DNA of 64,000 nucleotides, taken from a virus. Position numbers and translations under genes: made by a program. The stretch lies in the IMG/VR virus record IMGVR_UViG_3300024496_000012; one strand, 5' to 3'. The notes beneath the pieces were generated by a model that saw only the letters and a list, made by a program, of their open reading frames with translations, ran no database searches and was not told the origin of the DNA. Shown in pieces: positions 1 through 64,000 of this stretch. The first letter of the stretch is position 1; each line of letters opens with the position of its first letter.

Positions 1-969
1 ACTCCAGCTACATTGCAGCCAAGAGTAGGTAATGGATCATTGGCAAACCCAACTTTTATTAATAAAGGATCGGGCTACAATACTACAACTACAACTATCG
101 CTATCAGTGGTAACGGTTATGCCGACGACTATCAGACTGGCCTATCATTGATTATCAAGAATCTTACCAAGCTACCAAGACCAGGCGATAACTTGAGTAT
201 CGCTGGTAATGATAAGATCTACAAGGTCACAAATGCAACAATTATGTTTGGTACGACAGCTCCAAATATTGAAGCTAACGTACAGATATCTCCAGATATG
301 ACTGTGGCATTGAGTCCTGAAGATAATACAGCAATATTGATACGTCAGCAGTACAGCCAAGCAAGACTAACTGGACACGATTTCTTGAACATCGGTACTG
401 GTGATGTTGTAGCTACTAACTATCCTATTGTTGATGTTAACGAAACACAACCACAGAATCAAACTGTTGAAGTTGACTATGGTCGTGTATTCTACACTAG
501 CACCGACCAAGATGGTAACTTTAAAGTTGGTACATTGTTTGGTGTTGAACAGGCAACAGGTATTATTACATTAAGTGCTTCGCAGTTTGGATTGTCTGGA
601 CTTGAAACACTTTCTCTAGGTGGTATTGCAGTCGGCGGAGCCAGCGTGGTGATCAAACAGTTTAGTACAGATCAGACGTTTGTGGCCAACTCTAACAATA
701 TTGTACCTACACAAAAAGCTATCAAAGCATATTTGACCAGTCGTTTGAGCCAAGGTGGTTCTAACACGTTTACTGGACAGTTGATAGCAGGTGTCGTACT
801 AGTTGGTGGTCCTAACAAGATCGCAAGCACGATACCAGAAGGCACACAGGGTTCGGGATTAAAAGTGCTTAACGTAGCACTATTTGGTAAAAACGGCGGA
901 TACGGACAGTGGGACGGAGACGGAATGGCTCTTGAGTTTTACATGAAGGGAGCATTCTTCCGAGGCTAA
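1..969 (+). CDS. Virion structural/tail-fibre-associated protein, 5'-truncated (frame open from base 1)
   Basis: C-terminal domain RLTGHDFLNIGTG...GRVFYTSTDQDGNF.VG.LFGV.QATG is shared with the C-terminus of 1019..10798. The track start at 13 is a TTG inside an open frame. Confidence 0.75.
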   Translation, partial: TPATLQPRVGNGSLANPTFINKGSGYNTTTTTIAISGNGYADDYQTGLSLIIKNLTKLPRPGDNLSIAGNDKIYKVTNATIMFGTTAPNIEANVQISPDMTVALSPEDNTAILIRQQYSQARLTGHDFLNIGTGDVVATNYPIVDVNETQPQNQTVEVDYGRVFYTSTDQDGNFKVGTLFGVEQATGIITLSASQFGLSGLETLSLGGIAVGGASVVIKQFSTDQTFVANSNNIVPTQKAIKAYLTSRLSQGGSNTFTGQLIAGVVLVGGPNKIASTIPEGTQGSGLKVLNVALFGKNGGYGQWDGDGMALEFYMKGAFFRG

Positions 970-991
970 AAAGCGTGTATTTAAAGTTTAG

Positions 992-998
992 ATAAATA
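992..998 (+). promoter_or_regulatory. T4-type late promoter core ATAAATA, followed by GAGG SD
   Basis: gATAAATActttcGAGGattgaaacaaaATG upstream of 1019. Confidence 0.65.
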
Positions 999-1018
999 CT
1001 TTCGAGGATTGAAACAAA

Positions 1019-4000
1019 ATGGCAGAATTTAAACTAGGTAGGATCAAATTTGTTTATCAAGGAACTTGGCAGACTGGCCAGTCCTATGTCGTTGACGACG
1101 TTGTAACCGTCAGCGGTAAGACTTATATCTGTGTGATAAGTCATAATTCAAGCGCAGCATTCACAACTGATTTATCAGCGAATCCTAGCAAATGGAACTT
1201 AATGGCAGATGGTCTTGCATGGAGAGGAACTTGGACCGCTACCACATACTATAATAAAGGCGATCTCGTCAAATACGGCGGAATCGTTTATCAGTGTAAT
1301 ACGGCTCACACTTCGGCGACATTCACAGGTCCAACCTACCTAGGACTAGAAAATGATCAGTCTAAGTGGGACGTATTTTCAACGGCTTTTAACTGGACTG
1401 GCGCATGGGCCACAGGTACACGCTATAAGAAAAACGACTTTGTCACATATGGTGGCTATACCTACATATGTAACACGGCTCACATCAGTGATGCTAGCTC
1501 GTCAAACGGACTCGAAGTAGACCAAGCAAAATGGGATACTTTCAATGCTGGTGTTATCTACCAAGGTGCATGGGCAGGAACAACTCGTTATAAATTAAAT
1601 GATGTTGTAAAATATGGCGCAGACCTATGGATTTGCACCACACAACATACTTCAAGCGGAACATTTGATAACACTAAGTTCTCAATGTTTGTTAACGGAC
1701 TACAGTTTGAGAATAGCTGGGTTGGCGGAACAACTTATCAAATTGGTGATGTAGTAACCTATGGTGGTTACAGCTACATCTGCAAACAGAATCATTCAAC
1801 TAGTCAAACACCTAGCGCAGTTAGTTCAGCATACTGGGATGTTTATACAACTGGTTTCAGTTTCCAAGGCGACTGGAACTCAGGTACTAGCTACAAGGTA
1901 GGACATGTTGTACGCCTAGGCGGCTACACCTATGTAGCTACAGTAGATAGTCTAAATCAAACACCACCTAATACTAGCTATTGGGCAAGACTAAACAGTG
2001 GACTACGTTGGGCAGCAACTTCGGGATCATACACTGGACTTTCAGCTACTAACATCAGCAGCTCTGGAAGTAGCGCAGTATTCACAGTTACACGAGCAGG
2101 AACAGTTTATTCAGCTACAGCAACAACGCCAGGCAGTGGTTATGCGATCAATGATACATTAAAAATCCTTGGTACTAGTCTGGGTGGTCTAAGTCCAGTT
2201 AACGATGTTATCTTAACAGTTACTGGAGTCACTTCTGGCGGGATTACTGCGGTATCATGTACTGGTATTTCTACAACTTGGACATCGGGAACAACTTATG
2301 TACTAGGTGATGTAACTTTCTGGGGATCGAGCTCATACATTTGCGTAAGCGCACACGTAGCAGCCACCGGAAATAGACCAGACAACGACACGACAGCAAC
2401 TTATTGGAACCTATTAGCTAACGGTACAGAAACAGCCGTACTAACAACCAAAGGTGATATGTTCTATTATGGACCAAACGGCGCAACCAGATTGCCTGTT
2501 GGTACAGATGGACAGGTTTTACGTGTAAACTCAAATAGCTACCCAGCATGGGCCTACTATGGTCAAATCAATAACTTGGTATGGGTAGCACCTAGCGGTG
2601 TAGATACACTAGACGATGGCACAGGCACAACCATTGATAAACCTTGGAAGAGTGTTCGCTATGCAGCACAAAAGATTGAAGAAGGTTATCTAAATCGCCA
2701 AGCAGGACTATTGCTAGCAAAGAATAAACAGTTCGTACTTAAAGAAATCGACAACTTTGTTCAATATACCTACAAGGCAACTATTACTAGCACAAATGCT
2801 TCTAATCAGTTTGTTGCAGCAGATACCGGAGGATTACGTGTCAACATGCCTGTGGTGTTTACAACAACCATCGGCGGTGTAACTGTTGGAACACAGTACT
2901 ATATCAAGACGATCGATAGTTCAACATTGTTTACTATCAGCAACACACGTGGCGGTTCGACAAGAACACTAACACAACAGACTGGTGCTCAAACTGTATC
3001 ATATAATAACGTTTCTGCAAAGACACAACGTGATACTGGTTATGTGTTAGATGGTATCATCTTTGATATCACACATAGCGGAACTAGCAAGACGATTGCA
3101 AATGCATCAGCTTACTACACTAGTGCAGGAACAGCTTATGCTACCAACGTTGATGCAGGTGAAATAACTGTGTTTACTGAAACACACGAATACCTAAAAA
3201 CATTGGTTGCCAACATCCTAGGAAATGTTCCACCAGCTAATAACTATCAGACTCTAAATGGAATCTCTGTAGGTTCTCAGGCTCTTCAGATCATTGATAA
3301 CACATTGACTGCAGAAACAGGAACTACTCAGAGTGCTCAAGACTTGATACAAGTTATTAAGGCAGGAGTAAGTGCCGGCACAGCAACTGGTATTCCAACA
3401 CCGATACAACCAACTACTACAATACGTATCACAACTGGTACATTTAACGAAGTAACACCTATTAATATTCCAAGCTATACAGCTATCGTAGGTGACGAAC
3501 TTAGAACCAGTGTTGTACAACCAGCATCAGCTAATAAATTTTTAGTCAATGACGAAACAAGATCTACAGCAGCTATTCAACGACTAAGAGCTATAGTACC
3601 TAACCTAATGTCAAATACACCTGTTACCCCTACTACAGGTAACACTGTATCTCAGGTTACATCATTACCAGCAGGTAGTGTAGGTAGTACATTGGCTACA
3701 AGCAGAATAACAAAACTAGCAGATACCGTTTATGATGTGTTTACTAATGGTATTAACAGCTTACCTGATTTCCAGATTCCAGATCCAACAAACTATGGAA
3801 CTTCATTAACTGACACTGCCTACGCAGCTACAGGTTATGCAAGTGGAGCAACTACTGGATTTGACCTAGGTCGCGCACAGATCATCCAGAACTATGCGTT
3901 CTTGAAAGCAGACGTAAGTCAATATCTAATCAATAACTATAACTCAGTATGGACTGCTCTAGGTGCAACAGGCCAAGCAAAATGTCAACGTGACGTCGGC

Positions 4001-7000
4001 TATATCCTAGATGCTATCGTCTATGATATAACCTATGGCGGTAATACACAGAGCTTGATCGCGGGTAGTTCGTACTATTCTTACTACCAGCTAACTATCG
4101 CTAACTCGGAACTAACTGCTACCAAGGCAGCATATGCATATCTAAAAGCTCAAGTATCGGCTATCGTTACTAAGACTGCTGTAGCCGCAGCCGGTAACGT
4201 TACTCCTATTGTGACTACTGGTACTGCTGGTTCTGCTGCCGCAGCAGCATTTGCCGGCGATCGTGTACAGAACGTATATGATTGGCTCAACAACGGAACC
4301 GCTCCAGCAACAGTGCAACCAGCGACATCGTGGGTATCTGCAAGTCTAGTAGCTGCTCGTGCAGCATTACAGGCTCGCAGAAGCGAAATCGCTGCAGATG
4401 CTAGTGCATGGGTCAAGAAGTTCTTCCAAAATGTCAACTTTGTTGAAGCAACATGTCAACGTGACGTTGGTCTAATGGTCGATGCATTTGGATACGATCT
4501 AATGTTCAACTCAAACTATGCCAGCATCGTAGCAGGCATGAGTTACTCTCGTTCATTGACATCTACTGCTAAAGTAACTGGAAGCCAGTTCCAAGCTCAA
4601 CAAGGATTTATTGAGTTCTTAAAGAGCAAGTGCAGAATCATAGCAGCCAGCGGAAGTGCAGCTCAAGTAGATGCATGCCTATATGATCTAATCAGCACTA
4701 TCAACAATGGTGGTGTTCCAAGATTCCAATGGCCAGATCCAAGCACTATCAACAGTGGTTATGCAGCAGCTAAGATGGCTCTGTATGACAACGTCGAGTT
4801 CTTACAAGCAGAAGTTATCGCATATATTGCGGCTAACTATCCAGCTGTGTCATATGACAGCAACATCTGCAAGAGAGATGTAAGATATGTCATCGATGCT
4901 CTACGTTATGATTTAACCTATGGCGGAAACTTTGCTAGCACACAAGCAGGTAAGAAATATTACTCTGCGTTGACCAGCACATTGCAGATAGCCAGTGGCG
5001 AGAAAGCAGCCACATTGGCTGCATATGGTTACCTAAGCACATTGGCTCAAAGTGTGGCACAAAATACACTAGTGGCCAGTCCACTGCAAGGTTCAGTTAC
5101 ACAGGTAAGGACCAAAGGTACACAGACTGTAGGTTCAGCAGGCGCTGCCACACAGATTGGTACATTGATGACTACTATTACAAACATCATCAATAACGGT
5201 CTAACAACAGGTGTTCCAACACTGACTATCACAGCTATCGCTAGCGGTAATACATTTACATCAAATGGTCACGGTCTAGCAGTAGGTGACATGATCACAG
5301 CACAAACTACTACAAATGGTTTGATTGCTGGTACTATCTATTATGTACAGAGCTTTGCTACAAACACATTTACACTAAGTTCAAGCTATCTAGGTGCAGC
5401 TCTATCAGGATTCACTAACGGTACTGGTTTAACTATTACAGTAGAAAAGACCAACATGCCGTCGATCACAGGTGTAAGCACAGAACTACAAACTGCTTAT
5501 CAAACATTGAGCGGAGCAAAGGCCGCAATACAAGCAGCAGTGTTATCTTTTATTAACACTAACTACTCAACATTGACCTACAATCAGGCAACATGTTCAA
5601 GAGACGTTGGTTTTATTATTGATTCTATTGCCTACGACTTTATGTTTAATAGTAACTTCCGATCAGTTGTATCAGGAAGAACATATTATACATCACAGGC
5701 TTCGCTAGTGATCGCAGGACAAAAAGAAGCTACTATCTCTGCAATGAACTATCTAAAAACACAGATAGCAGCATCAGTATATTCTAGCACAACCGCACAG
5801 ACCAGAGCTAATAACTTGATGGATATCATCATCAAGATTCTAACAACTGGTATTGGTACTGCTGCAACTGCTGAACTAAGTCCAGAAATCAACGGAACAG
5901 TGACCTATGAAAACACATTGGCCACAATCCAGGGTGCAGAAATATTACGTGCAAACTCTGATTTTATCGCAGCAGAACTAGCTGCCTTTACTACAGTTAA
6001 CAACTCTGCTACAGTGACTAACACCACAGTTAGCACCAATGTTATCACTACTAGCACAGCACATAATCTAGTAGTTGGTGATCCTGTACAGTTCTCAGCA
6101 GTAACGATTAATGCAACGGCTACACAGACATTTGCCAGCACCGATGGTGTAAGACCTAATCAAATATTAGTAACATCAACCGCTGGTATGGTCGTGAATA
6201 TGCCAATCATATTCACTGGTACAGTATTTGGTGGCATCACACAAAACAGTACCTATTATATCAAATCGCTGCCAGGTGGTAACTACATCACTATTAGTTC
6301 TGTAAGCGGCGGAACCACAACTAACCTAACAGCAGGAACTGGTTCTACAGCATTTACAGCAGGTGGTCTATTTGGAAATCTAGTAGCCAACACAGTATAT
6401 TGGGTCTTGACAACTCCAAGTACTACAACATTTACAGTTACCGCTACAAACGGAAGTTCGCAACCATTCTCGTTGACAACAGCTAGCGGTGTTGCTACAA
6501 GCTTCTACTATTTTGATCAAGCAAAGTGCAAGAGAGATACCGCAGAGTATGTCAAGGCGCTGGTATATGATCTACAATACACAGGTAACTACAAGACACT
6601 ACAAGCAGCTATGTGGTACAATAACTCTGTGACAGGTTCTACTGCACAGGATATGTTCCGTGTAAGAAATGCGACAGGTCTACGTAACTGCACATTGAAT
6701 GGTCTATATGGACCATACGGTGGTCTAACAAATGCTAACAGCTATGGAACCAAGCGTCCTACAGCTGGCGCATTCGTAGCTCTTGATCCAGGATTTGGTC
6801 CAAACGACACTAACGTTTGGGTAACGAATCGTTCACACTATAGTCAGAACGTGACCATGTTTGGTACTGGTTGTACTGGTGCCAAGATTGATGCAGCCCT
6901 ACACAATGGCGGCAACAAGTCTATGGTTAAGAATGACTTTACAACAATCCTAAGTGATGGTATTGGTGTATGGTGTACAGGTAGCGGCTCGTTAACAGAA

Positions 7001-10000
7001 CTTGTTTCTGTGTTCAACTACTACGGTTACGCAGGTTATCTAGCAGAATACGGTGGACGTATACGTGCTACTAACGGTAACTCATCATATGGTACATATG
7101 GTGTTATCGCAGAAGGTGTTGATACCTACGAAACACCTCTATATGGTACCGTTAATAACTCGTACTTCCAAGCGCAGATGACTAACGTAGTCACTGACCT
7201 AAACAACAAAGTTCTACGTATCGAATACGGTAATGCAGGTCAGAACTACACTAACTCTGTAACAACAATCAGCGGCAGCGGATTTAACGCAGCAGCTATG
7301 CATGATGAGTTCCGTGACGGTGCATTATTTGAATCAAGAATCATTGATTTAAATGATGGTAATGGTTACGGTGGTACTAGCTATGTAACTTTTGCTAACG
7401 CAGCACAAACCGGTGACAGATACAGCATCACAATCGCTGCTACTGACACTAGCCTAAGTTCTGCGTACATTGGAATGAGAATCCAAGTTACTGCAGGTAC
7501 TGGCGTCGGACAATACGGAAATATCCTAACATACAACAACGGTTCTAAGATTGCTCAGGTCTATAAAGATTCGTTTAATAACGTAACAATCACTGCCACA
7601 ACACAAGGTACTCCAAGTACAGTGACAGTCAGTGATACAAGCCAGATGTATGCTACAATGCCGTTCTACGTAGCTTCTACAGTAGGTGGATTGAGCTCAG
7701 GACAGGTTTACTTTGTACAGAGCGTTGTAAACTCTACAACAATCAACGTTAGTGCAACTAGCGGTGGCGGTGCTCTTACATCAGCGATCACAACTACAAC
7801 AGGTCAAAGCGTGACATTGTATGCAGCTGGTTGGGATCATACTGTTTCAGGAACACCAATCGTAGCAGCACTTGACCTAACAACAACATACATTATTGAA
7901 CCTCGCATTAGCTACACAGCACCTGGATATGCTGCTACAGCAAGAACATTGCCTGCAACAGCTACATGGTCTAATATGGCCTATGGTTCGGGCAACTATG
8001 TCGCTATCGCATCAGGTGGTACATCAACAGCTTACTCAACAGATGGAGTAACATGGTCCGCAGGCGGCGCACTACCAAGTTCACAGACATGGGGACAGGT
8101 AGTTTATGCTGGTGGTGAAGGTGCAACAGCAACAGCAACACTAGGCGGTTTTGGCGGTTCTGGAGCAGTTTTAAGTGTACAACTAGGAACAGCCGGCAAC
8201 GTCATCGCTGGTGCAGACCAAGTTCTAAGCGTAACAGTGGTCCAAGGCGGTACTGGATATACAAGTCCTCCAACAATCTTGTTTAGCGGCGGCAGCGGAA
8301 GTGGTACACAAGCCACAGCAGTCTTGCTCAATGGCACTATTGTTTCTGTGACTGTAACAGTTCCAGGTTCTGGATACACATCAGCTCCAACAGCAACAGC
8401 CTACACTGGCACAGTGACTGGTTACACCATGGTGTCTTATGGTAAGAACTACTTCTCAACACCAACAGTAACAGTTAGCGATCCATTCAACGGAAGTGCA
8501 TGGACATCAGGTGGTTCTGCTGTGTTGAATACTATCTATTATTTCAACAACAGTGGTATCAAGAACTTCTATACATGTACAGGTGCTGGAACATTTACTA
8601 CATCAGGACCGATACATCAAAGCGGTGCTGCATCAAACGGTACAGCAACTCTAACATATATTGGTACAACAGCTACAGCAGCGGCAGTCACAAATAGCGG
8701 AACAAATCCAAACTTGCCAGGTGTGACATCTATCACATTTGGTACAAATGGTACTGGCGGTTATGGTTACACTTCAGTACCTACAGTGACTATCACAGAT
8801 GCTACTGCAAGATTTGTCGCGATATCAACTGCTAGCACAAACAGTGCATATGCAGTACCAAGCAACCTAGGTGCTGCTTGGGCAGGCGGCGGAGCTCTTC
8901 CATCGACTAGCACAGCAGGTCTAACCTATGGCGGTGGTATCTTAGTAACCTGTGGTGGAACAGCTCTAGCATCAACATCAAGCGATGGTGGTGCAACATG
9001 GGTATCACGTACACTACCAACACTAGGTGCAGGAACTTATGTTTCTGTACACTACGGTAATGCTATATTCTTAGCACTAGGATCACAAGGTCAGACAGCT
9101 ACATCGAGCAATGGTGTAAGCTGGACAGCACAGGGAACTATTCCAGGTTCTATTACAAACTGGGCTTCAATGGCCTATGGTAATGGTAGATTTGTTGCTA
9201 TCGCAGGCGGCCAAGGTGGCTCAGCAAACAGAAACGTTGCCTACACAATCGATAACGGTGTTACATGGTATCTAAGTCCAAACGGAATGCCAGCAAGCGC
9301 AGTATGGACAAGGATCCGTTATGGTGCAGGTCTATTCTTTGCCACAGCAGAAGGCACAAATCAGTGTGCTACAAGCCCAGACGGTATTACATGGACACTA
9401 CGCACACTACCTAGCTCAAGCAACTGGGTATCTTGTGCATTTGGTAACACTAACAAGCGTCCATTATGGGCAGCTATTTCACGCACCAGCGGTACAGTAG
9501 CAGCCAGCATCCGTACAGGAGCTCAAGCAACTGGTCGTGTAAAAGTAGTATCAGGCGTAGTAACAGAAGTCCGTATGCTAGAACCAGGCTCTGGTTATCC
9601 ATATGGAACTATCAGTGCTACCGCAGCAACTACTAATGTTATTACAGCAGACAACGTTGCTCTACTAGTTGACAGTCAACCAATCGAGTTTACTGGTGTA
9701 AGCACAGGCGGATTGACTGAAAACGTCACATACTATGTGATTGGTTCAACTATCTCTGGTAATACATTCAAGGTCAGTGCAACACAAGGTTCAGCAACAC
9801 CTGTTACATTAACTGCTGCAACAGGATTAACAGGAACTTATCGTGCAGGCCCGATCTACACACTAACTGATCCTAACAAGGTCAAGACTGCGGCACTACG
9901 TATGCGTATGGCTGATGGATCTTTAGGCAATCCAAGCTTCACTAACAGAGGTACCAATAACACTACAGCTACAGCAGTGGCACTTGGTGATGGTTTCTCA

Positions 10001-10798
10001 GATCTATATCAACCAAGCACATTTATCAATGTCGCTGGCCTATATCAGATTCCAAAAGCCGGTGCAAACGTAGAGTTTGCAAATATTCCAAATACTTGGT
10101 ACAAACTAGTTTCTGTAACCAACGTGCTAGGAATCGCAGGAAACTATACAGCTCAGTTACAGATCAACCCAAGTCTAACTGTGTACAATGCTCCTTCACA
10201 GGGAACATTGATTACTACAAGACTATTGTACTCACAGGTTCGTCTAACTGGTCATGACTTCCTGTACATTGGTACCGGTAACAAACAGAGAACAAACTAC
10301 CCATATGTTGATACTACTTTAGCGGTACAGGCTAACCAAAGTAACAGCTCAGGTGGCGGTCGTGTGTTCTTCACAAGTACTGACCAAGACGGTAACTTTA
10401 ACGTTGGTAACCTATTCGGAGTCCAACAGGCAACTGGTACTGCTACATTGAATGCTTCAGCGTTCAACCTAAGCGGTCTACAGAGCTTGCAGTTAGGTGC
10501 TGTTTCGATCGGTGTTGGTTCTGCAGTTATTACTCAGTTCTCAACAGACCCATACTTCACTGCTAATAGCGATAGTATTGTACCGACTCAACGTGCTATT
10601 AAGGCATATATCACTGCACAGATTGGTGGTGGTGCTAGCTCGTTGAACGTAAATACATTGACAGCAGGTGTTGTATACTTGGCTAACAATACGATAAGTA
10701 CAACTACAGGAGTACAAATCAACGTTACAGCTAAGTTGAATTTCACAGGTGGCATTGACGGGGCACCCGTTGCACTTGGATTCTTTATGCAAAGATAA
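1019..10798 (+). CDS. Giant (3259 aa) tail-fibre/virion structural protein
   Basis: N-terminal W-x-G-x-W...Y..GD.V.YGG..Y.C...H repeats (CBM5/12-like). Six C-x-R-D-(V/T)-G-type helical repeats, a beta-helix-like segment, and Asp-box/BNR-like repeats (STDGVTW, SSDGGATW, SPDGITW). Thr/Gly/Ser-rich. Confidence 0.8.
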   Translation: MAEFKLGRIKFVYQGTWQTGQSYVVDDVVTVSGKTYICVISHNSSAAFTTDLSANPSKWNLMADGLAWRGTWTATTYYNKGDLVKYGGIVYQCNTAHTSATFTGPTYLGLENDQSKWDVFSTAFNWTGAWATGTRYKKNDFVTYGGYTYICNTAHISDASSSNGLEVDQAKWDTFNAGVIYQGAWAGTTRYKLNDVVKYGADLWICTTQHTSSGTFDNTKFSMFVNGLQFENSWVGGTTYQIGDVVTYGGYSYICKQNHSTSQTPSAVSSAYWDVYTTGFSFQGDWNSGTSYKVGHVVRLGGYTYVATVDSLNQTPPNTSYWARLNSGLRWAATSGSYTGLSATNISSSGSSAVFTVTRAGTVYSATATTPGSGYAINDTLKILGTSLGGLSPVNDVILTVTGVTSGGITAVSCTGISTTWTSGTTYVLGDVTFWGSSSYICVSAHVAATGNRPDNDTTATYWNLLANGTETAVLTTKGDMFYYGPNGATRLPVGTDGQVLRVNSNSYPAWAYYGQINNLVWVAPSGVDTLDDGTGTTIDKPWKSVRYAAQKIEEGYLNRQAGLLLAKNKQFVLKEIDNFVQYTYKATITSTNASNQFVAADTGGLRVNMPVVFTTTIGGVTVGTQYYIKTIDSSTLFTISNTRGGSTRTLTQQTGAQTVSYNNVSAKTQRDTGYVLDGIIFDITHSGTSKTIANASAYYTSAGTAYATNVDAGEITVFTETHEYLKTLVANILGNVPPANNYQTLNGISVGSQALQIIDNTLTAETGTTQSAQDLIQVIKAGVSAGTATGIPTPIQPTTTIRITTGTFNEVTPINIPSYTAIVGDELRTSVVQPASANKFLVNDETRSTAAIQRLRAIVPNLMSNTPVTPTTGNTVSQVTSLPAGSVGSTLATSRITKLADTVYDVFTNGINSLPDFQIPDPTNYGTSLTDTAYAATGYASGATTGFDLGRAQIIQNYAFLKADVSQYLINNYNSVWTALGATGQAKCQRDVGYILDAIVYDITYGGNTQSLIAGSSYYSYYQLTIANSELTATKAAYAYLKAQVSAIVTKTAVAAAGNVTPIVTTGTAGSAAAAAFAGDRVQNVYDWLNNGTAPATVQPATSWVSASLVAARAALQARRSEIAADASAWVKKFFQNVNFVEATCQRDVGLMVDAFGYDLMFNSNYASIVAGMSYSRSLTSTAKVTGSQFQAQQGFIEFLKSKCRIIAASGSAAQVDACLYDLISTINNGGVPRFQWPDPSTINSGYAAAKMALYDNVEFLQAEVIAYIAANYPAVSYDSNICKRDVRYVIDALRYDLTYGGNFASTQAGKKYYSALTSTLQIASGEKAATLAAYGYLSTLAQSVAQNTLVASPLQGSVTQVRTKGTQTVGSAGAATQIGTLMTTITNIINNGLTTGVPTLTITAIASGNTFTSNGHGLAVGDMITAQTTTNGLIAGTIYYVQSFATNTFTLSSSYLGAALSGFTNGTGLTITVEKTNMPSITGVSTELQTAYQTLSGAKAAIQAAVLSFINTNYSTLTYNQATCSRDVGFIIDSIAYDFMFNSNFRSVVSGRTYYTSQASLVIAGQKEATISAMNYLKTQIAASVYSSTTAQTRANNLMDIIIKILTTGIGTAATAELSPEINGTVTYENTLATIQGAEILRANSDFIAAELAAFTTVNNSATVTNTTVSTNVITTSTAHNLVVGDPVQFSAVTINATATQTFASTDGVRPNQILVTSTAGMVVNMPIIFTGTVFGGITQNSTYYIKSLPGGNYITISSVSGGTTTNLTAGTGSTAFTAGGLFGNLVANTVYWVLTTPSTTTFTVTATNGSSQPFSLTTASGVATSFYYFDQAKCKRDTAEYVKALVYDLQYTGNYKTLQAAMWYNNSVTGSTAQDMFRVRNATGLRNCTLNGLYGPYGGLTNANSYGTKRPTAGAFVALDPGFGPNDTNVWVTNRSHYSQNVTMFGTGCTGAKIDAALHNGGNKSMVKNDFTTILSDGIGVWCTGSGSLTELVSVFNYYGYAGYLAEYGGRIRATNGNSSYGTYGVIAEGVDTYETPLYGTVNNSYFQAQMTNVVTDLNNKVLRIEYGNAGQNYTNSVTTISGSGFNAAAMHDEFRDGALFESRIIDLNDGNGYGGTSYVTFANAAQTGDRYSITIAATDTSLSSAYIGMRIQVTAGTGVGQYGNILTYNNGSKIAQVYKDSFNNVTITATTQGTPSTVTVSDTSQMYATMPFYVASTVGGLSSGQVYFVQSVVNSTTINVSATSGGGALTSAITTTTGQSVTLYAAGWDHTVSGTPIVAALDLTTTYIIEPRISYTAPGYAATARTLPATATWSNMAYGSGNYVAIASGGTSTAYSTDGVTWSAGGALPSSQTWGQVVYAGGEGATATATLGGFGGSGAVLSVQLGTAGNVIAGADQVLSVTVVQGGTGYTSPPTILFSGGSGSGTQATAVLLNGTIVSVTVTVPGSGYTSAPTATAYTGTVTGYTMVSYGKNYFSTPTVTVSDPFNGSAWTSGGSAVLNTIYYFNNSGIKNFYTCTGAGTFTTSGPIHQSGAASNGTATLTYIGTTATAAAVTNSGTNPNLPGVTSITFGTNGTGGYGYTSVPTVTITDATARFVAISTASTNSAYAVPSNLGAAWAGGGALPSTSTAGLTYGGGILVTCGGTALASTSSDGGATWVSRTLPTLGAGTYVSVHYGNAIFLALGSQGQTATSSNGVSWTAQGTIPGSITNWASMAYGNGRFVAIAGGQGGSANRNVAYTIDNGVTWYLSPNGMPASAVWTRIRYGAGLFFATAEGTNQCATSPDGITWTLRTLPSSSNWVSCAFGNTNKRPLWAAISRTSGTVAASIRTGAQATGRVKVVSGVVTEVRMLEPGSGYPYGTISATAATTNVITADNVALLVDSQPIEFTGVSTGGLTENVTYYVIGSTISGNTFKVSATQGSATPVTLTAATGLTGTYRAGPIYTLTDPNKVKTAALRMRMADGSLGNPSFTNRGTNNTTATAVALGDGFSDLYQPSTFINVAGLYQIPKAGANVEFANIPNTWYKLVSVTNVLGIAGNYTAQLQINPSLTVYNAPSQGTLITTRLLYSQVRLTGHDFLYIGTGNKQRTNYPYVDTTLAVQANQSNSSGGGRVFFTSTDQDGNFNVGNLFGVQQATGTATLNASAFNLSGLQSLQLGAVSIGVGSAVITQFSTDPYFTANSDSIVPTQRAIKAYITAQIGGGASSLNVNTLTAGVVYLANNTISTTTGVQINVTAKLNFTGGIDGAPVALGFFMQR

Positions 10799-10814
10799 TA
10801 TTGGAGAAAATTAA

Positions 10815-11135
10815 ATGGCAACAGGAAGATTAGGAAATACATCCCCAGGGGCTTCGACAAATACCACATTGTACACGGTTCCGACAGGATATTACACAGT
10901 AGCAAACGTTTCGTTTACTAACACGAATGCTACATCAGTTACAGTACGTCTAGCTATGGCTAGTACAACTAGCCCTACCAGCTCAGAATGGATCGAATGG
11001 GGAACCACAATCGTTCCAAACGGTGTTCTAGAACGTACTGGTCTAGTTCTACAACCAGGGTTAAACCTAGTAGGATGGTGTAGCAGCACTGGTGTAAACG
11101 TTACAGTCTACGGTATTGAAACATCTACAACTTAA
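10815..11135 (+). CDS. Small virion structural protein (hypothetical)
   Basis: GGAGA SD; beta-rich 106 aa in the structural operon. Confidence 0.6.
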   Translation: MATGRLGNTSPGASTNTTLYTVPTGYYTVANVSFTNTNATSVTVRLAMASTTSPTSSEWIEWGTTIVPNGVLERTGLVLQPGLNLVGWCSSTGVNVTVYGIETSTT

Positions 11136-11149
11136 TGTGAGATAGAAAA

Positions 11150-11905
11150 ATGGCAAGATATAATACAGTTTATAATACTACATCAGTATCGGGATCAACA
11201 TCAATTTCGTCTCCCGTACAAGGTCTGACCACGACGATTACAGGAGCAGGTGGTGTTACCATTACTGTACCAAGTCCTGTATTATTTGCCGGCTATACTC
11301 AGACTTACTATAATGCTACTAGCGGTAGCATCACATTAAGCTCACCAAGCGGAATATTTACAGGTCCAGCATCTAGCGGTACAGCTAACCAAACAGTGCC
11401 AAGTCAAACTACGATGACGATCACAGCAGATGGTACTAACTATGTGTTGGCTAACATCGAAGGTGGTGTATTGGTTGCTACAACTGGTACTTTCAGCGAT
11501 AACGTTAATATGAACGGTTCTTTTGTAAGAGCCAGCTCAGCGTTTTCTACAGTTGGTTCTAACCAGTACGACCTAACAACCGCAGGTTATGTAAAAGCTA
11601 GATACGGTAACGATTGGCAGGTTATTACAACAGGTTATACCGCTGTTGCAGGTGATCGTATCATGTGCAATACTTCCGGTGGTGGTTTTACTGTTACACT
11701 TCCATCAGCACCTAACAGAGGTGATTCTGTACATTTTATCGATTATTCAAGAACATTTAACACACAAAACTTAACTGTAAATAATAACGGTAACAGAATC
11801 ATGGGTATTTTAGATACCATGACAGTTTCCACAGCAGGTGCAGCATTCCAGTTAGTTTATTCAGGAGCAAGTAACCCAGGATGGTTAATGGCTCAGGGTA
11901 TTTAA
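11150..11905 (+). CDS. Tail-fibre-related protein
   Basis: C-terminal NTSGGGFTVTLPSAPNRGDSVHFID...NLTV..NG..I.G domain, typical of phage fibre proteins. Confidence 0.65.
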   Translation: MARYNTVYNTTSVSGSTSISSPVQGLTTTITGAGGVTITVPSPVLFAGYTQTYYNATSGSITLSSPSGIFTGPASSGTANQTVPSQTTMTITADGTNYVLANIEGGVLVATTGTFSDNVNMNGSFVRASSAFSTVGSNQYDLTTAGYVKARYGNDWQVITTGYTAVAGDRIMCNTSGGGFTVTLPSAPNRGDSVHFIDYSRTFNTQNLTVNNNGNRIMGILDTMTVSTAGAAFQLVYSGASNPGWLMAQGI

Positions 11906-11917
11906 TAGAGGTCCGAA

Positions 11918-12769
11918 ATGCCGTTTGATTATCAAACACTTAAAAACATTAGTTCCGCAGCAATCATTGACGGCAGTGTCGCGACCGCAGATATCGGTGA
12001 TACGCAGATCACTGCTGATCGTATACAAACAGGTGCAGTTTCATCTAGTAAGTTTGCTGCCAACGCAGTCAACACAACGACTGGTGTAGTCACAGGAACT
12101 TTACCTGTGAACAGAGGCGGTCGTGGAAGAACTGACCTAGGTAGCGCATACCAGGCTGTCTATTCAGACGGCAGTCAGCAAGTCAACTCCGACCACGGTA
12201 TCTATGGTATACAGGTTTTTACAGGTTCAGGAACATGGAACCGACCAACTAACGTCCGTTATATTCGAGTACAGTGCCAAGGCGGAGCAGGCGGTGGCTC
12301 GGGCCACGGAGAAGGTGGCGGCGCCGGAGGATACACAGAGCGTTTCTTAGATGTAACTGGCATTCCATCAGTATCTGTATATGTTGGTGGCGGTGGCGGT
12401 GGTACTTATTATTCTGGCGCAGGCGGAAATGGCGACTACGCAGGTTTTGGGCCATACTGCTCGGCAGGTGGCGGTCACGGAGCCAATAGACAGAATCAGC
12501 ACAGTGGCGGCGTTAGTGGCACAGGATCGGGTGGAAGTTTAAACATTTACCAAGGTGGTGGCCTAAGCCATCACGCTTACTCGGCACAAAGTTGTGCTGA
12601 TACTTATTTTGGAGGCGGTGCCCCAAGTAGTCACCCACAGGGCGGCCACTTTGCGCATGTCCACCAAGGTCACTCAGCACCAGGCACAGGCGGCGCAGGC
12701 GCACACTTCCACGGACATAGAGGTTCAGACGGAAGACCGGGATTGGTTTTAGTCACAATGTATTATTAA
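11918..12769 (+). CDS. Gly/His-rich fibre-like protein, paralog 1
   Basis: MPFDYQTLK N-terminus; FTGSGTW...GGAGGG Gly-rich domain; HPQGGHFAHVHQGH motif. Confidence 0.7.
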   Translation: MPFDYQTLKNISSAAIIDGSVATADIGDTQITADRIQTGAVSSSKFAANAVNTTTGVVTGTLPVNRGGRGRTDLGSAYQAVYSDGSQQVNSDHGIYGIQVFTGSGTWNRPTNVRYIRVQCQGGAGGGSGHGEGGGAGGYTERFLDVTGIPSVSVYVGGGGGGTYYSGAGGNGDYAGFGPYCSAGGGHGANRQNQHSGGVSGTGSGGSLNIYQGGGLSHHAYSAQSCADTYFGGGAPSSHPQGGHFAHVHQGHSAPGTGGAGAHFHGHRGSDGRPGLVLVTMYY

Positions 12770-12783
12770 TAAGAGAGTAGAAA

Positions 12784-13641
12784 ATGCCATTTGATTATCA
12801 GACACTGAAAAATATTAGTAATGCAGCGTTTCAAAGCGGAGCTATTACTGGTAGCGATATCGGTGCTTCACAGATTACAACTTCAAAATATCAAACAGGA
12901 TCATTAACAGCTAACGAACTAGGAACAAGCTCAGTAGATCTCGCCAGCGGCACAGTTACAGGTGTTACTCCCTATACTAGGGGCGGTACAGGTTTGAGTG
13001 GTGTCGGTGGCGCATATCAAATTCTTACAACCAACAGCAGCACAAACGCATTGACATGGGCAAACCATGGTATCTATAGAATGGTTGTATTCACTGGATC
13101 AGGAACATATACTCCAGCAGCTGGCGTAAGATATGTTTGGGTACAGGTTCAAGGAGCCGGCGGCGGCGCTGGTGGTCACGGTGAATCCGGTGCAGCAGGA
13201 GGATATGCTGAAAGAATTGTCAGCATGGTTGGAGTCCCTTCTGTCTCAGTTTATGTTGGCGGTGGTGGCGGTGGTACATATTACAACAATGCAGGCGGTA
13301 ATGGAGACTACGCAGGTTTTGGTCCTTATGTATCGGCGAGCGGCGGCCACGGAGCATGCCGCCAAAATAACCATAATGGCGGTGTAAGCGGAGTAGGATC
13401 TGGCGGTAATTTTAACATCCATACAGGATCTGGTGGCGGCCACGAACAGCGTTCGTCGGGCATGGGAGGTTCAAGTTTCTGGGGAGGCCCAGCACCTGCA
13501 GGACACCCGCAAGGAGGACACTTTAGCCATATCCATCAAGGTCACGCAGCACCGGGCACAGGTGGCACAGCAGGATACTTTAGTGGACACAGAGGTTCAG
13601 ATGGACGTCCCGGACTTGTAGTTATAACAGAGTTTTATTAA
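12784..13641 (+). CDS. Gly/His-rich fibre-like protein, paralog 2
   Basis: Collinear with paralogs 1 and 3; HPQGGHFSHIHQGH. Confidence 0.7.
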   Translation: MPFDYQTLKNISNAAFQSGAITGSDIGASQITTSKYQTGSLTANELGTSSVDLASGTVTGVTPYTRGGTGLSGVGGAYQILTTNSSTNALTWANHGIYRMVVFTGSGTYTPAAGVRYVWVQVQGAGGGAGGHGESGAAGGYAERIVSMVGVPSVSVYVGGGGGGTYYNNAGGNGDYAGFGPYVSASGGHGACRQNNHNGGVSGVGSGGNFNIHTGSGGGHEQRSSGMGGSSFWGGPAPAGHPQGGHFSHIHQGHAAPGTGGTAGYFSGHRGSDGRPGLVVITEFY

Positions 13642-13653
13642 TGGGAAGAGAAA

Positions 13654-14514
13654 ATGCCATTTGATTATCAAACACTCAAACAGATTAACAGTTCTGCGAT
13701 CATAGACGGAACGATCCAGACAGCTAGTATTGCGTCTAGGACCATTCCTACATCAGATCTTGCAGACTCAAATATCACTGCTTCTCAGCTAGCTAATAGC
13801 TCAGTAGACTTAGGCAGTGGTATAGTCACAGGAACAATGCCTGTGGGTAAAGGCGGTACAGCAATAACCAGCGTCGGCAGCGCAAATACAGTTTTAAGAA
13901 CAAACTCAGCAGCAAACGGCTATGAATATGCTACAGTTGGCCCAAACAGTATTTCGGTATTTACATCAGGTGGTACATGGAACAGACCTGCTGGCGTAAG
14001 ATACATTCGTATTAAATGCCAAGGCGCAGGTGGTGGCGGTGGCGGACATGGTGAGTCGGGTGCTGCGGGCGGTTATGCCGAACGTGTACTTGAAGTAGCA
14101 GTCAACAATATTAACTCCGTGTCAGTTTATGTCGGCGGCGGCGGCGGTGGCACATACTACAACAATGCAGGTGGTAATGGAGATTATGCTGGTTTTGGTC
14201 CTTATGTGTCGGCAGGCGGCGGGCACGGTGCTTGTCGTCAAAACAACCACAGCGGTGGTGTTAGTGGCAACGGATCAGGTGGAGACTTAAACATACACCA
14301 AGGTGGCGGTGGCGCACACCATCATAGTTTTGGTCCAGGCGGAACAAGTCACTTCGGTGGCCCTGCTCCTAGTGGACACCCACAAGGTGGGCATTTTAGT
14401 CACAATCACCAAACTCATGCAGCCCCAGGAACAGGCGGAACTGGTGGTTATTTCCACGGACACCGCGGTAGTGACGGTCGTCCAGGTATTGTTGTAGTTG
14501 AAGAATATAGATAA
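13654..14514 (+). CDS. Gly/His-rich fibre-like protein, paralog 3
   Basis: Collinear with paralogs 1 and 2; HPQGGHFSHNHQTH. Confidence 0.7.
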   Translation: MPFDYQTLKQINSSAIIDGTIQTASIASRTIPTSDLADSNITASQLANSSVDLGSGIVTGTMPVGKGGTAITSVGSANTVLRTNSAANGYEYATVGPNSISVFTSGGTWNRPAGVRYIRIKCQGAGGGGGGHGESGAAGGYAERVLEVAVNNINSVSVYVGGGGGGTYYNNAGGNGDYAGFGPYVSAGGGHGACRQNNHSGGVSGNGSGGDLNIHQGGGGAHHHSFGPGGTSHFGGPAPSGHPQGGHFSHNHQTHAAPGTGGTGGYFHGHRGSDGRPGIVVVEEYR

Positions 14515-14521
14515 TCAGGAG

Positions 14522-14529
14522 TATAAATA
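14522..14529 (+). promoter_or_regulatory. Perfect T4 late promoter TATAAATA, 5 nt before ATG (leaderless layout)
   Basis: TATAAATA-ACACT-ATG(14535), no SD between them. Confidence 0.75.
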
Positions 14530-14534
14530 ACACT

Positions 14535-15197
14535 ATGAAGAAAGCACTTGTATCATATCAAGGATATGTCAGCAAAATCGTTGATCCGGGCGAGGAAGGT
14601 CCTTTATACGAAGGCCCAGACGCAACGATCATGTGGGTAGATGCTCCGGACAATATCCAAATGGACTGGACACTAGAATGGAGTCCTAGTCAACAAATCA
14701 TGGTTTGGGTTGAAAGAGATGGCCCTCATACAGACAACGGCGTTGCACGTAGAGTAGCCTACGGCGAGATCGGCGCCCAGCTAGGTCTAATCTTTGATGC
14801 TATCAAAGAACACGGAGTTTTAGATACTAACAGCGATTGGTATAAACATCAGCTATTAGTTAAATCGTTGATTCCTAAGCCAGTGCCACAGCCAAGTTAC
14901 GGAAGTCTTGAAGAAATGGCTGCTGCTATGCAAAACCAAGAACCATCACCAGATCTTCCTAGCACTGCTTGTACACCAGATATACAATCATGGAAGCGTT
15001 ATCCCGGTTGGAAGGGCTATGAAGGCGAAAAAATGCCTATTCCAGCAGGCGCAAAAATGAATGACAATGGGTGGTTATATTCTGCAACTGGTGAGAAGCT
15101 GCACATTGCCAGTTATTATGGCATCGTCAGCGAAACCGCAGCTAACGGCACCATTACATGGTACGGACCAGACGAGAATCCACTACCAAAAGTCTAA
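14535..15197 (+). CDS. Putative tail-fibre assembly/chaperone-like protein
   Basis: RRVAYGEIGAQLGLIF...W...LVKSLIPKP resembles the R..AYP.IGDQLD...W...VK..PK motif of fibre-adjacent phage proteins. Confidence 0.45.
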   Translation: MKKALVSYQGYVSKIVDPGEEGPLYEGPDATIMWVDAPDNIQMDWTLEWSPSQQIMVWVERDGPHTDNGVARRVAYGEIGAQLGLIFDAIKEHGVLDTNSDWYKHQLLVKSLIPKPVPQPSYGSLEEMAAAMQNQEPSPDLPSTACTPDIQSWKRYPGWKGYEGEKMPIPAGAKMNDNGWLYSATGEKLHIASYYGIVSETAANGTITWYGPDENPLPKV

Positions 15198-15211
15198 TAT
15201 TAGACACGATT

Positions 15212-15240
15212 AAAAAGGGCGAATCGTACTCGCCCTTTTT
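15212..15240. terminator. Intrinsic terminator (possibly bidirectional)
   Basis: AAAAAGGGCGA-atcgtac-TCGCCCTTTTT perfect inverted repeat. Confidence 0.85.
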
Positions 15241-15264
15241 CTATGATCACTTAAAACAATGACC

Positions 15265-15271
15265 ATAAATA
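15265..15271 (+). promoter_or_regulatory. Late promoter core ATAAATA at the head of the enzyme island
   Basis: Lies between the terminator and ATG 15298. Confidence 0.6.
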
Positions 15272-15297
15272 GTTGACGTTAAACAAAGGGTTTTCTC

Positions 15298-16914
15298 ATG
15301 AATATTAAAAAAGTCGTTATAGTTGGTGGAGGTTCATCTGGGTGGATGACCGCTGCGGCATTATCTAAACTATGTCCACACCTAGATATCACATTAATAG
15401 AATCTGAAAAAGTAGGAACAGTCGGTGTAGGAGAAAGCACTTTAGGCCATATTAATAGATTTTTAAATATTCTAGAACTAAAAGACGAAGATTGGATGGC
15501 AGCTTGTAATGCTACCTATAAGAACTCTATTCGTTTTACTAACTTTAGAGAAAAAGATGGTTCGTATTTTGAATATCCCTTTAGTGCAGGACTAGATTTC
15601 ACCGATAAACCTAGTGGGTCAAATGCATGGTCAGAACTAGCAACACTATATCCAGATGAATATGGTCCCGAACAGTTTGCTCAAATGTATGCGACTGGCA
15701 ATACTTTCCTCGCCAAGTACAATCGTCAAACTAGAGACGAAGCTAGAGTTTTACGAAACTATGAGTTCAAGTGGGATACTGCTTATCATCTTGATGCACA
15801 GTTATTTGGTCAGTATCTAAAAGAAAAAATAGCATTGCCTAACGGTGTGAAGCATATGATCGGCGATGTACACTCCCACCAAAAAGATCATCTTGGCAAT
15901 ATCACACAGATCTTGTTGGCTGATTACACGACTACACTAACAGCTGACCTTTGGATTGATTGTACTGGTTTTAGAAGCATACTTCTAGAAAACTGGATGG
16001 GTTCTCAGTTTATTAGTTTTGAAAAATATCTAGCTAACGACAGAGCATGGGCATGTCGCATTCCTTATGAAGATAGAGAGCGAGAAATGCACAATGTCAC
16101 AGACTGTCATGCTCTTGATAACGGATGGGTATGGAATATTCCGTTATGGAATCGTATAGGTACTGGATATGTTTTTAGTTCGAGATTTATTTCGGACGAA
16201 GATGCTAAAAGAGAGTTTCGCAGACACTTAGCTACTACAGGTTCTAAAGAACGTGCTGATCGAGCCGACATGTTCCTAGTTAATATTAAGCATGGATATA
16301 GACGCCGAGCATGGGTAGGTAATGTTGTGGGCGTTGGTCTTAGCTATGGATTTGTTGAACCATTAGAGTCAACAGGACTTTTGACTACACATGAAAACAT
16401 CATTAAACTAATCGAAGCACTAAATCGAAGAGAAGGATATGTAACTAGATCCGAACGTGAAGGATTTAACTTTGCTGTACAACATGATGTTTTAAGATTC
16501 CGTGACTTTGTTTCACAACATTATGCTCTATCTAAGAGAACAGACACCCCATATTGGAGATGGTGTACACAGATAAACGAATATTGCCCAGAAGGAATGG
16601 GAGAGTTTATGTTACAGCAAGCCCAGTATCCAAATCTAATGGGCAATATTGCCATGGGCAATGCATATCCTAGCGACTATGTTGGTAATATGTTTATTGC
16701 TGCTGGCATGGGAGTCAAATCAACATCAACTAAAGAACTTGTTTATGTAACCGGCAGAGTAAACCAAGTATCTAAGATGGAAGAAATCGGATATACCAAG
16801 AGAAGGTACGAAGAATATAGAGATTTTGTCATTGATTATGTCAAGAAATGTCCAACGCACTATCAGTTCTTGTTACATGAAATCTATGGCGGAAAAGATG
16901 ACTACGCTCTGTAA
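15298..16914 (+). CDS. Flavin-dependent tryptophan-halogenase-family protein (Arg at the catalytic Lys position)
   Basis: GGGSSG FAD motif, GVGEST, ATYKNSIRF, WVWNIP, FVEPLESTG. Confidence 0.85.
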   Translation: MNIKKVVIVGGGSSGWMTAAALSKLCPHLDITLIESEKVGTVGVGESTLGHINRFLNILELKDEDWMAACNATYKNSIRFTNFREKDGSYFEYPFSAGLDFTDKPSGSNAWSELATLYPDEYGPEQFAQMYATGNTFLAKYNRQTRDEARVLRNYEFKWDTAYHLDAQLFGQYLKEKIALPNGVKHMIGDVHSHQKDHLGNITQILLADYTTTLTADLWIDCTGFRSILLENWMGSQFISFEKYLANDRAWACRIPYEDREREMHNVTDCHALDNGWVWNIPLWNRIGTGYVFSSRFISDEDAKREFRRHLATTGSKERADRADMFLVNIKHGYRRRAWVGNVVGVGLSYGFVEPLESTGLLTTHENIIKLIEALNRREGYVTRSEREGFNFAVQHDVLRFRDFVSQHYALSKRTDTPYWRWCTQINEYCPEGMGEFMLQQAQYPNLMGNIAMGNAYPSDYVGNMFIAAGMGVKSTSTKELVYVTGRVNQVSKMEEIGYTKRRYEEYRDFVIDYVKKCPTHYQFLLHEIYGGKDDYAL

Positions 16915-17692
16915 GAAACTGTTTGGCTGGTTAGGAAAAAATAAAAAAACAAAACCATACATAAGGTTTTATTCTTTAACTCCGGGTGTGGTAGATTTAT
17001 TTCCTATAGTTAGATCATCTACAGTAGAAAGACCGTATAGAAGTTCTCAGACCTACGAAGGTGTTCCTCCTAGCAAAAACTGTCCTGCTATCAATAAAAT
17101 AGTGGGTTCTGGATGGATCGTGCCTGCGCCTGCTGATTTTATCATAGATACTAATGGTGACGGAACAACGATCCAGTGGCTGGAACCTTATCGTTTTAAA
17201 AGATCTTCTGATATCAATGAATCTTCTTATGTAGTATTACACAGTTGGCATCAAACTGATCCGTTAGTCGATGATCCTGAAAAAACTGTCAGGACCGTAG
17301 TAAAGCTCGAAACACCTTGGCGTGTTGATATGAGCGATGATTATGTACTACTCCAACTTCCTGTTACCTATAACAAAGAAAGCCGTTTCACAGCAGCTAT
17401 TGGTGTGCTAGATCCAGAGTACGGATACACAGTAAATGTGCAACTATTTTGGAATGTCAAAGAAGGACGCACACTAGTCAAGGCAGGAACACCGTTATGC
17501 CAACTAGTTCCAGTTCTTAAAGATGCGTTAAGTCCTGGTTTTTATGATGTCATTATAGATAATGCCACAGAACAAGACCAGCTCAAAGATAGAGAGTTTA
17601 ACTATGCTGCTAGTTGTGTGATCTTAAATCACGATTCTCTAGGATCAAGATTGAGCAGATCGAAAAAAATACTTAATAAGTACAAAAAGTGA
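16898..17692 (+). CDS. Hypothetical protein, paralog of 31525..32355 (possible dUTPase-like/DUF6065-like fold)
   Basis: Start reassigned to MTTLCKK, overlapping the upstream stop. CPAI...G....APADF, ETPWRV, QLFW..EG.TL..AGTPL.Q.VP. Confidence 0.6.
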   Translation: MTTLCKKLFGWLGKNKKTKPYIRFYSLTPGVVDLFPIVRSSTVERPYRSSQTYEGVPPSKNCPAINKIVGSGWIVPAPADFIIDTNGDGTTIQWLEPYRFKRSSDINESSYVVLHSWHQTDPLVDDPEKTVRTVVKLETPWRVDMSDDYVLLQLPVTYNKESRFTAAIGVLDPEYGYTVNVQLFWNVKEGRTLVKAGTPLCQLVPVLKDALSPGFYDVIIDNATEQDQLKDREFNYAASCVILNHDSLGSRLSRSKKILNKYKK

Positions 17693-17702
17693 GGATACAA
17701 AC

Positions 17703-17954
17703 ATGGACTATAAAACGTCATTACAAGCAACACTAACCAATGTTCAAAAACAAATCGAGGACGGTAAAGCTGAACTCAAAAGATTAGAAGAAGAGTTTGC
17801 CAATGTCAAACTAAATCCCTATGGAATCACTTCTATCGATTTCGCAAAACGTCAAGAACTCAGCACAGATGTTCTAAAGATGGAAGGTGTAGTCATGGGA
17901 CTTCGACTAGCTCTTGAAACCTATGACGGAGTAGAAGCAGGTGCAACTATCTAA
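17703..17954 (+). CDS. Small coiled-coil hypothetical protein
   Basis: GAGG SD; helical heptad pattern. Confidence 0.6.
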   Translation: MDYKTSLQATLTNVQKQIEDGKAELKRLEEEFANVKLNPYGITSIDFAKRQELSTDVLKMEGVVMGLRLALETYDGVEAGATI

Positions 17955-18525
17955 TAATGGGGCGATACATCTATTTCCACCCCTAATATACAAGTTTGAA
18001 TACGAGTTCGATCAATCATATCTTAAACCTAAGATTGATGATTTATTTTCATTGGTGGAAATAAATTCTGATCTAGAAAAAGGCGCTGCGATATCAACAG
18101 TAAGTTTGGATCAGCGCCTTCAACCTCATACATGGCCTGAACTAGAACACTTCCAACACTGGTTGGGAGAAAAAATCGCTAACATCAGAGAAGAGCATCA
18201 GTTTTATAACGGCTATTCTGAAGTACAACGTAGCTGGTGCAATCGACATCTACGATCCGGATACACTCTAGAACACAATCATACGTTCGCCACTTGGGTA
18301 GCCAGTTGTTATTTTATGGCACCTGCTGGCTCAGGCAATATAGAATTTTTAGATCCTCTTGAATATCACAAGAGTAACTTTCCTGTTGTCCCTGAAGTAT
18401 CATTCTACAAAGAAGTCCAAGTAGCTACAAATAATGTTTTAATCTTTCCAGGTTGGATTAAACATAGAGTTCAGCCGAATAACACCGATCAGGAGCGTGT
18501 AGTAATCACGTTTAACATAAAATGA
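17941..18525 (+). CDS. Fe(II)/2OG oxygenase-like (TIGR02466-like, HxH)
   Basis: WCN.H...LEHNH...IFPGWIKHRVQPN...RVVITFN. Confidence 0.75.
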   Translation: MQLSNNGAIHLFPPLIYKFEYEFDQSYLKPKIDDLFSLVEINSDLEKGAAISTVSLDQRLQPHTWPELEHFQHWLGEKIANIREEHQFYNGYSEVQRSWCNRHLRSGYTLEHNHTFATWVASCYFMAPAGSGNIEFLDPLEYHKSNFPVVPEVSFYKEVQVATNNVLIFPGWIKHRVQPNNTDQERVVITFNIK

Positions 18526-19325
18526 AAGATTTTAAAATCTGTTATCCTGATGCCAACACATTTAAAGACATCATCAAACTTAAAAAAATAGATGACTGGA
18601 ATGTGGAATACCATCATCTTTCTGATGATATTGGCTATTGGACGGCAGATCATCCTTTTGAAACTGACGAACAGTTTTATCTTTTTAGAGATCTCATAGG
18701 AATGTTTCCTATACAGAAAGATAATAATCATCCAAAAAACTTTGATCCAAATCCTTTTGATACCATACATCTACCTGAATGGGTGTATTTAGATCTTTGT
18801 TTCTTAATAAGAGATTTTTATAAAATACACGGAACAGACGAGTGGCAAGATCCTCAGATACACGAATGGGGCAATATATTTCTAAGAGAACGCACCAGAC
18901 CAATAAGCTGCTGGAGACTACCTCACATTGATTATGTGTTTGGGATGGTCTCTAACTTATGGTTCACTGATCACAAAATAGAAGATAGCTGTACACGACT
19001 GTATAAGTATCATGGTAAGATCTACAACGATGTCTATGACTTTCAGTTAGACTTAGAGCATCCTATGAGAAAAGAATGGGAAGCACTATCACTTGAACCA
19101 AAACGTCTCGATAGTTGGATGAACGTTCCTGAAGAAGAGCTGAAGAGATGGGGGTTTGAACTAGTAGGAATGGCCCCAACAAGAGAAAAAACTATGACTT
19201 TGTACAAAGCTAATATATGTCACAGTGCTTGGGTGGGAGAAAATGTAGATTTTAGATGGAGTCATGCTTTTGCTTTTAGTCACGAACTACTACAACATAA
19301 GACGCTTAAGGATCTGTTTTCATGA
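18522..19325 (+). CDS. Putative Fe(II)/2OG oxygenase (HxD...H)
   Basis: LPHID...NLWF...LYKANICHSAW. Confidence 0.55.
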   Translation: MKDFKICYPDANTFKDIIKLKKIDDWNVEYHHLSDDIGYWTADHPFETDEQFYLFRDLIGMFPIQKDNNHPKNFDPNPFDTIHLPEWVYLDLCFLIRDFYKIHGTDEWQDPQIHEWGNIFLRERTRPISCWRLPHIDYVFGMVSNLWFTDHKIEDSCTRLYKYHGKIYNDVYDFQLDLEHPMRKEWEALSLEPKRLDSWMNVPEEELKRWGFELVGMAPTREKTMTLYKANICHSAWVGENVDFRWSHAFAFSHELLQHKTLKDLFS

Positions 19326-19948
19326 ATCTAGAACTTTACTTTCCTACGCCCGTTTGGTGGGAGGACACCACCATCGATCCTGCACCAATGCTAGAGCTGT
19401 TAACAGAACTCAAAGAAAAAGATCCATACGGTCGCAGACTCAGCAACGAAGGAGGCTGGCAGAGTATGGATTTTAGACCCGGACTTTACCCTCAAATGAA
19501 GGCACTTGAAGATAGATTAATGGAACAGGCTAGACAATGTGTCAGAGATTATGGATATAAAGAGAGCTTATGTTTTCCTTTAATCGAAAACTTCTGGTTT
19601 AATGTCAACGGAAAGCACCATACTAACATGGTACACACACATGATAATACGTTTATAGCAGGAGTATTTTACCTCAAGGCATATCCAGGACAAGGAAAAA
19701 TAACTCTGTTTAAAGAGTATTCTCAGGATTATGTAATCGCTTCACAGGCGCCCATCGAACAATATAAACATATTAGTGCTAGTGCTATTAGTTTTGATCC
19801 AGTAACTAGCAGACTTATTTTATTTCCTGGTGCATTGCCACACGGTGTAGGAGCAAACACTACCGACGAAGACAGGATATCTGTTTCGTTCAACATAAAG
19901 ATGATAAGAAATGACGATGAAAGAATTAGGATTCAGGTTATTGAATGA
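19322..19948 (+). CDS. Fe(II)/2OG oxygenase-like (TIGR02466-like)
   Basis: WFNVN...VHTHD...GVFYL...LFPGALPHGV..N...DRISVSFN. Confidence 0.8.
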   Translation: MNLELYFPTPVWWEDTTIDPAPMLELLTELKEKDPYGRRLSNEGGWQSMDFRPGLYPQMKALEDRLMEQARQCVRDYGYKESLCFPLIENFWFNVNGKHHTNMVHTHDNTFIAGVFYLKAYPGQGKITLFKEYSQDYVIASQAPIEQYKHISASAISFDPVTSRLILFPGALPHGVGANTTDEDRISVSFNIKMIRNDDERIRIQVIE

Positions 19949-20654
19949 GACTAATCTTCTTTATGAAGATAAGCCTCATTATTTTAAAAATCTACTTCCA
20001 GAAGCTTCAGAAATGGTCACATGGAACGATGTGGAACATTGTTTTAATAGACCAGAGCTGTATAACTTTGAGATGATAGGCCCTGACAATCTTAAAATCG
20101 AAATACCTATGAATAAAAAAGCATGGGTATTTTCTAAACCTGTACAAGACAAAGCCTTTATGTTTGAAAATATCAATAAAGGCAACGGATTTGTTATCAT
20201 GGACTACGCATTCTACAGTGAAAAAACTATAGAACTCATGCGTACATTAGAAAATATATACATGGTAAACTCTTGCATACACGTCTATGGCGGCTTAGAA
20301 GGTTCAAAAAGTTTTTGGATACACGAAGACTATCCTTCAAACTTCATATTCCAAGCATGGGGTAAAACTCGTTGGAAGGTGTTTAACAACAGGATTTCTA
20401 CCATGTATCGAACAGGTACTATGAATCATCAGTTAACTGAAGATATGTTGGACCTAGCATTTGATGTGGTGCTAGAACCCGGAGATGCAATCTACATTCC
20501 TTCTAGGATGTATCATATAGCGTACCCGATGGGTCCTAGATTAAGCATGAGCGTTCCTTGTTGGACAAAGTTACCTACTGACGAACCTAAAGAATCAAGT
20601 GATAGAAACTGGTATAAGATAAATCATGAAAGTATTCAAACCAATAACGATTGA
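19911..20654 (+). CDS. JmjC/Cupin_4-like oxygenase
   Basis: SFWIHED...FIFQAWGKTRWKV...LEPGDAIYIPSRMYHIA. Confidence 0.75.
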   Translation: MTMKELGFRLLNETNLLYEDKPHYFKNLLPEASEMVTWNDVEHCFNRPELYNFEMIGPDNLKIEIPMNKKAWVFSKPVQDKAFMFENINKGNGFVIMDYAFYSEKTIELMRTLENIYMVNSCIHVYGGLEGSKSFWIHEDYPSNFIFQAWGKTRWKVFNNRISTMYRTGTMNHQLTEDMLDLAFDVVLEPGDAIYIPSRMYHIAYPMGPRLSMSVPCWTKLPTDEPKESSDRNWYKINHESIQTNND

Positions 20655-21216
20655 TAATCTTGTTGAAAAGCAATATCAAGATGAGATTTATAGACATCTA
20701 ACTGATGTAAAGTTCCCTTGGGCGTTTATGGCCGATGCCACAGATGAGTTTGGGCATAATAACTCTGCGTTAAACGGACCCACGCCGTCTTTTGGTCACT
20801 TGGCGTATTGGAATCAACGAGATGAAAATCCATCTATTGATTTTTACAATCCACTGTTAACTGCTATACAGGAAAAATTCAATATACAGATGACCGGTCT
20901 GTTAAGGATACGGGTGGGTTTTCTATTAAACACATCATATTCTTTACCTAGTATGCCGTATCGTCATAATAAACCCCACCAAGATTATGATCAAGATCAT
21001 TTTACCTTAGTCTACTACGTCAATGATACAGACGGTGACACTGTTATTTTCCATGAAACTAGACCTTCTGAAAAATATTATTCACTAGAAAAATGCAGTC
21101 CAAAGAAAGGACGGGCAATATTATTTGACGGCAGACATTTCCATGCCAGCACATGTCCTAAGATGTTTACTACTAGGATAGCTATAACTATTAACTTTCA
21201 AGGCTTGCCGCAATGA
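20626..21216 (+). CDS. Fe(II)/2OG oxygenase
   Basis: PHQD...LVYYVNDTDGDT...PKKGRAILFDGRHFHAS..P...R. Confidence 0.8.
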   Translation: MKVFKPITIDNLVEKQYQDEIYRHLTDVKFPWAFMADATDEFGHNNSALNGPTPSFGHLAYWNQRDENPSIDFYNPLLTAIQEKFNIQMTGLLRIRVGFLLNTSYSLPSMPYRHNKPHQDYDQDHFTLVYYVNDTDGDTVIFHETRPSEKYYSLEKCSPKKGRAILFDGRHFHASTCPKMFTTRIAITINFQGLPQ

Positions 21217-21920
21217 GTAAAGATCATGTCGATTATCTAATGCGTATGCAGAAAAAAAGTGCTGCAGATATAAGAGAAGGTGACCTAAAAAATAGATTCC
21301 TTTATCCTTTCTTTCCTACTATAGTTATAGATAACTTCTACGAAGACCCAGATTTGATTCGAGAGTTTGCTCTTGATCAAGAGTTCTTTAAAGGCAATAG
21401 AGGTAGTTGGCCAGGGCTGCGTACAAAACTGTTACACGAACTAGATACTAATATGTTTAAGTTTGTCTCTAGAAAACTAATGTTCACTCTACGTGAATAT
21501 GGAATAAGAGATTACGAAGAAATACAGATAGGATTCCAGTTAATCGACGAAAGCTACGGCAGGGGTTGGGTGCATGACGATGATCCTAAGCTACACGTAG
21601 CAGGTGTAGTTTATCTTAATAAGGATGCAGGCGAAAACTGCGGAACTACTATCTTTGAAGATGCTCCTGACTTTAATGGTGAAGAATACAGTGAAATGTT
21701 TATGAAAGATGTATTATTATCTACACCAGAAGAACGTGCCGCTATGTCTAAGTATAGAGAGGAACAAATAAATTATTTTAATCCTACAATAAAAATAGAA
21801 AGTATTTATAACAGGATGGTTATGTTTGACAGTCGATGCTGGCATGCCGCAGATTACTTTTTTGGAACCGATAAAGAAAGTTCTAGATTAAATCAAATAC
21901 ATTTTTTGAGATTGAGATGA
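21213..21920 (+). CDS. Fe(II)/2OG oxygenase-like (DUF6445-like)
   Basis: IDNFYEDPD...WPGLRT...WVHDD...AGVVYLN...YNRMVMFD...WHAA...RLNQ. Confidence 0.7.
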   Translation: MSKDHVDYLMRMQKKSAADIREGDLKNRFLYPFFPTIVIDNFYEDPDLIREFALDQEFFKGNRGSWPGLRTKLLHELDTNMFKFVSRKLMFTLREYGIRDYEEIQIGFQLIDESYGRGWVHDDDPKLHVAGVVYLNKDAGENCGTTIFEDAPDFNGEEYSEMFMKDVLLSTPEERAAMSKYREEQINYFNPTIKIESIYNRMVMFDSRCWHAADYFFGTDKESSRLNQIHFLRLR

Positions 21921-22531
21921 TTAGAACAGTGAGACAACCCTTTAAGATAGTTGATGATTTTTTTGAATGTCCTGATCTGTGGAGATACCATGCTCTTAAG
22001 CAAGAATATACTACAGATGAACAAGCAACATGGCCTGGCGTAAGATCTACGGTTCTCGATCAGATCAATGAAACTCTTTTTCATTCGCTGGCATCAAAAA
22101 TAATCGTGCATTGTCCAGGAAAAAGGTACTTCCATTATCTTAAAATCAACTATGCCCTAGTTGATGAAAGTTACAATCTAGGTTGGTGTCATGTCGATGA
22201 ACCAAAATATAATGTAGCTGGAGTTATATTTTTAAATCCCGATCCTCCCAAAAACAGTGGAACAATATTTTATAAAAAAACAAAAGAAATGATGATTGAT
22301 TTTAATCAATTATTTTTTAACGAGTTAAAGGCTGCTCCGGAAGATCGAAAAGATTTTTATAAACACAAGCTAGAACAACGAAGTCATTTTAAAAAATCAA
22401 TGACTGTAGAAAATGTCTATAATAGATGTGTCATATTTCCGCCAGACGAGTGGCATAGCGCAGACAGTTATTTTGGCAATGACAAAGACAGTGCTAGACT
22501 AACAATTAACTTTTTTGGATTTGCTGCATGA
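21917..22531 (+). CDS. Fe(II)/2OG oxygenase-like, paralog of 21213..21920
   Basis: VDDFFECPD...WPGVRS...WCHVD...AGVIFLN...YNRCVIF...WHSA...RLT. Confidence 0.7.
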   Translation: MIRTVRQPFKIVDDFFECPDLWRYHALKQEYTTDEQATWPGVRSTVLDQINETLFHSLASKIIVHCPGKRYFHYLKINYALVDESYNLGWCHVDEPKYNVAGVIFLNPDPPKNSGTIFYKKTKEMMIDFNQLFFNELKAAPEDRKDFYKHKLEQRSHFKKSMTVENVYNRCVIFPPDEWHSADSYFGNDKDSARLTINFFGFAA

Positions 22532-23145
22532 CAGCCATGTTTGGGTCATTTGCCAACTACGGATTTATCAAAGATACACTTCCGAGTCAGTTATTTGCTG
22601 ATTTAAAAAGTGAAATAGATTCTATTGATTTTGAAAACAGTGAAAAATTTAATCAGCATCTTGCAGGAAATATAAAGTTCGAGTTCAAGCTAGATAAAAA
22701 CAAAAAATCTCTAGAAGAATATGTGGTATCGCTCTGTAAGCAATACAAAGAAGCTTGGGATTTGAGACATACTAGAAAAGATCTTGGTAATGAAAATCTA
22801 GAGCTACAGAGCTATTGGGTTAACTTTCAACGCAAAAACGAGTTTAATCCTATGCACACTCACGATGGCCTGTTTAGTTTCGCTATATGGGTCAAGGTTC
22901 CTTATAGATTCCAAGATGAACTACAAGAAAGCCATGTTAGAAATACCAACATGCCCAGGGCAGGAATGTTTTCTTTCATATATACAAACATATTCGGAGA
23001 AGTAAGAGAAGCAGAGTTTCCTGTAGACAGCACATTCGAAGGACAAATATTTTTATTTCCTAGCTGTTTACCACATACAGTTTACCCTTTCAGCACTTCA
23101 GACGAATATAGAATATCAATATCAGGAAACATACATGCCAAGTGA
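22528..23145 (+). CDS. Fe(II)/2OG oxygenase-like (TIGR02466-like)
   Basis: WVNFQRKNEFNPMHTHDG...LFPSCLPHTVYPF...RISISGN. Confidence 0.8.
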   Translation: MTAMFGSFANYGFIKDTLPSQLFADLKSEIDSIDFENSEKFNQHLAGNIKFEFKLDKNKKSLEEYVVSLCKQYKEAWDLRHTRKDLGNENLELQSYWVNFQRKNEFNPMHTHDGLFSFAIWVKVPYRFQDELQESHVRNTNMPRAGMFSFIYTNIFGEVREAEFPVDSTFEGQIFLFPSCLPHTVYPFSTSDEYRISISGNIHAK

Positions 23146-23740
23146 CGATATTATCATAGTCGAAAATATTATTCCTAAAGACTACCAGGATTATCTAGAA
23201 ACAGTTTTAACTGGATGGGAGTTTCCTTGGGTGTTGAATAAGAATATCGTATCTGGAGACGACCCATTTGTAGGATCTACAAAAAATCCTGCAGGTATGA
23301 ATCATTTTTTCTATGAAAAAAATGTACCCGTAAGTAACTATTTCCAACTTGTATATCCATTAGTGCTGAGTATTACTAGTCAAGCAGCAGTACCATTTAA
23401 CAGACTATTCAGGATGAGAGCTAATCTAACATTTTCAAACGGTGAAGGAGCATTATTGCCCCACATTGATAGCTTCCATCCGCACTGGAATGCAATCTAT
23501 TATGTCAATGACAGTGATGGCGACACCATTATATACAATGAAACTAATGATGATTTTGATGCCGGTAATAAAGACATAGAAAAAATCAAGACTGATAACT
23601 TCACAGAAAAACTTAGAGTAACACCAAAGAAAGGCCAACTACTGGCATTTAACGGGCGTTATTATCATACTGCTTCTTTCTGCAAAGATTCCGCTTATAG
23701 ATGCTTGATCAATATTAATCTAGGAAATCTATTCATATGA
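23135..23740 (+). CDS. Fe(II)/2OG oxygenase, paralog of 20626..21216
   Basis: PHID...AIYYVNDSDGDT...PKKGQLLAFNGRYYHTAS...R. Confidence 0.8.
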   Translation: MPSDDIIIVENIIPKDYQDYLETVLTGWEFPWVLNKNIVSGDDPFVGSTKNPAGMNHFFYEKNVPVSNYFQLVYPLVLSITSQAAVPFNRLFRMRANLTFSNGEGALLPHIDSFHPHWNAIYYVNDSDGDTIIYNETNDDFDAGNKDIEKIKTDNFTEKLRVTPKKGQLLAFNGRYYHTASFCKDSAYRCLININLGNLFI

Positions 23741-24306
23741 TAACACGATACCCTGGCCAAGAATATATTTTATATCAATCAGAGTTTATAGAAAAACATA
23801 TCTATGAACTAAAACTTGATTTAGAAATCGCTCATAGATTATTTGAAGAAGCATTTCCTGGAAAAGATTCTACCTGGAGCTTTGACAAGTATAATATTTT
23901 TTCATTGACTGCACCAAGTTGGACATTTTATCAGGTATATAAAGAACTTAGAACTTTAGTTAGATCAGAGCTAGGAGACACCAGAGACTTATGGATACAG
24001 AGTTGGGTTAACTATCATACACAAGACCAGCTGTTACATAGGCATCATCATGAGTTTGAGTATCACGGATACATAGCTATAGAACCTAAGACAACTAAAA
24101 CAGTGTTTGATGATTACGAAATATTGAATAAACCAGGACAGATATACTTTGGTCCCGGTAATAGGTATCATTATGTAGAAGCCACTGAACCATTTGACGG
24201 AATAAGAACTACTATTGGTTTTGATATCATGACTACATATGAATCTAGCTTGGTCAAATATAAAGAAAAACCATTTTCTAACAACGGGTTGATTCCTTTA
24301 CTATGA
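23737..24306 (+). CDS. Putative Fe(II)/2OG oxygenase/cupin
   Basis: WVNYH...HRHHHE...PGQIYFGPG..YHYV...RTTIGFD. Confidence 0.6.
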   Translation: MITRYPGQEYILYQSEFIEKHIYELKLDLEIAHRLFEEAFPGKDSTWSFDKYNIFSLTAPSWTFYQVYKELRTLVRSELGDTRDLWIQSWVNYHTQDQLLHRHHHEFEYHGYIAIEPKTTKTVFDDYEILNKPGQIYFGPGNRYHYVEATEPFDGIRTTIGFDIMTTYESSLVKYKEKPFSNNGLIPLL

Positions 24307-24944
24307 TGGAAGATTATAAGATCATAAAAAATGCAGTTTCTAAAGAGCTCTGTGATTTTCTAGCACTAGAGTTTTCTATGATGGAAACTACCTGTAGGCA
24401 ACTATATCCTAATGCCAACCTTGCTGATCTTTGCGAAGGTACATTTGCTAGATATAGTCCTTTGATGTTTGAAGCACTGAGTGTACATCTAACACCTTTA
24501 TTGGAAAAAGAAGTAGGAAAAAAGCTATGGCCTACCTATAGTTATGCTCGCATTTACTATAAAGGAACAGAGCTACAGCGTCATTTTGATAGACCTAGTT
24601 CAGAAGTAACAGTATCAGTATGTATACAACCTGGCGAAGTTTCTTGGCCTATATACATCAAGAACGAGCAAGGCACTGTACACGAGATTCATCTAGATCA
24701 AGGAGATCTAGTAATCTACAGCGGTAGGAGACATGAACACTGGAGAGAGCCATATACAGGCGAAAAGCAGATTCAGGCTTTTCTGCAATATGTGGATGCT
24801 GAAGGGGAAAGTTCCTGGTTGAAATGGGATACAAGACCTTGTTTAGGGCTACCGTTCGAGTGGACCAACCAGGAAATCCAGAACGAACTAAGACGTATTT
24901 CTGACGCTAAATCTTTTTTAGATAGGGTTATTCAACCCAAGTAG
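24303..24944 (+). CDS. Fe(II)/2OG oxygenase (PKHD-like type common in aquatic T4-like phages)
   Basis: PTYSYARIY..G.ELQRHFDRPS.E...GDLVIYSG..HEHWRE...QAFLQY. Confidence 0.8.
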   Translation: MMEDYKIIKNAVSKELCDFLALEFSMMETTCRQLYPNANLADLCEGTFARYSPLMFEALSVHLTPLLEKEVGKKLWPTYSYARIYYKGTELQRHFDRPSSEVTVSVCIQPGEVSWPIYIKNEQGTVHEIHLDQGDLVIYSGRRHEHWREPYTGEKQIQAFLQYVDAEGESSWLKWDTRPCLGLPFEWTNQEIQNELRRISDAKSFLDRVIQPK

Positions 24945-25137
24945 CATCTTTAGGTACGACTTTTTCTTCTAGCGGACCCATTGGACCTGCAACAACGTGT
25001 CTCGTTCCTGCATTTTGCTCAAACTTTTGCGAAGCGGCAGTTCTAGTATCTGCCTTTGTGTAGACTTCAAAAACGTGTAGAGCATGAGTTTCCGGATTTT
25101 CTTCATCTCGGTAAATCATTTTGTAAATTGCCATCAT
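24928..25137 (-). CDS. Small hypothetical protein
   Basis: AGGAG SD with ATAAATA upstream (25152-25158, minus strand); overlaps the convergent gene by 17 nt. Confidence 0.6.
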   Translation of the reverse strand: MMAIYKMIYRDEENPETHALHVFEVYTKADTRTAASQKFEQNAGTRHVVAGPMGPLEEKVVPKDATWVE

Positions 25138-25154
25138 AATCTCCTATACAATAT

Positions 25155-26714
25155 TTATGCGGTATGTTGTATCCATTCCTCAATAGACCAGCACTGATCT
25201 ACGAGGTTTTTATATCTTTGCAGATTAATATTTAGTACTTTTTCACCCGATGAAAGCAAGTTTTCAGGTACTCTAGCAGAGTCTGCTACTCTAAACTTAT
25301 CTATTCCTTGGATCACCATCATCCAAGCTACAGGACTGTAAGCTCTAGGCCACGGTTCAGCGATCAAACCTTTATAAAACTGTTCCCATTCTTCCAGCTT
25401 AACTCTAAGGCTATCTCGTGTCCTATGTGGTTCTTCTCTAAATCTACGCCAGAACTCGGTATCGTTTCTATTACCATGATAATGAAGTGCGATAAAGTCG
25501 GCAAAATCTTCAGTCAAGAACCATATTTTATCATTCATGCGTTGTACTACTTCGGGGTTAGTATTCTTCCTTAAAGGATCCCAATAGTCTTGTACTGCAT
25601 ACAAGGTTTCGACTATAAGTGCTATTCCGTTGGCTTCTAATGGTTCAACAAACCCACTGCTAAGACCAATAGCGAATACATTGTTTTTCCATACATTTCT
25701 CATCGCACCTGGTTGATATTTTAGATTTGCTATAACATCTATTTTTTTATTAAATCTTTTTTCAGCTTCTTGGTGAGCTTGTTCTTTGCTGATAAGATCC
25801 GGATCAAAAATGTATCCGTTGCCAGATCGATGCTTGAGATTTATATTCCAAGACCAGCCATATTCCATAGCTGTAGCATTAGTGGTTACACAATAACAGG
25901 GTTCGTCCCACCAACCAATCACTTCTCTTTGAGGAAAAGTATCAGTCATATCCACTAATGGTTCTTTTAAAACTTTTCCTAATAATAATCTTGCAAATCC
26001 AGAACAATCGAAAAACCAATCACCAGTTACTTCTCTATCTCCGTCGAGTTTTAACGAAACGATATTTCCTCTTTCATCTTGTGAAGCTGAAAGAAACTCT
26101 CCTTCTATGTGATTAACACCACGTGATAATGCTGTCTTTTTAAAATATGCAGCCGAATCTCGAGATTCAAAATGCCACATAGGTATGCAAGGCAAAGAAG
26201 TTAGATCACCGCCGAAAGGAACTTTCTGCTGTCTAATAAACTCTCCTGCAAAAAACGCTTTCCATAACGGTGTATTGTTTCCTAAAAGTGTTTTTAGGTA
26301 CATGTTCTTGGCGCTTTCTTGCTTCATTATGTCTGACAGTTTGCGCATAGTAAGAGCGTCTAGCGGATTTGAGCCGATGTGATCAGTCCAACCGTCGAGC
26401 CAAGGTGCAAAATCAGTCTGCATAGCATGTATAAACTCTGTACCTACACCGTTCCAGTCAGTGAACTTACCGCCCATCTTGGGAGTAGCATTTACATTTT
26501 TAATAAAATCATCGTCATCTATTTGCAAATGACGCAAGAATGTTCGATGTGTAGTGCTGCCACTTTCCCCTGCAATAATAGGAGGACGCTTAGGATCTTC
26601 TATCAACGATACGTCGCAACGTGGCCAGTTTCGTTTTATAAAAAGAGCTGTGAGCCAACCTGCGCTACCACCGCCTAAGATGATTATCTTAGAACTTGTA
26701 TTGTACATTATCAT
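25155..26714 (-). CDS. Flavin-dependent tryptophan-halogenase-family protein
   Basis: GGGSAG, AGESG, ATPKMGGKF, WSWNIN, FVEPLEANG; start may be 26708. Confidence 0.8.
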   Translation of the reverse strand: MIMYNTSSKIIILGGGSAGWLTALFIKRNWPRCDVSLIEDPKRPPIIAGESGSTTHRTFLRHLQIDDDDFIKNVNATPKMGGKFTDWNGVGTEFIHAMQTDFAPWLDGWTDHIGSNPLDALTMRKLSDIMKQESAKNMYLKTLLGNNTPLWKAFFAGEFIRQQKVPFGGDLTSLPCIPMWHFESRDSAAYFKKTALSRGVNHIEGEFLSASQDERGNIVSLKLDGDREVTGDWFFDCSGFARLLLGKVLKEPLVDMTDTFPQREVIGWWDEPCYCVTTNATAMEYGWSWNINLKHRSGNGYIFDPDLISKEQAHQEAEKRFNKKIDVIANLKYQPGAMRNVWKNNVFAIGLSSGFVEPLEANGIALIVETLYAVQDYWDPLRKNTNPEVVQRMNDKIWFLTEDFADFIALHYHGNRNDTEFWRRFREEPHRTRDSLRVKLEEWEQFYKGLIAEPWPRAYSPVAWMMVIQGIDKFRVADSARVPENLLSSGEKVLNINLQRYKNLVDQCWSIEEWIQHTA

Positions 26715-28197
26715 TCCTTTGTTTTATCATTTCGATAGCTTCTCTATGAGTATAGAATGTAGCATTTTGATCGTGCCATTTATCACCTTCGAATAATTCC
26801 TTTTGAATAACAGTATCATATCTATTTTTCATATGTTCAGACCATTTTTTATTCAAGGATTCAGTGTCAAACATACCAAGTCCGTGCATTACCTGCATAA
26901 AGTTTAAATGTCTAAACAGGAGCATTTCACTTTGAAAATAGTGAGTATGTACACCATGCTTTTTAAAGAATGACATATTCTCCCGATTAAAATCAGTGTA
27001 CTTGATATTGTTATTAACCCACTGCCAAAACTCACTGTCGTTTCTCTTTGTAAAATAATGTAGCTGTATGAAATCGACTATGTTTTCTGCTATTTCAGAC
27101 ATCTGCTTATTATAGATCTCTTCAGCATGTGTATCGCCTTTCACATAATAATATAAACTGGGCAAGAGTAGGAAAGTCTGTTGGATAGTGGTACCCATAC
27201 TAGATGCTTCTAGTGGTTCTACAAATATCCCACTAAGCCCAGTCATTACACAGTTTTTTATCCAAAACTTTTCGACATGACCTGCACCAAACTTTATCTT
27301 TTTTCCTATTTCTATGTTGTCTGAGATTCCTAGTTGTTTATAGTGTTGGCTAACCTCATCATAGGCTTTAGTTTCGTCAATAAAACTATCACAGAAAACA
27401 TAACCGTTGCCAAACCTATCCTGGGTAGGAATACGCCATACCCACCCACTGCTCAGTGCCGTAGATTCTGTATAAGAAGGAATATGTTCTTGGTATGCTG
27501 TAGGAAATGCCAGCGCAGAATTTAATGGTAGCTGATCAGTCTTATCTAGCCATTTGGCATCTAACTTGCTACCAATAATTCTTCTAAATCCTGAGCAATC
27601 AATAAAAAAATCAGCAGAATGTCTTTGACCATCGTTGCCGACGAGTTCGCTGACATATCCTTGTTCGTCTAAAACTACATCGTCAATCTTAGTATCAACT
27701 AGTTCTATTCCGCGTTCAGCGCACAGATCATGGAAATATTTGTTTAGTTTAAATGTATCAAAATGATACTGAGCTAGACTGTCATGCAATGGTTCGGAAT
27801 GCATACTGTTCATGCTTTTTTTATAAACAGTGTCTAAAGGATCAAAGTTTTCAGCGATTAGCTTTTCCAGAGTATACGGAATGCCATTGAATCTACTGTG
27901 GGTTCCAAACTGCTCTGCCAGACTATGGAAATAATGCTTGCCATCTCCGTTCCAGTTTGTAAACTTGATACCTATTTTAAAAGTTGCACCGGTATTGCGC
28001 ATCATATCAAACACAGATATGTCTGCCTGTTTCATGAATCTTTTCCAATGCTCGGTACTGCCTTCTCCAACGCCAATGATTCCTAGTGCAGATGATTCAA
28101 TCATAGTGATTTTTAAATCAGGCCAACCGCTCTTCAGCATCAGGGCACTAATAAGACCGCTGGTTCCACCGCCTAAAATTATTAAAGATTTTATCAT
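26689..28197 (-). CDS. Flavin-dependent tryptophan-halogenase-family protein
   Basis: GGGTSG, GVGEGS, ATFKIGIKF, WVWRIP, FVEPLEASS. Confidence 0.85.
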   Translation of the reverse strand: MIKSLIILGGGTSGLISALMLKSGWPDLKITMIESSALGIIGVGEGSTEHWKRFMKQADISVFDMMRNTGATFKIGIKFTNWNGDGKHYFHSLAEQFGTHSRFNGIPYTLEKLIAENFDPLDTVYKKSMNSMHSEPLHDSLAQYHFDTFKLNKYFHDLCAERGIELVDTKIDDVVLDEQGYVSELVGNDGQRHSADFFIDCSGFRRIIGSKLDAKWLDKTDQLPLNSALAFPTAYQEHIPSYTESTALSSGWVWRIPTQDRFGNGYVFCDSFIDETKAYDEVSQHYKQLGISDNIEIGKKIKFGAGHVEKFWIKNCVMTGLSGIFVEPLEASSMGTTIQQTFLLLPSLYYYVKGDTHAEEIYNKQMSEIAENIVDFIQLHYFTKRNDSEFWQWVNNNIKYTDFNRENMSFFKKHGVHTHYFQSEMLLFRHLNFMQVMHGLGMFDTESLNKKWSEHMKNRYDTVIQKELFEGDKWHDQNATFYTHREAIEMIKQRNDNVQYKF

Positions 28198-29693
28198 AGT
28201 TTATATTCCACCGTATTGCTGACCATCGCTTTGACTTTATTTACAGCTTCTCTACAGGTCAGCCAACCTTCTGTAGGTGTATTCTCGAATCTAGATAGAT
28301 ATTCTTCGTCGTCTTTTCTCAGGTATCCGTATCTTTTTTCGAATAGATTTTTTATACTAGCGGTGTCAAACATGCGTAGACCGTGCATGACCTGTATCCA
28401 GTTTAGGCAATCATAGATCCTAAAGTTACTCATAAGACCGTCTTCAGGTAACAGTATTTGATTAACAAAGTTTTTCTTAAAGTTTTCTAGATTTTCTTTG
28501 TGAAAATCAGTCATGGTCATTTCATTTTTGCACCAGCGCCAGAACTCTGTGTCATTGCGTTCGGTGAAATAGTGCAGTTGTATAAAATCGAGTATGTTTG
28601 ACATCATATCGTCGACTGTGTGATTATATTCTTTTATGCTAGACTGATCTTCTCGGGTCCAGTTCCATAGTGCGCCTGATAATAGTTGCAGTTGTTTTAT
28701 GGTCGTAGATATACTAGAAGCTTCTAACGGCTCTACAAAGTTGCTGCTAAGACCTATGCTCACGCAGTTTTTAATCCATGCACGATTGACCTTACCTGAT
28801 TTAAAGTTAATCTTGCGGCCTATCTTGATGGTATCCTTGAAGTGTTTTTGTATTTCAGACACTGCTTGGTCTTCAGTAATAAAATGATCGCTGAAAACAT
28901 AACCGTTACCAAAACGATCCTGCACAGGACTACGCCAATGCCAACCGCTGTTCATGGCTTTAGCGAGGGTGTAGGGGGGAATCTTTTCTTCATAGGACGT
29001 CTGGAAAGCTATAGCAGAGTTCAATGGCAGGTATTTGCTCCAGTCGATCCATTCTGCTCCTAGGTCAGATGCTATAACTCTGTTGAATCCACTGCTGTCT
29101 ATGAAAAAATCAGCAGCATATCTATTACCTTGATCGTCAATCACAGACTCAACAAAGCCTTGTTGATCTAATATCGGTCCTTTGATTTCTGCATCTATGA
29201 CTTTTATTCCCGAGATAGCACAACGATCTCGCAGATAGTTATTGAGTTTTTCACTGTCAAAGTGGAACTGATAATAATCTGTCAGAGGTTCTCTGACATA
29301 TCCTTGCATGGGAAGATCCCAATGCAAGTTTTCGCTGGAAACTCCGTCGCCTATGAGTCTCATCATAGAGTAAGCAGCACCTGAGTATCTATTCATATTG
29401 ATTAAGTACTCAGGTAGACTATGATAATAGCTGGTACCGTCACCATGCCAGTTTTCAAACTTAATGCCTACTTTTATTGTAGCTCCGCAGTGTACCATTA
29501 GATCGCCTATGGTGATTCCCACAGCCTGAGCGAATCTAGTCCAGTGTTCAGTACTGCCTTCGCCGACGCCGATAGTACCTATCTTTTTAGACTTGATAAC
29601 AGTGATATCCATCTCAGGAAATGAACTCTTGAGATATAATGCCGACATGTATCCGGCGTTTCCGCCTCCTAGTACAATAATATCATTGATCAT
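28194..29693 (-). CDS. Flavin-dependent tryptophan-halogenase-family protein
   Basis: GGGNAG, GVGEGS, ATIKVGIKF, WHWRSP, FVEPLEASS. Confidence 0.85.
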   Translation of the reverse strand: MINDIIVLGGGNAGYMSALYLKSSFPEMDITVIKSKKIGTIGVGEGSTEHWTRFAQAVGITIGDLMVHCGATIKVGIKFENWHGDGTSYYHSLPEYLINMNRYSGAAYSMMRLIGDGVSSENLHWDLPMQGYVREPLTDYYQFHFDSEKLNNYLRDRCAISGIKVIDAEIKGPILDQQGFVESVIDDQGNRYAADFFIDSSGFNRVIASDLGAEWIDWSKYLPLNSAIAFQTSYEEKIPPYTLAKAMNSGWHWRSPVQDRFGNGYVFSDHFITEDQAVSEIQKHFKDTIKIGRKINFKSGKVNRAWIKNCVSIGLSSNFVEPLEASSISTTIKQLQLLSGALWNWTREDQSSIKEYNHTVDDMMSNILDFIQLHYFTERNDTEFWRWCKNEMTMTDFHKENLENFKKNFVNQILLPEDGLMSNFRIYDCLNWIQVMHGLRMFDTASIKNLFEKRYGYLRKDDEEYLSRFENTPTEGWLTCREAVNKVKAMVSNTVEYKL

Positions 29694-30298
29694 TATTTTA
29701 TGTCCAAGGTGATTTTCGAATCAGTAGCAAGATTATGATTGATCCGACCACTAGGAAATGTGTTAAAACTTATAATATATCGATCGTTGCTCAGTATGTG
29801 AGGCTCGCTCATATGATACAGCCAGCTAGGAAAAACTATTAACTTTCCTGGAGTGGCCACAGACCTATACCAAGGACTAAAATCATGTCTTAGTACTTCA
29901 AGTTCTGATTCAGTCCTATGCACTTCAGGATCTTCAAAGATAGTTGCGCTGCCTTCGGTCATGTAATAGACCGCACTGAACATGCTCATAGAATGTTTAT
30001 GATAGTTTTGATACATGTTGTAACCGCTGAGTGCGACGTTGAACCAACTGTTTGTTATCACTATCTTGTCGCAGTCAAATTTCTGTGCCACACGTATTTC
30101 TTCTAGGCATGCATCGAACCAATCAAACAGTTCTTTGAAATCTGCTTCTTTACGTAGATCGTATAGGATACTAATCGTGGTGGTTCTTTTTATTTCAGTG
30201 CCATTAAGCACTTTCATCTTTTCGATAAGGGCCTGATTATCGATAGATTTGTTTTCAAAAACGAAAACTTCTGTAGGAAAAAGCTGTAGTGTCTGCAT
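29693..30298 (-). CDS. Fe(II)/2OG oxygenase-like (TIGR02466-like)
   Basis: SWFN...YHKHSMS..SAVYY...PGKLIVFPSWLYHMS...RYIISFN. Confidence 0.8.
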   Translation of the reverse strand: MQTLQLFPTEVFVFENKSIDNQALIEKMKVLNGTEIKRTTTISILYDLRKEADFKELFDWFDACLEEIRVAQKFDCDKIVITNSWFNVALSGYNMYQNYHKHSMSMFSAVYYMTEGSATIFEDPEVHRTESELEVLRHDFSPWYRSVATPGKLIVFPSWLYHMSEPHILSNDRYIISFNTFPSGRINHNLATDSKITLDIK

Positions 30299-30889
30299 TT
30301 ATAGTTCAATCCAACCAGTGAGTAGATATTTTTCGCCGCTCAATGGTGGATTGCCTCTGTGTGTATGGGTGAAAGCCGCTGGCCATATGACTAGATTTCC
30401 CTGTATGCTAGGTATCCTAATGCCTTGATACAGCCATTCTGTTTCGCCACCTTGATCTACAGTGTTTAGATAGCACCCCCAGGCAGCTATTCTGCCGGCA
30501 CGATCCATGTTATCAGATTCAAAATGCCATTGATGATACCCTTCTCCGGGAAGAGTTTTTTGTAGCTTTATCATGCGTATGTGAAAATGTCCAACGTCAT
30601 CTAAGATACTGTAATGTGATACGTACTCGCTCCAACAGGCCCATAGTCTATCAACAAAATACTTGATATAACCTGTATTTGCTGTTAGTCTTAGACTGTT
30701 TTCCTCTAAAAGAAAACTAGCTTTATCTTTTTTCTTATGTGCTATTCCGTCTCGAAGATCTAACCTGCTGTAACTGAGATTAAGATCTGCCATTCGATTA
30801 TAATGATCGATGAGAGTTTGGCATTCTTCAGCTGTCAGAACGCCCTCGAATGTAGCTATATCTTTTTCCAGTTTCATAGGTATTGTCAT
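30299..30889 (-). CDS. Prolyl-4-hydroxylase-like Fe(II)/2OG oxygenase (HxE)
   Basis: GEGYHQWHFE...YLNTVDQGGETEW...VIWPAAFTHTHRGNPP..GEKYLLTGW. Confidence 0.85.
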   Translation of the reverse strand: MTIPMKLEKDIATFEGVLTAEECQTLIDHYNRMADLNLSYSRLDLRDGIAHKKKDKASFLLEENSLRLTANTGYIKYFVDRLWACWSEYVSHYSILDDVGHFHIRMIKLQKTLPGEGYHQWHFESDNMDRAGRIAAWGCYLNTVDQGGETEWLYQGIRIPSIQGNLVIWPAAFTHTHRGNPPLSGEKYLLTGWIEL

Positions 30890-30934
30890 CGTACAGTACT
30901 ATATATCTAAGCAGATTATTACAAGAGACTTATA

Positions 30935-31528
30935 ATGAATGTAGAAAAATCAATATGGCCGCTGTTTTCAAAACCAGTTTTTAGGACCGGAGTAGATGTA
31001 TCGGGTGTGGATTTAACCAGCATAGAATGGTTGCCAAACTACAATAACTGGATCAGTAAAGATCAAAATGTACTAGAAAAACCCGAGTTTGAAAAACTAG
31101 CTCAAGGAGTATACGACGGAATCTGCGAATACTTTTATGGTGTTATGCGAGCCAATCAACGTATAGAGATCGCTATCACTGAAAGTTGGTTTAATAAAAC
31201 AGAAAAAGGTCAAATACATCACAGACATTATCATCCCAACAGTGTGTTTTCTACAGTGCTTTATCTGCAAACTGAAGGGGAATCGGGTCAGACTAAGTTT
31301 ATAACCAGCGAATACCAGTTACTGGAGTATGACATTGACGAATCCAACATCTATAACTCAAAGAGTTGGAGCCTTACACCTAAAGTCGGAGAAATGTTGA
31401 TATTTCCTAGCAGCATGGAACATATGGTCACTGAATATCAAGGAAACGTTCCTCGTATTAGTCTGGCTGTAAACACTTTTATCAAAGGGCAGATCAACAC
31501 CATGCCCTTGACCAAACTACATCTTTAA
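30935..31528 (+). CDS. Fe(II)/2OG oxygenase-like (TIGR02466-like)
   Basis: ESWFN...HHRHYHPNS..S.VLYL...GEMLIFPSSMEHMV...RISLAVN. Confidence 0.8.
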   Translation: MNVEKSIWPLFSKPVFRTGVDVSGVDLTSIEWLPNYNNWISKDQNVLEKPEFEKLAQGVYDGICEYFYGVMRANQRIEIAITESWFNKTEKGQIHHRHYHPNSVFSTVLYLQTEGESGQTKFITSEYQLLEYDIDESNIYNSKSWSLTPKVGEMLIFPSSMEHMVTEYQGNVPRISLAVNTFIKGQINTMPLTKLHL

Positions 31529-32355
31529 ATCTTATTTTTAGGATATTTTTTACGGAAGAAACTAAACAGATCCGTAATCACACGCATCTTATTTCCTACA
31601 CTGTCTGATCTAGGAAATCTACTGTGATTAGAAAAAGTATAGGCATCTTCTATTTCTTCCTCGACTGGTCCTGCAACATCAACAATAAAATCTACACCGT
31701 TTTGTTCTACTAGTTTTCTGCTAATAGGGACATATTGTACCAATGGAGTTCCGGCGCGAATCAGTGTATCGCCTTCTAGCACATGCCAAAACAGTTGTAC
31801 GCTTACGGCATGCATGTACCTAGGATCAACGATTCCTGTAGCTGCTGTAAATCTAGCTTCGTTGTCATAACTAACAGGAATCTGCAATAGTAAAATGTCA
31901 TCGCTGGCCTTTACACGCCATGGAGTTTCTACTTTTACAGCACTGTGTAGATGGGGGCGATCTGTGTTAGGTATTTCTTTAGGTATTAATGGTTCTGTCT
32001 GTGCAGGACTATGCCAGCTTACATAATAATCAGTGCCGCCGAATGTATATTTGTCACTGTGCCGCTTAAACAAGAAAGGAGTTTCCCAGCTTAGGTGTTC
32101 GATGCTAGGACCTGTTTTGATGACAAAATCTGCTGGAGCCCTAAGAACATACCCAGTTCTAGTTAGCTGCTTGATAGCCGGGCAGTTTAACACCGTTTGA
32201 CGCCCTTGTTCTGGGCGGTTTCTTTCGGTATTTCCTAGCCCATTCCAATCTCTGTCTACTAGTTTAGACTGTGTGACTGGGTAGATCGCAGCAACATTCT
32301 GATCTAGACTATAGAATCTTACCCAGCTTTTTTTCTTTTTAAACAGATTAAACAT
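31525..32355 (-). CDS. Hypothetical protein, paralog of 16898..17692
   Basis: Start reassigned to MFNLFKKK (TAAATA 5 nt upstream). VRFYSL, CPAI, APADF, ETPWRV, QLFW, AGTPL motifs. Confidence 0.65.
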   Translation of the reverse strand: MFNLFKKKKSWVRFYSLDQNVAAIYPVTQSKLVDRDWNGLGNTERNRPEQGRQTVLNCPAIKQLTRTGYVLRAPADFVIKTGPSIEHLSWETPFLFKRHSDKYTFGGTDYYVSWHSPAQTEPLIPKEIPNTDRPHLHSAVKVETPWRVKASDDILLLQIPVSYDNEARFTAATGIVDPRYMHAVSVQLFWHVLEGDTLIRAGTPLVQYVPISRKLVEQNGVDFIVDVAGPVEEEIEDAYTFSNHSRFPRSDSVGNKMRVITDLFSFFRKKYPKNKI

Positions 32356-32412
32356 ATGGATATTTACGCTTAAAAGGAGCTGATAACGCAGGTTCTGAAA
32401 AATTTCAAACTG

Positions 32413-32419
32413 ATAAATA
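32413..32419 (+). promoter_or_regulatory. Late promoter core ATAAATA, divergent from the one at 32361-32366
   Basis: tgATAAATAataggacGAGG upstream of 32444. Confidence 0.6.
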
Positions 32420-32443
32420 ATAGGACGAGGACCATGTATAGCT

Positions 32444-33265
32444 ATGTCTACCAACAACTTTAACAGCATCAGATTACTTCCTAACTATGATATAACTACC
32501 TTAAATCGCAAGGTAGCCAGCAAGGGCGAAGTGTTTTTTGACCCTTCGACTGTTAGTATCAGAGTATTTGACGGCTTTGTAACGGGCGGGCATCAAATAC
32601 TAAGGGCAGATCTTTCAAATCTAGAAACAACGATTCCATCTAGTGCGTTGACTGGAAATATACCCAACAGCAAACTAGCAAACAGCACCGTGACTATCGG
32701 TAGCAATACGATATCTTTGGGGGGTTCTCTAACTTCTCTTTCTGGGCTATCATCGATTTCTGCAACAACAATATCTGGAACTTTTACAGGTAATATAACA
32801 GGTAATGTTACGGGTAACGTCACTGGCGGTACTTCAGGTACACATACAGGACCAGTAGTTGGAAATGTGCAGGGCAATGTAACAGGTAATGTTACAGGTA
32901 GTTTAACTGGTAATGCTGACACGGCAACCAAGCTGGCCACTGCTAGGACGATTAATAACCAGTTGTTTGATGGCACAGCCAACATAGAAATAAATTCAAA
33001 TGCGCAGGGGTTGACTGGAACTTTTATAGCCAGCAACGTAGTAGGCTCAAGTCTTACCAGTGTTGGATCATTGGTATCATTAGATGTCGCAGGAAATGTA
33101 ACGATCGCAGGCACAGTGTCTGCCACAGGAAATACAACATTCGGTGGTAGTGTGTCAGTAAGTGGAAACGTAGTTGTACCCACCAACCCAACAATAAGAA
33201 CACACGCTACTAATAAAAATTATGTAGATAAAAGAGCTGTCGCTATGGCAGTGGCGTTAAGCTAA
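32444..33265 (+). CDS. Fibre-like structural protein with G-N-V-T repeats
   Basis: TGNITGNVTGNVTG / GNVQGNVTGNVTG repeats; ATKLATARTIN..FDGTANI motif. Confidence 0.7.
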   Translation: MSTNNFNSIRLLPNYDITTLNRKVASKGEVFFDPSTVSIRVFDGFVTGGHQILRADLSNLETTIPSSALTGNIPNSKLANSTVTIGSNTISLGGSLTSLSGLSSISATTISGTFTGNITGNVTGNVTGGTSGTHTGPVVGNVQGNVTGNVTGSLTGNADTATKLATARTINNQLFDGTANIEINSNAQGLTGTFIASNVVGSSLTSVGSLVSLDVAGNVTIAGTVSATGNTTFGGSVSVSGNVVVPTNPTIRTHATNKNYVDKRAVAMAVALS

Positions 33266-33285
33266 TATCTGAGGAAAAATAGTAA

Positions 33286-36200
33286 ATGGCAAAGAAACAG
33301 ATTTCATATTTTAAGTTTACACCAGGAGCGGTACCTCCTGCCTACGGTCAATATCCAAATACCGTAGCGTTGTTGACGGCTAACAAATCATTCCTGATAG
33401 AGGAAATGAATGCCTACATCACACAACAGATAGCCGCCAGCCAAGCACCATTTACTGGATACAGTTACACAACTACACGCCAAGCTAAATGTCGCAGAGA
33501 CACAGGATACATCATAGATTCTATCATATATGATTTGACCTACGGCGGCAACTCAGCTAGCTATCAGATAGCTTCTAGATTTTATCTTAACAGTGCTATA
33601 CAGATTCTAACACCTAGTGTTGAAGTGGCGACATATCAATGGTTGCTAGGAAAGATCGCAACTAATATTCTAACTAATACACCCTATACTAGATTAAACA
33701 ACGTTAGTGGTGCTACACAGGTAACTATCGCAGGCAACCCCGCAGAAGCTCTTGGTATCCACGGCACCAATGTATTGTTTAACATAACTATCAATGCTAT
33801 AAACATAGGCCTTAGCAGTTTACCAACAGTTGTTGCTCCAAATCCACAGAATGGTGGATTGGCTCCTAACACCGTTAAGTTATTAGATGATAATAAGAGA
33901 TTCATCCAAGAAGAAGTCATCGCTTATATCGCCTATAACGTTGCCAATAATATAGCACCGTTTGCTTATTATACCTACAATGCAGCCAAGTGTCGCAGAG
34001 ACATCAGCTATATGGTTGATGCCTATATACACGATATAGCCAGCGGTGGTAATAATAAAACTGTAAACTATGCTTCAAAGTATTTTGAAAACGGCATCCC
34101 ACAGGTAGATGGTGATCGTCAACCAGAAGTCTATGCTCATACATTCTTAAGAGATCTTGTAGAAAACTATATCCTTTCGAATGTTGCTTTTGCTGCTAGA
34201 CAGACAGCAGTACCGCAGGTTATAGAACCATCAGTGCCCGCAGAAGTATTTGGTGCTACGTTGGTGTCAACATTGGCTAACGGGCTGATTGACGTGCTAG
34301 TCAACGGTCTCACTGCTTTACCTACAAAGATTTCAAATCGTGGTTATGTCAAGTTTCCAGGATTCTACAAACAAAAAGATATTTTATTGATCACTAACAC
34401 ATCACGAAATGTTATCATGTATAACTTTAGTGATCCTGACACTGCTGCTGAAGTTACCTATGACGGATTTTACGATTCAGATTTTCCAGCAGCACTCTAC
34501 GGCAATGAAAAAATAACCACCGTAACCTTTGACATTGACACATCTGGAATGATGGTCACCGATCAAATACAGATTTTTGTCGAAGGAAAAGAACAGATAG
34601 TCCATATGAATAACTCGTCTTCGGACGCTATGGAACGTGTTAAAGTTGGTATACCGCAGTCAATGCTTGACGCTGACTTTGAGTACGGACTTCAGCCAAC
34701 TAAGTGGCAGACTATCTCTATGATGCGTAACTATCCAAGTGTGTACGAAATACCTGGTAGCGATCTTCCAGTCAGTAGCGTGGTTACAGATGCATCAGCA
34801 GGCACAGGAAATATTGGCAGCAGCTTGATCACAGTAACTACCGTGGCTAATCACGGTTTCGCAGTTAACGATGTCTTTACCATCAAGGCTCTTGCAGCGT
34901 CAGTTAAAGGTTTCAGCCGTGCAGAAGGAACTTTCTTAGTAGCTTCTGTTCCTAGCTCAACTACATTTACCTATTATGCCAAATCAAGAGTAGGAACATC
35001 TAACCCAACGACACTGAGCCAAACATATACTCAGCTACGCAAGGCAGGATTCTATACTGGTGCCTCAGTAGGAACACCAAGTTTCAATGTATATTCAAAC
35101 GGTCAAAGTGGGACCGTAACCACTAGTCTTATCACAGCAAGTGGAGCCAGTATCATTGGTTTCACAGGCAGTGCTCCTCCTGCTGGTGCACCTATTACAG
35201 GAACCGGTATTCCTACAGGATCACAGATTAGTTCTGTTGTAGGCAACGGTGGAACTGTTACAGCTACTACTTTGATCACGACAGCAGAGATTGGTGATAA
35301 CACTATACAGGTCACTAACACATCTGGCATTACTCCTGGTCTTGTTATAGATCGAGGCGATGGTACTTCGGTAGCTGTTACTGATATTACATCTAATACT
35401 ATTTTGTTAAGTGGACTGCTAACTTCGCAGATTAAAGGCACCAACGAAACATATGCAAACATTGTACAGTCAGCTACTAGCGGCAGTGGTAGTGGCGCAA
35501 CATTTACTGTTTCAAGATTAGGTGCTACATATCAAGCAGTTATAGGTAATAACACAGGAAACAGTTATGTTGCTAATGATACGATAACACTTCCGGGAAC
35601 CAGCCTAGGAGGCACTTCACCAACTAACAATGCTACCGTAACAGTTGTTACTGCTAATGATCTAAATATTCCGCAGGTATTAGGTGCTGTAACACCAGGT
35701 AGTGGGGGATATGTTGATGATGTAAATGTTGCCACAGCCGGAGGCACAGGAACTGGTCTAACTGTCGATATCACTACAGACCTAGGCGGACTAGTATTGA
35801 CCGCAGTTATTAATACTGCAGGTAAGGACTATACGGCAGGCGATATCGTTACTATAACCGGTGGCAACGGCGATGCTACAGTTCAGATTGACACAGTTTC
35901 CCCAGGAGGTGAAATCTTAACATTCACTATCGCAGGAACACCGATCACTGCACCAAATGTAACATTTATCAGTGCATTCACGATTAATGATTTTACCAGC
36001 ACATCAATAGCTGATGCATCAACATTAAACTATACATCAATCAGCACACTTGAAGTTACTTTCCAAACACCACACGGATTTATTCCAGGTGATTCACTCA
36101 CTATACAGATAACTAGCTCGGGATCTAATGCTCAACTAGCAGCAGGCTCGTACTATGTTGAGCAGGTTCCAACCCCGACCACACTACGCTACACAGCGAG

Positions 36201-39200
36201 ATCTCAAGGCACTATCGCTAACACATTGACTGGTATTGTTTATGCTCGTCCAGACAGTTATTTCGTACATAGACCATACGACGGCGGAGTACAGTTAGGT
36301 ACAGGCGGGCCGGCGCATGGTTCTACAGCCATACGTATGAGTAAAAAATATATCCGTTATCAATCTGGTAAGGGAGTTATGTACAATACTGGTGCTTTAT
36401 TTGCTCCTAGCTATGACCTAAGAAGTCTGACAGCTACTAGCACCGCAGTAGGTGCTACAATCACGATGGCCACTGACGATACTGATCACGGTTGTCAAGT
36501 AGGTGCGCAGATCGTTATCACAGGAGTACAGACTTCAGGATATAATGGAGTATACACTGTCACTAGTATCATCGATGAGCGTACACTACAGTTCATAGGA
36601 TCACAAACTCTAGGAGCAACCACAGCTGTTCTAGGAAGCCCATGTCAAATGGCTATCTACAAATGGCATGGTTCTACAGTACGTTCGGGAACATTTGACG
36701 ATCAAAACGGTATGTTCTGGCAATATGATGGTCAAAGGATGGCTGTCGGTAAGCGCAGTTCGACATTCCAGTTGGCAGGAACTATCAACCTTGCTGCCAA
36801 CTCTAATGCAGTAACAGGAACTAACACAAGATTTACACAACAGCTAGCAGTTGGAGATCGTATCGTTATCAAAGGTATGAGCCATGTAGTTTCTGGTATA
36901 ACCAGCGACACCGCACTAACTGTTACACCAGACTATCGTGGGGTTACTAACGTAGTCGGCGGTCGAGCATGTAAGACCATAGACTTGATCATTCCACAAG
37001 AATCATGGAACCTAGACCCACTTGACGGTTCTGGACCATCTGGTTATAATATCGACGTCACTAAGATGCAGATGATTGGTATGCAATGGACCTGGTATGG
37101 TGCTGGCTTTGTAGACTTTATGCTGCGTGGTCCAACTGGTGACTATACATGGGCACATAGATTCCGTAACAGCAACGTAAACGCTGAAGCATACATGCGT
37201 ACTGGTAACCAACCAGTTCGTTATGAAGTCATTAATGAAGGTGCTAAAGGAAGACTTTCTGCAGCGATGACTATCAGTCAAACTACAGTACCGATGAGCT
37301 CCGATGATTGTTATTGGTTTCCAACCTCAGGTATTGTTAGCATCGACGGAGAATTGATTAGATTTACTGGCAACAGCGGAACAGCTCTAACTGGTTGTAC
37401 TCGTGCTGCAACAATGACTCAGTTTGTGGCTGGATCTAACAGGACATTCTCAGGTGGCGCAGCAGCCACACATAACTCAGGAGCAGGTGTTGTGCTGGTT
37501 TCAAGCACAGTTACCCCTATTATTAGCCACTGGGGCTCGGCATTCATGATCGACGGTCAGTTTGACAGTGACCGTGGTTATCTGTTTAACTATGTGGCTT
37601 CCGGTATCACAGTTTCTACAGCTAAGACCACGGCATTCCTGATACGTCTAGCACCTAGTGTTTCAAACGCACAGACAGGTGACCTTGGTGAAAGAGAACT
37701 ATTAAACCGTGCGCAGTTGTTACTACAGAATATTTCTATTACATCTGATTCAGGAACCACTGGCGGTCTAGTTATTGAAGGAGTTCTAAATCCACAGAAC
37801 TATCCAACAGATCCTACAAAGATTACATGGAACGGTCTAGCATCGAGTGCCGCTGGTGGCCAACCTAGCTTTGCACAAGTAGCTTCAGGCGGTTCTGTAA
37901 CATGGGGCGGTAACTTCAGCCAGACAACTTCTACAGTACAAGGTGCGTTTACCACAACGCTTACAGCCAAGAGCTTTGCGGCATCTACACAGACGTTAAC
38001 AGCTACTGGTTTTGCTGCGGTTACTAGAACAGCACAGGCACAGTCATTTGGTACACTAGGACAAAGCGTAACAGCACTTGGTTTTGCCAACGGTCAGCCA
38101 TATGGTAACAACACTTACGTCAGTGCTATCAGTACAGCACGTAACGATTTCTTGATTACCAACACTCAGTACGATGCATTAACATTGGTGCCACAACCAG
38201 GTGATGCTGTCACTGGTGCCAACATCGCTGCTAACTCAGTTATTAGTAGTGTGACCAGAGCCTACAACGGTGGTTTATATACTCGTATCGTAATGGATCG
38301 AAACGGTTCGGGAACATCAACCGCTGGTTCAGGAAATAACGTTCCGGTGACTATCACTACAGCATATTCTTCAACGTATCGTAGCGCATTGAGTACAGCA
38401 CGTAACGATTTCTTGATTAGCAATACCGATTATGATACGATACTGGCCAGCACACCGTTGGCTATCGGTGATCCAACCAGTGCTACTACTTATATCACTG
38501 GTGGACAAACGGTCACTGGATTTACAAGAAGTTATATCACTATCAACTCGGTAGCATACACCAGAGTAACTCTAAGTGGTGTGGCTACAGCAACATCACC
38601 TGTAGCAGCGACCAACGGTGCTCAAAACGTCACAGTAACATTTACTAGCTCTGTGGCGGCTCTGTATAATAATGCTATCAGCAGCACTAGAGCAGACTTC
38701 TTGATTCCGCAGAGTCAATACAACGGTTTTGGTGGAAACTTAAAAGTCACTGACGTTCTAAGTGCTACAACCTATGTCACGGGTGGACAGACTGTTTCCA
38801 GTATAACTCAAAACTATACTACTATCAATACTACAGTCTATGCACGTATCGTCATGACAGCCAACGGTAATGGTAACAGTCCTGCAGGTGCAAACCCAGT
38901 TACTGTTACATCAACATCGGCGTTGACAGCAGCCTATGGTTCGGCATTGACAACTGGTCGAAGTGATTTCTTGGTAACAGATACAGAATGGAACGCCTCC
39001 GGAATCTTAGCAGGCGATACTCTTTCGGCTACTACATTTATCACGGGCGGTCAAACCGTTTTATCAGTGACTACCGGCTATGCTGTAATCAGTACAGTTT
39101 CATACACTCGAGTCGTAATGAGTGCTAACGCTAATGCTAACTCAACCAGCGGTAGCGGTAATGATGTGACTGTGACTGTTACGGCAGCAGGCTCGAGAGC

Positions 39201-39654
39201 TAGCTACACCAATACTAACTATCTGTTCTTTGACAGCACTTCTTGGGCGTCAGGAGGAGCTACTATTGGTACATTCTTAGCGACAACAGTGACTAGCTTC
39301 CCAGCTGGTACAGCGGTCGGCGCTATCAGTACACGTACCTTTGGAGCGACTACGGTGTATCGTGTGTCGTTTACACAGTCATCAAACGCTACCATCAATG
39401 CTGCGGCAACGATTACATGGCAGTTTGGTGCCGCTTATGCGCTACCAGGTGAACAGGTATTCTCATTCATTAGCTTACCAGGCGGATCAGACAGCTTAGA
39501 TCTATCAGGGTTGAAAGAACTCACATCAACAAGTATTGGTGGTCGTGGTACCTTTCCGAATGGTCCAGACGTGCTAGCGATCAACGTCTATAAGACATCT
39601 GGATCAAATACTACTTCTAACGTGATTATCCGTTGGGGTGAGGCACAGGCTTAA
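33286..39654 (+). CDS. Large (2122 aa) virion structural protein
   Basis: Two KCRRD repeats like those in 1019..10798; Thr/Gly-rich; four internal ~90-aa repeats near the C-terminus. Confidence 0.75.
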   Translation: MAKKQISYFKFTPGAVPPAYGQYPNTVALLTANKSFLIEEMNAYITQQIAASQAPFTGYSYTTTRQAKCRRDTGYIIDSIIYDLTYGGNSASYQIASRFYLNSAIQILTPSVEVATYQWLLGKIATNILTNTPYTRLNNVSGATQVTIAGNPAEALGIHGTNVLFNITINAINIGLSSLPTVVAPNPQNGGLAPNTVKLLDDNKRFIQEEVIAYIAYNVANNIAPFAYYTYNAAKCRRDISYMVDAYIHDIASGGNNKTVNYASKYFENGIPQVDGDRQPEVYAHTFLRDLVENYILSNVAFAARQTAVPQVIEPSVPAEVFGATLVSTLANGLIDVLVNGLTALPTKISNRGYVKFPGFYKQKDILLITNTSRNVIMYNFSDPDTAAEVTYDGFYDSDFPAALYGNEKITTVTFDIDTSGMMVTDQIQIFVEGKEQIVHMNNSSSDAMERVKVGIPQSMLDADFEYGLQPTKWQTISMMRNYPSVYEIPGSDLPVSSVVTDASAGTGNIGSSLITVTTVANHGFAVNDVFTIKALAASVKGFSRAEGTFLVASVPSSTTFTYYAKSRVGTSNPTTLSQTYTQLRKAGFYTGASVGTPSFNVYSNGQSGTVTTSLITASGASIIGFTGSAPPAGAPITGTGIPTGSQISSVVGNGGTVTATTLITTAEIGDNTIQVTNTSGITPGLVIDRGDGTSVAVTDITSNTILLSGLLTSQIKGTNETYANIVQSATSGSGSGATFTVSRLGATYQAVIGNNTGNSYVANDTITLPGTSLGGTSPTNNATVTVVTANDLNIPQVLGAVTPGSGGYVDDVNVATAGGTGTGLTVDITTDLGGLVLTAVINTAGKDYTAGDIVTITGGNGDATVQIDTVSPGGEILTFTIAGTPITAPNVTFISAFTINDFTSTSIADASTLNYTSISTLEVTFQTPHGFIPGDSLTIQITSSGSNAQLAAGSYYVEQVPTPTTLRYTARSQGTIANTLTGIVYARPDSYFVHRPYDGGVQLGTGGPAHGSTAIRMSKKYIRYQSGKGVMYNTGALFAPSYDLRSLTATSTAVGATITMATDDTDHGCQVGAQIVITGVQTSGYNGVYTVTSIIDERTLQFIGSQTLGATTAVLGSPCQMAIYKWHGSTVRSGTFDDQNGMFWQYDGQRMAVGKRSSTFQLAGTINLAANSNAVTGTNTRFTQQLAVGDRIVIKGMSHVVSGITSDTALTVTPDYRGVTNVVGGRACKTIDLIIPQESWNLDPLDGSGPSGYNIDVTKMQMIGMQWTWYGAGFVDFMLRGPTGDYTWAHRFRNSNVNAEAYMRTGNQPVRYEVINEGAKGRLSAAMTISQTTVPMSSDDCYWFPTSGIVSIDGELIRFTGNSGTALTGCTRAATMTQFVAGSNRTFSGGAAATHNSGAGVVLVSSTVTPIISHWGSAFMIDGQFDSDRGYLFNYVASGITVSTAKTTAFLIRLAPSVSNAQTGDLGERELLNRAQLLLQNISITSDSGTTGGLVIEGVLNPQNYPTDPTKITWNGLASSAAGGQPSFAQVASGGSVTWGGNFSQTTSTVQGAFTTTLTAKSFAASTQTLTATGFAAVTRTAQAQSFGTLGQSVTALGFANGQPYGNNTYVSAISTARNDFLITNTQYDALTLVPQPGDAVTGANIAANSVISSVTRAYNGGLYTRIVMDRNGSGTSTAGSGNNVPVTITTAYSSTYRSALSTARNDFLISNTDYDTILASTPLAIGDPTSATTYITGGQTVTGFTRSYITINSVAYTRVTLSGVATATSPVAATNGAQNVTVTFTSSVAALYNNAISSTRADFLIPQSQYNGFGGNLKVTDVLSATTYVTGGQTVSSITQNYTTINTTVYARIVMTANGNGNSPAGANPVTVTSTSALTAAYGSALTTGRSDFLVTDTEWNASGILAGDTLSATTFITGGQTVLSVTTGYAVISTVSYTRVVMSANANANSTSGSGNDVTVTVTAAGSRASYTNTNYLFFDSTSWASGGATIGTFLATTVTSFPAGTAVGAISTRTFGATTVYRVSFTQSSNATINAAATITWQFGAAYALPGEQVFSFISLPGGSDSLDLSGLKELTSTSIGGRGTFPNGPDVLAINVYKTSGSNTTSNVIIRWGEAQA
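38131..38419 (+). repeat. Intragenic direct repeat AGTACAGCACGTAACGATTTCTTGATTA (two copies; STARNDFLI)
   Basis: Identical copies start at 38131 and 38392. Confidence 0.8.
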
Positions 39655-39920
39655 CTTTCACGCCAGACGCTTAGTTTTGTATCTATGCTCTGGCGTAAAG
39701 TTTTAATCTTTTCTCTAAGCTCTGTGATGAGTTCGTGATTGTTGTTGCCAAACATTAGCTGTTCGTGGGCTTCGTCAATGGCCTGCACCGAAGTCCTTAG
39801 AGAAATTAATTCTTGATCTAGCTGAGCCCGAATCTGGTAATCATTGACTTTTGCTATTTCATTCTTGAATGTTTCGTACTCGTTAAGGAATCTTTCAGAT
39901 TTAAGCAGAGGTGTAAACAT
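39651..39920 (-). CDS. Hypothetical helical protein
   Basis: 89-aa ORF; its start overlaps the end of the upstream frameshifted gene. Confidence 0.6.
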   Translation of the reverse strand: MFTPLLKSERFLNEYETFKNEIAKVNDYQIRAQLDQELISLRTSVQAIDEAHEQLMFGNNNHELITELREKIKTLRQSIDTKLSVWRES

Positions 39921-40289
39921 CGGCCATCTCCATAATAGTTTCTATTTTTGTTCTAATAAGTTGATTATTTAATGTGGACCTGAGTCCAGGATGCAACTGC
40001 TTGGGCAATAGATCAAAATCGCACCAAGCAATAGTTTTAGCTGCCAGTGTCAGGAACTCTTGATCTACAAGACATATGTATGTTCCGTATTCAAACCCTC
40101 GATCTTCGCTGAGATAAAGTTCGATAGGAACGATCTTTCCTTACTGTAAGTGCTTAACAGATTTTCAGCATCACCTAACAGGCTGTTTTGCCGCGGGAAA
40201 GTCGGTACTGTCCATTTTTCATCTTCCAGTACCATCAATATACGTTTGGTATTTTTGGCTAAAAATAGTAGTCCGGCTCGTTGTTGCAT
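39901..40289 (-). pseudogene. Gene with a 1-nt frameshift near 40141 (about 129 aa when repaired, NUDIX-like)
   Basis: The 5' frame reads MQQRAGLLFLAK...STYS. A second frame continues GKIVPIELYLSEDRGFEYGTYICLVDQEF...AWCDFDLLPKQLHPGL...TSA*. The span is 389 nt, one short of a codon multiple. Confidence 0.7.
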
Positions 40290-40296
40290 CAACTAC

Positions 40297-41817
40297 TTAT
40301 TTAGGATCTAGGTAGAATCCCCAGAAGTTTGGTTGATATTCGCCTTCAAAGGCCTTGAGCCATTCTGTTCCAGTCCAGCGATATTTGATACCGGTTCTTA
40401 GATTCTGTATGATGATTGGAGGAGTAAAATCGTTAGGATCAAATACTTTAACCCAACGAGATCCATCCCATCTTATAACAGTATTTGCTTTAATCACTGG
40501 GTCACTGTCATTGGCATTTTTCCAACCATCCGGACCATCATATGAATCGAGACTAGAATCTGTATGTATAGTGCCTCTATTGGGATCAATAAACCCACCT
40601 ACATTTGCACTATTATTGACATCATCAAGCATGAGATATCTAAGTGTTGTAGGAATATTTTCAGGAGCCCCGTATACTTCTCTAGGATTAAACTTGTAGG
40701 GATCAATAATAGCATCTACTGTTCCTCTACCAGTTGGATCGATAACTCCGTCGTCGGTGATCAATGTGTTTGCAGGAATCGTATCTGGATCAAATGTGAC
40801 TACTATGACACTAGGATCTACAGGATTGATAGCAAATGGACCTACCATTGTATAACCGGTTGGTTGATCAAAATACATCAGACTACCAGGAGTATATCCT
40901 CCCTGCATTTCTAAGATACTGTTCCAATCGATAGGTGCTCCAGTCTTTAGCATACGTTGATCTAAGCCCATGCTCAGTATGGCTTGTGTCGGATCAGCGA
41001 TAGTGACATCATAGTCATAAGGCTGTCCGTTCTGTGATTTAAACAATAATACTCTATAGTTATTAGTAGTAGTTTGGAACTTGCCCTTGGCTCTATTATA
41101 GACCAGACCTTCTAGATTTACAACATCGCCGTTTTCGGTAAAGGCATTGTTTATGATTGCCTTGACGATGCCCAATCTCTTAACCTTTGCAGGAGGTGTT
41201 AGGTATATGGGCATATCAAAATCTAGACTACAGATGTCTATTTCTGTGTCTGCACCTTGTGGAATACTCCTAGAACTAAAAGATATGGCTCCTAGATTCA
41301 TGACCGTGATGCTGGTCCAATCGACATAGTTGTCTGTGGTTTGTATTTCGAGACTAGGATTAAACAACACTAATATTTGTTCTAGTAGTTGTAGTTTTTG
41401 ATCAGTATTGCTGGTCCATATGTCAGCTTTCATAGTCAACTTATATGGAGTTGGCATCAACCTTTCGATGGTATAGTTGCCGCCTTGTATATTTTTATAT
41501 TCAACTAGACCTGTTTCTGTGTCTTTGGTATAGGCTCGCTCACGTATGTTTACCTTGCTAACAAAAGTAGGGTCAGCTAATCGTTCCTTGTCTATTTCAA
41601 GCCCTGTGATGTAACAAGCGATTTTTGGAACTGTAGGCATTTTATTTTCGCTGTTTTCGCGGATTATGGAAGCTACCATGCGAGTAGGATCTCCATATGC
41701 CACTGGTACATATCGTTCTTCTGGAGTATCACCGCCAGCCTTATATTTGAAGCCCATGAATACTCTCATGAACTGTGTGATATAACGCCTTATCTGTCCG
41801 TCGTAGAAATAATCCAT
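40297..41817 (-). CDS. gp15: Tail sheath stabiliser/tail terminator (T4 gp15-like) with C-terminal extension
   Basis: MDYFYDGQIRRY...VPVAYG...P.PY.L...IW...Q..EQIL..FNP pattern. Confidence 0.6.
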   Translation of the reverse strand: MDYFYDGQIRRYITQFMRVFMGFKYKAGGDTPEERYVPVAYGDPTRMVASIIRENSENKMPTVPKIACYITGLEIDKERLADPTFVSKVNIRERAYTKDTETGLVEYKNIQGGNYTIERLMPTPYKLTMKADIWTSNTDQKLQLLEQILVLFNPSLEIQTTDNYVDWTSITVMNLGAISFSSRSIPQGADTEIDICSLDFDMPIYLTPPAKVKRLGIVKAIINNAFTENGDVVNLEGLVYNRAKGKFQTTTNNYRVLLFKSQNGQPYDYDVTIADPTQAILSMGLDQRMLKTGAPIDWNSILEMQGGYTPGSLMYFDQPTGYTMVGPFAINPVDPSVIVVTFDPDTIPANTLITDDGVIDPTGRGTVDAIIDPYKFNPREVYGAPENIPTTLRYLMLDDVNNSANVGGFIDPNRGTIHTDSSLDSYDGPDGWKNANDSDPVIKANTVIRWDGSRWVKVFDPNDFTPPIIIQNLRTGIKYRWTGTEWLKAFEGEYQPNFWGFYLDPK

Positions 41818-43082
41818 TACTCGTCCGCCTGTGGTCTAAGAGCTTTTGACAAGCTCTGTTTTTCTTTAGTAACATGACCGTTGATCGTATCAGTTTTTGT
41901 GTTGTTAATGAAGCTGGTTTTCTGTGTCTGACGATTGTCTTTGCCTTCGTATCTATCGCCAGTTCCTACATCAGTAGCACCAAGATTGTCCATGGTCATT
42001 CTTACATTATCTTCAATCTTGATCCAACGTGCTCCGTTGAATCTAAACAATCTATTAGGTAGATAATCTGTACGTAGAGCAAACTGCCCTTCTGTAGGAT
42101 TTATAGGAAACGCTATGCCAGCAGAGAATGGAGCACCATTCGCCGGAATACCGTCTTCAAGTAGATATCCTGAATAATCACTATGATCAGCACTCTTGAA
42201 TATAGTATCGGCAGTCACACTCATGTATACTGGCTCACCTGTTTCATCGTAGATGGTATTGCCATTAGTATCGGTAGATGGTATTAACAGCTCACTGGTG
42301 CTGTCAACTGTAACTAACGCTGCCTTCTTAGTATCCGGATCGATCTGTATGGTATAGAACTTACTGGTGTCAAATCCACTCTTAGGTACATCAGCATCTG
42401 CCTGATCCATGACAGCTTTAGTGATCTGCATTTCTTTTTCATAGGTGCTGACAATGTCTCGAAGTGTAGTATTTGTAGGGTTACCAAAAGAATCTGTTTG
42501 GATCTGATCCAAGATATCTTTGTATTCTTGGCTATCAACTAGAGGTTTACATTTAGCACGATATAAATGTGGATACCAAGTAGGACTAAATCCTTCTGCT
42601 GCTCGGTTTACATCTTCTACAACATAGAATCGTTTTAATGCAAACTGTAGATCGTTTAGAGCATATTCATCTTTAAGATGAGGCAGCTCAATAACATCAC
42701 CTGAGATAATCTTACGGCCAAGTTTTTCTACAGTATCATTGATATGGAATGTTATAAAAATAGTATCGTTTTGTAAGAAGAGTCCGAACTGACTTAGATT
42801 AAAGTCAATGTCTTGTAGATTATAAACTCCTCGTAGGACATAAACGTCTGGATCATATTTTCTATCTCTATTTTCCAACAACAGCATGTCCTGTATATTC
42901 GTAGGACTTAGGGAGTCATACGTAGGTGCTGCAGGACTGGCTCCAGCGCCGCTGGTTCCAGAACCTAGATATTTGTGTACGAGTACGTCAGTTCCGCCCA
43001 CCTGGAACATTTCCCAGATAGTTTTGTCAAAAAACTTATAATCGTTGCCCTTTTCTGGGCGGTAAAGTGAAAGTCTTGGCAT
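41817..43082 (-). CDS. Neck/head-completion protein (T4 gp14-like)
   Basis: Start reassigned to MPRLSLY (TAAATA 7 nt upstream). LSQFGLFL..D...GD.I.LP...F.VE.V; lies beside gp13- and gp15-like genes. Confidence 0.55.
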   Translation of the reverse strand: MPRLSLYRPEKGNDYKFFDKTIWEMFQVGGTDVLVHKYLGSGTSGAGASPAAPTYDSLSPTNIQDMLLLENRDRKYDPDVYVLRGVYNLQDIDFNLSQFGLFLQNDTIFITFHINDTVEKLGRKIISGDVIELPHLKDEYALNDLQFALKRFYVVEDVNRAAEGFSPTWYPHLYRAKCKPLVDSQEYKDILDQIQTDSFGNPTNTTLRDIVSTYEKEMQITKAVMDQADADVPKSGFDTSKFYTIQIDPDTKKAALVTVDSTSELLIPSTDTNGNTIYDETGEPVYMSVTADTIFKSADHSDYSGYLLEDGIPANGAPFSAGIAFPINPTEGQFALRTDYLPNRLFRFNGARWIKIEDNVRMTMDNLGATDVGTGDRYEGKDNRQTQKTSFINNTKTDTINGHVTKEKQSLSKALRPQADE

Positions 43083-43115
43083 AGTACTATATTTACCGCT
43101 ACGATAAATAACAGT

Positions 43116-43874
43116 ATGAGCCAAATCGATACCGCAAGACAATCAGTCTACAACTACTGCAAAACCATGCTAGGCGATGGTATGATAGATGTAGAACTAG
43201 ATCCTAAACATTATGAAACTGCCCTTGATAGGGCTATCGCTGTTTTTAGACAAAGGAGCGATAACGCCGTAGAAGAAAGTTATATTTTCTTAGATCTGCT
43301 GCCGGATACCAACGAGTACATCTTACCAAAAGAGGTACAACAGGTTCGCCAAGTGTTTCGTAGAAGCATCGGAAGCAGGACTGGCTCGGGCGTAGGTGGT
43401 ACTGTTTTTGAGCCCTTTAACCTAGCCTATACAAATACCTATTTGTTAAGCTCGACTAATATGGGCGGTTTGCTAACCTACGAGTTATTTGCGCAATATC
43501 AAGAACTCGTAGGTAAAATGTTTGGAGCATTTATCAACTTTACATGGCATCCTCAAAGTCGAAAGTTAGTAATCCAACAGCGTCCTAGGGCTGAGGAGCA
43601 GGTGTTATTATGGTGCTACAACACAAGACCAGACTGGGCAATCATTGACGATGTCTATGCTAGCCAATGGATCAAAGATTATAGCCTAGCTAACTGCAAG
43701 CTCATGCTAGGACAAGCACGTGAAAAGTTTGGGCAGATCGCTGGACCACAAGGCGGAACTCAGCTAAACGGTGCTGCTCTTAAAACAGAAGCTCAAGCTG
43801 AAATCGATAAACTCACTGACGATTTGATGAAATTGGTGCCCGGCGGTTCTGGTTATACCTGGATTATCGGTTGA
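43116..43874 (+). CDS. Neck protein (T4 gp13-like)
   Basis: LG...IDVEL...A......W.K.Y..A..K...GQ...KF...GG..LNG..L..EA..EI..L. Confidence 0.6.
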   Translation: MSQIDTARQSVYNYCKTMLGDGMIDVELDPKHYETALDRAIAVFRQRSDNAVEESYIFLDLLPDTNEYILPKEVQQVRQVFRRSIGSRTGSGVGGTVFEPFNLAYTNTYLLSSTNMGGLLTYELFAQYQELVGKMFGAFINFTWHPQSRKLVIQQRPRAEEQVLLWCYNTRPDWAIIDDVYASQWIKDYSLANCKLMLGQAREKFGQIAGPQGGTQLNGAALKTEAQAEIDKLTDDLMKLVPGGSGYTWIIG

Positions 43875-43899
43875 CCTTAGGCTAATACTTGTTTATAAT
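43871..43899 (+). promoter_or_regulatory. Sigma70-type (early) promoter
   Basis: TTGACC-N17-TATAAT, followed by GGAGA SD and ATG 43920. Confidence 0.75.
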
Positions 43900-43919
43900 A
43901 TTCTTTATTGGAGAATATT

Positions 43920-44609
43920 ATGATCATTGGTATTTGCGGTTTTATCGGTAGCGGCAAAGACACAGTCGCTGACTATCTGGTTAACTTTCACGAGTTCCGT
44001 AGAGAAAGTTTTGCTAACACACTAAAAGATGCTTGTGCAGCCGTTTTTGGATGGGATCGCACACTCTTAGAAGGGCGCACTAAAGAAGCCCGTGAATGGC
44101 GAGAACAGGTAGATCCTTGGTGGGCTGAACGCCTAGATATGCCTACACTTACTCCCCGTTGGGTCCTGCAATACTGGGGAACAGAAGTATGCCGCAAAGG
44201 ATTCCATGATGATATCTGGATCGCTAGTCTAGAAAACAAAATCCGTAACTCAAAAGATCACGTAGTTATTTCCGATTGTCGATTTCCTAATGAAATACAA
44301 AGCATACGCAACGCAGGTGGCAAGATTATCTGGGTACAGCGTGGAGCTCTTCCTGACTGGTATGAAACTGCCGTAGAAGCCAATAAAGGTAGTAATATCG
44401 CTATCAATGATCTAAAAATGCGTAAGATACATGCGTCAGAAACTGCTTGGGTTGGCACTGATTTTGATAGTATCATTGATAACAACGGATCGCTAGACGA
44501 TCTTTACACACAGGTTAGAACTCTAGTAATCAGCGACGAGATCCCCTTGACGCCAAGTAATACCGTCCTTACTGAGTACCTGCGCACAGTTGGCACAGAT
44601 TGTTTTTAA
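43920..44609 (+). CDS. Deoxynucleoside monophosphate kinase (T4 gp1-like)
   Basis: IIGICGFIGSGKDT P-loop, SFA..LKD, R.VLQYWGTE..R, VISDCRFPNE; start moved to 43920 using the SD. Confidence 0.85.
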   Translation: MIIGICGFIGSGKDTVADYLVNFHEFRRESFANTLKDACAAVFGWDRTLLEGRTKEAREWREQVDPWWAERLDMPTLTPRWVLQYWGTEVCRKGFHDDIWIASLENKIRNSKDHVVISDCRFPNEIQSIRNAGGKIIWVQRGALPDWYETAVEANKGSNIAINDLKMRKIHASETAWVGTDFDSIIDNNGSLDDLYTQVRTLVISDEIPLTPSNTVLTEYLRTVGTDCF

Positions 44610-44858
44610 GTTGCTAGGGCGACAGTTATTCAGGTCTCCGTCTATATGGAAAACTGAAAAGACCTCTTTGTGTGGACTACGGAATCCGCATTTATCGCAC
44701 TGTGATTTTTTACGATAACCAGCCCTATACCATCTAGGGATTCCGTGGTTGAGCCCGTTAGCCATGCAAACTTCGCATAGGCTTCTATAATATGTACGGC
44801 CGTCTCTATGATAGTTGACGGCTCGAGGTCGTTGTCCGCATTTACAAAGAGGTCTCAC
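44523..44858 (-). CDS. Zn-finger/HNH-like protein
   Basis: CxC, CxxC and CxxC motifs plus FHIDGDLNNCRPSNLKTICANC; GTG start 4 nt after TAAATA. Confidence 0.65.
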   Translation of the reverse strand: MRPLCKCGQRPRAVNYHRDGRTYYRSLCEVCMANGLNHGIPRWYRAGYRKKSQCDKCGFRSPHKEVFSVFHIDGDLNNCRPSNLKTICANCAQVLSKDGITWRQGDLVADY

Positions 44859-44961
44859 CCAATATTTAGCCCTTTATGACCCCTTTTTCTTTGGTTGTAA
44901 CCTAGTGTTTTTCCAATATCCTGGTAAATACATTGAGCAACTATTACCAGGAGAATAGGGA

Positions 44962-47900
44962 ATGGCATCACTTACATCACCAGGCGTAGCCGTAACGGTA
45001 ATCGACGAGAGTTTTTATACACCAGCTGAACCTGGTACGACTCCTTTGATTGTTGTGGCAACAGCCCAGAACAAGTTGAATGCTGCAGGAACAGCAACCG
45101 CAGCAGGAACATTACAAGCAAATGCAGGTAAAGCATTTAAGATCACTAGCCAGAAGGATTTGATTGATACCTTCGGCGTACCTTTCTTTGAAAAGACAGC
45201 TACAAATAATCCAATCCACGGTGGCGAACGCAACGAGTACGGTTTACTAGCAGCATACAGCTTGTTAGGCGTTACGAACTCAGTTTTTATCGTTCGTGCT
45301 AACATCGATCTAGACCAACTAGAACCCCAAACAACCGCCCCGGGAGCAGAAGCCAATAACGGTCAATGGTGGATGGACACCAAGGCAACAGCATGGGGTA
45401 TCCAAGAATGGAACGGCATGGCAGCTTCAACAAAAGGCGGCCAAACATTTACAGCACAAGTTCCTTTAGTACTAACTGACGATGACGCCAGCAAGATCGA
45501 TTCCGGAACAGGAGCACCTAAGGCATCTGTAGGAGTCGACGGCAACTATGCTGTAGTATTCCAGTCAGGCAGCGCCAGTGTTGAAATGGCAACTATCTGG
45601 TACAAGCGTCCAGTAAGCCACCCAGCAGGAAGTGCATGGGTATTGGTAGGCAGCGAAGATTGGACTGCTTCACATCCAACAGTATACTCAGGCGCCAAGA
45701 TTGACACCAGCATTGCAGCAGGTCAGACATTTAAGATCAACGGCAATACTATCACTTTATCAGGTGCTAATAGAACAGCACTGCTAACAAACCTAGCAAA
45801 TACTATCAATACTTTTAGTTCACAAGGCATTTCAGGTGCAGTAGTGAATGAAAAACTTTATCTTTACTTCTCCGGTAAGAATGAAGGCGACTCAAGTGTT
45901 AATGATGCTCTAAGCCTAGAAGACGGTACTGGTTCGTGGACAACTATCATGAAGATCAGCACAGGAGTACACTATGCTCCTAAGTTGGTACAAAGCCCAC
46001 ATACACAAGTTCCAGCATTTAAAGAAGATGATACAGCACCACGTCCAAGTGGTAGCGTATGGCTAAAGACCACAGAACCAAACAATGGTTCACGTTGGAG
46101 AATGAAGCGTTGGAGTACTGTAACTAAAGTATGGTCAGCTGTTGAAGCTTATCTATACGGCAGCACACACGAAGCTGACTATCAGCTCGATCGTGCAGGC
46201 GGTGGTAAGAATCTAACTGTCGATACACTATTCGTCCAGACAAACGCAGACGAGCTAACAGGTGCTAATCAAGCTCCAGGTACAGCAACTTTCCGTATCT
46301 GGCGCAGAGCTGTTAAGGGTGCTACTTCAGTAACATCGCCAGCTAAGACATCAGCATTTTCAGCAGGTGCAAAATCGATCACTATCAGCGAATCAGTGGT
46401 CGGTGCAATCGGTCTAAACTCTATGACTGTTACAACCGCAGCCCTAACAGGCAGCGTTGGTTCAATCAGCGCAGACCTAGAAAAGATTGCAAAGGCCATC
46501 AACGACGCTGCTTATAACGAACTTACAGACGTTGGTCTTAAGAATGTTAGTGCTACTGTTAACGAAGATAATAGTCTAACTATTACACACGCCGCAGGCG
46601 GCGAAATCCGTATTACAGATACTGACGGTGTAGTTGGTTCACTATTTGGATCTACATACAATCCTTATACCAAATCAGGACTGGCAAACTTCTATGCATC
46701 ACCAGAAGGTGTAGCAGTTAACGGTTATGATTATCTAATCTCGAACTGGAGACCATTAGCTAGCGAAGGATTTATTCCAAGCAGCTCAGCTCCAACTAAC
46801 GAGCCATCCGATGGTCAACTATGGTACAACCCAACTGTTAGCGAAGTTGATATCCTAATACACAACGGTGTTACATGGAAAGGATACAGGAACGTATATT
46901 CAGGCACTTGGTCAGGTGGCCCTATTGTAAGTGCATCTAAGCCTACAGAGAATCCAGATGGCGGCGCACTAGCTAACAACGATCTATGGATTGATACTTC
47001 AGATGTTGAAATGTATCCAAGAATATATCGTTACAAGAATGCAGGTCTATCATCAGCAACATGGGTGTTGATTGACAGTGCAGATCAAACAACAGAAGAA
47101 GGCATTCTATTTGCTGATGCACGTTACGGTGTATCAGGTGCAACTGGCAATATTGCAGGGGCTATTAAAGATCTTCTATCTTCAGACTATATCGACTTCG
47201 ACGCTCCAGATCCAGCACTATATCCAAAGGGTATGTTGCTATGGAACACACGTAGAAGCGGTGGCAATGTTAAGCAGTATCATAACAGTTATGTTGACAA
47301 AGATGCAGATAACACACGTTATCTAGGTCAGGCACAGTCATTGTATGCAACCGGCAGCAATGATGCTAAAGTATTTGATCGTTGGGTAACAGCAAGTCCA
47401 AATAACGAAGACGGTTCAGGTTCATTCCTACGTCATGCTCAACGCAAAGTGGTTGTCAGCGCACTCAAGAGTGTTGTAGACACAAGTGCTGAGATCCGTG
47501 ACGAAGAACGTCGTAACTTCAACATCATTGCTGCTCCAGGGTATCCTGAACTAATGAGCAACTTGGTTAACTTGAATATCGACCGAGGATTGACAGCATT
47601 CGTTATCGGTGATACTCCATTACGCTTGCCAGCAGATGCTACAAGTCTAACAACATGGGGTACTAACGCTAATCTAGTTACAGACAACGGCGATGATGGT
47701 ATCGTTACCTATGACAACTATCTATCAGTGTTCTATCCAAATGGATTTACCACAGACCTAGGTGGTTACAACGCAGTTGTTCCAGCATCACATATGATGC
47801 TAAAAACAATAACATTGAGCGACAATGTAAGCTATCCTTGGTTTGCACCAGCAGGCACACGCCGTGGTGGTATTACTAACGCAACAGCAGTTGGTTATAT

Positions 47901-48363
47901 CGATGCAGACACAGGTGAGTTCCAAACCGTTGCTCTTAACAACGGACAGCGTGATACACTTTATGATCTAAAGATCAATCCAATCGCATTCTTTAATGGT
48001 GTTGGACTTGTTAACTATGGTCAAAAGACACGCGATCCTAACGCAAGCGCATTAGATCGTATTAACGTAGCTCGTCTAGTTGTTTACCTACGTAGCCAAC
48101 TAAACAAACTTGCTCGTCCATACATTTTTGAACCTAATGACAAAATCACACGTGATGAGATTAAGCAGGCATGTGAAAGCCTATTGCTGGAGTTGGTAGG
48201 ACTAAGGGCACTATACGACTTCGCAGTTGTTTGTGATGAATCTAACAACACACCAAGCAGAATTGATCGTAATGAGCTATGGGTAGACATTGCTATTAGT
48301 CCTGTCAAGGCAGTAGAGTTCATTTACATCCCACTACGTGTTAAGAACACAGGAGAGATTTAA
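44962..48363 (+). CDS. gp18: Tail sheath protein with a large insertion
   Basis: SPGV.V..IDES N-terminus; WFAPAGTRRG, INPI..F...G...YGQKT, ALDRINVARL, FEPND, DESNNTP..IDRNEL..DIAI.PVKAVEFIY. TAAATA at 44925 and AGGAG SD. Confidence 0.92.
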   Translation: MASLTSPGVAVTVIDESFYTPAEPGTTPLIVVATAQNKLNAAGTATAAGTLQANAGKAFKITSQKDLIDTFGVPFFEKTATNNPIHGGERNEYGLLAAYSLLGVTNSVFIVRANIDLDQLEPQTTAPGAEANNGQWWMDTKATAWGIQEWNGMAASTKGGQTFTAQVPLVLTDDDASKIDSGTGAPKASVGVDGNYAVVFQSGSASVEMATIWYKRPVSHPAGSAWVLVGSEDWTASHPTVYSGAKIDTSIAAGQTFKINGNTITLSGANRTALLTNLANTINTFSSQGISGAVVNEKLYLYFSGKNEGDSSVNDALSLEDGTGSWTTIMKISTGVHYAPKLVQSPHTQVPAFKEDDTAPRPSGSVWLKTTEPNNGSRWRMKRWSTVTKVWSAVEAYLYGSTHEADYQLDRAGGGKNLTVDTLFVQTNADELTGANQAPGTATFRIWRRAVKGATSVTSPAKTSAFSAGAKSITISESVVGAIGLNSMTVTTAALTGSVGSISADLEKIAKAINDAAYNELTDVGLKNVSATVNEDNSLTITHAAGGEIRITDTDGVVGSLFGSTYNPYTKSGLANFYASPEGVAVNGYDYLISNWRPLASEGFIPSSSAPTNEPSDGQLWYNPTVSEVDILIHNGVTWKGYRNVYSGTWSGGPIVSASKPTENPDGGALANNDLWIDTSDVEMYPRIYRYKNAGLSSATWVLIDSADQTTEEGILFADARYGVSGATGNIAGAIKDLLSSDYIDFDAPDPALYPKGMLLWNTRRSGGNVKQYHNSYVDKDADNTRYLGQAQSLYATGSNDAKVFDRWVTASPNNEDGSGSFLRHAQRKVVVSALKSVVDTSAEIRDEERRNFNIIAAPGYPELMSNLVNLNIDRGLTAFVIGDTPLRLPADATSLTTWGTNANLVTDNGDDGIVTYDNYLSVFYPNGFTTDLGGYNAVVPASHMMLKTITLSDNVSYPWFAPAGTRRGGITNATAVGYIDADTGEFQTVALNNGQRDTLYDLKINPIAFFNGVGLVNYGQKTRDPNASALDRINVARLVVYLRSQLNKLARPYIFEPNDKITRDEIKQACESLLLELVGLRALYDFAVVCDESNNTPSRIDRNELWVDIAISPVKAVEFIYIPLRVKNTGEI

Positions 48364-48365
48364 AA

Positions 48366-49016
48366 ATGCCTATCACATCATTAAACAACTTAACAGTTCC
48401 AACTAATGGCTCAGTCAGCACTCAAGTGCTGCTGATGCCTAAACTAAAGTATCGCTTTAGAGTGACACTATTAGGATTTGGCGTTGCAGCAGCTACTGAA
48501 CTAACAAAGCAGGTAGCAGACGTAACTCGTCCTAAAGTAGCATTCGAAGAGATTCCGTTGGATGTCTACAACAGCAAGGTATACCTAGCTGGTAAGTACA
48601 CATTTGAAACTATCACGCTCACACTACGTGACGATGCTAGCGGTCAAGTGCAGGCACTAGTAGGACAACAGATACAGAAGCAATACGATTTCATGGAACA
48701 AGCTTCAGCACGTTCTGGTATCGATTACAAGTTTACTACACGTATCGAAGTACTAGACGGCGGAAACGGTGCTCTAACACCAAACGTTCTAGAAACTATC
48801 AACCTATATGGTTGCTTTGTACAGAACGCAGACTATGGTGATCTAAACTATGGTACCAACGAAGCAGCAACAGTAGCATTAACCATCCGCTTTGATAACA
48901 TGGAGCAATGGGCAGCTGGTCAAACTGCAACAAGTATCGTTGGTGGTATTGGTGCAGCAGTTGGCCGTCAGATCGCTACAGAAGCAACAACTGGAGCATT
49001 GGGCGCACAAGGTTAA
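48366..49016 (+). CDS. gp19: Tail tube protein
   Basis: Directly after the sheath gene; PKLKYRFRV...RP...YLAGK.T.E.ITLT.RDD...L.GC...YGDL.Y...LTIRFD. Confidence 0.8.
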   Translation: MPITSLNNLTVPTNGSVSTQVLLMPKLKYRFRVTLLGFGVAAATELTKQVADVTRPKVAFEEIPLDVYNSKVYLAGKYTFETITLTLRDDASGQVQALVGQQIQKQYDFMEQASARSGIDYKFTTRIEVLDGGNGALTPNVLETINLYGCFVQNADYGDLNYGTNEAATVALTIRFDNMEQWAAGQTATSIVGGIGAAVGRQIATEATTGALGAQG

Positions 49017-49035
49017 TAGTTATATTAACTCAGAA

Positions 49036-49062
49036 GAACCCGAGTTTATCTCGGGTTTTTTT
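49036..49062 (+). terminator. Intrinsic terminator
   Basis: GAACCCGAG-tttat-CTCGGGTTT followed by a T-run. Confidence 0.85.
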
Positions 49063-49079
49063 GTGGCATAAATATTAGT

Positions 49080-50168
49080 ATGGCAAACTTCTTCACTCGA
49101 TTTCTTAATGGCGTAGGTGCAGGACTTTTAACACCTAAAGGTATTAACAGTAACTGGCAGCATGCCACACGACTATTCATAGATGATACATTTAGACTCA
49201 GTCCAAGAACTAAGTTCTTATTCTATGCTAGATTTGAAGTTGATAAAACAGCTCTAAGAAGCCCTGCATTTACCAATCGACATGCTGACGAGTTTGGTTT
49301 ATTAATCAAAGGTGCAGACCTTCCTAAGTTTAGTTTTGACTCGATGGTCAAAAATCAATACAATAGAAAGAAGATAGTTTACAAAGCAATAAACTACGAG
49401 CCCGTTAATATAACTATGCACGATGACAATGCCGGTATCGTTAATGCTTTATGGGCCTTGTACTACGGATACTATATCGCTGATCGTACACAGCCAAATG
49501 CAGCGTGGACTGCAACGCATCTAAGACCAACAAAGACACCTAAAGATAATTTCCGTTATGGTCTTGATAATGAAATCAGCACTCCTTTCTTTAAAAGTAT
49601 TACTATCTATACTATGAGCCGTAGGAGATTCCAGAGTTACACATTAGTAAACCCACGTATTAAAACTTGGAATCACGGCAACGTTGATTACAGTGAAGGT
49701 GGCACACTAGAAAGCCAAATGACTGTAGAATATGAAGCAGTGCAATACGGTGGCGGCACCGTAAGATCTAACAGTCCCAAAGGTTTTGCTACATTACATT
49801 ATGATCTGTTACCAAGTCCTTTGAGTGTAGCCGGTGGCGGAGTTGCTACTCTTACAGGAGAAGGCGGCGTACTCGATGGCCTAGAACAAGTATTCGGTGA
49901 CTTATCTAACGGCACAACTTTTGATAGTTTTGGAGGATTCCTTGGTACAGCTATCAAAGGAATCAACACCTATAAAAATCTAAGAGGATTGACCAAAGAA
50001 GGACTGGCCGGTGAGGCTGTCAACATCTTAAGCAATCCAGGAAACATTGCTACAGCGGTATCTACAGTCGGAGGAGTCATAGGTGCTGTGTTTCCAAAGA
50101 ATACATCGACCACTACTAACACACAAGCAACGCAGCGATCTATCATCGCACCTCCAGATCAAGGATAA
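49080..50168 (+). CDS. Tube-like baseplate/tail-tube initiator protein
   Basis: LPKFSF...NQYNRK..V...I.Y.PV.ITMHDD tube-fold pattern; TAAATA-N5-ATG. Confidence 0.5.
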   Translation: MANFFTRFLNGVGAGLLTPKGINSNWQHATRLFIDDTFRLSPRTKFLFYARFEVDKTALRSPAFTNRHADEFGLLIKGADLPKFSFDSMVKNQYNRKKIVYKAINYEPVNITMHDDNAGIVNALWALYYGYYIADRTQPNAAWTATHLRPTKTPKDNFRYGLDNEISTPFFKSITIYTMSRRRFQSYTLVNPRIKTWNHGNVDYSEGGTLESQMTVEYEAVQYGGGTVRSNSPKGFATLHYDLLPSPLSVAGGGVATLTGEGGVLDGLEQVFGDLSNGTTFDSFGGFLGTAIKGINTYKNLRGLTKEGLAGEAVNILSNPGNIATAVSTVGGVIGAVFPKNTSTTTNTQATQRSIIAPPDQG

Positions 50169-50171
50169 TAA

Positions 50172-50540
50172 ATGGCAACTAACTTACCTATCAGTACCCC
50201 TTCTGACAGTTCAGCAGGCACACGCCTATTCTTTGATACATATGGTCAAGAACCTTTGCAGTTTAACGCTTCAGAAGTTGATGCCACAGTTTCTTTTTTT
50301 AAAGGCAAAGGATTTGATGACGACGCCGCAGCAGTAGTGTCATCGACATTGCTAAAGCAGGCAAAACTAGACGGGACACCTATCTTTAGTATCTTGGATA
50401 CATTAAAAGGGTTTAATGAACTAGACCTAAGTTCTCTTGTCGGAGAAGTCTTAAACAATAATAGAACCTCTACGTCAACTCTAGGATTCAGGACTACACC
50501 TGTAGTAAACACAACCCATACTAGGAATATCTTACCGTAA
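50172..50540 (+). CDS. Hypothetical protein
   Basis: 122-aa ORF translationally coupled to the next gene. Confidence 0.6.
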   Translation: MATNLPISTPSDSSAGTRLFFDTYGQEPLQFNASEVDATVSFFKGKGFDDDAAAVVSSTLLKQAKLDGTPIFSILDTLKGFNELDLSSLVGEVLNNNRTSTSTLGFRTTPVVNTTHTRNILP

Positions 50541-50980
50541 TGCCCAAGTTTGCCCAAGGTTTTTTTGAAATGAAAAATCCTAGCAAATATGTAGGATTAA
50601 AGAAGCCATTAGCTAGAAGTAGTTGGGAGTTTGTATTCATGCGTATGCTTGACGAACACCCAGGAGTCGAAAACTGGGCTAGCGAGAGCGTACAGATACC
50701 TTATAGAGATCCCCTGACAGGACGCCAAACAATATATGTTCCGGATTTCTTTATTGTGTATATAGATAAAAACAAAAAGAAACATGCCGAACTAGTTGAA
50801 GTAAAGCCAGCAAGTCAGACGTTAAGAGAAAAAGTAGGAAAGAGTGCTTATAATCAACAGCAGTATATTAAAAATCTAGCCAAATGGGAAGCTGCAAGTA
50901 AGTGGTGCAAGCAGCAGAATATAAGGTTTAGGGTCGTAAATGAGAATGAGATTTTCCATCAGGGCGGCAATCGTAGATAA
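50540..50980 (+). CDS. gp4: Head completion nuclease (T4 gp4-like, PD-(D/E)xK/TnsA-like)
   Basis: KYVG...RSSWE..FM..LD.HP.V..WASE...IPY...YVPDF...VEVKP. Confidence 0.8.
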   Translation: MPKFAQGFFEMKNPSKYVGLKKPLARSSWEFVFMRMLDEHPGVENWASESVQIPYRDPLTGRQTIYVPDFFIVYIDKNKKKHAELVEVKPASQTLREKVGKSAYNQQQYIKNLAKWEAASKWCKQQNIRFRVVNENEIFHQGGNRR

Positions 50981-50987
50981 GTAAAGT

Positions 50988-51461
50988 ATGACCAAAAAAC
51001 TTGAAGAATTATTCAACTTAGACCAGGCAAAAGAAGAAGAGCCAGCACCCGCGCCTCCTACACATCAGCAGGTACAAAGCCTTGATGACAGTTATAAAGC
51101 AGTAGCTGAGTTAACTAGAGGATTGCCGCAGATTGCCGAGTTAGATAACATTGATGATAAAGAGCTAGATGCTCTAGCTAGCAAAGCAGAAAAAGCCTAT
51201 GATGATCTAATGGATTTGGGCATGAATGTAGAAGTGCGTTACAGTGGGCGCATCTTTGAAGTAGCTGGTACTATGATGAAAAATGCCATAGACGCCAAAA
51301 CAGCTAAAATAGACAAAAAGTTAAAAGCAGTAGATCTACAGCTAAAGAAGCTTAAAATCGATCAAGATACTAAATCTCCAGAAGGAGAAGTATTAAATGG
51401 TCAGGGTTACATAATCACTGACCGCAACGAGCTATTGAAAAAATTGAGCCAAAAGGGCTAA
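50988..51461 (+). CDS. Probable terminase small subunit (gp16-like)
   Basis: Helical, RIFEVAGTMMK motif, near the large terminase; TAAGTA-N4-ATG. Confidence 0.5.
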   Translation: MTKKLEELFNLDQAKEEEPAPAPPTHQQVQSLDDSYKAVAELTRGLPQIAELDNIDDKELDALASKAEKAYDDLMDLGMNVEVRYSGRIFEVAGTMMKNAIDAKTAKIDKKLKAVDLQLKKLKIDQDTKSPEGEVLNGQGYIITDRNELLKKLSQKG

Positions 51462-51469
51462 ATATTAAT

Positions 51470-52078
51470 ATGAAAACATTTAAAGAATATCTGACAGAAA
51501 GCAAAAAAGTCTATAGCTTCAAGATCAAGGTAGCGGGCGAAGTTCCTGAAAAGTTTGAGGAAAACCTAAAATCCAGACTTGGACGCTGTAACGTTTTGAC
51601 CCTGGAAAAACTAAACACCACACCTATCCAGCAGCTTCCTATCGATTTTCCAGATCTTAAGAACTGCGAAGTTTCTATATATGAGATGGTTACAGAATAT
51701 CCAACCATCACTACCGAGATTAAGAATGAGCTAATGGCAATGGAAATGTGCCCAACTCACTTCCGTGTCAAGAACTCAGCAGATCCTACAGAAGAATACA
51801 ATCAGCAAGGTACAGATCTACAATCTAAAGATGCCCTACTTACTGATGACAAGTACAAAGAAGCAGGCAAAGTAAAACAAAAAGATTACTTTGGTCCTGA
51901 TTATAACAAAGGTTTTCTACAAGACTTAGCAAAAGCATCTAAGGCTCGTAAAAAAGAACTAGGACAAAAAGATATCAAATCAGAAGCATCAGCTTCGGGC
52001 CCAGACTATGGCAGCGATGGGGCTAAGAGTCCAGTTGGTTCACACCAGAACAAGATTCCAGACCCATACAAAGGATAA
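51470..52078 (+). CDS. Hypothetical (possible internal head/prohead protein)
   Basis: MKTFKEYLTES N-terminus; TAAATA-N5-ATG. Confidence 0.5.
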   Translation: MKTFKEYLTESKKVYSFKIKVAGEVPEKFEENLKSRLGRCNVLTLEKLNTTPIQQLPIDFPDLKNCEVSIYEMVTEYPTITTEIKNELMAMEMCPTHFRVKNSADPTEEYNQQGTDLQSKDALLTDDKYKEAGKVKQKDYFGPDYNKGFLQDLAKASKARKKELGQKDIKSEASASGPDYGSDGAKSPVGSHQNKIPDPYKG

Positions 52079-52081
52079 GAA

Positions 52082-52702
52082 ATGAATATACATGATCTAT
52101 ACAAAAAGATTGTCGCCTTAGATCAGCCAGTTGCTGAAGCTAAGATTGACGAGTGCGGAGAACCAATGGGCATGGGACAAGGTCCTATGTCTAGTCCTCC
52201 TCCTGCGCCACCAAGCCTAAGTGTTAATCTAAATGCACAAGGCATGGACAACATTGAACAACTAATGCAACTGATCACAAAAGTGAACCCAGATGCAGCA
52301 CCCAAGGCATTGTCCCCAATGGGTGGTAATGAGCCATCAATCGAAATCGAACCAATGGACAAGCCAGCAGGCGGTCTTCCTCCACTAAAGATGTTACCAT
52401 TGGATCTAGACAAAGAAGAACCAGAACACGATCAAGATGGCGGCGACATTGATCCTGAAGGTGAAGATGAACCAGAGGATGAAGCATTTGCTAACACTCC
52501 AGACGGTGTAGAAGGCGAGCCATTTACTAAAGATACAGAATACATGACCAAGACTCTAGCAGGTGGTATGAACCGTGAAAAGGGTCAATATAAGCACAGC
52601 TACAAAGCAGGCGATAACCCAATGGCAATGCCAGAAAGCGATCTACGTGCTATGATCAAAGCTGAACTAGCACAACGTCTAGCAGAAGCCAAAGCTAGAT
52701 AA
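52082..52702 (+). CDS. Acidic Pro-rich hypothetical protein
   Basis: 206-aa low-complexity ORF followed by a terminator. Confidence 0.55.
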   Translation: MNIHDLYKKIVALDQPVAEAKIDECGEPMGMGQGPMSSPPPAPPSLSVNLNAQGMDNIEQLMQLITKVNPDAAPKALSPMGGNEPSIEIEPMDKPAGGLPPLKMLPLDLDKEEPEHDQDGGDIDPEGEDEPEDEAFANTPDGVEGEPFTKDTEYMTKTLAGGMNREKGQYKHSYKAGDNPMAMPESDLRAMIKAELAQRLAEAKAR

Positions 52703-52720
52703 GCATAACAGCAAAGTCAG

Positions 52721-52746
52721 ATAGGCTCTTCGGAGCCTATTTTTTT
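52721..52746 (+). terminator. Intrinsic terminator with C(UUCG)G tetraloop
   Basis: ATAGGCTC-TTCG-GAGCCTAT-TTTTTT. Confidence 0.9.
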
Positions 52747-52760
52747 CTGTAAATAAATGT

Positions 52761-54350
52761 ATGGCAAAATCACTTGACGGCGTCTTAATCAAAAAAGCGC
52801 ACAAACAAGATAGGTATACATTAGAAGAAGTACAGCACCTTGAGAAGTGTATGGATCCCGTTACAGGTCCATTATACTTCATGCGTAACTTTCTTAAGAT
52901 CCAACATCCTGTACGTGGTGCTATTGATTTTGAACCCTACGATTATCAGGTAAGACTTATAGAAGCATATCACAATCACAAAGATGTGATCGCTATGTTA
53001 CCGCGACAGATGGGTAAAACAACCTGCGCCTGCGGATATCTTCTATGGTTTACTATGTTTGTTCCTGAAGCACAGGTTCTTATCGCTGCTCACAAATATG
53101 AGGGTGCGCAGGATATCATGAACCGCTATCGTTACGGATATGAAAACTTGCCCGACTTCATCCGAGCAGGTGTTATCAGCTACAACAGAAATACTATTGA
53201 ATACGATAACGGTGCTCGTATACAAGCAACGACAACTACAGAAAATACTGGTCGTGGTAAATCTCTTTCTTTGATTTACTGTGACGAGTTTGCATTTGTG
53301 CAACCGCCTGAAAAAGCTAGAGAGTTCTGGACTGCTCTAAGTCCTACACTATCAACAGGTGGTCGTGCTATCATTACCTCAACACCAAACTCAGACGAAG
53401 ATCAGTTTGCGCAGATCTGGACTGAAGCTAATAAAAAGTTTGACGAGTTTGGCAATGAGCAAGAGCTGGGTGTAAACGGATTCTTCCCATATTTTGCTAC
53501 CTGGGACGAGCATCCGGATCGTGATGATAAATGGGCTGCTACAGAACGTGCTAAGATCGGTGAGGAACGTTTCCGTCGTGAGTTTGACTGTGAGTTCTTG
53601 ATCTTTGATGAAACACTGATCAACTCAGTTAGACTCTCTGAACTCGAAGGTGCAGATCCTAAGATGACCATGGGTCAATGCCGCTGGTACAAAGACATCA
53701 ACCCCAAGGCTACTTACCTAGTAAGTCTAGATCCTAGTTTAGGTACAGGTGGCGACTATGGTGCTATACAGGTATTTGAAATGCCTGATATGATACAGGT
53801 AGCAGAGTGGCATCACAACACCACTCCGGTACAGCAACAAGTTAAAACTATGCGTGAGATACTGAAATACATCCACGATAGAGGTATGGAAAAGGGTGGT
53901 TCTGCTCCACAGATATATTATAGTGTAGAAAACAATAATATAGGTGAGGCAGCACTTATAGTTATAAACGATATAGGTGAAGAAAACTTCTACGGACTTT
54001 TCTTGAGCGAACCTATACGCAAAGGGCATGTGAGAAAGTTCCGTAAAGGATTTAACACTACACATAGAACTAAAATATCTACTTGTTCTATACTCAAGAA
54101 CATGATAGAAACCAAGAAAATGACCATACACAGCAAACCGCTGATTTCTGAGCTGAAATCGTTTGTAGCTAGCGGGCTAGGATTTAGTGCTAAAACCGGA
54201 GAGCACGACGACTTAGTGACGTCTACACTGCTGATTTTACGTATGGCCAGCGTACTAGCTGACTGGGATCCTAAGATCTACGACAAAATGACGGAAAAAG
54301 TCTCAGAAGAGAACATGCCGTTGCCTATCTTTATTAGCACAGGGTTTTGA
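52761..54350 (+). CDS. gp17: Terminase large subunit
   Basis: PRQMGKTT Walker A, IYCDEFAF Walker B, LDPSLG and HDDLV nuclease motifs. Confidence 0.95.
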   Translation: MAKSLDGVLIKKAHKQDRYTLEEVQHLEKCMDPVTGPLYFMRNFLKIQHPVRGAIDFEPYDYQVRLIEAYHNHKDVIAMLPRQMGKTTCACGYLLWFTMFVPEAQVLIAAHKYEGAQDIMNRYRYGYENLPDFIRAGVISYNRNTIEYDNGARIQATTTTENTGRGKSLSLIYCDEFAFVQPPEKAREFWTALSPTLSTGGRAIITSTPNSDEDQFAQIWTEANKKFDEFGNEQELGVNGFFPYFATWDEHPDRDDKWAATERAKIGEERFRREFDCEFLIFDETLINSVRLSELEGADPKMTMGQCRWYKDINPKATYLVSLDPSLGTGGDYGAIQVFEMPDMIQVAEWHHNTTPVQQQVKTMREILKYIHDRGMEKGGSAPQIYYSVENNNIGEAALIVINDIGEENFYGLFLSEPIRKGHVRKFRKGFNTTHRTKISTCSILKNMIETKKMTIHSKPLISELKSFVASGLGFSAKTGEHDDLVTSTLLILRMASVLADWDPKIYDKMTEKVSEENMPLPIFISTGF

Positions 54351-54361
54351 TAAATATTACT

Positions 54362-56236
54362 ATGGATGCAAGAAACAATATAGCCACTGATTTATTCTAT
54401 AAAATTAGAAGCCGTTTTACTGGGCTAAAATTAGGTTCTGAAACAGGCCAAATAACCATTAATCCTGAAGAGGCACGCTTCTTTGATTTTGATTACATGG
54501 AGGGTGAAAAGCCCATAGGGCATGTGAGCATTAGTTTGGCAGAGCCAAACAGCATGAAGGTTTACTTTAGCCATGGGATTACTGAATCCATGGATGACGG
54601 ACAGAAAAACAACTGGTACGGGTTTTTGAAAGAACTTAGAATGTTCGCAAAAAGACGTTTATTGAGTTTTGACACACGAGATATCGCTAAGGACAACTTG
54701 GATCGAAGAGATTATGAATTCTTGAGTCAATACAATAAGCCCAAGCCAACTACTAACGATACAGTGACCCAACCGGTCGGAGAAAGTGTTATGAACGAAA
54801 GCAGCTTATACGGTTCTCGAACTATGAGCTATCAAAAGCTCGAAGATACGAGACTCATCATTAAACATAGTCGAGCTATTACTGACGACTTTGCACCCGG
54901 TGCAAGATCAAGAAATATTTCAGCATTGTTTGTTGAAAATGCCGACGGTGAAAGATTCAAATATCCTTTCATCCATCTAGCAGGTGCTCGAGCTATGCAA
55001 CGCCACGTCGCTAATGGCGGTTTACCATATGATGAAATCGGTAAGTCTATTGTTAGCATGAGTGAAGAAATAGCCCAACTCAAGAGTTTCCAAAACTATG
55101 TGGTCCGTAACGATCTAATGAATAGCGAGACTAACTCAGTAGTAGAAAGAAGCACACAGGCTTTAGAAAGACTACGTGAACAAATCAAAAATCTAGGCAA
55201 GCAGAGCCACTATGAAGCATATAGAGAATCATTCCAAGCACAGCAACCCTTAGAAGTACCACAAGAGGTAGTAGAAGACTTTACAGAAATGTTTACTGTA
55301 AGGAATTTTAAAGAAGATATCGCAAGCGTATTTCCTGTATTATATAGGCTAATGAAAGAAAATGGAGTAGGCTACAGCGACATAGTCGGTATGACAACAA
55401 ACGAAATAGAAGAAAACGAAGACTTAGATATTATAGCCAACGAAGATCCATTTGAAAAGTTTGAATCTTGGGTAATGGCATTGGGCGAAGAGTCAGCTAT
55501 TACTAGTCAAGATCCTGAAGAACAACAGGCAGCAGTGCAACAACTTCAAGAACTAGTCGGTGAACATTTCCCAGCAGGTGTTGATGGTAGTAATGCTATC
55601 GAAAGCCTAAAAGGCATAATCGAAGATCCAGAACTATTCAAGAGAATCAAAGAACTTGCGGCCAATGACCCAGATGCATGTTGCAGAGGTTTAGTGAAAG
55701 ATTGGTTAGAACTAAATGCTCCAGAAGTATTAGAGCAACTAGACTTCGGTGACTACACTGAAGAACCAGCAGCAGGTGAAGAACCAGCAGCAGCTGAGCC
55801 AGCAGCAGCTGAGCCAGCGGCGGCAGCACCAGAAGAAGTACCTGCCGAAGGAAGTGATCCTAATCATCCAGAATATGATAAGAAAGATGACTATGATCTT
55901 CCACCTTCAGCACGTGGCAAAGGCACAGGCGACTACAAGCTACCAGATTATAAGAAACACGATGACCGTCATGCTAGAGATTTCCGTAAGCGCAGCGGCA
56001 ATGAATCTATTGATGTAAAAGAAATAGCAGAGTTCGTACACAGCTTTTATGATCGAAATACAGGCACATTCCCTAAAGGGCCAGAAGGTGTAGCAGTTAT
56101 GGTAGGCAAGAAGTTCGGTGAACAGGCAGAACAGGTAGCTCGTAAATTTGTAGAAAGAATGGCTCCAAACCAAACAACAGAGCAGAATCCAGAACTACAA
56201 GAACTAGCAAGAATCAGAGAACTAGCAGGCATGTAA
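54362..56236 (+). CDS. Acidic hypothetical virion-associated protein
   Basis: Start reassigned to MDARNN (TAAATA-N5-ATG); EPAAA repeats; C-terminal LARIRELAGM. Confidence 0.6.
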   Translation: MDARNNIATDLFYKIRSRFTGLKLGSETGQITINPEEARFFDFDYMEGEKPIGHVSISLAEPNSMKVYFSHGITESMDDGQKNNWYGFLKELRMFAKRRLLSFDTRDIAKDNLDRRDYEFLSQYNKPKPTTNDTVTQPVGESVMNESSLYGSRTMSYQKLEDTRLIIKHSRAITDDFAPGARSRNISALFVENADGERFKYPFIHLAGARAMQRHVANGGLPYDEIGKSIVSMSEEIAQLKSFQNYVVRNDLMNSETNSVVERSTQALERLREQIKNLGKQSHYEAYRESFQAQQPLEVPQEVVEDFTEMFTVRNFKEDIASVFPVLYRLMKENGVGYSDIVGMTTNEIEENEDLDIIANEDPFEKFESWVMALGEESAITSQDPEEQQAAVQQLQELVGEHFPAGVDGSNAIESLKGIIEDPELFKRIKELAANDPDACCRGLVKDWLELNAPEVLEQLDFGDYTEEPAAGEEPAAAEPAAAEPAAAAPEEVPAEGSDPNHPEYDKKDDYDLPPSARGKGTGDYKLPDYKKHDDRHARDFRKRSGNESIDVKEIAEFVHSFYDRNTGTFPKGPEGVAVMVGKKFGEQAEQVARKFVERMAPNQTTEQNPELQELARIRELAGM

Positions 56237-56259
56237 AGATTGTTCGTAGCAGTTAGATC

Positions 56260-56284
56260 GGGCACTTCGGTGCCCTTTCTTTTT
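56260..56284 (+). terminator. Intrinsic terminator with C(UUCG)G tetraloop
   Basis: GGGCAC-TTCG-GTGCCC-TTTCTTTTT. Confidence 0.9.
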
Positions 56285-56384
56285 GGCTATCTTTATCTAA
56301 ACTATCTTGTCAACTTAGAGTCATACTAGTGCGTTAAATTAATACACAGAGGAAATCTGTGATAACCTTAAAAAGGAAAATACT

Positions 56385-56558
56385 ATGAAACTAGTTGCAA
56401 CTTTAATCGCATCTCTATTTGCTGTATCAGCATTTGCCGCAGATGCACCGAAGAAAGATGAAAAGAAAGCAGCCGCAGAAGCTCCAAAGGCCGCAGCATC
56501 AGCTGCTAAAGATGCTAAGGCTGCTCCAGCACCTGCCAAGCCAGCTGAAAAGAAGTAA
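56385..56558 (+). CDS. 57-aa secreted Ala/Lys/Pro-rich protein (absent from the ORF track)
   Basis: AAGGA SD; MKLVATLIASLFAVSAFA/ADAPKKDEKKAAAEAPKAAASAAKDAKAAPAPAKPAEKK*; Sec signal with AFA cleavage site. Confidence 0.8.
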   Translation: MKLVATLIASLFAVSAFAADAPKKDEKKAAAEAPKAAASAAKDAKAAPAPAKPAEKK

Positions 56559-56575
56559 TCGGCTAAATACCGAAC

Positions 56576-56603
56576 AAAGGGCTCACCTGAGCCCTTTCTT
56601 TTT
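56576..56603 (+). terminator. Intrinsic terminator
   Basis: AAAGGGCTC-acct-GAGCCCTTT-CTTTTT. Confidence 0.85.
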
Positions 56604-56666
56604 GGTAAACTTTTTGTCTACTAAAATCACGCCTAAGGCGTTATATTAATATGAAGGAGAACAAAG

Positions 56667-56966
56667 ATGAAAAAGTTCTTATTCGCTACATTGATAACAT
56701 TAACTGCTTTTAGCTCACAGGCACAAGCAGACGGTTGGAGACATCGAGGTGGTCATCACCACGGTGGCGGCTATGGATGGGTAGCACCATTAGTTATTGG
56801 TGGTGCTGTAGGTTATGCACTTTCGCAGCCAAGATATGTAAGCCCGCCTCCGAGCGTGGTATACGTAACTCCTCCGCCTACATATAATCCACCGTATGGT
56901 TATCATTGGGAGAGTGTTCTAGACGGCAACTGTAACTGTTACAGAAACGTTCTAGTTCCAAACTAA
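56667..56966 (+). CDS. Small secreted Gly/His/Pro-rich protein
   Basis: AAGGAG SD; signal peptide ending AQA; GGHHHGGG and PPP.VVY.TPPP; C-terminal CNC. Confidence 0.75.
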   Translation: MKKFLFATLITLTAFSSQAQADGWRHRGGHHHGGGYGWVAPLVIGGAVGYALSQPRYVSPPPSVVYVTPPPTYNPPYGYHWESVLDGNCNCYRNVLVPN

Positions 56967-56986
56967 TATGTTAATGAGGACACGGA

Positions 56987-57397
56987 ATGAAAGGATTGAC
57001 AATCGCTCTTGCGATGATGATAGGTATTGGGACAAGCCAGGCAAGTACGACACTTACTGGGAACGTGAATCCGAATCCCGTATCTACGTCATCACTAGCA
57101 AAGATTGCGACCAAAAAAGATCCGGTCCTTGCAAAATCGACCAGGATACCTAAACCTAAGCTGTTTAGGTCAAATCCTCACAGAGCGACCCACTTTAGTG
57201 TCGCAGAAGATCCCGATGATGATATTTTTGTGCAAGACGAAGATATATTTGTCGGTTATCGTCGAGAAGATATTAGCAAACCAAAGGCACCATCTACCCC
57301 CGATGATCCGGAAGGTATCATCACTGAAGACATCCGTTGGCGGCTGTTCTTGGCTCGTACAGCAGCCATGATCCGCTATCACCAAATACACGGATAG
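56987..57397 (+). CDS. Hypothetical secreted protein
   Basis: GAGG SD; signal peptide ending SQA. Confidence 0.6.
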   Translation: MKGLTIALAMMIGIGTSQASTTLTGNVNPNPVSTSSLAKIATKKDPVLAKSTRIPKPKLFRSNPHRATHFSVAEDPDDDIFVQDEDIFVGYRREDISKPKAPSTPDDPEGIITEDIRWRLFLARTAAMIRYHQIHG

Positions 57398-57423
57398 TTT
57401 GGTGAAAAAATCTAAAAAAACTA

Positions 57424-57452
57424 TTGACCTTGCTAAATAAAGTACGCATAAT
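57424..57452 (+). promoter_or_regulatory. Composite promoter: sigma70-type with a nested late TAAATA
   Basis: TTGACC-N17-CATAAT, with TAAATA at 57434-57439 inside the spacer. Confidence 0.65.
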
Positions 57453-57505
57453 ACAAATATGCGTAAGGCATACATTTTAAGGCAAAACATAGGAGGCATA
57501 TTAAA

Positions 57506-58480
57506 ATGGCTACACTAGCAGAAATCCGTGCGAAACTTCAAGAAGCACAATCAAAGTCCACAGGACAATCATCAGGCGGCGACAACGCCATTTACCCACA
57601 CTGGAACATGCAAGAAGGAAAGGAAGCAGTAATCCGTTTCCTACCAGATGGCAATCCCAACAACACGTTTTTCTGGGTAGAACGTGCAATGATCAAACTA
57701 CCTTTCGCTGGCGTTAAAGGCGAAACAGATTCCAAACAAGTACAGGTGCAGGTACCCTGCGTTGAAATGTACAATGACGGTTCTGTTTGCCCGATTCTCA
57801 GCGAAGTGCGTGGTTGGTTCAAAGACAAGAGCCTAGAGGAAATGGGTCGTAAGTATTGGAAGAAGCGTTCATACATCTTCCAAGGGTTTATTGTCGAAGA
57901 TCCTCTTAAAGAAGAAAAGACACCAGAAAATCCAATCCGTAGATTTATCATTGGTCCTCAAATCTATCAAATCATCCGTAGTGCTTTGATGGATCCAGAG
58001 TTGGATGAGTTGCCAACTGATTATCTCAAGGGTCTAGATTTCCGTATCGCCAAGACATCAAAAGGTGGGTTCGCAGACTACTCTACATCAAAGTGGAGCC
58101 GTCGTGAGCGTTCACTGACTGAAGTTGAAGCGGCAGCGATCGAAGCACATGGATTGTTCAATCTTTCCGACTTCCTACCTAAGAAGCCAACCGATGTTGA
58201 GCTCAAGGTAATGAAGGAAATGTTTGAAGCATCTGTCGATGGTGAGCCATATGATATGGACCGTTGGGGTCAATACTTCAAACCAGCAGGTATGGGAGCA
58301 GCCACTGGCGATCCTAACAAGCCTGCAGCCAGCGCACCTGTAGATGATGCAGATGATGAACCAGCACCAGTAGCAAAGGCAGCTCCTGCTCCAAAGGCAG
58401 AAGCACCAGCATCAAATGGTGATGGTAATAGTCGTGCCCAAGATATCTTGGCCATGATTCGCAATCGTCAAAAGCAGTAA
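57506..58480 (+). CDS. gp32: Single-stranded DNA-binding protein
   Basis: AVIRFLP, CP..., YWKKRSY, G.DF.I.K...GF.DY..SKW; acidic Ala/Pro tail; AGGAGG SD. Confidence 0.9.
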   Translation: MATLAEIRAKLQEAQSKSTGQSSGGDNAIYPHWNMQEGKEAVIRFLPDGNPNNTFFWVERAMIKLPFAGVKGETDSKQVQVQVPCVEMYNDGSVCPILSEVRGWFKDKSLEEMGRKYWKKRSYIFQGFIVEDPLKEEKTPENPIRRFIIGPQIYQIIRSALMDPELDELPTDYLKGLDFRIAKTSKGGFADYSTSKWSRRERSLTEVEAAAIEAHGLFNLSDFLPKKPTDVELKVMKEMFEASVDGEPYDMDRWGQYFKPAGMGAATGDPNKPAASAPVDDADDEPAPVAKAAPAPKAEAPASNGDGNSRAQDILAMIRNRQKQ

Positions 58481-58489
58481 GACTTATAT

Positions 58490-58516
58490 AGAGTGTGAGG
58501 TACCTCCTCACACTCT
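58490..58516 (+). other. 11-bp perfect hairpin after gp32
   Basis: AGAGTGTGAGG-tacct-CCTCACACTCT; no strong U-tract. Confidence 0.7.
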
Positions 58517-58536
58517 CTTCATTACAGGGAAATAAA

Positions 58537-58728
58537 ATGGCAAAACTAGATAAACTATCAAAAGTAAATGAATCAATCACGCTCAATCGTTATGACAACG
58601 GTTGGATGGTCGAAATCGGCGGTCGCGATAAGAAAGAAGATTGGAAGACCACTAAGACTATGTGTAACACTGAAGATGAACTAATCTCAGTCATTAAAGA
58701 GTGGAACACTAAAGATTTGGATAACTGA
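58537..58728 (+). CDS. Small hypothetical protein
   Basis: Start reassigned to MAKLDKL using the AGGGA SD. Confidence 0.6.
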   Translation: MAKLDKLSKVNESITLNRYDNGWMVEIGGRDKKEDWKTTKTMCNTEDELISVIKEWNTKDLDN

Positions 58729-58730
58729 TT

Positions 58731-59810
58731 ATGGCAACTAAACCGTTCGATATAAGCAAGTTTAGAAAATCTATTACAAAGAATATTGAAGGTCTTAGTA
58801 TAGGTTTTAACGATCCTACAGATTGGGTTGGCACAGGTAACTATGCATTAAACTATCTAATCAGTGGCGATTTCCACAAAGGAGTTCCGCTAGGCAAAGT
58901 TACAGTATTTGCAGGCGAGTCTGGAGCAGGTAAATCATATATCTGTTCAGGTAACTTGATCAAAGCGGCACAAGCACAAGGCATTTATGTTATCTTGGTT
59001 GATACAGAAAATGCTCTAGACGAAGATTGGCTAAAGGCACTAGGTGTCGACACTAGCGATGAAAAGTTGTTGAAACTTAATATGGCTATGATCGACGATG
59101 TAGCAAAGACTATCACAGAGTTTGTTGCAGAATATAAAGCTATGCCTGAAGACAGTCGTCCTAAGGTACTTTTTGTGCTTGACTCATTAGGTATGTTGTT
59201 GACTCCAACGGATGTTAACCAGTTCGAAGCAGGTGATTTGAAAGGTGATATGGGTCGTAAGCCCAAGGCATTGACAGCACTTGTGCGAAACTGTGTTAAT
59301 ATGTTTGGTAGTCTAAACATTGGCCTAGTAGCTACAAACCATACCTATGCAAGCCAAGATATGTTTGATCCAGACGATAAGATTAGTGGTGGCCAAGGTT
59401 TTATCTATGCATCAAGTATCGTTGTTGCTATGAAAAAACTCAAACTAAAAGAAGATGACGATGGCAATAAGATCTCAGAAGTACGTGGTATCCGTGCTGC
59501 CTGCAAGATCATGAAAACTCGTTATGCAAAGCCTTTTGAAAGTGTACAAGTAAAGATTCCTTATGAGACAGGTATGAATCCATATAGTGGACTGGTCGAC
59601 TTGTTTGAAGCTAAAGGGATGCTTAAGAAAGAAGGAAATAGTCTTGTATATGTAACTGCTGATGGTGAGATCATCAAACAGTTTCGTAAGGCATGGGAAC
59701 GCAACGAAAACAATGGACTAGATAGGATGATGGAAGACATTTCAAAACATGGCGAAAAATCCGATTCAGAGATAACTACTACAGTTGAACCTGAAACGGA
59801 GGCCAGTTAA
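58731..59810 (+). CDS. uvsX: RecA-like recombinase
   Basis: AGESGAGKS Walker A, DTENA, VLDSLG, NHTY, SGG.GFIYASS. Confidence 0.92.
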   Translation: MATKPFDISKFRKSITKNIEGLSIGFNDPTDWVGTGNYALNYLISGDFHKGVPLGKVTVFAGESGAGKSYICSGNLIKAAQAQGIYVILVDTENALDEDWLKALGVDTSDEKLLKLNMAMIDDVAKTITEFVAEYKAMPEDSRPKVLFVLDSLGMLLTPTDVNQFEAGDLKGDMGRKPKALTALVRNCVNMFGSLNIGLVATNHTYASQDMFDPDDKISGGQGFIYASSIVVAMKKLKLKEDDDGNKISEVRGIRAACKIMKTRYAKPFESVQVKIPYETGMNPYSGLVDLFEAKGMLKKEGNSLVYVTADGEIIKQFRKAWERNENNGLDRMMEDISKHGEKSDSEITTTVEPETEAS

Positions 59811-60049
59811 TGAAGGAAGACCTAATCGCCGATCTGTGGAGCGTCATTGTTGACCACATTCCCGATAAGCAGAAAAAAACCGTAGCTGAAGACTTTGTTA
59901 GTACACTAGTCGATCATGGCATTAAAGAAAGCGTTCTAGATCGGTTGATGGGTATTGACCCATACCTCGACGATGCTATCGAATATGCCACTGACGGTGA
60001 ACAATATCACGAAGAAGACGACTACGATAGATACGAAGACGAGGATTAA
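59810..60049 (+). CDS. Small acidic hypothetical protein
   Basis: Coupled by TAATG overlaps on both sides. Confidence 0.65.
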   Translation: MKEDLIADLWSVIVDHIPDKQKKTVAEDFVSTLVDHGIKESVLDRLMGIDPYLDDAIEYATDGEQYHEEDDYDRYEDED

Positions 60050-60504
60050 TGAACTGGTACGATCGAGTTTCAAAAGATATTTCTAATATTCCAGACGCCG
60101 TGGCATATTATGAAGCCGAGTTATTGGCAGCAAAGACTGACGCTCGCATAGCGGGAAACCTTGAACGAGCTGCTGCTAATATGCCTGGTATTGTGGAAAA
60201 TCGTTTCAATCAACTACAAGAGATCGAAGCGATTTTAGAATATCTAAACATTGAACTACGTCGTTTACGCAGTCAGCATTTCCGTAAATATCTTGAAAAC
60301 TATCAACGCAGCCTATCCTCTAGAGACTGTGAAAAGTTTGTAGAGGGTGAGTCTGATGTCGTTGACTTTGAAAAAATCATCAATGATTTCGCCTTGCTAA
60401 GAAACAAATGGCTGGGCGTTATCAAAGCCTTAGATATCAAGCAGTGGCAGATATCTAACATCGTGAAGCTACGTACTGCTGGACTTGAAGATGCAACACT
60501 ATGA
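60049..60504 (+). CDS. uvsY: Recombination mediator
   Basis: Helical; FRKYLE.Y.R.L..RD.EKFV.GE......N..L.VIKALD.KQWQI.N.VKLR.AG; near uvsX. Confidence 0.75.
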   Translation: MNWYDRVSKDISNIPDAVAYYEAELLAAKTDARIAGNLERAAANMPGIVENRFNQLQEIEAILEYLNIELRRLRSQHFRKYLENYQRSLSSRDCEKFVEGESDVVDFEKIINDFALLRNKWLGVIKALDIKQWQISNIVKLRTAGLEDATL

Positions 60505-61184
60505 AAATAGTATTAACTGGGCATCTTGGCTTTGTTGGCGGTAATCTTAAGCCCTATTTAGAACAAAAAGGACATACTGTCATTGGCCTCGATATCAAAG
60601 AAGGCCAAGACATCCTTACTTGTGATCTTCCTGAGTGTGACGCAGTTATTCATCTAGCTGCAAAAACAGGCGTTCGGGCTAGTCTAGACTCGCCACACGA
60701 GTACTGGAAAGTAAATGTAGACGGTACTAGACGAGTTTTACTGCACTACAGCAATAAGAGGGTCTTAGTTGCAAGCTCTAGCAGCCAATATGAACCTCAT
60801 TTGAATCCCTATGCTGCTACTAAGCATGTCATGGAAAAGATTCCACACGATAATGTTTGCTGGATGAGATTCCATACCGTCTACGGTGCAGACACTGGGC
60901 GAGATATGTTTTTTGATAGACTTAGAAATGGAACACTAGAGTATGTCACGGATCATGAACGTGACTTTGTACACGTTGACGATGTCTGTGAAGCTGTCAA
61001 TATTTTATTAAACAATGATTTTACAGGACCAGTTGATATAGGTACTGGCATTTCCATAAAGATCTCTGATATATGTACTACACTACCAGTTAGAACATAT
61101 AATCCACACGAAAGAAAACGTACCTGTGCAGATATGCACATTATGAATAGTTTTGGTTTTAGACCGAGATTTTTTCTTTTGTGA
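60501..61184 (+). CDS. NAD-dependent sugar epimerase/dehydratase (extended SDR)
   Basis: TGHLGFVG, HLAA..GV, ASSSS, YAATK, RDFVHVDD. Confidence 0.85.
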   Translation: MKIVLTGHLGFVGGNLKPYLEQKGHTVIGLDIKEGQDILTCDLPECDAVIHLAAKTGVRASLDSPHEYWKVNVDGTRRVLLHYSNKRVLVASSSSQYEPHLNPYAATKHVMEKIPHDNVCWMRFHTVYGADTGRDMFFDRLRNGTLEYVTDHERDFVHVDDVCEAVNILLNNDFTGPVDIGTGISIKISDICTTLPVRTYNPHERKRTCADMHIMNSFGFRPRFFLL

Positions 61185-61833
61185 CACCCACATGGTGCAG
61201 TAAGTATGGCTCTACCTCTGTATCGTAAAAATCTACATGAGCCTTTCCTTTAATAACTTTTCCTAAGAATAAGTTTCTGTACTGATACTTTTTGTTTAGT
61301 ATCTCTAGTATATGAGCATCACCGGGATGTTTCGATTCTAGTATCATGTCATTATACCAAGCATCTGAATATTCTCGAACAAACTGTTTGTAATCTGCAT
61401 GTTTGGTATTAAAGCAAACGAATCCAGAATCAAGTCCTTCTGGTTTATAAATCGTCGATAGTAGTTCTGTTCTAGGTAAGAACTTTTCTATATCCATAGG
61501 TTGCAAGACTTCTACATCAGCGTCTAACCAAATGAGGTAGTCAGCAGTTACATTTTCCAACATGTAAGAAGTGACTCTGGACTTTAGATACCATTTGATA
61601 GGTTTTCTTTTAGTTCCATATACTTCAAAATATTTTTCTGGCTGTTTAGTATTTTTTAAACAAACATCTGTAGGATGTGTTTCAAAATCAGATAAAAAGT
61701 TTTCTATAGGTTCATCTAAGAAACAAAGTTTTTTGCCAGGAAGGTTTTTCCATGTTGGGAGATATTCGTGTGCGTATTGTTTATAGATTTTTTGGTTTAT
61801 AGATGTAACCCAAATGATATTATTCTGGTGCAT
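61159..61833 (-). CDS. Putative GT-A glycosyltransferase
   Basis: YLIWLDAD DxD-type motif, DSGFV.FN; start likely MHQNN at 61833. Confidence 0.6.
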   Translation of the reverse strand: MHQNNIIWVTSINQKIYKQYAHEYLPTWKNLPGKKLCFLDEPIENFLSDFETHPTDVCLKNTKQPEKYFEVYGTKRKPIKWYLKSRVTSYMLENVTADYLIWLDADVEVLQPMDIEKFLPRTELLSTIYKPEGLDSGFVCFNTKHADYKQFVREYSDAWYNDMILESKHPGDAHILEILNKKYQYRNLFLGKVIKGKAHVDFYDTEVEPYLLHHVGVTKEKISV

Positions 61834-62470
61834 AAACAGTATCGTGTTCCCACTTATCAATAATTTTATATTTCAGTTCGCTGACTATCCATTGTTCCAT
61901 TTCAACAACTGTATACCCGTGCATTTCACAATAGTCGTTGGTTTCTAACACAATCAACGGTCTATACTTGTTGATTAAGTTTACAGCACCTTTAAGAGCA
62001 AACCATTCGAATCCTTCTAGATCTAAATGTAATAAATCACAACCCTCTATATCTAAACTATCTAAAGAAATAAGTTTTATATTACCCTTTCCAGAAACAG
62101 TGTAGCCGCCGGTATTGTTTTTCTTTTTAGTAAGAGGTTCACCCAGGCTTATCATTGACTCTTTTTCGCCTAGAGCAAGATTATTTTTAACAACGTTATC
62201 TTGTTGTATGTTTTGATCTAAACAATAAAAGTTTTCAGGGTGAGGTTCGAATGTATAGACTTTTTTAAACAAACTAGCATATTTGTTTGGATATAGTCCA
62301 CAGTGCCCTCCGGCCTGTACAACTATATTGCGATTTTTTACTAGATTAGAAACATTTATAGGAAGATTATAATGATCTTCTCTAGTTAGATACCTCCATG
62401 CAACGATATCTCTTTCGGGCCAAACCCAATCTTTGTTGTCAAAGTTTCTTATGGAAGTTTTATAGTTCAT
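61820..62470 (-). CDS. FkbM-family SAM methyltransferase
   Basis: VVQAGGHCGLY, TFEP...NF, LHLDLEGFE..AL.GA; start reassigned to MNYKT (TAAATA 4 nt upstream). Confidence 0.8.
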   Translation of the reverse strand: MNYKTSIRNFDNKDWVWPERDIVAWRYLTREDHYNLPINVSNLVKNRNIVVQAGGHCGLYPNKYASLFKKVYTFEPHPENFYCLDQNIQQDNVVKNNLALGEKESMISLGEPLTKKKNNTGGYTVSGKGNIKLISLDSLDIEGCDLLHLDLEGFEWFALKGAVNLINKYRPLIVLETNDYCEMHGYTVVEMEQWIVSELKYKIIDKWEHDTVYAPE

Positions 62471-62509
62471 ATGATATTTAGCACATAATCTACGCACATA
62501 AATATCTGT

Positions 62510-63271
62510 ATGAAAAAGATTGTACTTATTACTGGTGGCTTCGATCCGCTCCACTCTGGCCACCTTTCATATATTAAAGAAGCCAAGAAGCTTGGAGATA
62601 TTCTAGTCGTCGGTGTTAACAGCGATGACTGGTTAACACGCAAAAAGGGCCGAGCTTTTATGCCTTACATGGAACGAGCCAACGTCGTACGAAATATTGT
62701 TGGAGTAGATTTCGTCATTGATTTTGACGACAGTGATAACACAGCCAAACATGCAATACATATGGTTAGACAAAGTTATCCTAGTGATCAAATCATTTTT
62801 GCCAATGGCGGAGATAGAACTGATAAGAATATTCCAGAAATGGATTTCGCTGATGATAATCTATCATTTGTGTTTGGCACTGGCGGTTTTAACAAATCAA
62901 ACTCAAGTAGCTGGATCTTAGAAGAATGGAAAGCACCTAAGACCAAACGTCCGTGGGGGTACTATAGAGTTCTTCACGATGTGCCAGGAATGAAAGTCAA
63001 AGAGTTGACTGTTGAGCCGGGGCATAGCCTTAGTATGCAAAGACATAAGCATAGATCAGAATACTGGATCGTTAGCCAAGGTGCGTGTGTAGTAAACTCA
63101 AAAATGGCAGGCGGTTATGCTCTTCCTCCTACTTTGTTAAAAGAACATCTAGAATATAAAGTACCAGCAGGTGAATGGCATCAACTAACCAATCCTTACG
63201 AAGTTCCTTGTAAAATAGTAGAAATACAATACGGCGAAAAATGCCAAGAAGAGGACATTGAAAGACAATGA
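62510..63271 (+). CDS. Cytidylyltransferase (HxGH) fused to a mannose-6-P-isomerase-like cupin
   Basis: GGFDPLHSGH...GVNSD.WL.RKKG, FANGGDR; RPWGYY...LSMQRH.HRSEYW. Confidence 0.85.
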   Translation: MKKIVLITGGFDPLHSGHLSYIKEAKKLGDILVVGVNSDDWLTRKKGRAFMPYMERANVVRNIVGVDFVIDFDDSDNTAKHAIHMVRQSYPSDQIIFANGGDRTDKNIPEMDFADDNLSFVFGTGGFNKSNSSSWILEEWKAPKTKRPWGYYRVLHDVPGMKVKELTVEPGHSLSMQRHKHRSEYWIVSQGACVVNSKMAGGYALPPTLLKEHLEYKVPAGEWHQLTNPYEVPCKIVEIQYGEKCQEEDIERQ

Positions 63272-63960
63272 CTGATATCATCCCGGTCTTTATAGGTTAT
63301 GATCCTAGAGAGGCTATTGCATATCATACCTGTGTAAACAGTATTATTAGAAACTCTAGTAAACCAGTTTCTATTATTCCTGTAGCGTTGAATCTATTCA
63401 AAGATTATACAGAAACACACACTGATGGTAGCAATACATTCATATACTCGAGATTTTTAGTACCTTATCTAATGCGTTGGCAAGGATGGGCTATTTTTAT
63501 TGACGGTGATATGATCGTAAGGGCTGATATTAACGAGTTGTGGGAACTGCGACAAATGGATAAAGATGTCATGGTTGTAAAACATGACTATAAGACTAAA
63601 TCTGATAAAAAATATCTAGGAAGCAAGAATGAAGACTATCCAAGAAAAAACTGGTCTAGTGTCATCCTATGGAACTGTTCTACTTTCCCTAATAGAAAAC
63701 TTACTCCAGAGTTTGTACAGAATTCGCCAGGATCTGTCCTTCATAGATTTTCGTGGATAAATGATGAGAGGATCGGAGAGCTACCTAAAGAGTGGAACTG
63801 GTTACCGGACGAGTATGGTCCTAACCCAAACGCTAAACTCTTACACTATACATTAGGTACTCCTAGTTTTTATCAATATGCCGATACTCCGATGGGCAGC
63901 GATTGGCACCGAGAACGTATACTCACAGAATATTGTCAGCAATATGATCTTCCTAAGTAA
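63268..63960 (+). CDS. Glycosyltransferase (GT8-like)
   Basis: FIGYD.RE, F.YSRFLVP, IFIDGDM, YPRKNWSSV.LWN, WNWL, LHYTLG.P. Confidence 0.8.
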   Translation: MTDIIPVFIGYDPREAIAYHTCVNSIIRNSSKPVSIIPVALNLFKDYTETHTDGSNTFIYSRFLVPYLMRWQGWAIFIDGDMIVRADINELWELRQMDKDVMVVKHDYKTKSDKKYLGSKNEDYPRKNWSSVILWNCSTFPNRKLTPEFVQNSPGSVLHRFSWINDERIGELPKEWNWLPDEYGPNPNAKLLHYTLGTPSFYQYADTPMGSDWHRERILTEYCQQYDLPK

Positions 63961-64000
63961 AGACGGCCAAGACGAATATGTCAATATGCTTGCACATGGA
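63944..64000 (+). CDS. Start of a 3'-truncated ORF (MIFLSKDGQDEYVNMLAHG...)
   Basis: ATG overlaps the upstream stop; frame open to the window end. Confidence 0.5.
   Translation, partial: MIFLSKDGQDEYVNMLAHG

Follow-up and report, generated by a model that had tools for sequence, protein, structure and literature searches.

Why does a virus keep an array of halogenases and oxygenases among its tail-fibre genes, and on what do these enzymes act? The question is raised by an island at positions 15298-32355 of the window, the whole 64,000-nt stretch of DNA analysed here, which comes from an uncultured river jumbo phage (a related contig measures 278 kb at an estimated completeness of 75%). Encoded in the island are four flavin-dependent halogenases and 14 Fe/2OG-type oxygenases, along with a pair of dUTPase-fold proteins, a small helical protein and an ORF of 69 aa. 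Pfam, paralogy, orthology and conserved residues give the same totals of halogenases and oxygenases as the original prediction. Its count of about 22 tightly overlapping ORFs stands for the 22 that are packed or overlapping; a 23rd (24928-25137, minus strand) had been overlooked. As had also been proposed, real fibre or virion genes flank the island on both sides. The reading defended here, to which we give a probability of roughly 35-40%, is that the island enzymes modify the phage's own fibre-tip proteins; a small-molecule product is equally possible. The features on which the argument is built are as follows.

1019..10798, plus strand: giant tail-fibre protein, 3259 aa (phrog_9851 tail fiber, E 7e-156; ATAAATA at 992)
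11918-12769, 12784-13641 and 13654-14514, plus strand: three tandem Gly/His/Tyr-rich fibre-tip paralogues, G38-like (PF21722 Gly_rich_2)
14535..15197, plus strand: gp40-like protein of a viral-only family (49% identical to Syn9 gp40; phrog_1787)
15216-15245 and 15265-15271, plus strand: intrinsic terminator hairpin with T-run, then ATAAATA late-type motif (read from the sequence)
15298..16914, plus strand: flavin-dependent halogenase, VirX1 orthologue (PF04820, E 3e-106; 56% identical to Syn9 gp42)
16898..17692, plus strand: dUTPase-fold protein, gp43-like copy a (49% identical to Syn9 gp43; likely start, the ATG at 16898)
17703..17954, plus strand: small helical protein, gp44-like, 83 aa (52% identical to Syn9 gp44)
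17941..24944, plus strand: eleven overlapping Fe/2OG-type oxygenase genes, starting at 17941, 18522, 19322, 19911 (JmjC/ROX type), 20626, 21213, 21917, 22528, 23135, 23737 and 24303 (Pfam, PHROGs, orthology to Syn9 gp45-gp54, conserved metal-ligand residues)
24928..25137, minus strand: conserved ORF of 69 aa, preceded by an ATAAATA and an AGGAG of its own
25155-26714, 26689-28197 and 28194-29693, minus strand: three tandem flavin-dependent halogenases (PF04820, E 1e-86 to 5e-106)
29693-30298 (PF13759) and 30299-30889 (PF13640), minus strand: two oxygenases heading the minus-strand operon
30935..31528, plus strand: oxygenase, divergent from the minus-strand operon (PF13759, E 2e-21)
31525..32355, minus strand: dUTPase-fold protein, gp43-like copy b (37% identical to copy a, 47% to Syn9 gp43)
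32444-33265, plus strand: fibre-like gene (PHROG tail-fibre matches; ATAAATA at 32413)
33286-39654, plus strand: virion structural protein, 2122 aa (phrog_5838, E 6e-237)

Elsewhere in the window, candidate sugar genes lie at 60501-63960.

All four halogenases match PF04820 (Trp_halogenase, the Pfam family used for the call; E 1e-86 to 1e-106) and keep GxGxxG, the ATxK lysine, the WxWxI(P)-type motif and FVEPLE. The first of them aligns over its full length with VirX1, the Syn10 halogenase (PDB 6qgm, E 5e-200), and has identical ATYKNSIRF, GWVWNIPL and FVEPLESTG motifs. Catalysis has been shown in vitro for VirX1, whereas its orthologue here is a predicted halogenase. The inverted-arm halogenases are 28-46% identical among themselves, and the one compared with solved structures (28194-29693) is nearest to BrvH (6frl).

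Ten of the 14 oxygenases reach the Pfam gathering score, with PF13759 (17941, 19322, 22528, 29693 on the minus strand and 30935), PF13640 (20626 and, on the minus strand, 30299), JmjC_2 (19911) or DUF6445 (21213, 21917). The 23135 product, under the Pfam threshold, corresponds to Syn9 gp53 by orthology and is paralogous to 20626 (E 2e-19), and 23737 is grouped with PF13759 by hhalign (81%, E 1e-5). Orthology to Syn9 gp46 and gp54 and conserved HxD...H...R residues, with a PHROG match or an Atlas lead as further support, make 18522 and 24303 putative Fe/2OG-type oxygenases. Across oxygenase orthologues the metal-ligand residues are at least 95% conserved, and the order of the genes is kept in relatives.

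At least two oxygenase types, JmjC_2 and PF13640, represent protein-hydroxylase families. The solved structures nearest to the JmjC_2 member at 19911 are NO66, a histidine hydroxylase, and YcfD, an arginine hydroxylase. It has the catalytic core of the ribosomal oxygenases NO66/MINA53/YcfD but, at 247 aa (19911-20654), neither their dimerisation nor their winged-helix domain. PF13640 is the prolyl-4-hydroxylase-like family, and its island members are P4H-like. PBCV-1 P4H and mimivirus L230, virus-encoded collagen or prolyl hydroxylases, are precedents for viral hydroxylation of structural proteins. Inspection of the G38 protein sequences revealed no collagen G-X-Y repeats. The oxygenase at 30935 is structurally nearest to two uncharacterised proteins, 2rg4 and 3bvc.

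The idea of a new kind of island was rejected, since the plus-strand operon matches Syn9 gp40-gp54 gene for gene and in the same order; Iyer et al. 2010 (PMC2938197) described that stretch of Syn9 as a "tandem dioxygenase + tryptophan halogenase" neighbourhood. Collinearity extends over Syn9 gp38-gp54, at 31-56% identity. Syn9 and Syn10 show the same succession of gp38-like fibres, gp40, halogenase, dUTPase-fold gp43, gp44 and oxygenases, the latter including a MINA/NO66-type JmjC protein and classical 2OG oxygenases, with the gp54-like one last. The density of enzymes, which the original prediction took to point to a special system, has precedents: 10 dioxygenases and 2 halogenases are likewise arranged in Syn9 (PMC2938197), and S-SCSM1 has 24 2OG oxygenases genome-wide (PMC9602691). 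Compared with Syn9, this riverine phage has 11 instead of 10 oxygenases in the main operon, three G38 copies, and a terminator and ATAAATA inserted ahead of the halogenase. An additional, inverted arm contributes three BrvH-like halogenases, three oxygenases, another gp43-like gene and the ORF of 69 aa. The backbone differs as well, TerL being 33% identical to that of Syn9 and 53% to that of PA5oct, and the sheath 36% identical to that of Syn9, over the C-terminus only. Because the module is about 50% identical to Syn9, versus these lower backbone values, a block including the fibre genes has been exchanged between backbones. Island paralogues are mutually only 23-46% identical, which rules out recent tandem amplification.

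It is therefore highly probable, all parts taken jointly, that the island is the jumbo-phage version of a Syn9-type halogenase/dioxygenase module; that this module is a fixed set under purifying selection, made of divergent enzymes that appear catalytically intact by their motifs, each of which is conserved as an orthologue in its own right and keeps its place in the gene order; that its halogenases are one VirX1-type and three BrvH-like enzymes; and that the G38 fibre-tip proteins and the gp40-like gene move with it as one block between phage lineages. Such conservation weighs on the proposal made by Sullivan et al. 2010 for cyanophage 2OG oxygenases (PMC3037559), according to which the oxygenases would mainly burn 2-oxoglutarate and so manipulate host nitrogen-status signalling. 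Burning 2OG needs no fourteen divergent, separately conserved orthologues in fixed order, and the halogenases and the fibre coupling described below are left unexplained. Moreover, the backbone is not of cyanophage type, and NtcA logic need not apply. We find metabolic support scarcely credible here.

The dUTPase-fold proteins suggest another chemistry. The model of copy a (pLDDT 92) matches dUTPases in Foldseek (TMt 0.6-0.7, 10-15% identity), and one Cys is invariant among gp43-like proteins, in keeping with the description by Iyer et al. (PMC2938197). Relatives with two copies per contig exist as well, and the gp44-like protein, for which Pfam/PHROG searches gave no family match, follows gp43-like in every main cluster examined. 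The fold could bind a pyrimidine-type nucleotide, with the halogenases and oxygenases modifying bases or nucleotide-linked substrates. Indeed, residues like those of dUTPase motifs I, III and IV (APADF, GILDPxY, QLFW) are retained, one gp43-like family adjoins QueD-like and radical-SAM genes in the absence of halogenases, and the VirX1 substrate with reported kinetics is 6-azaindole (PMC8407142). However, motif comparison shows motif V to be absent, and the 29-kb Syn9 stretch examined contains no Que genes. Pfam detects no TET/JBP or AlkB-type family in the island, and DNA-modification genes do not typically lie among late fibre genes. Nucleotide or nucleobase chemistry is thus very unlikely.

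G38 is a real fibre protein of the polyglycine-II (PGII) type, rich in Gly and His; it is 47-51% identical to Syn9 gp38, its AlphaFold model resembles the cyanophage Pam3 fibre (7ypx), the Bxb1 tail tip and the ALK glycine-rich domain, and some of its His residues are invariant. The gp40-like protein, whose ATG (14535) is preceded at 12 nt by TATAAATA, has Atlas matches in the viral "Gp40 family" only, apart from weak leads that point to XkdW and Caudo_TAP_N, and in every related locus checked it stands between G38 and the halogenase. The giant tail-fibre gene upstream is conserved in relatives as well. When related loci were found via the dUTPase-fold gene, gp40-like and G38 genes lay directly upstream in 43/43; when they were found via the fibre gene, the cluster lay downstream of G38 in 58/58. 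In both sets the order is G38 fibre, gp40-like, halogenase and oxygenase array. Gene content across relatives, which the original prediction had named as a test, is therefore correlated with the fibre genes. Within a 50,697-record phage collection, G38, gp40-like and gp43-like genes occur only in cluster-carrying cyanophages, adjoining the cluster. The gp43-like family is essentially phage-only, with 3 matches among 185,579 genomes; all three loci bear the phage halogenase-gp43 module, which in the two longer loci is accompanied by G38 and gp40-like. This coupling supports protein decoration of fibre tips without proving it.

Transcription signals bear on the same question. The terminator and ATAAATA reported ahead of the island are both present (hairpin proper, 15216-15240, followed by the T-run) and both conserved, being kept in 23 of 40 distinct gp40-halogenase spacers, essentially all the ~100-nt spacers of the jumbo clade. 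Eight of the ten ATAAATA motifs of the window sit 5-30 nt before gene starts, including those of fibre, head-tail adaptor and tube-like genes. Only two belong to the island (15265, plus strand; 25152, minus strand), and a motif scan of the window found none at the head of the minus-strand halogenase operon. The 69-aa ORF, conserved in about 30 loci and matching no Pfam or PHROG family, has (A)TAAATA upstream in 20/20 distinct relatives. The plus-strand operon and this ORF may be expressed late; the late-type motif invoked by the original prediction is there and is common to structural genes, and the timing itself is read from this motif.

In small-molecule tailoring, a metabolite derived from the host, be it an amino acid, an indole or a peptide-like compound, would be hydroxylated and halogenated in successive steps to give a secondary metabolite, for instance an antibiotic, a signal or a siderophore-like product. 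Iyer et al. 2010 (PMC2938197) read the Syn9 cluster in this way, as one for secondary-metabolite synthesis, on the analogy of cephamycin-type pathways and of bacterial neighbourhoods that unite the same families. Bacterial neighbourhoods combine JmjC and gp52/gp54-like oxygenases with 1-3 tryptophan halogenases, SapC, a TonB receptor or NRPS genes, and have no fibre, gp40-like or dUTPase-fold genes (PMC2938197); hence the enzyme toolkit is not intrinsically fibre-specific. VirX1 halogenates many kinds of free small aromatics in vitro (PMC8407142), and 24303 has a weak Atlas lead toward HalD/BesD-type enzymes, which act on free amino acids; both facts count against fibre-tip modification. The BrvH-like relationship of the 28194-29693 enzyme and the fixed order of distinct conserved enzymes, reminiscent of a multistep pathway, also favour a metabolite. 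On the other hand, family searches of the island found no SapC or TonB receptor and, as originally claimed, no scaffold synthase (NRPS, PKS, RiPP enzyme) and no flavin reductase (Pfam/PHROG). They also revealed no other scaffold-forming enzyme, ligase, carrier protein, methyltransferase, transporter, exporter or immunity gene. A metabolite would leave the 43/43 and 58/58 coupling and the joint backbone transfer unexplained. The late-type promoter common to enzymes and virion genes also counts against it, and an antibiotic would hardly pay off within the brief infection of a lytic jumbo phage. A carbamoyltransferase-halogenase-2OG cluster of the jumbo cyanophages S-SSM6a/P-SSM2, with halogenase and 2OG or cupin hydroxylases, was proposed to serve polysaccharide decoration or metabolite synthesis (Iyer et al. 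2021, PMC7824862); its carbamoyltransferases, HemK-like methylase and HAD phosphatases were not found in the island by family searches.

Fibre-tip modification is supported by the fibre coupling, the joint transfer, the absence of scaffold-forming genes from the island, the protein-hydroxylase families and the late-type signal. It also draws support from VirX1, a trimer with a large, accessible site, for which a review names no associated BGC (PMC8407142); contrary to that listing, the VirX1 gene does sit within the Syn9-type cluster. Gene content, intact motifs, orthology, synteny and the conserved terminator and promoter motif are observed; for timing, substrate and effect we infer the following. 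The units bearing ATAAATA, namely the plus-strand operon and the 69-aa ORF, would be transcribed late, alongside the fibre genes. Halogenases fed by FADH2 from a host reductase, together with O2 and halide, would halogenate Tyr/Trp/His side chains of the fibre tips, and oxygenases using Fe(II), 2-oxoglutarate and O2 would hydroxylate His/Arg/Pro/Lys/Asn. Among halides VirX1 favours I > Br > Cl, and its active site is unusually open. The receptor-binding tips would thereby change in chemistry, metal binding or stability. The original claim of protein decoration is thus supported in part, by the fibre-gene correlation across relatives. The JmjC and P4H-like affinities would suit late modification of the host envelope or of host proteins, with surface or cytoplasmic targets, for superinfection prevention, lysis aid or altered receptors on cell debris. 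This explains the G38/gp40-like coupling no better than virion modification does, and we consider it unlikely.

Several further points count against fibre-tip modification. We know of no flavin halogenase with a folded protein as substrate, those that accept macromolecules being known to act on peptides, and fourteen distinct hydroxylases are many for few small proteins. In the jumbo clade, the terminator and separate promoter split the fibre genes from the enzymes, and the missing ATAAATA of the minus-strand halogenase operon points the same way. Accessory genes often settle beside fibre genes for non-functional reasons, and the invariant G38 His residues may simply be structural metal sites. 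Nevertheless, the constant company of Gly/His-rich fibre-tip genes offers a testable guess at the substrate of these viral enzymes.

The 18 oxidative and halogenating enzymes of the island at 15298-32355 form an intact, conserved and ordered set that has no scaffold-building partner. A listing of the ORFs, together with Pfam scans, bears out the count of four halogenases and 14 oxygenases made in the original prediction, which was also right that a scaffold synthase and a flavin reductase are missing: NRPS, PKS, RiPP enzymes and flavin reductases do not occur among the island ORFs. Its census was incomplete in one respect, a conserved 69-aa ORF having been overlooked. The family scans found neither a scaffold synthase nor a conserved-core precursor peptide among the island ORFs, and the island contains no transporter. 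Beyond the 18 enzymes, its ORFs are as follows.

16826/16898-17692, plus strand: gp43-like protein, first member of a paralogous pair, no family name in the scans
17703-17954, plus strand: small helical protein of 83 aa (gp44-like)
24928-25137, minus strand: conserved ORF of 69 aa
31525-32355, minus strand: gp43-like protein, second member of the pair

The island paralogues are mutually only 23-46% identical and thus represent an assembled set, not a recent amplification. No near-identical DNA was found in 50,697 phage records, and an Rfam search of the 14-34 kb part of the window gave no match.

All four halogenases, named here like the other island proteins by their start in the window, belong to PF04820 (291-356 bits for a cut-off of 21, E 1e-86 to 1e-106). 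They are predicted to be catalytically intact, as the motifs are kept: each of the four has GGGxxG, corresponding to the FAD-binding GxGxxG, the lysine of (N/G)ATxK and FVEPLE(S/A). The catalytic residues expected in PF04820 halogenases are a lysine, equivalent to PrnA K79, and a glutamate. The WxWxIP motif is canonical in 15298 (GWVWNIP) and 26689 (GWVWRIP) and variant in 28194 (GWHWRSP) and 25155 (GWSWNIN). The enzyme at 15298-16914 is the orthologue of VirX1, the halogenase of cyanophage Syn10 (PDB 6qgm, E 5e-200), and its ATYKNSIRF segment is identical to that of the experimentally active VirX1. In the inverted arm, only 28194-29693 was compared with solved structures, the nearest being BrvH. 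VirX1 is a trimer with a large open active site and a halide preference I > Br > Cl, and no gene cluster had been assigned to it (for a review, see PMC8407142).

For ten oxygenases, the match to a 2OG, JmjC or DUF6445 family is at or above the Pfam gathering threshold. The remaining assignments come from profile comparisons and orthology. Thus, 23135 is below the Pfam threshold and is a paralogue of 20626, with a PHROG match common to both, and 23737 is joined by hhalign (81%) to the PF13759 group represented by the 17941 family. Proteins 18522 and 24303 are the orthologues of Syn9 gp46 and gp54; their HxD...H...R is conserved and their DSBH fold is putative, the hhalign probability of their families against the other island oxygenase families being just 9-10%. 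For 24303, an Atlas lead points to 2OG oxygenase clusters (score 0.90-0.98). HxD...H...R is likewise conserved in the 19911, 20626, 21213, 23135 families, with variants of the metal motif in 30299 (HxE) and 21917 (HVD). Six oxygenases of the PF13759 type (17941, 19322, 22528, 23737, 29693 on the minus strand and 30935) have HxH...H...R instead of HxD/E...H, which suggests a possible three-histidine metal site; the solved relatives of this type are only uncharacterised structural-genomics proteins (2rg4, 3bvc). Within the oxygenase families, for which 9-43 orthologues each were compared, conservation of the metal ligands is 95% or higher. Finally, the JmjC protein 19911 is 54% identical to Syn9 gp49, and its nearest solved structures are NO66 and YcfD.

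Protein-by-protein comparison with the annotated Syn9 region showed that 11918-24944 is collinear with gp38-gp54 of this cyanophage. The common order comprises Gly-rich "tail fiber assembly" proteins, gp40, a halogenase, gp43, gp44, the oxygenase row and a gp54-like protein in last position. Best matches follow one another in order except for two local rearrangements, with the gp47 and gp53 orthologues sitting later. The Syn9 neighbourhood was described as a row of 10 dioxygenases, one being of the MINA/NO66 type, that is accompanied by two tryptophan halogenases and by a dUTPase-fold protein in which a cysteine is conserved; secondary-metabolite synthesis was proposed for it (Iyer et al., 2010, PMC2938197). 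The island fits this description: its tandem dioxygenases, about 10 in number and mutually divergent, include the MINA/NO66-type JmjC protein, and its 5' end carries a halogenase and a dUTPase-fold protein that has the conserved cysteine. The model of the gp43-like protein (pLDDT 92) indeed adopts the dUTPase fold; residues of motif I, III and IV type are kept and motif V is absent. Dense 2OG arrays are also present in other phages, S-CREM1 (10) and S-SCSM1 (24; PMC9602691). Both this type of cluster and its leading enzyme are therefore already in the literature, and the island is a new, enlarged member in another phage lineage. Our literature search on the cluster found no statement of a coupling to fibre genes.

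The lineage is defined by TerL, which is closest to that of PA5oct (53%), Phosso and Atu_ph07, is only 33% identical to Syn9 TerL and is 63% identical to the TerL of a 278-kb IMG/VR contig (estimated to be 75% complete). The sheath shows the same pattern. The DNA comes from riverine metagenomes. Identity to Syn9 is about 50% for the module proteins vs. about 33-36% for the core proteins. Hence, the block, including the fibre genes, has moved between backbones.

The fibre genes in question encode G38, the Gly/His/Tyr-rich proteins related to Syn9 gp38 and present in three copies at 11918-14514. G38 matches PF21722 Gly_rich_2 (29-34 bits, cut-off 24.3), and among solved structures Foldseek relates its model to the cyanophage Pam3 fibre (E 2e-7), the Bxb1 tail tip and the polyglycine-II GRD of ALK; confidence in this model is moderate (pLDDT 78), the His-rich loop being the low-confidence part. 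The family match and the fibre-tip-like model identify G38 as a genuine fibre protein. Among the residues that never vary in it are five His, three Tyr, Pro and Arg, and a Trp is near-invariant. The virion proteome tables of S-CREM1 and S-SZBM1 hold no usable statement on gp38- or gp40-type proteins.

A profile search of IMG/VR with the gp43-like protein gave 137 relatives; 80 loci were fetched and their ORFs were classed against the window proteins. The recurring order starts with a giant fibre gene, a small fibre protein, three G38, the gp40-like gene, one or two halogenases, gp43 and gp44. It continues with 10-11 oxygenases, whose orthologues keep a constant order, then with two or three opposite-strand halogenases, more oxygenases, the second gp43-like gene and further fibre genes. 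In all 43 gp43-like loci with enough flank, the genes immediately upstream are the gp40-like gene and G38. The reciprocal search with G38 gave at least 155 relatives; among the best 80, every one of the 58 loci whose flank measures 3 kb or more has a halogenase/oxygenase cluster downstream. The expectation that gene content would be correlated with fibre genes across relatives thus holds from both ends. In the isolate collection, G38 occurs in 13 records, the gp40-like protein in 20 and the gp43-like protein in 14. All of these records are cyanophages with the JmjC/oxygenase cluster, and the genes sit beside it. The enzyme set is therefore genetically locked to one fibre-tip protein family, and it shares a promoter-like motif with virion genes.

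Several loci have other layouts. In L052, L059, L079 and similar IMG/VR loci, the gp43-like gene adjoins giant fibre genes and no halogenase or oxygenase lies within 10 kb, so that the gp43-like family is not strictly tied to the enzymes; the context in L059 is mixed (QueD-like, radical-SAM, 'endonuclease' and fibre genes). L125 and L134, also from IMG/VR, have gp40, one oxygenase and four tandem same-strand halogenases, the gp43/gp44 pair not being detected within the fetched stretch. In cellular genomes, gp43-like proteins were found at only three loci, each with the phage halogenase-gp43 module. A 188-kb contig in the assembly of the flavobacterial isolate Nonlabens xiamenensis 1Q3 (NZ_RMVE01000006.1, locus L084) has four oxygenases and two halogenases together with gp43, gp40 and three G38. 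This contig probably represents the genome of a T4-like phage that was co-assembled with the isolate, and it may provide a host clue for one branch of the module.

Complex prediction for the VirX1 orthologue and the gp43-like protein gave a median ipSAE of 0.37 (runs 0.00, 0.37 and 0.48; best control 0.00), with contact agreement of at least 0% and partner pLDDT of at least 74. Of 80 solved complexes, 58 attained the ipSAE mark, as did 2 of 110 mismatched pairs, and at values up to 0.60 those passing were only 7 of the 80 solved complexes plus both mismatches. The prediction lends weak support to such a complex, and no conclusion here depends on it.

The first halogenase is preceded by a hairpin with a T-run and then by ATAAATA. 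This pair is kept in 23 of 40 distinct spacers, including essentially all of the jumbo-clade spacers of about 100 nt, whereas in the cyanophage versions the gap between gp40 and the halogenase is only 12-45 nt. The T4-type late promoter consensus is TATAAATA. Counts of TATAAATA and of ATAAATA are not above chance in the window (10 ATAAATA observed, 18 expected), so that the signal is positional only: eight of the ten copies sit 5-30 nt before a start. The genes concerned are two fibre genes, the gp40-like gene, the first halogenase, the 69-aa ORF, the head-tail adaptor, a tube-like gene and a sugar nucleotidyltransferase; no copy precedes SSB or UvsX. At the motif level, this placement fits a T4-type late promoter, from which late timing of the array would follow. 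The late-promoter motifs of the original prediction thus hold as regards their position before starts and their conservation in relatives, but not for the minus-strand halogenase operon, whose head lacks ATAAATA and shows only a GATATATA-type box. The GATATATAGTACT box at this operon head is conserved in 2-3 relatives and is not enriched in the window. A sigma-70 promoter scan showed no enrichment (66 observed, 62.5 expected). A divergent spacer at 43083-43110, between a structural gene (41817-43142, minus strand) and the adaptor gene (43116, plus strand), carries back-to-back TAAATA-type motifs on both strands that resemble the box heading the minus-strand halogenase operon (30895-30907).

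At 14523, 43104, 49068 and 62498 (plus strand), ATAAATA ends exactly 5 nt before the ATG (12 nt from motif start to ATG). If it is a T4-type -10 element, the late mRNAs of these four genes would have no leader or almost none. Other genes (1019, 15298, 32444) show a leader 20-26 nt long that includes an SD sequence. The motif at 62498 belongs to a set of sugar-nucleotide genes (60501-63960) encoding an epimerase and a cytidylyltransferase fused to a mannose-6-P-isomerase-type cupin, a second 'tailoring' set with a late motif, near recombination genes.

The 69-aa ORF follows the last halogenase at a convergent gene junction, with its own ATAAATA and AGGAG; (A)TAAATA is found upstream in 20 of 20 distinct relatives. 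Its 53-aa body is conserved and it has no family match in Pfam or PHROG. A role as a RiPP-like precursor was considered and rejected, because the W- or F-bearing C-terminal tail is variable and often missing and the protein matches no family. A contig piece spanning it (24.4-25.3 kb) is present in four of four RNA-library runs. The island as a whole occurs at 99% identity or more in contigs of four riverine metatranscriptome runs, with DNA carry-over possible; such contigs cannot prove transcription, and strand, ends and timing are not readable from them. Two runs have contigs whose ends, at 15183 and 15203, are close to the terminator.

What do the enzymes act on? The published reading, a small-molecule product of the array, is favoured by the in vitro substrates of VirX1, by bacterial neighbourhoods with the same families and by the fixed, pathway-like gene order; we regard it as a serious if tentative candidate. 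Slightly ahead of it we place modification by the enzymes of the phage's own fibre-tip proteins, with a probability of roughly 0.35-0.4. We infer this substrate because synteny is two-way and the block is transferred jointly, because scaffold and export genes are absent, because the JmjC (NO66/YcfD) and PF13640 members have affinities with protein hydroxylases, and because VirX1 is open and trimeric. PF13640 is the prolyl-4-hydroxylase-like family. Modification of host targets, nucleotide chemistry and drawdown of 2OG are minor alternatives. The stronger form of the fibre-tip reading, in which the array would be a dedicated post-translational machine for G38 and the virions of widespread aquatic phages would bear halogenated, poly-hydroxylated receptor-binding tips, is less likely and rather speculative.

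For about 15 years it has been asked what the many 2OG-Fe(II) oxygenases of cyanomyoviruses do and which substrate viral flavin halogenases, VirX1 among them, act on in nature. No enzyme type in the island is new. The comparison with its relatives shows that inheritance and exchange of the enzymes occur as a single block, in which a particular Gly/His-rich fibre-tip protein and a gp40-like gene are included, across backbones as unlike as those of Syn9 and a PA5oct-like jumbo phage. This turns the label "auxiliary metabolic gene" into a concrete experiment with cultured phages (Syn9, Syn10, S-CREM1). If fibre tips are not the substrate, a conserved viral pathway of 18 enzymes has a small-molecule product that is still to be found. 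If the array is a G38 machine, the natural substrate of VirX1 would be identified, the hoarding of 2OG oxygenases by cyanophages would be explained, and enzymatic halogenation would be established for a virion protein for the first time. Fibre tips as substrate would also mean a new route to diversify or harden receptor-binding proteins, and a source of protein-acting halogenases.
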